From contig OZ245922.1 in the NCBI GenBank assembly GCA_965229705.1, positions 210,001-242,000 of the forward strand: 32,000 bases of DNA. Reading direction: 5' to 3'. The DNA is from Candidatus Saccharimonadota bacterium (GTDB taxonomy: Bacteria; Patescibacteriota; Gracilibacteria; BD1-5; UBA6164). Position numbers and translations under genes: made by a program. Shown here piece after piece: positions 1-32,000 of the stretch. Below the pieces are notes generated by a model. That model worked only from the letters and a program-made list of their open reading frames with translations. It was not told where the DNA came from and made no database searches. How positions within the stretch are numbered: position 1 is the stretch's first letter; the number at the start of each line of letters is the position of its first letter.

Positions 1-1670
1 CTCGAGCAGGCGCGGACTTTAAACCGGGAAATTTTTTATTGCAGTGAGATATTCTTGAGCTATGGCCTGCAAGTAAGGAATATGTGTATACGATAGAATT
101 TTGGTGAGAAGAGGTCTCGCAAATAACGACAAGGCATCCTATATCATGAGAGATATACGAGTATCATGAATATATAGATATTTTTCCCGCAAAACACACA
201 GTTAGTTCTCGAGAGACTATTAACAGGATTGTTCCTCAGATTAAAAAAGATCTTGAAGAACGACTTGCGTATTTTCAAGATGAACGGTGAGATATTGTGA
301 AATATGAACGACTCAAGTCCAAGGTAGAATATGATATAGAAATGATGCAAGAAGTTGGCTATGTAAATGGAATCGAAAACTATTCTCGTTATCTTGATGG
401 TAGAAATATAGGAGAACCACCACAGACTTTGATAGATTATTTTTGAGAAGATTTCCTCACCTTTATTGATGAATCTCATATGACTATTCCTCAGATATGA
501 GCGATGTATGCGTGAGATAGAAGCCGAAAAGAAAATCTCGTAGAAAATGGCTTTCGTCTTCCTGCAGCTCTTGATAATCGTCCTCTGACATTTCCTGAGT
601 TTGAGGCAAAGCTCTCTCAGGTAGTGGCTGTTTCAGCAACCCCCGCAGATTTTGAAATAGGCAGGAGTAGTATAACTTTTACAAATAATGAACAAGAGCA
701 AAAAACCCCTTCACTCACAGAAAAGGAACTTGCAAGTCAAGAGAATGATGGAATCCAAGCCTTTCAAAACTTTGACGCAACTTCCTGACAACTCTGGAAA
801 GATAGAGATGATCTCAGAGTAGTTCCTCAGCTTATACGTCCTACAGGTTTACTTGACCCGAGTATTTGTATCAAACACATGCAATATATGGTAGATGATG
901 TGATGAAGAATATTTCAGATATTGTAGAAAAAAATCAAAGAATGCTGATTACTACTCTGACTAAGCGATCTAGTGAAGAACTCTCAGAGTATCTCATAGA
1001 TAATGGTGTAAGAGTTCAGTATCTTCATAGTGAGGTAGATACGCTTGAGAGGCTTGAGATTTTAAAAGATTTGAGAGAAGGAAAAATAGATGTGATCGTA
1101 TGAGTGAATCTTTTGAGAGAATGACTCGATCTTCCCGAGGTTTCAAAAATAGCAATTCTTGATGCTGATAAGCAGGGGTTTTTGAGGAGTGAGTCGTCGC
1201 TTATACAGATTATATGACGCGCAGCAAGAAATGCTGAGGGGGAGGTGAGTATGTATGTGGAGAAAGTGACTTCTCCTGACTTGCAAAAAGACAATGTTTC
1301 CTGACAGGGCAATAATACAGAACATCTTACTTTTCTCAACAAAGGGAAGTATATACGCTGTGATGGTTTGGTTATTTCTCATGCTATGAAAAAGGCGATT
1401 GATCTCACATATTATCGTCGAGGGATACAGATCGCGCATAATGAAAAAAAGGGAATTATTCCAAAAACGGTTTATAGTTCTATCAAGGATATTGGTATCC
1501 CAAGTAAGAAAAATAAGTTTGAGAAAAAAGACCCAAAAACTCTTGAGCAGGAGATTACAAGACTTGAGCTAGAGATGGATATTGCCGCTGCAAATATGGA
1601 GTATGAACGCGCAGCGGAAATACGCGATGAACTTTTGGAGTTGAAGGGCTCAAAGAAGGGGAAAAAGTAA
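1..1670 (+). CDS. uvrB: Excinuclease ABC subunit B (UvrB), 5' end outside the window
   Basis: The frame starting at nt 3 is open to TAA 1668-1670 when TGA=Gly. Motifs: [13 protein letters not shown](TGA)[29 protein letters not shown], [17 protein letters not shown](TGA)-VNLLRE-G(TGA)-LDLPEV, IIGRAARN, and C-terminal UVR motif [12 protein letters not shown]. Track ORFs 879-1103 and 1368-1670 are fragments of it. Confidence 0.93.
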
Positions 1671-1673
1671 ATA

Positions 1674-1701
1674 TTGTATTTTTGAGAAAAATCTCTATAA
1701 T
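1674..1701 (+). promoter_or_regulatory. Candidate sigma70-type promoter for ssrA (TTGTAT-N16-TATAAT)
   Basis: -35 TTGTAT at 1674-1679 and -10 TATAAT at 1696-1701 with a 16-nt spacer, ending 17 nt upstream of the mature tmRNA 5' end. This is a consensus match only, and the genome is AT-rich. Confidence 0.35.
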
Positions 1702-1717
1702 GCTACTACTCTATTTT

Positions 1718-2176
1718 GGGGTCAATCTTGGTTTCTACTGAGAGAATATGTATTTTTTATATGCTATCCGGGGGATGTGTGTGACCTCCGTAATCAACAC
1801 ACTCGCATATAAATGCAAAAAGAACTTTTGGAGGACTTGCTTCTTTTATGAAGGGTTCTCGCGTAGCTATTGCTGCGTAGTCTAGACTTACTTTTTAAGA
1901 TCTAGAGTGGCCTTCCGTAAAACGGTATGAGTGCGATTGCCTGCCACATCATCTCTTTCTCGTTTCTTTGAGCGTCGGGAAGGGATTATTACAATTCAAA
2001 GCATGATTTTGCAGTTGTAAGATACTGTCTGCATCATCAGGGTATAACACAGTATTTTCCGGAAGCGTGTTTGTCTTTTTTCTTGTAAGTTTCTGTGTAT
2101 AGTAAAAAAGACTATGATAGTAGATGTATAGGGGATACCTCTCAGGACGTCGGTTCGAATCCGTCTGGCTCCACCA
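1718..2176 (+). ncRNA. ssrA: tmRNA (SsrA)
   Basis: The 5' GGGGTCAATCTTGGTTTCTAC and 3' GGACGTCGGTTCGAATCCGTCTGGCTCCACCA form a tRNA-like domain: acceptor GGGGTCA/TGGCTCC with G-U at position 3, T-loop TTCGAAT, and a CCA end. 5' CTGAGAG pairs with 3' CTCTCAG. An internal tag frame (from about GCA 1815) reads ...GLASFMKGSRVAIAA and stops at TAG 1878-1880. The Ala-rich ...AIAA end is typical of tmRNA degradation tags. Confidence 0.87.
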
Positions 2177-2257
2177 ATTGAGTTTATAGTAAATAATCTC
2201 TATTTTTAGGGGTTATTTTTTTTCGATTTTTTATTGTTTTTAAAAATAACATTTCTG

Positions 2258-2325
2258 GCATATTAGAAAAAAATAGGTGGCTAAAATCTAGAGTATTTGG
2301 CATTATAGAGCTGAATACTTTTTTA
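2258..2325. repeat. Left copy of an imperfect ~68-bp direct repeat bracketing the RM gene
   Basis: GCATATTAGAAAAAAATAGGTGGCTAAAATCTAGAGTATTTGGCATTATAGAGCTGAATACTTTTTTA aligns with 4924-4990 at about 53 of 68 positions (hand alignment, one 1-nt gap). Long identical blocks include GTGGCTAAAA, TATTTG, TATAGAG and TGAAT. Confidence 0.6.
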
Positions 2326-4641
2326 TTTCAACAATTCGTATTCAAATAGCTTTTCCTGTATCTGCTTTTCATAGTATTCTTTCAGAAATTTTTTCATATC
2401 CTCAATCTTTGTATTGAGTGTTACATACTTAACACTGACTTGTTTCTTTTCTGCTTTATTGAGACTGAGGCTTTTAAGTTGGTTTTTCGTATAACTTTTG
2501 CTATCATAAATATAAGTGTTCAGTTCTTGAATAATTTGATACAAGCCATAGGTATAATCAGGGTTATAGTTTTCTGTCTTTTTTGCTTCTCATAATAGTT
2601 CATCCCATAAAGCTAAAATATTTTTATCGGTATTATTTAAAGTGAGTTTTGAGAGTTCTGTATCACTGAAGGTATTTTGCGAGAGACAAAGTTCATTTTT
2701 ATAAAATCTTTTGTCACTTCATGTAAAACTCAAACATTTGTTTCTTTGTGTAAGGCAGGTAAATATGAGGCAAGATCTTAGCAAATCACTATCTTGTATA
2801 TAATTCTCTCATCTGTCTGCTGTAGTAAAATATACATCTCGCTCATACCAGTTTTCTTGTGGATAGAGTTTTGCACAAAAAAGTGGAAGTTTCTTTACAA
2901 AATTATCTGCCCTGAGATAAAAGCCAAAACTTTGATCCAATGCTGTTTTATATATACATCGAGTGAGATTTTCATGTTTTGCTTCAATAGACCATCAAAT
3001 CACTACAAGATATGCAATAATATTCGTATTAAATACAGGTGTTTTTTTATAATTTTTTACGCTTTCTTCTCAGTTACTTTCACAACAAATTCATCTTTCA
3101 TCATTTTCAAATTTTCTTTTATCATTGTATTCGTTAAACCTCCTGTAAGTCTTTTGAATCAGAATATCTTTTCAAATATCCTCTATCTGACCGTCTTTTA
3201 TATCGAAGCATTTTAGCTCTATAGACTCTGAGTTATGATCTATATTTTTCCATAGTATGCATGAAATAAAACTTGGTGTTGCATGAAAGTGTTTTCTATT
3301 AAATCAATACCCATCAATAAATTTTTTATTTACGAGGTGTAAACTCTTATAGTATTTTACTGGACTGAATAAGAGTAAATAATCATCTTCTTTTTTGAGA
3401 TAATACTTCAGTGCCGACCAGATAAATAAATTACTAATATCTCTATGAGTCGCTTGATCTGTTCAGTTTTTAACCATTTCATTGTATACGAAACTTGTAT
3501 TCGATTTTCCATTATTATTTTTTATATTTTCAGCGATACTATCTCTATAAGGAGGATTTTCAAAAATAATAATATTACATTTAGGATTTTTTACATATCC
3601 ATTTAGTTGATTGATACATTCCTTATATTTTTCATCTAAGGGTTCAACTGAAGTTTGTTCTCAAAGTATAAAATGACGTGATAGAGCGTCTCATCACTCG
3701 ACTAAACTATTTTCGGCACTTACATCAGGAGGTATAATGAGTCGAACTTTATCTATAAACTTGTTATATAGTACATTCCATTCCCAAGTCTCATAAGTAG
3801 ATAACACACAGTGTGAAAGCTCCTGCTCTGTAAGAAAATTTTCTAATTGCCCCGTACCTGCACATCTATCAAGAATGATATAATCATGGTCTTTTGGAAT
3901 TTTCGAGATAGCAAGTCTCAGGAGTTCCATAGACTTTTGAACATAGGGATCAGGAGTATAAAACGCTCCGAGTTCTTTTTGAAGAAACTTATCATTGAGG
4001 CAATCAATCAGTCATGGAAACTCTTTTTTTGATTTTTCGTATACTCGATCTTTGTCTTCTGCATACTGATGTATATACAGAAATTTTGGATCAATAAGTT
4101 CTTGTACAAATTCTAACTTATGGTATTTTTTTTGAATCTTCATTTCAATACTCCCATCGTTTACTTTTTCATAATAGGACTTTGAAAGTCATACAATATT
4201 ATTCTTATCTACATGAACTTTTATATATTCCTCATTTTTTAGTACTTCTACGATAGCTGAAAGATTGTTTTCATAATCAATTTCTTCAGCTGTGATACTT
4301 GTCGTAAAATTTTTATTATTTTTACTTGCTCATCAGACATATGGAGTCTCTATTTCTTCCAGAAAATCTGAACTTTGAAAAAGATACGATTTTTCATTAT
4401 TCAGAGATACAAGGAGAATCTGAGAAGGAATATTTTTTCATAAATTCCTCATACGGGAAAGATATTTGATAGCTTGAAAAAGAACGGTATTTATATTTGG
4501 GATAGAGAGCTTAAACTCTATCAGTGTTCATCGTATTACTCCATCAGTATTGTGTTCTATTGTTGGAATAGTTTTGTTAAATATTTTGAGGTTGTTATAA
4601 AACTGAGTTTGTCACTCAAGCTCTGTGAGAAATGGGGACAT
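2323..4641 (-). CDS. Single-chain type IIL/IIG restriction-modification enzyme (MmeI-like): N-terminal PD-(D/E)xK nuclease plus gamma-class N6-adenine DNA methyltransferase plus C-terminal specificity region
   Basis: One 772-codon frame from ATG (4641-4639) to TAA (2325-2323), with 19 in-frame TGA by my count and no TAA/TAG. The N-terminal TDGVIRGTLIEFKLS...AIKYL...ILLVSL resembles the MmeI D-X(8-9)-E-X-K nuclease core. Motif X is LGAFYTPDPYV, motif I is ILDRCAGTGQLENFL, and motif IV is IIIFENPPYRD. Track ORFs 3694-3930 and 2323-2544 are fragments. Confidence 0.7.
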
Positions 4642-4923
4642 AAAAAAGCACTTACTTACTAAAGTAGGTGCCAAAATAAGAAGAAGTAATTGTAGTAATG
4701 GCAAACAAAAAGGGGGATCAAAGCCCATATTTAGTTCGCCAAAACTACAACTTTATACTCATTAAAAGTAGAAAGAGGGGTAGGGTTTAATCCCCCAAGC
4801 TTGTACTCTTAAATAAGTAAATCATAAAATTGTAATTTTGGCTTTTACAATATATATCTTTTAAGGATTAAATCAAAGAAAGTTTTTATATAGATTATTT
4901 ACAACAAAAAGTATTATTTTTCA

Positions 4924-4990
4924 GCATATGAGAAAAAATATGTGGCTAAAAGAGGAAGTATTTGTCGCTATAGAGGTGAATCTTCTTTTA
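4924..4990. repeat. Right copy of the imperfect direct repeat bracketing the RM gene
   Basis: GCATATGAGAAAAAATATGTGGCTAAAAGAGGAAGTATTTGTCGCTATAGAGGTGAATCTTCTTTTA. See the left copy at 2258-2325. Confidence 0.6.
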
Positions 4991-5212
4991 ATTTTAGAAA
5001 AATGTATGTTAACTCTATGAAGCTCAGATTTTTATCTATGTTAAATATTTTGTATTTTTTTAACACAGTTTTTATCCTATAAAAAGCCTCTATTTTGAAG
5101 TAAAAAACAGTGATTTGTATTTTAAAGATTACATATTTTTGAATATACTCTTTTCTTTTTTTCAAAATGTCTATACTCTCCATCGCATTATATTATTTTT
5201 TTAGAGAACAAT

Positions 5213-5500
5213 ATGTCAAAAACATATATAGACGGGGCAAGCTGTAAAGCAATAAATGGTCAGTATGGAGAGTTTTTTAATATGAGCTTTAACCTCGAGA
5301 AACTCCAACAATATGCCAATGAGAAATGATATGTGAATATGACCATGAGTAAAAGAAGAGAACCAGGGCAATACGGAGATACTCACTACTTTACTCTCAA
5401 TGATTGGAAGCCAGAAAATACCAATACTAGCAATCCAGAAACTCAGCAAAATAATCAAGAGTCAGAAAATACTGTCTCAGTATCAGATCTTCCGTTTTAA
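5213..5500 (+). CDS. 95-aa hypothetical protein with an SSB-like C-terminal tip (…SVSDLPF)
   Basis: ATG 5213 to TAA 5498-5500 with one in-frame TGA. Sequence: MSKTYIDGASCKAINGQYGEFFNMSFNLEKLQQYANEK-G-YVNMTMSKRREPGQYGDTHYFTLNDWKPENTNTSNPETQQNNQESENTVSVSDLPF. A compact N-terminal module is followed by a low-complexity N/Q/E/T/S-rich linker (slightly acidic) and a terminal D-L-P-F. The antisense track ORF 5216-5458 is a shadow. Confidence 0.6.
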
Positions 5501-5517
5501 ACAAGCTCTGAAAAAAT

Positions 5518-5552
5518 CCTTCTTTCTCTTGTTTTAAAAAAAGAGAAGAATC
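5518..5552. terminator. Candidate hairpin terminator between convergent genes
   Basis: CCTTCTTTCTCTT-GTTTTAAAAA-AAGAGAAGAA forms a stem of about 11 bp with one bulge. An A-run lies 5' on the plus strand, which is a U-run for minus-strand transcripts. A second weaker hairpin, CTCCC...GGGAG, lies at ~5571-5590. Confidence 0.35.
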
Positions 5553-5717
5553 TATTTCCCCCTCCCTTGATAAGAAACGTTTTAGGGGAGAGTTATATAT
5601 TTTAGAGATGACTCGTTAGAACGAGAGTAGATGAAAGATTTTTCTATTTTTCAAAACTTTCTTAAAAACAAAAAAAATGAACTATTCATAGTTCATTTTT
5701 TTAAAAGAGAAAAGTAT

Positions 5718-5981
5718 TTATGCTTCGTTTTTCTCCTCTGCATAATCAATCTTTATCTCTCTACCATCAAGCTCTTGCCCCTCCATAGCTTCTTTTGCCT
5801 TTGTTGCATCTTCTATGCTCGCAAACTCAACAAAACCAAATCCTCGAGATCTTCCAGTATCTCTATCTGTAATAACTTTTGCGTATGTCACTTCACCGTG
5901 AGCATGAAACGCTTCTTTGAGATCCTGCCAAGAAACACCCCAAGAGAGATTTCCAACAAACAGCTTTTTTGTAGGTTCCAT
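5718..5981 (-). CDS. RRM-type RNA-binding protein (RNP-1/RNP-2)
   Basis: MEPTKKLFVGNLSW... (RNP-2 LFVGNL) and RGFGFVEF (RNP-1). 87 aa, TAA stop, no in-frame TGA. The start was taken at the internal ATG of track ORF 5718-6029. Confidence 0.9.
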   Translation of the reverse strand: MEPTKKLFVGNLSWGVSWQDLKEAFHAHGEVTYAKVITDRDTGRSRGFGFVEFASIEDATKAKEAMEGQELDGREIKIDYAEEKNEA

Positions 5982-6127
5982 ATAAAAATGGTAATAAATA
6001 TAAAATGAGAAGACAAGTTTTTGAGACACACTTATAGGAGAAAATCCTCTAAGGGAACAACACGAGACTACTCCCGCATATTATGTAAGTATTGAAATAA
6101 AAGTAAAACTTTTTTTCGATTTTCCTT

Positions 6128-6976
6128 TTATACATCAGATCTTGCGAGAGCCTTATCTTTTTCCTCACGGATGATTTCTTTTTGTTTGATAATTCCTACA
6201 AGACTCAGAGCAATATCATAGAGTAGCTTTTCATCATTTTCTCTAAAATCTTGTGAACGATTTGCTATCACAATATACCCCATCAAGTTTTCTCATATTT
6301 GCAAGGGAACATGTAAAGTTTTTGTGAGTACTTTAATGCCTTCTTGTTGTATTTTTTTTATATCAAGTTCAGCTCACTCAAACTCTATGATCATATTCAT
6401 ATTTCATACAAGAGAGCTATAGTGAAGTTTAAAGTAATTTTCCATAACAATATTTTTTTCTATATACATGATTTGCTCAACTCAGAGAAGCAGTCGAATT
6501 TTTTCCAAAAGATCACAGAGAGATTCGAGAGTGATTTCTGATATTTCCGCAATGGCAAGATTCACCTCATGATGAATAGTGATTTCTCGATTGGCTTTCT
6601 CAAGGCGAAAATGTGATATATGAATAATCGAAGTAAGAAACACAAAAGCAATCTCAGGAGACTCCTGAAACATTTGCTCTATCATATCAACATGAATTTT
6701 TAAAAGAGCAGTATTACGAATAGCTCTTACATCAGCAGATTTTTTGATATCTCTGTTTTTGAGAGAGGATTCTCACACTATATCCCCTAGAGGAATATTT
6801 CATAAAACTTTTGTTTGTGATCGATGAAGAGTATTTTGTCTTTCTACTACAAGCTCACCATCATAAACAATATATATGTAGGGATCTATATCTCATTCTC
6901 GAAACAAAAACTCTCATGCATTGAGGTGTATGAGTTCAAAAAATCATGATTTATACAGTGTTTCTAAGGGGAGCAT
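6128..6976 (-). CDS. Cyclic-nucleotide-binding (CAP-effector type) domain plus GAF domain protein, no recognisable output domain
   Basis: 282 aa, ATG 6976-6974 to TAA 6130-6128, with several in-frame TGA. The N-terminal half reads FLFREGDIDPYIYIVYDGELVVER...LGDIVGESSL...RSADVRAIRNTALLKI, the classic cNMP-binding beta-roll pattern. The C-terminal half reads ...LHVPLQI-G-ENLMGYIVIANRSQDFRENDEKLLYDIALSLVGII, a GAF-like end. The start codon overlaps the pilT stop (TAATG). Confidence 0.72.
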
Positions 6977-8052
6977 TATCCAAGAAGATTACGAATATTT
7001 TCTGTGTCACGAGCAAAACTCATCACGGTATCTTGAGAAATATACCCTTTTTTATAGAGGGCTACAAGATAGTTATCCATGAGAATCATCCCTTGTTTTT
7101 GAGATACTTCGAGGACAGAATACAATTGATGTGTTTTTCCACTTATGATTAGATTTTTCGTTGCATCGTTATTCATCAGTACTTCTCTGAGAGCTATTCG
7201 TTCATCTTTATCTGATCTCGGAATGAGTCTTTGAGCGATGATTCATACGAGACTCATAGCCAACTGCATGCGTATTTGAACCTGCTGAGTACTAGGAAAT
7301 ATATCAACTATTCTATCAATAGTTTGTACAGTATCGTTTGTGTGGAGAGTAGAGAGAACAAGATGACCAGTCTCTGCAAGAGTGATCACTGCTTTAATTG
7401 TCTCAGGATCACGCATTTCTCACACAACAATGACATCTGGATCTTCTCTGAGAGACGCCTTAATAGCTGATGGAAAACTCTTTGTATGTGTACCCACTTC
7501 TCGTTGATGTATGAGAGAGAGCTTATTTTTAAAAACAAACTCAATAGGCTCTTCTATAGTAATGATATTTTTTTTATATTTTGTATTAATATACTCTATC
7601 ATAGATGCAATATTTGTTGATTTTCCACTTCCTGTTGGACCTGTGAAGAGTATGAGTCACTTTGTTTTTCAGGCAAGGGAACGGAGAGATTCTCCAAAAC
7701 CAAGACTTTCCATACTTGGTATTTCTTCAGGGATAATACGAAGAGCAATACAAAAACCATGAATATCTTTGTAACAATTTACCCTATATCTTGAAAGTGT
7801 ATTTTTGTGATAGTACGAACTATCAAATTCCATATTTTCTATGAATTTTGTATAATTTTCCTTTCACAAAATTTTAAGAATAATTTTCTCAACATCTTCT
7901 GAAGTGAGGGGAGAGGTATTTGTATCTATATACTCTAGGTCTCCATTTTTATTTCTCACAACAAATACAGATGAACTGGATATATGTATGTCTGGACATC
8001 CTTTTTGGTGAGCAAAAGAGAGAAGCTCTTGAAATCTATTGAGTATTTCCAT
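6976..8052 (-). CDS. pilT: Type IV pilus retraction ATPase PilT
   Basis: 358 aa in one frame across TGA codons. Motifs: [28 protein letters not shown]..., Walker [35 protein letters not shown](TGA)-[19 protein letters not shown] stop at 6978-6976. Confidence 0.9.
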
Positions 8053-8238
8053 ATGTTTTTGAAAAGAATATTTTTCTCTTTCCTGAGAATATCATATTTT
8101 CTTATACAATACGAGAAAGAGATATTGCTTATTTTCTAAAAACAATAGTAAAAATATATTTTTGTTTTTTTGATTAAACACTCATTTTTGTTACACTCAA
8201 AGACAATACATATATTTATTATTTTTGAGGTGAAAAAA

Positions 8239-10350
8239 GTGCAAGACATTTTCCAAAATTGAGAGGATTTTGAAGAAAAATTAGACATTTCGCCGAGTGA
8301 CTATGGTTCTTTGCAGGTTTCACAGCGAGACGCACTATGAGAAATCAATGATGTATACACATCTTCTCGAAAAAAAGAGCAAAAAGTAGAAATAAAAAAA
8401 GATAAAAATATATATGTATCTCAAAAAGAAAAATGAAAAAATGTTGATAGCCTATTTCAGAGAAAAAGCTTTTTTTCCTTTGTTCCATACAGATCTTTCT
8501 TACGATGAAAGTGGAGGACATACTATGGATATTGTTGTGAAAGGTTCAAGAAGAGAGATTTTTTACCTATCATTCGATCTGGATCGTTTTTCTCTCAAAG
8601 AAGACTTTTACTCATTCTTGGTATATGTGTGTATATTATTCTGAGCCTCTCTCTTGTAGAGACGAGTCTCAATGCAGGATACAAAAAACTCATTGCTCTA
8701 AAAACGCTGTCAGATATACATGATATGCAAAAGACGGCAAATAATGCGCGCCTTGATTTTATTGTGGCTCAGACTTTTTTTTATCCATATTCTTTTCTTC
8801 CATGAAAACGCACTGAAACTATTACTGGAGCTATTTGATGAGGAAAACATATAAGTAGATCTATAGAGAGTCTTTGAAATATGACCCTAACTATTCAAAA
8901 CTGACTCACATCTCAAGAACAAAAACTGACAGATGTTCTTATAGCGATATATCCAGAGCTGACTTCTCTGCAAACTGAGCTTTCACAAGGATTAAGTTTT
9001 TATGAAGAAATATCATGGTTTCCAAGTGAGAATATTAAGAATGTATTTTGAGAATATATTACGCAAATTAGGCAAAGTGCTGATCGTTTAAAAATACTTC
9101 AAGAAAATTACTGACAGTTTGTGAAGATGCTCGGGCATAACGAGAGGAAGAGATATCTGATCGTATTTCAAAATGCAGATGAGATTCGTCCGTTGTGAGG
9201 ATTTATGTGATCTATGTGATTTTTAGAAATATTTCGTTGAGAACAAAAACTGTTTCAGATGAAGGATGTGTATGCAATAGAGTGGGATCTTAAATCTGCA
9301 AATTATGAGAGGAGAAATGCTCCAAAAGGTCTTGATGAGCTTACGGATACTTTTTGACTGCGTGATGCTAATTATTTTGTGAGTCTTGAAGAGTCTTCAA
9401 AAGCAATAGATTTTTTCCTGAGAGAGGCCTCTATATCTATAGATGGGATTATTTATATCAATCATAATATTTTGTATGATATTTTAGATGTGAGTTGAGA
9501 AATATATTTGGAGAACTTTGATATTCCTATAACAAAAGACAATTATGCCTCACTTCTCTCATTTCTTGTGGAGTCAAAGGTATCACAATCAGCAACACTT
9601 GATACCCCAAAACAAGCAGTATTTGATCTTGCTTTAGAGTTAGAGAAAAAGATAGTGCAAGAAAACCTATATCTTCCTATCTTACAATCTCTTTTAGATC
9701 AAATATATTCGGGGGATATGTTTGTCTGGATGAAGGAGAGCTCAGATCAAAAAATCATTACTGATATATGACTTTCTTGAGAAAAAAATTATGCTGCTTC
9801 TTTGGATTTTCTCTATCCGGTATTTACTTCACTTTCATGAAATAAGTCTGATAGGTATATATCGCGAGAGTACAGAACTCGTGTGAAGCGCGTGAAAAAC
9901 TCTTGTGATTTTTGAGTGCGTCATACAATCTCTCAAAAACACAATATGCGTCGACAAGACAAAGAAGAGTTTCAGTCATATGCTGAGGTGACTGGTATAG
10001 CATTCACCCGTGAAATGCTCACTCTTCAATGAGCGTCAAAAAATCGACAATATGTGAGGACGATAGTTCCAGTTGAAACGGATATAAGGGAGTATGATTC
10101 AGCAGAAGTGATAAACTATGGAACCCGTAAGGGAATAGAGTTTTTTATCGATACTCCAGAGCAGGGGAGCAGCGAGTTTTCTTTTGAGTATTTGTTAAAA
10201 AACCCTGAGTGTGATCCTTATAGCGTCACATTTTTTAAGCAACCATGAATCAAGAGGTATGAGGTGTTTCTTGATATAGAGGGGGAGGAGTATGAGTACA
10301 ATGGTATAAGTCGGGATTTTTATTTTGAAGATAGAACATATGAACAATAA
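8239..10350 (+). CDS. DUF4012-like membrane-anchored envelope protein
   Basis: 703 codons from GTG 8239, which follows GAGGTGA with a 5-nt gap, to TAA 10348-10350. It contains many in-frame TGA and no TAA/TAG. There is a basic N-terminal region, then a TM helix LLLILGICVYIILSLSLV, then RYLIVFQNADEIRPL-G-GFM-G-SM-G-FLEIFR-G-E...DVYAIEWDL...LRDANYF...IDGIIYINHNIL. As far as I recall, this matches the DUF4012 signature (FQN..E.RP.GGF.GS.G). Track ORF 8414-8644 is out of frame and ends at a genuine TAG (8657). Confidence 0.65.
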
Positions 10351-10432
10351 CAAGCAGAGTTTTTGGCAGAAAGCTTTGAGATATTTGATCTACAGTCTGG
10401 TTTTTAAAAAGCCCAAAAAAGCTTCGAAATTC

Positions 10433-10460
10433 TTGAGGAAAAAAGGGATTTTTGTATAAT
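10433..10460 (+). promoter_or_regulatory. Candidate promoter for the murE-dnaX-priA' cluster (TTGAGG-N16-TGTATAAT)
   Basis: -35 TTGAGG at 10433-10438 and extended -10 TGtATAAT with TATAAT at 10455-10460, 38 nt upstream of the murE start. Consensus match only. Confidence 0.35.
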
Positions 10461-10497
10461 CAAATTTGAGAATTATTCCTATTACTTTTCGACTTTT

Positions 10498-11811
10498 ATG
10501 ATGCAAAATTTAAAAAAAATGATACCCCTTGATAACCCTATAAGGCTTTGATATCATCTCCTTAGAGCAGTGATTGCAAATATTTTTTATATGTTCCCGA
10601 GTCGGAATATGGTCATAGTATGAGTGACTGGTACCAATGGAAAAACTACAGCCTCAAATATCATAGCCGAGTGACTCAGAGCAAGTGGAAAAAAAGTATT
10701 TATGTTTACGACAGTGAATATTATTCTTGGAGATGAAACATTTACCAATGAGTCAAAGATGACATCACCAGATGTTTTTGAACTTCAAAAATGGCTATCA
10801 ATCGCAAGGAAGAGAGGCTGCGAGGTTGCGGTTATAGAGACAGCGAGCCATGGCATAAAAATGCATCGAGTATGGGGACTGAACTATGATGTTTCTGTAC
10901 TGACAAACATCACGCAAGATCATCTCGATTTGCATAGAACAATGGAGGATTATGTTGATACAAAACTGACTATTTTTCGAAAATTGATGTTATATGAACG
11001 AAAACCAGGAGTCAAAAAAACAGGAGTTATCAATATAGAGAGTGATTATGCAGATATATTTTTAGAGCAAACTTATGACAACTTGTACACATATTGATTT
11101 ACGAGGGGTGCGAGTATCTCAACCAGTGATGTAAAAAATAAGAGAGATGGAATGGAATTTACCGTAAAGATTCCATGAGATACATTAGAGATTAGTACCA
11201 CTCTACGATGAAAATTTAATGTTGCAAATATTCTGGCATCTATAGGGGTACTTATTTCTCTCTGAGTTGAGAAAAAGATTATAGAGTGTGCAATACAAAA
11301 GGTTCCTGGCGTTCCAGGGAGAATGGAAGAGCTGAAATCATCTGATGGTTTTTTTGTATTTATAGATTATGCCCATACTCCTGATGCTCTAGAAAATGTT
11401 CTTACAACTCTTGAAGGTATCAGATCAAAGTGAAGAATTATTACTGTTTTTGGTGCTTGTGGAGAGAGAGATACAAGTAATAGACCAAGTATGTGATCGG
11501 TAGTCTCAAAATATTCTGATATGGTTATCCTGACACAGGATGATGATTATGGGGAAAAACCAGAAGATATTATCAAAGATGTTATCCCTGGAGTTAATAG
11601 AAAAGAGGGAGAGGATTTTTGGGTAATCCTTGATAGGACAGAAGCAATCAGGACAGCTCTTGTAATGGCGAAAAGATGAGATATCATCTTGATAGCGGGA
11701 AAAGGAGATGAACATGTGAGAATCACAAACGATGGACCAATACAGTGGCATGATAAGACACTTGTGCTGAAAGTACTCTCAGATATTGAAGAAAATGCAA
11801 TTATGAAATAG
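10498..11811 (+). CDS. murE: Mur ligase, UDP-N-acetylmuramoyl-tripeptide synthetase (MurE-like)
   Basis: 437 aa. Motifs: VIV-G(TGA)-VTGTNGKTT, ETASHG, TNITQDHLDLH, GKFNVANILA, VPGRME, DYAHTPDALENVL, VFGACGERD, LIAGKGDEH. TAG stop at 11809-11811. The N-terminal domain is short (~40 aa before the P-loop). The DAP-specific DNPR motif is replaced by TQDDDYGEKP. Confidence 0.85.
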
Positions 11812-11831
11812 ACTTTACTTAATCTCCTTAT

Positions 11832-13307
11832 ATGACACTCTACCTCAAATACCGCCCACAAGATTTTCAATCGCTTGTCTGACAAGAGTTTATCAAGACA
11901 ACGCTCAAAAAAGCAGTTGCCGATAACAAGCTTGTATGAGCATATATGTTTACCTGACCTCGCTGAACAGGAAAAACCTCAACAGCCCGTATTTTTGCAA
12001 AAGCCATTAACTGTAGCGATATCCAAAATGGTGAACCATGTGGTAAATGTGAGATATGTAACGCTTTTCATAATAACGGACTTATTGATATTATCGAGAT
12101 AGATGCTGCAAGCCATACAGGAGTGGATAATATCAGAGAAATTATAGAAAGAGCCCAGTTTCAACCCAGTCAGGCTCAGTACAAGGTCTATATCATTGAT
12201 GAAGTACATATGCTCTCAAAGGGAGCATTTAATGCGCTTTTGAAAATATTAGAAGAACCACCAAAGCATGTGAAATTTATCCTTGCGACAACCGATATTC
12301 ATAAAGTACCTGATACTATTCTTTCTCGTTGCCAGCGATATGATTTTCATAACTTCACTGACAATGAGATACGAGGGAGACTTGAATATATAGCAAAACA
12401 AGAAAAGATACAGGTAGACGATGAGAGTTATGACTTTATCTCACAAAGTTCGGAGTGAGCCATGCGTAACGCTGTTAGTCTCTTTGAACAACTCATTGTG
12501 GATAATGTTATTTCTTTCTCACACATTGAAAAAACTCTCTGAGTGACACAAAAGGCAGAGGAGCGTCAGTTTCTCGAGAAAATTCTTCTCAAAGACAGTT
12601 CTCTTCTCAGTGATCTTGATATGCTCGTACAAGCAGGGAAAAATATAAAAAATTTCCTCAAAGCAGTAGCCTATACTCTGCAAGAAAAATGTGAGCAAGA
12701 GATATGTCAGTCTTGAGATATTTCAGAAAAAATCCTGATTCTTGAATCTCTTGAAGAAACACTGAGAAAAACAAAAAATAGCTTTGATGAAAATCTGACG
12801 ATAAAAATAGGGCTCCTCAAAATCCTTGGATGAAATACAAAAAATAACACTCAAATTCCCCCTCTTTCTCAAACTCTTTTTAAAGAGAAGGAAGGAGCGT
12901 CAGATAAAAAAACTCTTTCTTCCCTGCGAGGAATAGACTGAAAAAAGGAGGAGAACAGAGAGAGTCTTCCAGAAAAAACAGGAGATATGTTTTCTCAGGT
13001 ACATGATATTTTTGCAGAAAGTTCTTCAGAAGATACAGAGCCTTCACCACAAACTCAAAAGAAAACAGCCACAAAAAACACTTTTGATATCACGGCATTT
13101 ATCTGAGCAGTCAAGTCTGCATGAGGTAAGGCGGCGCTTGTTATGAGTCTCAAAGGTTCAAAAATAGAGCTTTGAGGTGATACACTGACAATTACCGGGA
13201 ATACCAAGATATCTCGTAATACTCTCGAAAAACCTGAACATAAGGAAATGCTTCTTGAGATCTGAGAAACATTTTGAACGCCTTTTTCTTCTCTAAATAT
13301 TGTGTAA
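11832..13307 (+). CDS. dnaX: DNA polymerase III subunit gamma/tau
   Basis: 491 aa. Motifs: MTLYLKYRPQDFQSLV-G-QEF, Walker A FT-G(TGA)-PR-G(TGA)-TGKTSTARIFAKAINC, zinc module CGKCEIC, box II YIIDEVHMLS, ILATTD, SRCQRYDF. TAA stop at 13305-13307, directly abutting the next ATG. Confidence 0.92.
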
Positions 13308-14288
13308 ATGTTTATAAGAGTTGTGCCTTTTTCTCGGAGCTTTGATAGCTATGGTGTCACCTATAGTGTCCCAACTCTCTACCAATCATCGATACAAGCA
13401 TGAATGATTGTAAAAGTTCCTTTTGGAGAAGAAGAGATTTTGTGAGTGGTTTTTGGAGTTTTTTGAGATAACAAGCTTGAGGCTGGTCTCGAAATCTTCC
13501 CTAAGAGTAAAGATATTGAGATCAGAGATATGATAGAAATATATGATGATTTTGTATATCTTTCTGGTGAGCAGTTAGAGCTTGTAGACTATATATCACA
13601 GCATTATTTTTGTGTTATACATCATGCTCTTGGCTTATTTTTTCCAAAAAATTTGCGGCAAAAAATTGAGAAAAAAACGGTAAAAAAAATACAAAAAAAA
13701 GAGTATCACTACCACACTCCAGACATACGCCTCTCAGAAAAACAAGCTGAGATATATCACGATATACATCACTCTCAAAATCTTATTTCTCTCTTATATT
13801 GAGTAACTGGGAGTGGGAAGACACAGATATATATGAGAGCTATTGCAGAAAATATACAAAAATGAAAGCAGGTACTTTTACTGATTCCAGAGATTATTTT
13901 AAGTTCGCAGATAGGGGAGAGAGTACAAGAGGTGTTTTGAGAAGGTGTGGTATTTCTTCACTCTGGTGTGAGTTTGGCAAAAAAGGCTCGTTACTGGATA
14001 GATATATATTTTGGAAATATAAAGATTATTGTATGAACGCGTAGTAGTCTCTTTTTTCCTTATAATAATCTTTGAATGATTATTATGGACGAAGAACATG
14101 ATGAGAGTTATACTTCAGACATTGTTCCTCGTTATCATGCAAGAACACTTGCAGAAAAGATTGCTTCACAGAGAAACATTCCTTTTCTTATGGGTTCTGG
14201 AACTCCTCGGGGAGAGACTTTTTATAAAGGTTTACAGTGAGAGTACAATATTTTTCAGCTTTTGGAGGTGTATACAAATAAGAAATAG
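13308..14288 (+). CDS. priA: PriA-like primosomal helicase, N-terminal half only (ends after helicase lobe 1)
   Basis: 326 aa. The N-terminal DNA-binding region (VKVPFGEEEIL-G-VVFGV) is followed by motif I LLY-G(TGA)[39 protein letters not shown] (motif II) and LMGSGTPRGETFYKGLQ-G-EY, then TAG at 14286-14288. No Cys-rich region or second RecA lobe follows. The convergent clpP ends 29 bp later. Confidence 0.75.
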
Positions 14289-14317
14289 AATTGGTCCTTT
14301 GGGATCGTTTTTATTTT

Positions 14318-14938
14318 CTATTTTACTATCTTATCAATTAACCCATATTCTAGAGCTTCTTGGGCTGACATAAAATTGTCTCTATCACAGTCTTCTTTTA
14401 CTTTTTTTACTTTTTGCCCTGTATGCTCTGCAAGAATATTGTAAAGAATATCTCCTGTTTTTTCGATATGACGAGCAGCAAGCATGATATCACTTGCTTG
14501 TCATTCTGCTCCACCTAGGGGTTGATGAATCATGATTTCTGCATGAGGAAGAGCATAGCGTTTACCTTTTTCTCCTCCAGCGAGGATAATAGAACCCATA
14601 CTTGCAGCAAGTCCCATCGCGACAGTGATCACGGGACATTTTACATATTGCATAGTGTCGTAGATAGCAAGCCCTGCAGTCACATGTCCTCCAGGTGAGT
14701 TCACATACATGGTAATAGGGGCTTTTGCATCTTGTTTTTCGAGAAAAAGCAGCTGCGCAATGACAGTATTTGCTACCGCACTGTCTATCCCTTCACCCAG
14801 AAAGATGACTCGATCTTCGAGCAGTCGAGAGTAAATATCATAGGCTCTTTCTCCGCTGGGAGTTTTGTCTATTACTGTGGGAATAAGTGTTGAAAGAATG
14901 TCTTTTTGTATCTTTTTAGATGTAACGGTCTTTGTCAT
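14318..14938 (-). CDS. clpP: ATP-dependent Clp protease proteolytic subunit
   Basis: 206 aa. Motifs: [43 protein letters not shown] (catalytic Ser), [11 protein letters not shown](TGA)-[27 protein letters not shown] stop at 14320-14318. Track ORF 14501-14938 is the part before the single TGA. Confidence 0.93.
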
Positions 14939-14977
14939 AGTTTTTGTATATTATTTTTAAATCAAATCTCACTCTAG

Positions 14978-15002
14978 TCCTCTCATCAAGGAAATGGAGA
15001 AA
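14978..15002. repeat. Degenerate intergenic relative of the hairpin element (upstream of clpP)
   Basis: CCTCTCATCAAGGAAATGGAGA compares with copy B CCTCTCATCTAAGGAGAGGGG. The first 15 nt are identical apart from one missing T. This copy is non-coding. Confidence 0.4.
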
Positions 15003-15236
15003 ATGCATCTGCTTCTCCTTTGAGGAGAAAAGATTCAGGATAGAGGTTTTGAGTAGAGAGGAGTAAACTTCTACTATGTCATTAGTATACCATGTTTATC
15101 TCAGAAATACTAAGAGAAACAAAAAATATATTTGACTAAAATAATAAAGTTTAGATAATACTTCTGTCTTTAACCATCTCATCGGAGAGATACAAAAAAA
15201 AATCTCCGACTGAGTTCGGGGAAGATTGGAGAAAAA

Positions 15237-15740
15237 ATGAAACAGATTTTCCAAAGCTATGAAGAAGGGTTAGGTGTAATGAAGAGTTATGACGGAGAAG
15301 CTCTCTTCTTCTCTTTCATTCCACCATTTGTCATTAGCTTATTTGCTCTTCTTACAGGGATACTGATAGCCTTATTTCCAGCAACTACTATATTATTAAT
15401 AGTAGGATATTTTACCTGTATGTATACGGCAAAGCTTGTTAGTGAAGCTACTGGGTCAAAAATTATAACAGGTCTTGTGCTATTTTTGATAGAAAGAGCA
15501 GTTCCATTCATTATTGGAGAAGCTGTCGGAGTATTATCGTTCCTTGCCTCTATGGTGGTAATATTAGGTTATATAATAATATTTATAATTAGTATTATAG
15601 TGATGACAATACCCATATTCCTTTGGAGTATTTTGACCTGGGATTTCTCAATGCTTGAACAAAGAACAGAAAATGATATCCCAAGGGCTATTCACAAGTT
15701 CTTTTTACCAAAGAGTTATTACTCTTATCTTGTTGATTAG
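15237..15740 (+). CDS. Hypothetical polytopic membrane protein (167 aa)
   Basis: Intact ORF with GGAGAAAAAATG upstream. About four hydrophobic helices (FIPPFVISLFALLTGILIALF, ILLIVGYFTCMY, GLVLFLIERAVPFII..., ILGYIIIFIISIIVMTIPIFLW). TAG stop and no TGA codon. It is followed by a strong terminator. I recognise no family. Confidence 0.6.
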   Translation: MKQIFQSYEEGLGVMKSYDGEALFFSFIPPFVISLFALLTGILIALFPATTILLIVGYFTCMYTAKLVSEATGSKIITGLVLFLIERAVPFIIGEAVGVLSFLASMVVILGYIIIFIISIIVMTIPIFLWSILTWDFSMLEQRTENDIPRAIHKFFLPKSYYSYLVD

Positions 15741-15770
15741 GTAAATCTGAACCCACTTTTCTTACTTATA

Positions 15771-15803
15771 AAAGAGCCACATTTGTGGCTCTTTTGCTTT
15801 TGT
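15771..15803 (+). terminator. Rho-independent terminator
   Basis: AAAGAGCCAC-ATTT-GTGGCTCTTT is a perfect 10-bp stem, followed by TGCTTTT, 30 nt after the stop at 15740. Confidence 0.8.
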
Positions 15804-15871
15804 GAAAAGCGCTCTTGCACCAAAGAGAGTTTTTTTTATAATACAGATAATACCAGTTTCAGTATTATGAT

Positions 15872-17368
15872 ATGACTACTATCACACGATTTGCTCCGAG
15901 TCCTACAGGGTATCTTCATATATGAAGTCTCAGAACAGTACTCTATAACTACCTCTACGCAAAACAACTCGACGGAAAATTTCTTCTCAGAATAGAAGAT
16001 ACTGACCAAAGTCGCTATGTTGAAGGAAGTGTAGAAAATCTCCAAAATGTCCTTGCAAGCGTAGGACTCATACCAGACGAATGACCAAATAATCCGGGAA
16101 ATACCGGACCATATTTTCAGTCAGAGCGACTCGATATTTATCAAAAATATATTCAGGAACTTTTAGACAAAGGACATGCCTATTATTGCTTTTGTAGTAG
16201 TGAAAGACTTGCACAGCTCAGAGCCGAACAACAAGACCTCTGACTCCCAACAAGATATGATAAAAAATGCCGCTATCTCACTGAGCAAGAGATACAAAAA
16301 AACCTTGATACAGGTCTCCCGTATACTATTCGCCTCAAAGTTCCAGAAAATACCCTCGTAGAGTTTGAAGATACTATTAGATGAAAGATATCCATACCCA
16401 GTAAAGATGTAGATGACCAAGTACTCATGAAGGCAGACGGATTTCCTACATACCATTTTGCTGTGGTGGTTGATGATTTTCTTATGGGAGTAACCGATAT
16501 TATTCGCTGAGATGAATGGATACCAAGTACCCCAAAACATGTACTCCTCTACCAAGCATTTGGCTGGAAAATGCCAAGATTTTCCCATGTACCTCCACTA
16601 GTTGGAAATGATAGAAAAAAACTCTCAAAAAGAACAGGAGATGTCGCAGTAGAAGCGTTTTTAGAGAAATGATACTTGCCAGAAGCACTCATAAACTATA
16701 TATCACTTCTCGGATGGAATCCCAAAACAACTCGTGAGATATTTTCTCTCTCTGAACTCATAGAAAACTTTAAACTCTCAGATGTACATAAGGCAGGAGC
16801 AGTGTTTGATGAAGAGCGACTTGAGTGGTTTAACGCGCAATATATATCACGCTATGATACTACTATCTTGTGGAACAAGATTCAAACCTACCTGAAACGC
16901 TACGATGCAGAATATGGAGAAGCAATAAAAATTTTTCCTGAAGCTTATATTTTAAAGATCGTGTGAGAGCTCCAAACTCGCGTGAAAAAACTGAGTGATT
17001 TTCGTGAATATAGCCAGTTTTTCTTTGAAGAATTATGAGAAGTAGATAGAGACCTTTTTGTAAATCCAAAAATGAAAATAGAAAACATAGCGCAAGCGAA
17101 AGATTTTCTCACATGCGGGATTGAGATATTGCAAGAGAGATGATCAGAGATGACCTCACCAGAGAAAATAAAAGACATATATATATCAGAAATACAGGCA
17201 AGAGGCAAAAAAAACGGCCAAATTCTCTGGCCACTGAGAGTCGCGCTTTCCGGTCAACAGTTTAGTCCAGGGGCTCTCGAGCTGATTTATATATTTGGAA
17301 TAGAAAAGTCAATACAAAGAGCAGAAAAAGTCTTGTCCCAAGTCTCCTATTCTGCTAGTATTTTATAA
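15872..17368 (+). CDS. gltX: Glutamyl-tRNA synthetase
   Basis: 498 aa. Motifs: [13 protein letters not shown](TGA)-SLRT (HIGH-type motif), [28 protein letters not shown](TGA)[10 protein letters not shown], KLSKR (KMSKS-type), [15 protein letters not shown] stop at 17366-17368. Confidence 0.93.
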
Positions 17369-17395
17369 GTCTTATTTTTCTAAAAAATAACAATT

Positions 17396-17833
17396 ATGAA
17401 TTTCTGAGTTCTCAAAAACATGGTAGACAATCTCGTTTCTACATACAAATGCCCATTTTGTTCTAGCTGTGATATCTCAGAACAAGATATAGATATTGTA
17501 TGAGCAGCAGGAAATACGGTAAATATAGATATGCATTGCCCAAAATGTAAAAAACATTTTATGGCAAAAACAGAACTGATGCACATCGAGCTTGGAAGTG
17601 TTCACCCAGACTCAATTTCCAAGATTAACGAGTCACTCCATGCTCTCAAAGGAAAACTCTGATGAAATATAGAGATTAATACCGATCTTATGAAGTCTGA
17701 GTGAGATGAAAAGAAAGAAGATATTATAGATGATACACAGATCATAGATCTCAACACAAAACTTTCAGGAAAAAATATGAAAATAGAAGATTTACTTTCT
17801 GACACACAAGAAGACGCCTCATGAAACTCATAA
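17396..17833 (+). CDS. Hypothetical zinc-ribbon protein (CPFC...CPKC)
   Basis: 145 aa from ATG 17396 to TAA 17831-17833, read across 6 TGA. It carries two CxxC pairs (YKCPFCSSC ... MHCPKCKKHF) and an acidic C-terminal half. The start is uncertain, with an in-frame ATG also at 17420. Confidence 0.5.
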
Positions 17834-18255
17834 AAAAAGTATATCTTTCACTCGTTATCCTTGCTGTATGATATCTCTTACTGACTTTTGTCTCTACTGA
17901 TTTGAGTTCACAAGTAGAGGAGTTTTTTGGATTGCAGGGGGTCTGAGAAAATATACGAGGTATAAAATCCCAGTTTGATGAAACGGTGACAAATATTCCG
18001 AGCGTTGAAGAGTTTCAGCAGTGAGCAGAAGATATAAAAAATACGCTAGAAGAGAGTGTCCAGAGTACCAAAGACACGATTGATACGATTCGTGAAAATG
18101 GGCAAAAAGTTGAAGAGGGCTACGGGAAAGTGGTAGAAGGCTATAACCAAGCAAAAGATGTTATAGAAAGTGCTGGTGAAACAGTGCAGCAAGTCCAGCA
18201 AATCGCTGAGAGTGTCCAAGAGGTAGGTGAAAGCCTATGAAATATATCTCAATAA
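17821..18255 (+). CDS. Hypothetical N-terminally anchored coiled-coil protein
   Basis: 144 aa. MKLIKKVYLSLVILAV-G-YLLLTFVS is a signal/anchor, followed by an E/Q/K/V-rich helical repeat region (…EEGYGKVVEGYNQAKDVIESAGETVQQVQQIAESVQEVGESL). It overlaps the previous gene by 13 nt. TAA stop at 18253-18255. Confidence 0.5.
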
Positions 18256-18264
18256 AGAAAAAAT

Positions 18265-20031
18265 ATGAAAAAAAAGATGTATGTTTACGGTGTTATTTTT
18301 GCTACGGTTTTTTTCCTTTCGTTTTCTCAAATACAGGCATCAAGTATTGAAAAAGCCTATGAGAGCTTTACCAACAAAATTAAGGAGCAGTCTCCCTCTC
18401 AGCAACAAGCAGTACTTCGTGGATTAGGAAGTAAATTGCAAGACCTGAGTTATCAAGAAAAGTATCGTACATATACCGCTTTTTTTGATCAACTTTCAGA
18501 TCTCAATAATGAGAAAATATTTGAAATATGGCAACAACAAGAGCTTTCTCATACGAGTCAAAAAAAGAAAGAAGACAGTGAGGAAGTGATATATAAAAAT
18601 GCTCAAAAAACAGCAGAAGATACTCTTCCAGAATATATAGCAGATTTGTTGCAATGATCACAGAACTATGAATTTTTTATGATCAATGATCAGCAAGAAA
18701 TATATAAAGATAATAGTATTTATAGACTGCTTTTTTCAGAATATTTTCCTATTAGTAAAGAAATAGTTTCTCTCCTGCAAGATAAGAGAGGGATGATAGC
18801 ACAGCTCGGAGAGGGAGAATATATTTTTATTGAAAACTTTGAGCTTGAGAGAAAGATTCCATACTCAGAACTCGCTGAAGAATTTGTGTTTGTGACTCCA
18901 GAAATAAAATTTCATCAGAATAATCAACAACTCTATGCGTATAATTTCTCAAAGTTTCAATACTACGGAGATGTATATGGTTTGTATCGTGAACAGCTCA
19001 GGCGTTCTTGATTTTCTCAAGAGGATACTCTGATATATCGAGATGAAGAGTGAAAATATAATTTTGTATGAGACTACAATAAGCAGTCTCTTGTGGCTTC
19101 AAATACGGTATATGGAGTCAACAATAAGCAGAGATTTTTAGAATATCTTGTAGAAGATGCAAAGGCTCAAACACCAGATGTGAGTCAGTCAATTTCTGAT
19201 ATATCTTCTCAGGTAGAGAAACTGAAGAAGAGCGCTGCTTCTGAGCAAGACTTTATACAAAAAGTGTATGCGTGGATCTTGGATCATACGAGCTACAGTA
19301 GTGTCGTAGACCTTCAAGATGAGACAATCTTTTCGGGTATAGAGACATATGAAAATGCTTCAGGTGTGTGTACAGGGTATACAAAACTTATGGCGTATAT
19401 GTTGTATTTGTGAGGAGTAGAGGATGTGGAGGTGATTCGTGGTCATGTGATAGATGCAGATGATTTTCCTGAGATTGGTCACGCGTGGATCAAGATAGGA
19501 GACCGATATTATGACCCAACATTTGATGATCCTGTCTGAGCACAGCGTACGCGTGAAGTTTCTCAGTATGAGTATTTTGGTCTTCCGAGAGATGTTTTTT
19601 ACGCAAACCGTTATGAGTACGGTGATCTTCCGGATTTTCTTCTATCTGCTGGAGATACGGAAATTTCTGAACATATTTATGATAATCTTGTAAGTATTTT
19701 ACCAAAATATGAGAGGAGTCTTGATATGTATCCTGTTTTTTGAGAAATTCAGTTTCGTGAGGAAAACGGTCTCTCACCATCAGAACTTCTCACTCCAGAG
19801 TCTCTCAGTGAGTATGTGGAGACCCTGCAGGTACGAGATGGGAATGTGAGAGTGAATATATGAGGGAGAGAAGTGGAGTTTCGTAGTATTTTTTATTATC
19901 TTTTAGATGAGGAAAATATTGAAAATGTATTGGATATTTTGAGCTATGATTTTGAGGATGTATATCTCTTGCAGTGGTATAATAGCGATAACTCTTTTGA
20001 TTGGAGATTGGTGTATCAGTGGAGTGAGTAA
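18265..20031 (+). CDS. Secreted transglutaminase-like cysteine protease-fold protein
   Basis: 588 aa joined across TGA from track ORFs 18265-18657, 18679-19011 and 19093-19413, all in one frame. Sec-type signal MKKKMYVYGVIFATVFFLSFSQIQA. Transglutaminase-core triad context: SGVCTGYTKLMAYML ... EIGHAWIKIGDRYYDPTFDD (Cys, His, Asp). TAA stop at 20029-20031. Confidence 0.75.
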
Positions 20032-20076
20032 AAAAAATTTGATTTTTTGTCTTCTATTGCATATAATACAAAACAG

Positions 20077-20115
20077 CCTTCTAGAAATCTAGAATGGGCG
20101 CGTATTTTTTATTTT
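20077..20115 (+). terminator. Rho-independent terminator after the transglutaminase-like gene
   Basis: CCTTCTAGA-AA-TCTAGAATGG hairpin (20077-20097), then GCGCGTATTTTTTATTTT. Confidence 0.6.
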
Positions 20116-20139
20116 CACGCAGAATTCACTAAAGAAAAA

Positions 20140-20497
20140 TATAGGGAGAAAACATATGTATTTTATTGCTGAGAACCCTCATAAAGCAAAAACTTTGTAC
20201 CTGGCCGGAGTGGCCATGCCAGGTCAGTATGTAGATATGAGGATTCCAACAGAAAGCCCGGCAATTATGCCGAGAGCTCAAAATAGGTTTTTGACACGAA
20301 TAAAAAAAAGGAACTCTGAGAGAATGAAAGGTTTCATCTTTCAAAGGAATCATTGTTCGAATATTAAAGCGAGAAACGCTCGACGCAAGACACAGAAGCT
20401 TAAACGACGACTTGCGTCGTAAGCCCGGGGGGGGCGGCATATGCCGCCCCACACATCTCTCCATGATATCTTCTGGATTTTTCCAGAAGATTTTTTG
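20140..20497 (+). ncRNA. Candidate structured non-coding RNA, class unresolved
   Basis: An island visibly richer in GC than its surroundings, within a 727-bp intergenic gap. Stacked hairpins: CCTGGC/GCCAGG 20200-20223; CGGCA-ATTA-TGCCG 20259-20272; GAAAG/CTTTC 20326-20342; GCTT..ACGACG-ACTTG-CGTCGT-AAGC 20398-20424; GGGGCGGC-ATAT-GCCGCCCC 20431-20450. It ends in a clean intrinsic terminator, TCTTCTGGA-TTTT-TCCAGAAGA plus TTTTTT (20469-20496). Strand was inferred from that terminator. Only the unconvincing 88-aa basic track ORF 20156-20422 overlaps it. Confidence 0.5.
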
Positions 20498-20758
20498 TTA
20501 GGGAAATGCGGAAAAACTTCGTATTTCATCGTCAAAATCCAACATTGTCTTCAAACTCGTACAATGAGTACGCTTATTTCAGCCAAGTTGATTTTTCCTT
20601 GAACTACTTGTTTTTACACATTTCCTATTTTTCCGTACTTCTTTAGTATATAAAAAGTATATATTTTTTTGATTTTTATAGAAAGTTTTTTATAGTAATT
20701 CAAGGACTCATCCATAAAATATTCTCAGAGTTTCTTTACGCAAAAGTAATTATTATTT

Positions 20759-23700
20759 ATGAACAAAGCAGATTTTCAAAAAAACTATAACATGCTCAAT
20801 CCCGAGCAAAAAAAAGCAGTTGATACTCTTGACGGACCGATAATGGTCATAGCCTGACCCGGAACAGGAAAGACGCAGATAATAGGAATGCGAACTGCAA
20901 ACATCATCCTCAAAGCTTGAGTCGATGCAAGCAATATTCTGATCACTACTTTTACCGAGGCAGGCGTTCTCGCAATACGAAAAAGACTGATTTCTATGAT
21001 AGGAAGTGAGGCATATAAAGTGCAGGTATCAACCATACACAGCTTTGCGCAAGATATTATCAAGTCTTTTCCTGAAAAGTTTACTGAGGATAAGATGAAT
21101 ACCGCGCTTGACAGCATAGAAAGCCTCGAGATCATATGAGATATTCTCTCAGGGCTCCTCTCAAAACATCAGCTCGAATATCTCACTACATATGGTGATC
21201 CCCTTTTTTATGGGAGAGAGATTTCACAACAAATACAAAAAATAAAATGAGAAGGGATATCCCCGTCAGACTTTCAAGATATTATAGATGAAGAAGAAAA
21301 AAAATCACTGCAGTGGCTCGAAGAAAAACGAAATAATCCCCGCATCAAAAAAATAGAAACCTACCAAGAAAAACACGAGAAATATATAGGGAAGCTCAGA
21401 GAACTCCAAAAAATCTTTCAACGCTATGAAGAGTTTTTGAGAGAAAAGAGCTTGTATGATTTTCATGATATGATCAATATTGTTCGTAAAAGACTTTCAG
21501 AAGATACTCAGATGCAGGCATATTTTGCCGAAACATTTCAATATATTATGATAGATGAGTATCAAGATACTAACACCCCTCAAAATGAGATTATTGGACT
21601 CATAGCAGAGCAATCAGAAAACCCCAATATTATGGTAGTTGGAGATGATGATCAGTCTATTTATCGTTTTCAGTGAGCGAATATCGAGAATATGCTAGGT
21701 TTTAGTACCTCATATCCTCAAGCTCTTTTGATAGTGCTTACAAAAAATTATCGTAGTACACAAAGCATTCTTGATGCGGCAAAGTCCTGTATAGAACATA
21801 ATAGTGAAAGACTGATACAAAGAATACCAGGACTAAAAAAACATCTTATTTCACAAGTCTCTACCTCTACACAGTGAAACATCCCCTCTCCATGACAAGA
21901 CAAATCATCTGTCTCTCTCTACGAAGCAGCAACAAATATCCATGAAGATCTCTATATTCTCAAGAATATAGAAGCATGCTTGTCATCATGAGTCGCGCAA
22001 GAAGATATAGCAATCATTGTTCGATCAAATACAGAGGTTATCTATTATTCTTACCTTTTAACTCAAAGAGGGATTGCTCTGAGCTCAAAGTTTGAATCAA
22101 ATATCCTTGACTCAGATATTATACAGCTCTTACTTTCTTGCGTAAAAATAGTTGAAAATCCCTACGAACATGAGAAAGACTTACTTGATGTTCTGCGGTC
22201 TCGTTTTTCTGGAATATGCCATATGGATAGCCTCAAGATGAGTCATTTTCTTTATAAACAAAACTATGGAAAAACTCGAAGGTATGCCATGAGAATATTT
22301 GATCTCTTGAGTAATGAGCAGCGTCTAAAAGAACTTGATCTGAGAGATCAAGACTCCTGCCTCGCTTTTGTTCAAAAAATTCTTGATCTGCAGAGGATTG
22401 CTGCAGAGAATAATTTTGCGTATTTTCTCTCAGAAATGATTGAACACTTTGAATTTCTCAGCTGAGAAAAACATATATGTCGTCTTGAACAGCGAGCAGA
22501 TATACTGACGCTTTTTCATGAAGTTCGATCATGGATGAAAGGAAGAAAAAGTATGAGCATTCAAGACTTTCTCAAAAAAATAGAACTCTACATGACTCAC
22601 GGATATCATATATCTCGAATACAGACTCTATGAAAGATATCGGGTATACAAGTACTGACAGCTCATAGCTCAAAGGGTCTCGAATATGAGTATGTTTTTG
22701 TTCCATGACTCAGAGTTGGATCTTGGGAAAGTAAGATGACTCGCAAACTGATATCTCTTCCAGAGTGAATGACGGGAAATGGTCTCCAGTTTTCAGATAT
22801 CAGTATGATGAGTGATGTAGAAAAGAAAAAATATCTTTCAGAAAGGCAAATGCAAGAAGATAGGAGACTTTTCTTTGTGGCTATCACGCGAGCAAAAAAG
22901 CGGGTGCTTCTTTCTTATCCACAAAGTAAAGATGGCAAGATTCATATTATTTCTCCATTTCTCTGAGAAATTTGAGAGTATGACAGAGATGACTGTATAC
23001 TGAGTGAGTGAGAACTGGCAGAGTGAATGAAGAGTGTTATACAAAGAGAATCAAGTTGTATAGAATACGCTGATGATATATTTGTGTATATAGAACAATT
23101 TTTTGAAAACTACAAACTCTCAGCAAGTGATCTCAATACTTTTTTATTGAGTCCTAAAGACTTTTTATATCGAACTATTTTATGCTATCCTTTTGAGGAA
23201 AATGAGAATAGTATTTTTGGAACTATGTATCATCGAACACTCGAACTATTTTATCAGCAGATACAAGAGATGGGAAAAGTCCCAGATATCTGATATCTTC
23301 ACTATGTTTTTGACAGGCAACTAGAAAGAGAGTTTGTGACAGATGAACAGTTTCATAGGCTCAAGAAACGCTGATATGAATCACTAGAATGATATTATAA
23401 AAAGTATGAATGAACATTTAGAGCGCCACTGAAGACGGAGTATAAATTCTCTCGAAGAAATGTTTTTTTTGAGGAAATTCCCTTAACTGGAATTATTGAT
23501 AAAATAGAGCTTATCAGTGATGATTTTCAGCCTCATACTTATGTTGATTGAGGTCAGGGAGGTCTTTTTTCTCAGAGTGTGAGGATTACAGATTATAAAA
23601 CCTGAGCAGCAAAATATCTCTGACAGATCAAATGACAAGACAAAGATGGAAATGCTTTTTCAGGATATGAAGAAGGGAGGCATGGTCGTCAACTTATGTT

Positions 23701-23911
23701 TTATAAACTGTTGTTTGAAAATGATTATGAGCTTCATTCACAGTTTCAGATAGGAGAGTTAGAGCTCGATTTTTGTGAGGGAAAAAATGGAAAATACAAA
23801 CGAGTTTCTGTAGAGTTTACCGATGAAGAATATAAAGAATTTCAAAATCTTGTAAAAAAGAGCTATGCTCAGATGAGGGATGTAGATTTTTGGAGAGAGT
23901 TTCTCGGGTAG
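20759..23911 (+). CDS. UvrD/Rep-family SF1 helicase fused to a C-terminal PD-(D/E)xK (RecB/AddA-type) nuclease
   Basis: 1050 aa, joining seven same-frame track fragments across TGA. Motifs: Walker A VIA-G(TGA)-[80 protein letters not shown]. The C-terminal nuclease-like motifs are LTGIIDKIELI ... VRITDYKT-G- ... GRQLMFYKLL. TAG stop at 23909-23911. Confidence 0.85.
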
Positions 23912-23915
23912 TTTC

Positions 23916-24476
23916 TTAAGTGCTCTTTTTTCTTTGATATACGACGAAGCTATATGATATATCTTTGTGCTTCTTTGTCTCACTTTCAAATATTTTTTCA
24001 AAGTTTTCATCAATACCATCAAAAAATACATCACAACCATAGTCTCAGATGACTTTTGTGAGATATATTTTCTCGAGTCTTTCATCGTGTAACACACTAT
24101 TATATAGTTGAGATCCTCAAATGATGAAGATATGTTCTACTCTATTTTTGAGACCGGTCTCATTGTATAAGTAGTTCAAACAGCTTTCTAGGTCTCAAAA
24201 TTTGAGACCGGTCTCAATACTTCATATTTCTCAAAATCGTCAATAACTCTGTGAGAGAATAGCGTTATATCTCTGGGGAAGAGGACGATATTTTTTTGGG
24301 ATTGATTCCCAGGTTTTTCGCCCCATAACAACGGCGTTTTGTTTTGCCTTATCTTGGGTATGTGTTGTGATACTTTGAAAATACTTCATGTCTTCTGGGA
24401 TTCTCCAGGCGAGATCACCATCTTTCCCAATACCATTTTTATCGTCTACGGCGAGGATGAGAGAAAATGTTTTCAT
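23916..24476 (-). CDS. folA: Dihydrofolate reductase
   Basis: 186 aa. Motifs: MKTFSLILAVDDKNGIGKDGDLAWRIPEDMKYFQSIT, VVMGRKTWESIPKKYRPLPQRYNAILS, IFII-G(TGA)-GSQLY, IYLTKV. TAA stop at 23918-23916. The real start is an internal ATG of track ORF 24240-24602. Confidence 0.88.
24147..24216. repeat. Two exact copies of the 16-mer TTTGAGACCGGTCTCA (12-bp palindrome GAGACCGGTCTC) inside folA
   Basis: Copies lie at 24147-24162 and 24201-24216, 54 bp (18 codons) apart. An extra half-site GGTCTCAAA lies at 24191-24199. Each copy encodes ETGLK on the minus strand. Confidence 0.8.
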
Positions 24477-24555
24477 AATACTTTGTATAGCTATTGTTTT
24501 ACATATCTTATAAACTTTTCTGAAAAATACATTTAAAAATCTTGCAAAAAACCAT

Positions 24556-26904
24556 ATGCTTCTTGGTATGAAAGCAAACAATAAACAACAAGAAGCCATC
24601 ACTCACACCAAAGGTCCACTCCTGATTATTGCAGGAGCAGGTTCAGGGAAAACGGCAACATTGACTCAGAGAGTGCAGTATATGATTTCTGAAGAAGGCA
24701 TTGCTCCTTGAAATATTCTTGCTCTTACCTTTACCAATAAGGCAGCAAGTGAGATGAAAGACCGTATAGGCTGAGCTATAGGATCACAGTATCATCCTCA
24801 TATGTCTCGAAATCGTCACCTGCCATATATCGGGACATTTCATAGTTTTGGGATATATATCTTAAAAGATATATTATCAGCAACTTTTCCTACCTGACTT
24901 TCGAGTGAAGAAATATCAGAAATGATAGGCATAAAAAAAGACTTTATTATCTACGATGAAAGTGACAAACTTTCAGTAATGAAGGGGATTATCAAAGATG
25001 ATATGTGACTGATTGAAAAAGAGTTCCCTCCTCGTCAAATAGCTTATTATATCTCTGACGCTAAAAACAAATTACTCAATGCAAAGCAATATACAAATCA
25101 AGCTGATACGCACTTTAAAGCAGTTGTGGCAAAAGCATTTGAACTCTATGAAAAAAAATTGAGAGAAAATAACGCTATGGATTTTGATGATATACTCTTA
25201 AAACTTTTAGCTACTTTTTGTATTCCTCAAGTAAAAGATTTTTATCAAGAAAAATACACATATATCATGATAGATGAGTATCAAGATACCAACCTTATAC
25301 AGTATGAGATAGTCAACCTGCTTGCAGAGAAATATCAGAATATTGCCGTAGTCGGTGATGATGCTCAGTCCATTTATTCTTGGCGTTGAGCGGATATGAG
25401 AAATATCCTTTCTTTTAAAAAAGACTATCCCAGTGCACTCGTAGTAAAGCTGGAACAAAACTATCGTTCAACAAAAAATATTCTTGCAGGAGCAAATCAT
25501 GTTATCAAAAATAATACGGAATCTCTCGAAAAAAATCTTTGGACAGAAAACACTGAAGGCGAAAAAATACAAATAGTAGAAAACAGCGATGATCGATCTG
25601 AGGCAAGCACTATAGCTGAAAACATTAAAGATTATGTAAATACTTCACCCTCAGCCTCTCTCCTTAGAGGAGAGGGGAGTACAAGGAAGTATTCAGATAA
25701 CCTCATCCTCTACCGCACCAATGCACAATCACGCTCTATAGAAGAGTGACTGCTGAAGCATGCTATACCATATAAGGTTATAGGAGGCATGAAGTTTTAT
25801 GACAGAAAAGAAATCAAAGATATCCTTGCCTATCTCAGACTCATTCATAATAGTAGTGATCCAGTGAGTTTTCTCAGGATTATTAATACTCCTTCTCGAA
25901 AGATATGAGCAAAATCACTTGAAATGCTTTCGAGCTTTCGAAACTCTTTTGGTATTTCCTTTATTGATGTACTTGAGAGTATAGATGATATCAAAGACCT
26001 CAGACCAGCTGCAAAAGAAGCCCTGAAATGATTTTATGAGACTTTTTGTATTTTAAGTGAATATTCGCGCACTCATAGTGTGAGCCAGCTTATTTCTGAA
26101 GTTATTAAGAGAGTGTGATATCAAGAGTATCTCCGAACACAATTTTCAGAAGTAGAGTATGAAAGTAAGAAGGAAAATCTCTCTGAACTAGGAAATGTTG
26201 CGAGTGAATACTCGGGGCTCGAACCAAGAGAATCCCTTTCTCTTTTTCTTGAAGAAGTGGCACTTATCAGTGATCTTGATAATCTCACTTCCAACCCCTC
26301 TCTTTCCCAAGAGAGTGGAGCTCTCAAAGAAGAAGATAGAGGCTTTGTGACGCTTATGACGATTCATACCTCAAAATGACTTGAAGAAAAACGAGTCTTT
26401 GTTGCAGGACTTGAAGATGGTCTTTTCCCACATTCACGAACACAAAATAATCCAAGTGAACTTGAGGAAGAACGGCGACTCATGTATGTTGCAATGACGA
26501 GAGCGAAAGAAGAACTTTTTCTCTCTTACGCTAAAGAGCGTCTATACTTTTGAGACTATGTTCGCAATCCAGTAAGTAGGTTTTTGGGAGAGATACCAGA
26601 GGAGTATACAGAGTCTCAGGAGAATGCTTCGAACTCTTTTTCTGGGTTTTCATTTGCTCCCCTCTCATCTAAGGAGAGGGGTTGGGGGTGAGATATAAAG
26701 AATCATGAAGAGAGGGGAGTTCCTGTTGGAAGAGAGATAGTTCAAAATGATGTTTCTCTGTTCAGAGTGTGATCCCAAGTTGAGCATCCCCGTTTTGGTG
26801 TATGAGTGATAGATAGTATGATAGGAGAAATAGCAGAGATACGATTCCGAGAAGGAGTAAAAAAGATGAATATTCGTATTGCTCCAGTAAAATGTATTTC
26901 GTAA
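24556..26904 (+). CDS. pcrA: ATP-dependent DNA helicase PcrA/UvrD
   Basis: 782 aa from ATG 24556 (an in-frame ATG also at 24568) to TAA 26902-26904. Motifs: [107 protein letters not shown]. The C-terminal module reads HPRFGV-G-VI. Confidence 0.92.
25655..25677. repeat. CTCTC/GAGAG-core hairpin element, copy A (in-frame in pcrA)
   Basis: CCTCTCTCC-TTAGA-GGAGAGGGG forms a 9-bp stem including one G-T pair. It encodes ...[10 protein letters not shown]... within an apparent insertion before LYRTNAQSR. Confidence 0.6.
26298..26315. repeat. CTCTC/GAGAG-core hairpin element, copy D (in-frame in pcrA)
   Basis: CTCTCTT-TCCC-AAGAGAG forms a 7-bp stem, preceded by CCCCT. It encodes ...NPSLSQES... within an apparent insertion between ISDLD and VTLMTIH. 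Confidence 0.45.
26659..26681. repeat. CTCTC/GAGAG-core hairpin element, copy B (in-frame in pcrA)
   Basis: CCCCTCTC-ATCTAAG-GAGAGGGG forms a perfect 8-bp stem. It shares the arm GAGAGGGG with copy A but is read in a different codon phase (GAG AGG GG versus G GAG AGG GG...). GAGAGGGGAGT recurs at 26711-26721 and at 25670-25680. Confidence 0.6.
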
Positions 26905-26916
26905 AAATTATTTCTT

Positions 26917-27813
26917 ATGAATAAAATAGCACTTCTCACATGATGACCAGGCTATGAGAGAAATATCGCGCTGAGTTCTGCCAGGTTTTTTGAACAGTTT
27001 CTTTCCTGTGATTATGAAAAATTTCTTCTTCCAGAAGAGCAAGATATTTTTATGCAGAGAGCATGAGAGTTTGATATTGTAGTCCCAGTTCTTCATGGAG
27101 AATATGGAGAAGATGGAAAAATACAGAAACTCTTAGAAGAGAAAAATATACCATATATAGGTTCAAATTCTCATACAAGTGAGTTATGTATGGATAAAAA
27201 AAGAGCCAATATTATAGCGCGTGATAATTGATTACGCGTCCCTCAGGAGATTTGTTTTCAAAAGTGAGAAAAAATCTGAGAAGCAGACTTGTATCTTGAT
27301 TTTCCTGTGATGGTAAAACCAAAACGAGGCTGATCAAGCTATTATACGTATAAGGTCTGAGATTTTTGAGAACTTCAGCAAAGACTTAGGGAGATACATG
27401 AAAATATTGATGACGATATTTTGTTGCAAGAGTATATACTCTGAGATGAATATAGCGTTCCAGTAGTAGATAACGAAGTTCTTCCAATAATGAAGCTAGA
27501 GAAAAATAATTCAGAAGATTTTTTTGACTATGAGTCGAAATATGAATCAGAGTCATGAATGAGAGAAGTGTTTTGACAGGCGAGTTTTGAGATTCGAGAA
27601 AAACTTACTCACGCAACAAAACTTGCACAGAAAATATATGATCTAAGATGATATTTTCGAGTAGATTTTATAGTGAGATGAGAGGAGGTATTTTTCCTTG
27701 AAGTAAATACTATTCCTGGAACAACAGAGTCATCGATACTTCCAAAGGCATGGAGACTGACAGGAAGGACAAATGAGCAGATGCTGAGTGCTATACTTAT
27801 GTCAATGCACTAG
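26917..27813 (+). CDS. ddl: D-alanine--D-alanine ligase
   Basis: 298 aa. Motifs: MNKIALLT-G-G-PGYERNIALSSA, PVLHGEYGEDGKIQ, MDKKRAN, FPVMVKPKR-G-GSS, RVDFIVR-G-EEVFFLEVNTIPG. TAG stop at 27811-27813. Confidence 0.88.
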
Positions 27814-27872
27814 CGTGGAATGAATGAATCACAATCAAAAAGCTTCTCCTTTATTATATGTAAAAGCTCATT

Positions 27873-28565
27873 TTATAATCTTCAGTGGTCTATATTATCT
27901 ATAATTTGTGTGAGTATAGAGAGAGTATCGAATTTTTTTCATACTACAAGTCACTCAAATATAATAGGAAGCTCAGTACATGCTACAAGAACGGCATCAG
28001 TATTATATTTTTTTACTATCTGACTTATAAAATCTTTATCTTCAGAGCTTACGGAATCTTTCATAATGTTTTCTATGACAGCGTCTATTTGTTTTTGCTC
28101 TTTATCATTCACTCTAGTATATCAGATATTATACTTTTCTAGGTATATATCATAGAGTCGGGTCTCTCTTGTAGTATGAGAACCAAGTATGAGAATATTT
28201 TTCACGTCTGTTTTTTCTACTTGCTTCACAGTTTCTTCTATTAGATTTATAATCTTTCCTAAAGAATTACTTTGAAGAAAGTCATAGTATATATGAATCG
28301 TGTTACATGCCATGAGAATTGTATCCACTCACGCTTTTTCAATTTGTCTCACTCATGTAAGAAGTCACTGCTTGACTATACTTTCATCTTCGATTCCTTT
28401 TTCGGAGAATCCACAAAGACTCAAACTATTAATAATAAGGTGTGGGTACTCATAATCTTGAATAGCATTATATTTTTTCTGATAGTGATTCAGTATGCCC
28501 TTATAAAGGTAACAGCTTGCTTCAGGTCACATTCCTCCAATGATTCAGATAATATGTTTTTTCAT
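27873..28565 (-). CDS. Aspartate/glutamate racemase family protein
   Basis: 230 aa. Motifs: MKKHII-G-IIGGM-G-PEAS, DTILMACNTIH, ILILGSHTT, AVLVACTELPII. TAA stop at 27875-27873. Track ORF 28122-28328 is the central fragment. Confidence 0.85.
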
Positions 28566-28579
28566 AGTAGTAGTTTTAG

Positions 28580-29104
28580 TTAGTAATAGAATTGTTGTAG
28601 GTCAAAGTTGGGATTTACTTTTTGATATACTCGATTAACTCAAAGTTGTTGTTCATGATATACTTTAGAGAGTACGTTTACTCATGAATCAAATCATAGT
28701 ATGGTATCTTTAAAATATGTAAGTCCTACATCATATCCGATACAAGTTGGTGTTCATAAGCTGTGTAAAATTTTTTGTTCACCACAAAATCATCAGAATC
28801 ATTCTCTAAATTTATATCGTTTCTTTCTCGGAAGTCAGCTGAGTATTTCTATCACCTGTCTTGTGTATTTTGTCATTTCTGATTCAAGGATTATAAAATC
28901 TGGTGTTATATGTAGGGTAGGCCTATCGAGCGTTACCTGATTATTCATATTAACAATCTCTATAATTCAAAGAGTATCTTCAGATAATTTTTTTGGAGTT
29001 GCACTCCAATCTATATTTACAGGTACAATATCTGTTGCCTCCTGGCTTTCAGGGTGTACATCATCTATAAATAAAAGTTTGGGAATATCTTTGAAATACT
29101 TCAT
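28580..29104 (-). CDS. Hypothetical protein (174 aa from the first ATG), possibly 5'-truncated
   Basis: The frame is open across 10 TGA codons (counted from the first ATG) to TAA 28582-28580. Sequence from the ATG: MKYFKDIPKLLFIDDVHPES...ILESEMTKY...PTCIGYDVGLTYF.... The same frame stays open for 56 more codons upstream, to a TAA at 29275-29273, with no ATG, GTG or TTG (…YYGTLIEAGHFYAKEGFSKESSESWDIA-M). I recognise no family. Confidence 0.4.
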
Positions 29105-29466
29105 TGCTATGTCCCATGATTCCGAAGATTCTTTTGAAAAACCTTCTTTGGCATAAAAATGCCCTGCTTCTATTAACGTCCCATAATAAAAAATGGTAAA
29201 AAAATAAAAAAAGCTACTTTCTTTGGTAAGAGAAAATAGCTTTTTGTGATTTATATAGAGATTATTTTTGAATTATATATATACCAAAAGAAACCATCTT
29301 CTCTTGCAGAAGATTGCGTCTATTTTGTCTAGATGATGTATATATGTAAGTCATAATTCTAGCTAGTTACTAAATAAACATATAAATATTAAAGTAAAAA
29401 TCAATTTTTTTTTAGATTTTCACCTAAGATATTTACTTTACTTTTAAAAGTGTTACAATATTTACT

Positions 29467-30012
29467 ATGAAGCACAAAAATATATTACTTTTAGACATAA
29501 ACGATACTCTTGATGATGGTCGAACAACGGAAGAGTTAGAGTCTTGAGCTTTTGATGATTTTTTTATACGAGGTAAAAGACATATCCCAGGAGTTGCTAT
29601 TCCAAAGGAGTGAATAGAGCGATTTTGAGACTTTTTAAGAGAATACCATGATAGGATTATTCCTATTTTTTGGACGGCAGTTTGAGTTCGCAGCCAAGAA
29701 AGATTTGTGCATGAAGTCTTGAAAGCTCCTGTATACGCTTTTTCAACAGATTTTAAAGCAGGAGTTTGAGAGTTACTTGTTCCATGAAAACCAAAGTTCT
29801 ACTCCGAGTCTGTTGCAGGAGGAAATGGTGGCTCGAAAAGTGCAGCACTTCCAAAGGTCTTTTCACGCTTTGGAGAATGAATAAATACTATATGGTTTGA
29901 AGATTGTAGGAATAATAGCTCTTTTTCTGAAGATAACATACATGGGATTGGTATAAAGAGATTTGAATCTCTTGTATCAAAAATAGAAGAAATAAAAAAT
30001 CTGCTTGTATAA
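29467..30012 (+). CDS. HAD-superfamily-like hypothetical protein
   Basis: 181 aa. MKHKNILLLDINDTL resembles HAD motif I, but reads D-x-N-x-T. Other HAD-like motifs: IIPIFWTA (motif II-like Thr), GGSKSAALPK (Lys), IWFEDCRNN (acidic motif IV-like). TAA stop at 30010-30012, inside the terminator hairpin. Confidence 0.5.
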
Positions 30013-30024
30013 GCAGATTTTTTG
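29994..30024. terminator. Bidirectional rho-independent terminator between convergent genes
   Basis: AAAAAA-AATCTGCTT-GTAT-AAGCAGATT-TTTTT is a perfect 9-bp stem flanked by an A-run and a T-run. It lies between the stops at 30012 (+) and 30040 (-). Confidence 0.8.
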
Positions 30025-30039
30025 TAATATTCAGAAAAA

Positions 30040-31008
30040 TTATTTCATCAGATCACTTCCTGCAATGAGTTTGTCTCCCTTTGAGAGAGACCTTCCCTCA
30101 AGATCTTCATTGAGGTAAATAACCTTTGAGTTTCCATCACCGCCAACATTTCCGAGCGTCTCAATTCGTGAAGAATCAAGAAGGAACTGAAGGACTTTTT
30201 CAGCGTTAAGAGAATCATCAGTTTGTTTAATCATATCAACAGCATCTTTAAATCCTTCTGCAATCTTTGTTCGTTGCCCTGCCATACCTTCTCAGAGAAG
30301 TATTTTTGATTCTTTTTCGGCTTCTGCTTGTTTTACCTGCATGATCTTCTCAGCCTCTCACTGGTTCATTGCTGCCTCCTTGAGTTTTTGCGTTTCTACT
30401 ACCTTATTCATGGCTTCCATAACGGTATTTTGGAGTTTTACATCACGCACTTGAATAGAGTCGAGCTTATATCCAAAACCTGCAAGTCTCGCCCTCAATC
30501 TCTCTTCTATCTCACTTCATATTTCTTCCCGTTTTGCAAATATCTGCTTATGCGTAAACGATACGATCATTCCACGAAGTTGTTCATCTATCGTAGACTT
30601 CATCATCGTGCGCGGGTCATCAATAGAGTAGACAGACTTATAAATAGTTCCTGCTTGCGTATTATCACTATCATCTTCGACATAGTAGATAACATTGAGA
30701 CCAATATAGGCAGTAACATTGTCACTTGTTACCCCCTCGACCTCAACAGGGAAGTTTCTTCTGTAGAGCACCTGATTACGAGTTGTTTCCAAAAAAGGAA
30801 TAATAAAGTTGAGTCCTTGCCTCAGGATACGATCAAACTTTCCAAGAAACTCAACGGTACGCACCGTATTTGGAGAAACAATACGAACAGATAGGGCAAT
30901 CAGTATAAGGTCTATAACAATACCTGTATACAATCCACTGAGACCTCATGCTGATAGAGCTATAAGAGGGATAATAATAATCAAAGCAGGAACAATAAAT
31001 CGAAGCAT
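30040..31008 (-). CDS. SPFH/band-7 (stomatin/prohibitin-like) membrane protein
   Basis: 322 aa. MLRFIVPALIIIIPLIALSA-G-GLS is a TM anchor, then IVSPNTVRTVEFLGKFDRILRQGLNFIIPF...YYVEDD...IDEQLRGMIVSFTHKQIF...DSIQVRDVKL is the SPFH core, followed by an A/E/K-rich coiled coil. Four in-frame TGA. TAA stop at 30042-30040. The M of track ORF 30517-30933 is an internal TTG. Confidence 0.85.
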
Positions 31009-31175
31009 AAATTTATGGAGTTAAAAATGTAAGATACACAGGAAAGTATATAAAAATTTTATGCAAAATAAAAAATATTTTTATACTCCACACACTAAAG
31101 ATATGTCATATAACTTACACATATACTATGAAGTACCTTTTTCATTTCATTATTTTTCTTTGATGTCTTTGCAGT

Positions 31176-32000
31176 ATGAGTCATACATTCGCTCTCCAAC
31201 AAGACCCAGACTATATATTTGTATCTGAAGAAACAAATGGTGAGAAAACACAGCTCATAGTTCCAGAAGATATTGACTGGACACAAAGGTTTATCCTCAC
31301 AGAAATGAAAGAACTCAGAGGAGACATCATAGGATACAAGAAAGAAATCGAATCAATGTTGCATCAAAAAGAACTTGCACTCGTAGACAGAGCACTTTCC
31401 TATAGTGCAAACACGGTAAATTTCTTTTTTGTGGTACTTACTATTGCCATTATGGCTATCTGACTATTTGGGTGGAAGACCGTTCGTGACCTCAAAGAAA
31501 ATCTTTCTATCAGATTTGAAAAAGAGGTGGAGAAACGCATAGGTGCGGAACAAAAAAAGCTTGAAGCATTTATGCTCAAATTTGAAGACGACCAACTCAA
31601 ACAGTCACAAGCTATCCTTGAAAATCAGGCATTTCTCCAAAAAAAACAAGAGGCAGCATATTATTGGAGTCAGTATAATAGAGAAGAAAACTCCGCGCAA
31701 AAAATCGACCTGCTTGAGAGTATTTCTTCGATTGGTATCCAAGAAGATGAGATACTCATTTTGATAGAAAAATCCTCTATTTATATAGAACTAGAGCTTT
31801 GGGAAAAAGCTCTTGAATCCTCAGAAAAAGGTCTGGAAATATCATCAGAAAACACGGCTCTACTATATACAAAAGCAAAATCCTTGATGATGTTGGAAAA
31901 CACAGAAGATGCCCGTACAGTACTGATAAATATTCTGTGACTCAACCCAGCTATGAAGCAGGAAATTATAGAAGATGAGTTATTTCATCCTCTTATTCCA
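31176..32000 (+). CDS. Hypothetical membrane protein with coiled-coil and TPR-like C-terminal region, 3' end outside the window
   Basis: ATG at 31176. TM segment FFFVVLTIAIMAI-G(TGA)-LFGW, followed by helical EKEVEKRIGAEQKKLEAFMLKFEDDQLKQ... and TPR-like IELELWEKALESSEKGLEI...LLYTKAKSLMMLENTEDA. The frame is still open at 32000. Confidence 0.6.

Follow-up and report, generated by a model that had tools for sequence, protein, structure and literature searches.

A 32,000-nucleotide stretch of DNA, here called the window, almost certainly comes from a member of the Gracilibacteria (BD1-5; Patescibacteria/CPR) that uses translation table 25, in which UGA is an ordinary and abundant glycine codon, UGG is the sole tryptophan codon and only UAA and UAG terminate translation. 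A first-pass annotation had claimed that UGA encodes glycine throughout the window, and this is borne out by the open reading frames (ORFs), by alignments, by the DNA of relatives and by NCBIfam profile scores. The recoding phenomenon is already known and its carrier is a new member; the value of the finding is one of annotation.

Reading frames and gene content

Under the standard code genes are fragmented, as had been described: table 11 gives just two ORFs of at least 150 aa in 32 kb, the longest being 194 aa. Reading TGA as sense yields ORFs of 1053, 809, 796 and 732 aa. In controls the longest ORF was 233 aa with TAG as sense and 352 aa with TAA as sense. Long ORFs are restored only with TGA as sense, as expected for table 25, and this specificity counts for UGA being a sense codon.

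With TGA as sense, a greedy non-overlapping gene set makes 90% of the window coding. G+C content is low (35%). The 22 retained ORFs (positions 1..32000) contain 203 in-frame TGAs among 8,997 codons, and TGA is the most frequent glycine codon (203/553, 37%). Glycine content is 3.9% from GGN codons alone and rises to 6.1% when TGA is counted. TGA is present in 24 of the 27 delimited ORFs, including all genes of recognisable function but the RRM gene. Gene identities were confirmed by Pfam and NCBIfam; the features of the window are:

3..1670, plus strand: uvrB, C-terminal 555 aa with the 5' end beyond the window; 12 in-frame TGAs (Pfam UvrB/Helicase_C)
1718..2176, plus strand: tmRNA (ssrA), full length (Rfam RF00023, 87.7 bits)
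2323..4728, minus strand: 801-aa ORF; 19 in-frame TGAs
6976..8181, minus strand: pilT-family ATPase; 6 TGAs (Pfam T2SSE, NCBIfam TIGR01420)
8170..10350, plus strand: DUF4012 protein; 23 in-frame TGAs
10498..11811, plus strand: murE; 10 TGAs (Pfam, NCBIfam)
11832..13307, plus strand: dnaX; 14 TGAs (Pfam)
13308..14288, plus strand: priA, N-terminal half only, 327 aa, ending in TAG; 9 TGAs (Pfam PriA_3primeBD, DEAD)
14318..14938, minus strand: clpP; a single TGA (Pfam)
15872..17368, plus strand: gltX; 9 TGAs and 6 TGGs (80 genomic homologues; NCBIfam TIGR00464)
17396..17833, plus strand: small zinc-ribbon-like gene, 145 aa, conserved in relatives; 6 TGAs
20759..23911, plus strand: UvrD-type helicase with C-terminal PD-(D/E)XK nuclease; 24 TGAs (Pfam)
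24556..26904, plus strand: pcrA/uvrD; 14 TGAs (Pfam; 120 relatives)
26917..27813, plus strand: ddl; 14 TGAs, 64% of its own glycine codons (Pfam)
27873..28565, minus strand: Asp/Glu racemase family gene; 9 TGAs (Pfam PF01177)
30040..31008, minus strand: Band 7/SPFH protein; 4 TGAs among 25 glycine codons

The 801-aa ORF had no match in the Pfam search; by eye it carries NPPY and DRCAGTG motifs and is adenine-methyltransferase-like. The Band 7/SPFH gene is 81-83% identical to PF01145-called genes in two relatives (L081 and L083).

TGA at conserved glycines of unrelated protein families

All nine motif sets quoted in the first-pass annotation were found in the sequence, with TGA at each glycine it had named. 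These positions, together with motif III of PcrA, are:

TGA 1101-1103 and 1122-1124, plus strand: UvrB, IV-TGA-VNLLRE-TGA-LDLPE
TGA 7420-7422, minus strand: PilT, VV-TGA-EMRD
TGA 10621-10623, plus strand: MurE P-loop, V-TGA-VTGTNGKT
TGA 11955-11957 and 11964-11966, plus strand: DnaX P-loop, FT-TGA-PR-TGA-TGKT (direct translation)
TGA 13800-13802, plus strand: PriA Walker A, Y-TGA-VTGSGKT
TGA 14501-14503, minus strand: ClpP, GGAE-TGA-Q
TGA 15923-15925, plus strand: GltX, HI-TGA-S
TGA 16508-16510, plus strand: GltX, IR-TGA-DEW
TGA 20855-20857, plus strand: UvrD-like helicase Walker A, IA-TGA-PGTGKT
TGA 25387-25389, plus strand: PcrA motif III, WR-TGA-AD
TGA codons 26941-26946, plus strand: Ddl, T-TGA-TGA-PG

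TGA occupies conserved glycines of unrelated protein families, and the Walker A TGA of the UvrD-type helicase aligns (blastp) with a GGA glycine of its paralogue PcrA. GltX was aligned with its counterparts from 68 standard-code genomes. Glycine is the majority residue at six of its nine TGA columns (67, 63, 45, 68, 66 and 68 of 68), and the remaining three are variable or gapped. Pooled over 67 homologues, glycine accounts for 72% of residues at GltX TGA columns, 77% at GGA columns and 82% at GGT columns. In the same pool tryptophan makes up 62% of residues at TGG columns, in agreement with the claim that TGG still encodes tryptophan. In a relative (L006), 18 of 22 GltX TGAs fall on glycine-majority columns.

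Comparison of nine genes with the best solved homologue of each gave 73 aligned TGA columns, 44 of them glycine, one tryptophan and 28 variable. Glycine was found at 9/10 aligned TGA columns of UvrB (structure 9gy7), 3/5 of PilT (6ojx), 6/9 of MurE (4bub), 4/5 of DnaX (DNA polymerase III gamma/tau structure 1njf), 6/9 of PriA (6dcr) and 6/11 of PcrA (1pjr, with one tryptophan). The ClpP TGA column is glycine in both ClpP structures compared, and Ddl set against the PDB has five conserved glycine columns at TGA, the others being variable. Around 40% of aligned TGA columns are variable positions and uninformative. The first-pass annotation had named columns dominated by tryptophan, or by no consistent residue, as the outcome that would speak against it; glycine dominates, and the pattern is neither tryptophan nor noise.

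We also compared codons of the window with those of recoded relatives at the DNA level, independently of annotation. Opposite window TGAs, the 202 cells in relatives hold TGA in 49 cases, GGN in 63 and TGG in none. Opposite window TGGs, relatives have TGG in 53 of 69 cells and TGA in two, the latter counting against the glycine reading. Residue 36 of the zinc-ribbon-like gene, for example, is TGA in the window and in relatives L002, L003 and L005, GGG in L001 and GGT in L004. Among relatives, TGA swaps with GGN, not with TGG. Profile scores point the same way: reading TGA as glycine rather than tryptophan gained 21.7, 32.9, 23.6, 34.7 and 14.5 bits in five genes scored against NCBIfam (127 bits in total), with GltX rising from 503.6 to 525.3 bits on TIGR00464, UvrB gaining 32.9 bits and Ddl 34.7 bits.

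Termination, lineage and decoding machinery

The delimited ORFs end in TAA (16) or TAG (10). That no gene ends in TGA, as had been claimed, follows by construction from the use of TAA and TAG to delimit the ORFs. Alignments with solved homologues, however, reach within 1-16 residues of the C-termini defined in this way in GltX, ClpP, PilT, Ddl, MurE and UvrB, which provides independent support for termination at TAA and TAG only. The claim that the tmRNA tag frame ends in TAG also holds: the tag ORF (1815-1880, frame taken from the resume codon) encodes AKRTFGGLASFMKGSRVAIAA and stops at TAG 1878-1880. ARAGORN run on the window missed this tmRNA.

Assignment to a candidate-phylum lineage is supported by the names of homologues. 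The top 120 PcrA homologues are 51-64% identical, and every one with a named source is Ca. Gracilibacteria; no Absconditabacteria appear among the names of these 120. The best GltX loci come from Patescibacteria or Gracilibacteria MAGs in which TGA is likewise needed as sense. Best matches are at most 64% identical for PcrA and at most 63% for GltX, and the organism lies far from anything public.

Neither a tRNA gene nor, by Pfam, a release-factor gene was found in the 32-kb window. A tRNA(UCA) with glycine identity elements occurs on five other metagenomic contigs, of which at least four clearly require TGA as sense; on one contig it lies 5 nt from tRNA-Gly(GCC). Absconditabacteria and Gracilibacteria are described as having UGA as glycine, tRNA-Gly(UCA) and no RF2 (PMC8629427; bioRxiv 10.64898/2026.05.24.727570), and proteomics of a BD1-5 bacterium, with 97 glycine-specific versus 3 tryptophan-specific peptides, proved that UGA is glycine (PMC4032931). 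From what is known of the clade, a dedicated tRNA-Gly(UCA), aminoacylated by the normal GlyRS and probably carrying the glycine identity set G1:C72, C2:G71, G3:C70 and U73, would decode UGA. Release factor 2 (prfB) would have been lost and, with it, termination at UGA, and RF1 would remain to read UAA and UAG.

Alternative readings and known codes

The TGA share of glycine codons differs by gene (chi-square p = 1.7e-5) and is low in ClpP (1/17), the RRM protein (0/8) and the Band 7 protein (4/25), with relatives behaving alike. Such uneven use is compatible with table 25, yet unexplained by it. Alternatively, UGA could be mainly glycine but slow or partly misread, through a near-cognate tryptophan tRNA or drop-off, so that selection would exclude it from highly expressed genes. 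Rare non-glycine peptides at UGA in the proteomic study (PMC4032931) and the wobble ambiguity noted for U34 (PMC8629427) are consistent with leaky or dual decoding of this kind. However, the most conserved genes may be under stronger purifying selection or retain older codon states, either of which could mimic the pattern, and we consider leaky or dual decoding possible but doubtful.

An extended code of the Absconditabacteria type, in which CGA and/or CGG would be tryptophan in addition to UGA being glycine, is very unlikely. The low G+C content would suit it, and Codetta predicts that Absconditabacteria (SR1) also read CGA and CGG as tryptophan and that some Gracilibacteria read CGG as tryptophan (PMC8629427). 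In the window, however, CGA is frequent (75/8,997 codons) and lies opposite AGA, CGT and CGA in relatives and at arginine or lysine in standard-code GltX. CGG (10 of those 8,997 codons) is opposite AGA and CGT in relatives, and the CGG at PcrA residue 640 (motif EEERRL) aligns with arginine in 120/120 relatives and in structure 1pjr. CGA and CGG remain arginine codons, which argues for plain Gracilibacteria/BD1-5 table 25 and not the extended code.

Table 4, used by Mycoplasmatales and several insect endosymbionts, assigns UGA to tryptophan. It restores identical long ORFs, and public gene callers evidently chose it for relatives, whose PcrA homologues in the protein collection have W where the window has TGA. 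The sole tryptophan column, PcrA residue 52, is tryptophan in structure 1pjr, although glycine in UvrD1 structure 9dci and DNA helicase II structure 4c2t. Against this single column stand the 44 glycines among the 73 solved-structure columns, the nine GltX TGA columns, at none of which is tryptophan the most frequent residue in the multiple alignment, the lack of any TGG in the 202 cells of relatives, and the 127-bit deficit. Table 4 would further imply 2.8% tryptophan with only 3.9% glycine, and a Gracilibacteria relative (L007) has tRNA-Trp(CCA). The column tables refute this assignment, which we hold to be extremely improbable. A decayed pseudogene region or a sequencing or assembly artefact, with the standard code in force and TGAs as true stops, would also leave only fragments under table 11, but its chance is negligible and it is refuted by in-frame TGAs that favour invariant glycines of catalytic motifs with no similar in-frame excess of TAA or TAG, by read-through proteins that score 390-590 bits on full-length NCBIfam family models, and by TGA positions common to independent relatives from other samples.

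Table 25, the reading we favour, can be set against other uses of in-frame UGA. Selenocysteine recoding likewise translates it, but such codons number one or a few per genome, fall at Cys/Sec columns and need a SECIS element, whereas the window has its 203 UGAs in 32 kb, on glycine columns. Table 4 (Mycoplasmatales, Hodgkinia, Zinderia, Nasuia, Stammera and some Eggerthellaceae) shares a sense UGA in a small low-G+C genome with RF2 loss expected, but the codon is read as tryptophan via tRNA-Trp(UCA), while the columns of the window are glycine and never consistently tryptophan. The Absconditabacteria (SR1) code agrees in UGA being glycine, and both tRNA-Gly(UCA) and loss of RF2 have been reported for that clade (PMC8629427); the code differs in the predicted tryptophan reading of CGA and CGG, which behave as arginine in the window, and in CGA frequency (<37 per 10,000 codons versus about 83 per 10,000 in the window). 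Finally, table 25 (Candidate Division SR1 and Gracilibacteria code; Gracilibacteria/BD1-5, GTDB class JAEDAM01, order BD1-5) is matched in UGA as glycine at conserved glycines, UGG as tryptophan and UAA and UAG as stops. The low-G+C, CPR-type genome also fits Gracilibacteria/BD1-5, as do the closest proteins, which bear the name Ca. Gracilibacteria; the code itself shows no difference.

Open reading frames and gene content

With the standard code (translation table 11), the 32-kb window, whose G+C content is 35%, contained two ORFs of at least 150 aa, the longest being 194 aa. Removing TGA from the stop set resulted in ORFs of 1053, 809, 796, 732 and 591 aa and further ones, which bears out the first-pass annotation in its claim that the standard code shatters the genes. 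The longest ORF was 233 aa in the control with TAG as a sense codon and 352 aa in that with TAA, so restoration of ORFs is specific to TGA. As gene set we used greedily chosen, non-overlapping ORFs bounded by TAA or TAG. These 27 ORFs cover 90% of the window, and 24 of them contain in-frame TGA. Gene identities were assigned with Pfam and NCBIfam. The nine motifs in which TGA had been read as glycine (in DnaX, helicase, PriA, MurE, UvrB, GltX, PilT, ClpP and Ddl) are all in the sequence, with TGA exactly where it had been placed.

Genes identified with Pfam and NCBIfam, followed by two of the TGA-free ORFs
3-1670, UvrB
6976-8181 (-), PilT-family ATPase
10498-11811, MurE
11832-13307, DnaX
13308-14288 (+), PriA, N-terminal half
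14318-14938 (-), ClpP
15872-17368, GltX
20759-23911, UvrD-type helicase-nuclease
24556-26904, PcrA/UvrD
26917-27813, Ddl
in the window, DUF4012 protein
in the window, Asp/Glu racemase
in the window, RRM protein
in the window, cNMP-binding protein
15237-15740, TGA-free ORF
5718-5981, TGA-free ORF

The 26 complete ORFs stop at TAA (16) or TAG (10). That genes end in TAA or TAG and never in TGA is true by delimitation, because these stops defined the ORFs; alignments to solved homologues extend to within 1-16 residues of the TAA/TAG-defined ends, and thus no gene needs a TGA stop. Rfam detected a full-length tmRNA of 459 nt at 1718-2176 (+) (87.7 bits). Its tag, AKRTFGGLASFMKGSRVAIAA, is followed by TAG at 1878-1880, the stop previously assigned to the tag frame. 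ARAGORN failed to find this tmRNA at all, also when set to the Gracilibacteria code with a relaxed threshold, and Rfam was the only source of its detection.

We further noticed several features of single loci. Between its two helicase lobes, UvrB has about 49 extra residues (669-815; residues 223-271 of the partial protein), an insertion that did not align with any solved UvrB. PriA is 327 aa long and comprises the 3' DNA-binding domain and the first helicase lobe, compared with about 730 aa in solved PriA; its TAG stop lies 29 nt ahead of the convergent clpP. It may be a truncated, split or lineage-specific short form. A conserved zinc-ribbon-like gene (17396-17833, +; CPFC...CPKC, 145 aa, six TGA codons) was hidden by ORF g15 (17380-17745, -), which is longer and which we rejected as its antisense shadow. 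The last TGA of the zinc-ribbon gene (17822-17824) forms an ATGA overlap with the ATG of the next gene (17821), and the true stop, a TAA, comes two codons on. The minus-strand ORF at 2323-4728 (801 aa, 19 TGA codons) gave no Pfam hit, and by eye shows NPPY and DRCAGTG, the latter resembling a SAM-binding motif. This points to an N6-adenine DNA methyltransferase or to a restriction-modification fusion.

Three stretches are without a clear gene. About 730 nt at 20032-20758 hold no convincing ORF on either strand and form G+C-rich hairpins, with MFE z-scores of -4.5 (+) and -5.6 (-) at 20250-20650; this stretch matched no known RNA in Rfam at E up to 0.5 and showed no conservation with the equivalent intergenic stretch of the relative loci L081 and L083. 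No supported gene was found at 23912-24555 or 28566-29466. A 230-aa ORF at 28580-29272 (-) looks more protein-like than the plus-strand ORF picked there by the greedy caller.

Amino acid identity of UGA

Four independent lines, namely standard-code genomes, solved structures, DNA-level comparison and profile scores, agree that UGA is glycine. In a set of 5.8 billion proteins, the PcrA homologues ranked in the top 120 (51-64% identity) have G in 65 clusters and W in 55 at the invariant glycine of motif III, and a mean Trp content of 2.9%. Table 4 (UGA as Trp) appears to have been used to translate these Gracilibacteria homologues in the public protein collection, and the W residues at motif III are false. 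As table-4 translations, these top 120 hits are unusable for amino acid identity, and we relied instead on homologues from standard-code genomes and on comparison at the DNA level.

For GltX, one scan of GTDB species genomes yielded 80 loci, 79 of which passed the length filter, and the nine TGA columns of the window were compared with 68 homologues lacking in-frame TGA. Glycine was found in 67, 63, 45, 68, 66 and 68 of the 68 at six columns; of the other three, two were variable and one was a gap. When pooled over 67 homologues, glycine made up 72% at TGA columns versus 77% at GGA and 82% at GGT columns, and in glycine content the TGA columns cannot be told apart from the other two. Four of the six TGG columns were Trp in 60-65 of the 68 homologues. 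In the GltX of a Neomarinimicrobiota genome (L049), what looked like in-frame 'X' proved to be assembly Ns and not TGA.

Nine genes were each compared with their best PDB homologue, whose sequence is independent of metagenome gene calling. The 73 aligned TGA columns comprised 44 Gly, 1 Trp and 28 variable ones, with Gly at 9 of 10 in UvrB, 6 of 9 in MurE, 4 of 5 in DnaX, 6 of 9 in PriA, 3 of 5 in PilT, 1 of 1 in ClpP, 5 of 14 in Ddl, 6 of 11 in PcrA and 4 of 9 in GltX. The single Trp column is PcrA residue 52, which is Trp in PcrA structure 1pjr and Gly in UvrD1 (9dci) and DNA helicase II (4c2t). Within the window itself, PcrA has a GGA glycine opposite the Walker A TGA of its paralogue, the helicase-nuclease.

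We also aligned window genes codon by codon, free of annotation, with nine relative loci that likewise need TGA as sense (L001-L007, L081 and L083). Across 202 cells, window TGA stood opposite TGA in 49, GGA in 41, GGT in 12, GGG in 10 and TGG in none, the same pairing spectrum as that of window GGA. Of the 69 cells with window TGG, 53 also had TGG in the relative; this, together with the GltX columns, upholds the first-pass reading of TGG as Trp. In GltX of L006, 18 of 22 TGAs fell on Gly-majority columns. The top NCBIfam score was higher with TGA as Gly than as Trp in all five genes (GltX +21.7, UvrB +32.9, MurE +23.6, Ddl +34.7 and PilT +14.5 bits; sum +127 bits). With TGA added, glycine content rises from 3.9% (GGN alone) to 6.1%, while Trp, at 0.56%, would reach 2.8% were TGA Trp. 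TGA, found 203 times among 8,997 codons, is the most used single glycine codon.

Relatives and decoding machinery

All source-named entries among the 120 best PcrA homologues are 'Candidatus Gracilibacteria', in line with the proposed placement in a candidate-phyla clade with this code. No close relative of the organism is public (protein identity of 64% at most), but the code of its clade is well established, and the sequence belongs to an uncultured, probably host-dependent CPR lineage. Exact-match searches with the proteins of the TGA-free ORFs at 15237-15740 and 5718-5981, and with a 39-mer from the right end of the window among metagenome contigs, gave no hit, and the source contig was absent from the collections searched. 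The best GltX locus (63%) lies in a complete genome labelled 'Candidatus Peribacteria' (HK-STAS-PATE-10; CP060226.1, 157893-179365, our L001). This locus needs TGA as sense, since ORF cover rises from 0.44 with the standard code to 1.24 and a conserved gene contains in-frame TGA, and its use of TGA is sparse (0 of 45 glycine codons in ClpP and GltX). Its taxon label looks at odds with its own genetic code. Synteny is partly retained in relatives, in ClpP-GltX-zinc-ribbon gene and in transglutaminase-like gene, helicase-nuclease, PcrA and Band 7. The spacer between ORF g19 and PcrA holds three genes in relatives, including DHFR, which are absent from the window.

Members of the clade are reported to have tRNA-Gly(UCA) and to have lost RF2 (PMC8629427; bioRxiv 10.64898/2026.05.24.727570), and proteomics of a BD1-5 bacterium recovered 97 Gly-specific versus 3 Trp-specific peptides at UGA (PMC4032931). 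By analogy with the clade, the present genome would read UGA with tRNA-Gly(UCA) and would have lost RF2. The 32 kb contain no release-factor gene and no tRNA gene, ARAGORN finding none, not even when set to the Gracilibacteria code with its threshold lowered. A tRNA scan of 11 recoded relative loci (L001-L007, L081-L084) returned tRNA-Trp(CCA) in L007, from a Gracilibacteria relative, only.

A degenerate tRNA-Gly(UCA) pattern scan of metagenome contigs returned 120 loci, of which five were tRNA(UCA) genes and the rest chance matches. All five have G1:C72, C2:G71, G3:C70, U73 and CCA and lie on low-G+C contigs, four of which clearly need TGA as sense to have ORFs. Four of the genes (L093, L109, L130 and L190) are near-identical. 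The fifth, on contig Ga0114938_1001216 (L134, 2639-2799), lies 5 nt from a tRNA-Gly(GCC); it is 79 nt long, and ARAGORN draws it with a 6-bp anticodon stem. ORF cover of L134 is far greater with TGA as sense. None of the five contigs is a close relative of the window, the best being L134, where the tRNA pair adjoins a distant homologue (29% identity) of the window helicase-nuclease. These genes are indirect support for the decoding mechanism of the clade.

Uneven TGA use and comparison with related codes

Table 25 leaves one feature unexplained, the uneven TGA share of glycine codons among window genes (chi-square p = 1.7e-5). It is low (0-16%) in the RRM protein, ORF 15237-15740, ClpP and Band 7, and high (55-64%) in the DUF4012 protein, the racemase, the putative methyltransferase (2323-4728), the cNMP-binding protein and Ddl. 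In relatives, ClpP and Band 7 are also TGA-poor, with a weaker gradient than in the window, but TGA is not abundant in their Ddl-family gene (23-24% identical). One possible cause of the unevenness is that decoding UGA carries a cost. A tentative and rather doubtful extension is that decoding UGA as glycine is costly or slightly ambiguous, with selection barring UGA from the genes under the highest expression or strongest constraint and leaving it the majority glycine codon elsewhere. If true, the recoded codon would be an expression-linked tuning knob.

Annotating this contig with table 11 breaks nearly every gene, and table 4 gives full-length proteins in which about 2% of residues, catalytic P-loop glycines among them, are a false Trp; table 25 is therefore needed before the window is read further. 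The first-pass annotation correctly recognised NCBI table 25, here in a new sequence of Gracilibacteria type. Its worth is practical, not conceptual, and the known picture of genetic-code evolution is unchanged.

The code is plain table 25. Four rivals, namely selenocysteine, pseudogenisation, table 4 and the extended Absconditabacteria code, were put to the test, and all were rejected for the window. Codetta predicts that CGA and CGG encode Trp in Absconditabacteria, and CGG in some Gracilibacteria (PMC8629427). CGA is frequent in the window (75 codons), stands opposite AGA, CGT and CGA in relatives and is matched by Arg or Lys in GltX of standard-code genomes. CGG occurs 10 times in the same codon count, opposite AGA and CGT; at PcrA residue 640 it aligns with Arg in all 120 relatives and in PcrA structure 1pjr. 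The window thus differs from the sister clade Absconditabacteria, where CGA/CGG reassignment is reported, in lacking that reassignment.

Follow-up and report, generated by a model that had tools for sequence, protein, structure and literature searches.

A Strongly Folded Intergenic Island in a Genome With TGA as a Sense Codon as a Candidate mRNA for a Small, Basic Orphan Protein

With moderate confidence, we read the island at positions 20116-20497 of the window (the whole stretch of DNA that was analysed, 32,000 nucleotides in length) as an orphan, highly folded mRNA for a basic protein of 88 residues, which would be transcribed and translated from a small autonomous plus-strand unit some 420 nt long. 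In the proposed arrangement, a sigma-70-type promoter would be followed by a short hairpin-bearing leader, a Shine-Dalgarno (SD)-like GGGAG and an 88-codon open reading frame (ORF) for a very basic orphan protein (about 10 kDa) that is predicted to consist mostly of one long helix, while a G-C clamp hairpin and then an intrinsic terminator would complete the transcript behind the ORF. The perfect stems would result in an unusually compact RNA and most likely serve in RNase protection and translation modulation, i.e., they would protect or modulate a message rather than form part of a catalytic or housekeeping RNA. The unit sits in a fixed slot between the genes for a secreted transglutaminase-like protein and an AddA-like helicase. 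Related Gracilibacteria carry functionally analogous cassettes at this place, with mostly unrelated sequences, a similar promoter and, at five loci, the same terminator, and the unit is probably a well-expressed positional counterpart of these small-gene cassettes.

An earlier note on this DNA had proposed an unclassified structured RNA that could be either a highly divergent RNase P RNA or a lineage-specific RNA. A strongly folded unit with a genuine terminator is indeed present, it is lineage-restricted and no known RNA class fits it. On the other hand, the combination of an SD-like motif with an ORF and the small-ORF cassettes that relatives carry at this position make an mRNA the likelier reading. 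On present evidence, the island constitutes a modest, lineage-specific finding, a small ORF-bearing structured transcript and not a new RNA class.

Genomic Setting and Anatomy of the Predicted Unit

The island resides in an intergenic gap of 727 bp between two long genes, exactly as claimed before, when both genes are read with code 25, under which the stop of the transglutaminase-like gene falls at 20031 and the start of the UvrD/PDDEXK helicase gene at 20759. TGA is a sense codon in the source genome, as only code 25 (or code 4) leaves the window's long genes open, with 222 TGA codons in frame. Homologues of the upstream transglutaminase-like protein share at most 42% identity with it, and those relatives that carry a name are designated 'Candidatus Gracilibacteria'. 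Among the window's 22 long genes, the majority do without a Shine-Dalgarno motif.

The features of the unit and its neighbours are compiled in Table 1. The promoter-like site begins 8 nt past the stop of the upstream gene and, together with the terminator on the same strand, brackets the unit; judged from this predicted site, a transcript would start near 20074-20076. The fold of the leader (20074-20160) has an energy of -15.6 kcal/mol and a z-score of -1.86. The TAA stop codon (20420-20422) is located directly at the foot of the 9-bp stem and 8 nt before the G-C clamp hairpin, which probably acts as a stabiliser or processing barrier. A promoter-like site, an SD-like motif, an uninterrupted ORF, a proper stop and a terminator are thus all present on one strand, which is the layout of a stand-alone small-protein gene.

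The 20-mer that constitutes the clamp hairpin was also detected in one viral contig (L152) in a viral scan. This copy was rejected as a relative, since it represents an unrelated terminator in G+C-rich DNA.

Table 1. Features of the predicted unit and of its surroundings.
Feature	Position	Strand	Basis or remark
Transglutaminase-like gene	18265-20031	+	Upstream neighbour; secreted product; protein identical to public P0001 with table 4
Promoter-like site TTGATT-17 nt-TATAAT	20039-20067	+	Consensus scan, 10/12 matches
5' leader, ~80 nt	20074-20155	+	Hairpin TTCTAGA..TCTAGAA at ~20076-20099 and a second weak stem
165-codon ORF, public gene call P0071	20089-20586	-	Judged a shadow ORF, outside the element
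Shine-Dalgarno-like GGGAG	20144-20148	+	7 nt before ATG; read from sequence
88-codon ORF, ATG to TAA	20156-20422	+	Open-reading-frame list
Stem ACCTGGC/GCCAGGT, perfect 7 bp, 12-nt loop, within ORF	20199-20224	+	Hairpin census, minimum-free-energy folds
Stem CGACGCAAG/CTTGCGTCG, perfect 9 bp, encloses last 13 codons	20381-20419	+	Hairpin census, folds
Hairpin GGGGCGGC-ATAT-GCCGCCCC, 8 bp all G-C, 3' untranslated, without T-run	20431-20450	+	Hairpin census, folds
Intrinsic terminator ATCTTCTGGA-TTTT-TCCAGAAGAT + T6, 10-bp stem	20468-20497	+	Terminator scan; conserved in relatives
UvrD/PDDEXK (AddA-like) helicase gene	20759-23911	+	Downstream neighbour; 1050 aa

Composition and Folding

With a G+C content of 42.7% as compared to 35.0% for the window (sd 3.7% for 382-nt windows), the island falls into the top 1.4% of all 382-nt windows in the 32 kb. 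The compositional contrast that had been claimed is therefore real, though moderate: the coding region for ClpP near 14450 reaches 45.8% and lies above the island.

The claimed self-complementarity was borne out by comparison with dinucleotide-preserving shuffles, which yielded folding z-scores of -4.64 for positions 20100-20500, -5.4 for the predicted transcript (20074-20497) and between -3.0 and -3.1 for the ORF by itself. For 26 coding windows from the same genome the mean was -0.78 (sd 1.27), and the tmRNA encoded in the window itself scored -3.3. A hairpin census revealed only six perfect stems with at least five G-C pairs in the whole 32 kb, three of which are clustered inside 20199-20450. 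All of the stems reported earlier are present where they had been placed, including the perfect 8-bp hairpin by a run of eight G residues; this run (20427-20434) in fact overlaps the hairpin stem (20431-20450). The clean intrinsic terminator reported at the end of the island was likewise recovered in our terminator scan and is, in addition, conserved in relatives.

The minus strand of the island folds as well as the plus strand or even better. It follows that the stems are essentially perfect Watson-Crick palindromes, which by themselves do not indicate a strand. In the predicted fold, local hairpins follow one another and long-range helices are absent.

According to a different reading, the unit is a structured RNA (about 420 nt) confined to this species, either non-coding or of dual function, e.g., a regulatory or protein-binding RNA with functional stems and, as in RNAs of the RNAIII or SR1 type, an incidental or minor ORF. 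We consider this a serious rival, though less probable than the mRNA. The z-score of the unit is stronger than that of the tmRNA, and half of the G-C-rich perfect stems of the 32 kb are concentrated in the island; a folding excess like that of a tmRNA is expected of a functional RNA and speaks against an mRNA. Perfect Watson-Crick stems devoid of G-U pairs, with an antisense strand that folds equally well or better, are however unlike old, selected RNA structures, and neither a homologue that could show covariation nor a credible Rfam match at E ≤ 10 was found.

The duplication of AAGCCCGG, which the earlier note had taken as a hint at alternative folds, exists insofar as two copies are located at 20254 and 20421, but it is at chance level, with at least one repeated 8-mer occurring in 62% of shuffles. 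An insertion flanked by the AAGCCCGG repeat was dismissed for the same reason, and terminal inverted repeats were not seen. Resemblance to a CsrB/RsmZ-like sponge was dismissed as well, as six GGA motifs in 424 nt (counted by eye) approximate the expectation from base composition.

Coding Potential of the 88-Codon ORF

Among 5000 dinucleotide shuffles of the transcript, 7.3% contained an ATG-initiated ORF of at least 80 codons, and only 0.84% contained such an ORF behind an SD-like motif (p about 0.008). The arrangement is thus improbable by chance, which argues against a purely incidental ORF in a non-coding RNA and, taken together with the small-ORF cassettes that occupy this slot in relatives, for an mRNA. 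The codon-usage score of the ORF is the best of all six frames and exceeds that of 97% of 125 shadow ORFs (at least 80 codons in length, derived from wrong frames of real genes), while among real 88-codon windows it is located at the 5th percentile, which is borderline. The G+C content per codon position is flat (42/43/40%), as opposed to the genome pattern of 46/32/29%. Absence of this periodicity is in line with a non-coding RNA, as is the orphan status of the ORF, and orphan status, low-ranking codon usage and flat codon-position G+C all weigh against the mRNA reading.

The predicted product has a molecular mass of 10.3 kDa and a pI of 11.6. Homology to a real protein family, named in the earlier note as an observation that would speak against its proposal, did not emerge: searches with profile HMMs from Pfam-A, NCBIfam and PHROGs did not yield any family at E ≤ 10. 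Nor was a homologue detected among 5.8 billion proteins by word-index search, or a true homologue among 1.84 billion representatives by full HMMER search; the sole HMMER match, a repeat protein of 3837 aa, was discarded as spurious because it arose by summation of ten weak repeat matches. The viral scan did not return anything for the 88-aa protein either. By exact look-up the sequence is not on record, and the public gene caller did not call the ORF. Ribosomal proteins bS21 and bS22 were considered and rejected, as the resemblance is one in composition only and a profile match was not obtained. A further candidate function, i.e., a precursor of a ribosomally made, modified peptide cleaved by the neighbouring transglutaminase-like protein, was abandoned because relatives keep the transglutaminase-like gene without any cassette.

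A single-sequence AlphaFold2 model (mean pLDDT 72) features unstructured residues 1-39 and one long basic helix, modelled with confidence, comprising residues 40-87. This model does not carry functional information. Tryptic peptides of the predicted product include TLYLAGVAMPGQYVDMR and IPTESPAIMPR.

Code 25 has just two stop codons, so that long chance ORFs are frequent. Together with the fact that the public caller passed over the ORF, this counts against the mRNA reading.

The Publicly Called ORF on the Minus Strand

The public annotation features a gene on the opposite strand instead, and two minus-strand ORFs longer than 88 codons overlap the 88-codon ORF. A protein gene on the minus strand that encodes 165 aa, as publicly called, appears very improbable to us. 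Its exact product (P0071) is contained in the public protein collection, where it is a singleton; it exhibits hydrophobic stretches, and six in-frame TGA codons make up 3.6% of its codons, compared to about 2.3% in the genes of the window. These points in its favour are set against a codon-usage score of -0.185, which is typical of shadow ORFs and below that of all 93 real 88-codon windows, a TTG start without upstream signal and the lack of any homologue or of a match in Pfam, NCBIfam or PHROGs. Its richness in phenylalanine, leucine and isoleucine is as expected from the antisense of a purine-rich strand. Moreover, the ORF runs antisense through the conserved plus-strand terminator. The public call of this ORF is probably wrong.

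Comparison With Known RNA Families

A search of the whole window against Rfam 15 (4227 models) at gathering scores returned nothing except the tmRNA at 1718-2176, and ARAGORN did not find anything. When positions 19950-20800 (851 nt) were scanned on both strands with cmscan at a permissive E ≤ 10, six weak matches of 12-26 bits were obtained, and RNase P, SRP, 6S, T-box or riboswitch models were not among them. The absence of SRP, 6S, T-box and riboswitch signatures, stated before from the sequence alone, is thereby confirmed, and the comparison with RF00010 and RF00011 that had been recommended remained negative. The best of the six matches, a PyrR binding site, reached 26.1 bits (gathering score 54, E = 0.29) and was rejected, since just the two 3' hairpins aligned, many pairs were broken and a pyr gene is not located downstream. 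At E ≤ 5, Rfam did not detect anything in the gaps of five syntenic loci, RNase P included.

A housekeeping role for the island, be it as a strongly divergent RNase P RNA or as another RNA of this type (e.g., SRP or 6S), is, in our view, exceedingly improbable. Bacterial RNase P RNA (RF00010/RF00011) is of comparable length and has a G+C content above that of the genome, so that length and G+C enrichment of the island would fit; the two ACAGAA strings had been likened to P4 strands, and some RNase P RNAs from the candidate phyla radiation (CPR) score below default thresholds (PMC8172020). Unlike the island, however, RNase P RNA is characterized by a covariance-model match, P4 and other conserved motifs, conservation and long-range helices. 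The ACAGAA strings are without covariance-model support and do not have a complementary 5' strand in the predicted folds. In our test for P4, which consisted of a 5' strand GAGGAAAGUCCGGGC pairing with ACAGAAxxCGGCUUA, the 5' consensus GAGGAAAGTCCGGGC was absent from the whole window even with up to three mismatches. Furthermore, the fold, made up of consecutive local hairpins, does not resemble the long-range P1/P2/P4 architecture, conservation in related genomes as expected of a housekeeping RNA was not found, and the syntenic slot of relatives contains small protein genes. Divergent RNase P RNAs of the CPR were all recovered by Infernal with lowered thresholds in a survey that included Gracilibacteria genomes in its CPR set (Lui et al., 2021; PMC8172020). 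Hence, it speaks against RNase P that its models were missed completely in an Rfam scan which did list 12-26-bit matches for other families. The source genome must have its RNase P RNA elsewhere.

The Corresponding Gap in Related Gracilibacteria

About 70 loci were gathered via homologues of the upstream protein and a metagenome scan. The order transglutaminase-like gene, gap, helicase gene proved to be a widespread synteny among relatives. In distant relatives, the gap measures about 100 bp or contains other cargo, i.e., a glycine-zipper lipoprotein or a minus-strand ORF of 150-160 aa. In a nearer clade (nine loci: L081/L082, L083, L084, L086, L095 and L148-L151), on the other hand, the unit is always built like that of the window, in the same slot and orientation and with the same order of elements: a TTGACA-type promoter just past the stop codon of the transglutaminase-like gene, a hairpin-rich leader of 75-220 nt, a strong SD motif, with AGGAG, AAGGAGG or AGGGGG at the same distance from ATG as GGGAG in the window, one or more small ORFs and, on contigs that extend far enough, a terminator behind 3' hairpins (the contig of L148 ends within its ORF). 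G+C content is raised in most of these units, and the five relatives that were tested exhibited folding z-scores from -3.4 to -7.8.

The window's island, located in the syntenic slot, ends in a terminator of the type ATCTTC-loop-GAAGAT-T-run, which according to terminator alignment and motif scan is found at the same position in L081/L082, L149, L150 and L151; L095 has a variant of it, and L083 has half a copy. This terminator is conserved despite an identity of only 43-50% for the neighbouring protein. As it is shared across relatives, we regard it as an ancestral, selected element of the gap.

The interiors of the units differ. A small protein with its own SD motif is common to L081, L083 and L150 (ORF2 family), and a core motif NGAD...EAEALxEMGxxxLL is common to L083 and L150. 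The proteins from the latter two loci are 46% identical, with 14 of 24 identical residues specified by different codons; differences are commonest at third codon positions and the alignment attains a z-score of 7.8 against shuffles. This substitution pattern shows the cassette to be protein-coding and under protein-level selection. L149 and L095 have promoter, leader, SD motif and 3' end in common and bear unrelated ORF bodies. The promoter and a block of 26 identical nucleotides are common to L086 and L151, whose basic peptides show no more resemblance to each other than shuffled sequences do. Several of the small ORFs in relatives, including those of L083, L150 and L151, have as their last codon a TGA, which their hosts decode as sense. 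The type of cassette does not track the phylogeny of the neighbouring protein.

These comparisons bear on both the mRNA and the non-coding RNA. A cassette family from the same slot that is clearly protein-coding disfavours a non-coding nature of the island, while TGA-ended ORFs in some relatives and the retention of a 26-nt block rather than a peptide in the L086/L151 pair would agree with it. Correspondingly, it speaks against the mRNA reading that L086 and L151 conserve RNA or DNA and not a peptide, and that several relatives' small ORFs terminate with a codon that is sense in those hosts.

When the conservation check proposed in the earlier note was run, the body of the island failed to match any of about 150 related loci at either the nucleotide or the protein level (blastn, nhmmer, protein comparison). 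Searches with blastn in distant mode were without result for phages and returned only three chance matches for plasmids (E ~0.4). Missing conservation and covariation, which that note had listed among the outcomes that would count against its proposal, apply to the body of the island; the terminator, however, is conserved. The interior could not be matched to the cassette families (ORF2 family, L086/L151, L149/L095) by blastn, nhmmer, tblastx or tblastn, and the best Smith-Waterman score against shuffles (z 2.5) is not significant over 12 tests. While the cassettes of relatives resemble the unit in their promoter, structured leader, SD-led small ORF and 3' hairpin, in strong folding where tested and, at five loci, in the terminator, they thus differ from it in an interior without detectable nucleotide or protein similarity. 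The lineage of the window is an outgroup, with an identity of 43-50% for the neighbouring protein whereas the other loci share 51-81% among each other, and loss of detectable similarity in the interior is therefore unsurprising. A weak tblastx similarity of positions 20524-20721 to L107 was disregarded, as it concerns A+T-rich, low-complexity sequence. When the helicase was used as query for the genome collection, only one moderately close relative was found (L010, 54% identity), in which synteny is lacking and the region upstream of the helicase gene does not contain such an element.

With an interior unique to the window's lineage and a conserved terminator, the island might also be seen as what is left of a former cassette or of DNA gained by horizontal transfer, now decaying or neutral, in which promoter and terminator alone are functional. 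The patchy distribution of cassette content relative to the phylogeny of the neighbouring gene and the atypical composition and codon usage would fit this explanation. We nevertheless deem it quite unlikely, because promoter-like site, SD-like motif, 88-codon frame, TAA stop and terminator are all intact and because perfect stems would soon erode without selection.

Wider Context of the Unit

It may be speculated, and we do so only tentatively, that the gap between the transglutaminase-like and helicase genes serves as an 'expression slot' with a similar promoter and mostly the same terminator, whose interiors are exchanged or diversified faster than the flanks. The unit of the window would then be one allele of an undescribed hypervariable system of small-gene/RNA cassettes, possibly tied to a host- or prey-associated lifestyle. 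Under this reading, interiors would be G+C-rich and extremely structured; some may encode small proteins, while TGA-ended ORFs may act as RNAs or may derive from donors using the standard code. A description of cassettes in this gap was not found in the libraries searched.

Genomes of about 1 Mb in which TGA codes for glycine have hardly been explored for small orphan genes and structured transcripts. In a window where most genes lack a Shine-Dalgarno motif, a strongly folded unit that is led by an SD-like motif and is probably highly expressed is conspicuous, and relatives reuse the same intergenic slot for unrelated small cassettes with a similar promoter and, at five loci, the same terminator. 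If active exchange or diversification holds true, the slot would offer a new handle on how reduced, host-dependent bacteria vary a small portion of their proteome or RNA repertoire.

With regard to established systems, the candidate mRNA is most readily compared to stand-alone genes for small proteins (sORF genes) in bacteria, with which it shares a promoter of its own, an SD-like motif, a short ORF and an intrinsic terminator as well as a lineage-restricted orphan product that is missed or mis-called by automatic annotation. In contrast to the usual sORF genes, it is unusually strongly folded (z -5.4) and G+C-enriched in an A+T-rich genome; in addition, the host mostly does without Shine-Dalgarno motifs and uses TGA as sense, and the content of the slot is swapped between relatives.

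RNAIII (hld) of Staphylococcus and SR1 of Bacillus are dual-function RNAs. Like the unit, they are multi-hairpin RNAs of a few hundred nucleotides with a short ORF and a terminator. A relationship in sequence or family does not exist, as judged from the negative Rfam searches, neither a target-pairing region nor a quorum-sensing locus is in evidence for the unit, and its ORF makes up 63% of the predicted transcript, a far larger share than in RNAIII.

Small genes in the intergenic slot of related genomes

In related Gracilibacteria the gap between the transglutaminase-like gene and the AddA-like helicase gene holds cassettes of small ORFs. Three of these loci encode members of a conserved family of small proteins of 55–68 aa, for which neither Pfam nor PHROG returned a match when the members from L081 and L083 were searched. 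The core motif NGAD...EAEALxEMGxxxLL is common to the members from L083 and L150, and substitution patterns show selection on the family at the protein level. Upstream of the ORF lies a leader some 175–220 nt long, strongly structured in both units tested (L081 and L083).

Locus L081 additionally carries a pair of genes, the second of which (79 aa) weakly matches ParE/RelE toxins (E = 0.04); the pair looks like a toxin-antitoxin module, and its presence shows the slot to be a hot spot for insertions. With regard to nucleotide conservation, the cassettes of L086 and L151 share the 26-nt block GGACTGAGGTTATCGAGCAGATGACC without a single difference, yet the neighbouring protein is only 54% identical between them. 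This block, which was found in no other locus, folds as a 7-bp hairpin and includes GAGG...ATG.

Small ORFs that follow a Shine-Dalgarno motif and end in TGA occur in L083, L150 and L151, with an ATGA stop/start overlap in two cases. On the same contigs, the genes flanking the cassettes require TGA as a sense codon, and reading through TGA in the small ORFs extends their frames into or beyond the terminator. The ORFs may be untranslated, or their transcripts may have no stop codon; alternatively, donors using the standard code may be the source of the cassettes.

Features in the window and in related loci
Feature	Location	Strand	Remark
26-nt block GGACTGAGGTTATCGAGCAGATGACC	L086 4958-4983; L151 4554-4579		identical in both cassettes
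Small protein family, 55–68 aa	L081 6053-6253; L083 6003-6170; L150 4506-4712
Two-gene pair, 58 + 79 aa	L081 6452-6860		same intergenic slot
Small ORFs ending in TGA	L083 5905-6190; L150 4380-4510; L151 4436-4545		syntenic cassettes
18-nt near-palindrome TATATAAAAAGTATATAT	window 20646-20663; L084 5715-5732		identical in both
TATATACT box before helicase	L083 6255-6283; L149 4690-4708; L151 4685-4703
tmRNA gene	window 1718-2176	+	Rfam RF00023, 87.7 bits, full length
Membrane-like ORF, 167 aa	window 15237-15740	+

Signals upstream of the helicase gene

The near-palindrome shared by the window and L084 lies about 100 nt 5' of the helicase start and may represent a conserved promoter or operator of this gene. 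In L083, L149 and L151, the helicase ATG follows the TATATACT box by merely 7–10 nt or so, which suggests that the helicase mRNAs of these relatives are leaderless, consistent with the general absence of Shine-Dalgarno motifs before genes in the window.

Gene calls in the window

A public protein collection holds P0071, a 165-aa product called across the island (20089-20586, minus strand, table 4, TTG start). As this protein is a singleton with codon statistics like those of shadow ORFs, i.e., ORFs in a wrong frame of a real gene, the annotation is probably spurious. The same applies to the weak tblastx similarity between a 46-aa ORF 3' of the terminator (20506-20646, plus strand) and L107 5358-5482, because the latter stretch is A+T-rich and of low complexity.

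The tmRNA gene identified with Rfam was not reported by ARAGORN. The membrane-like ORF is the sole long gene of the window without an in-frame TGA, and its start is preceded by a Shine-Dalgarno-like GGAG, as in few other window genes.
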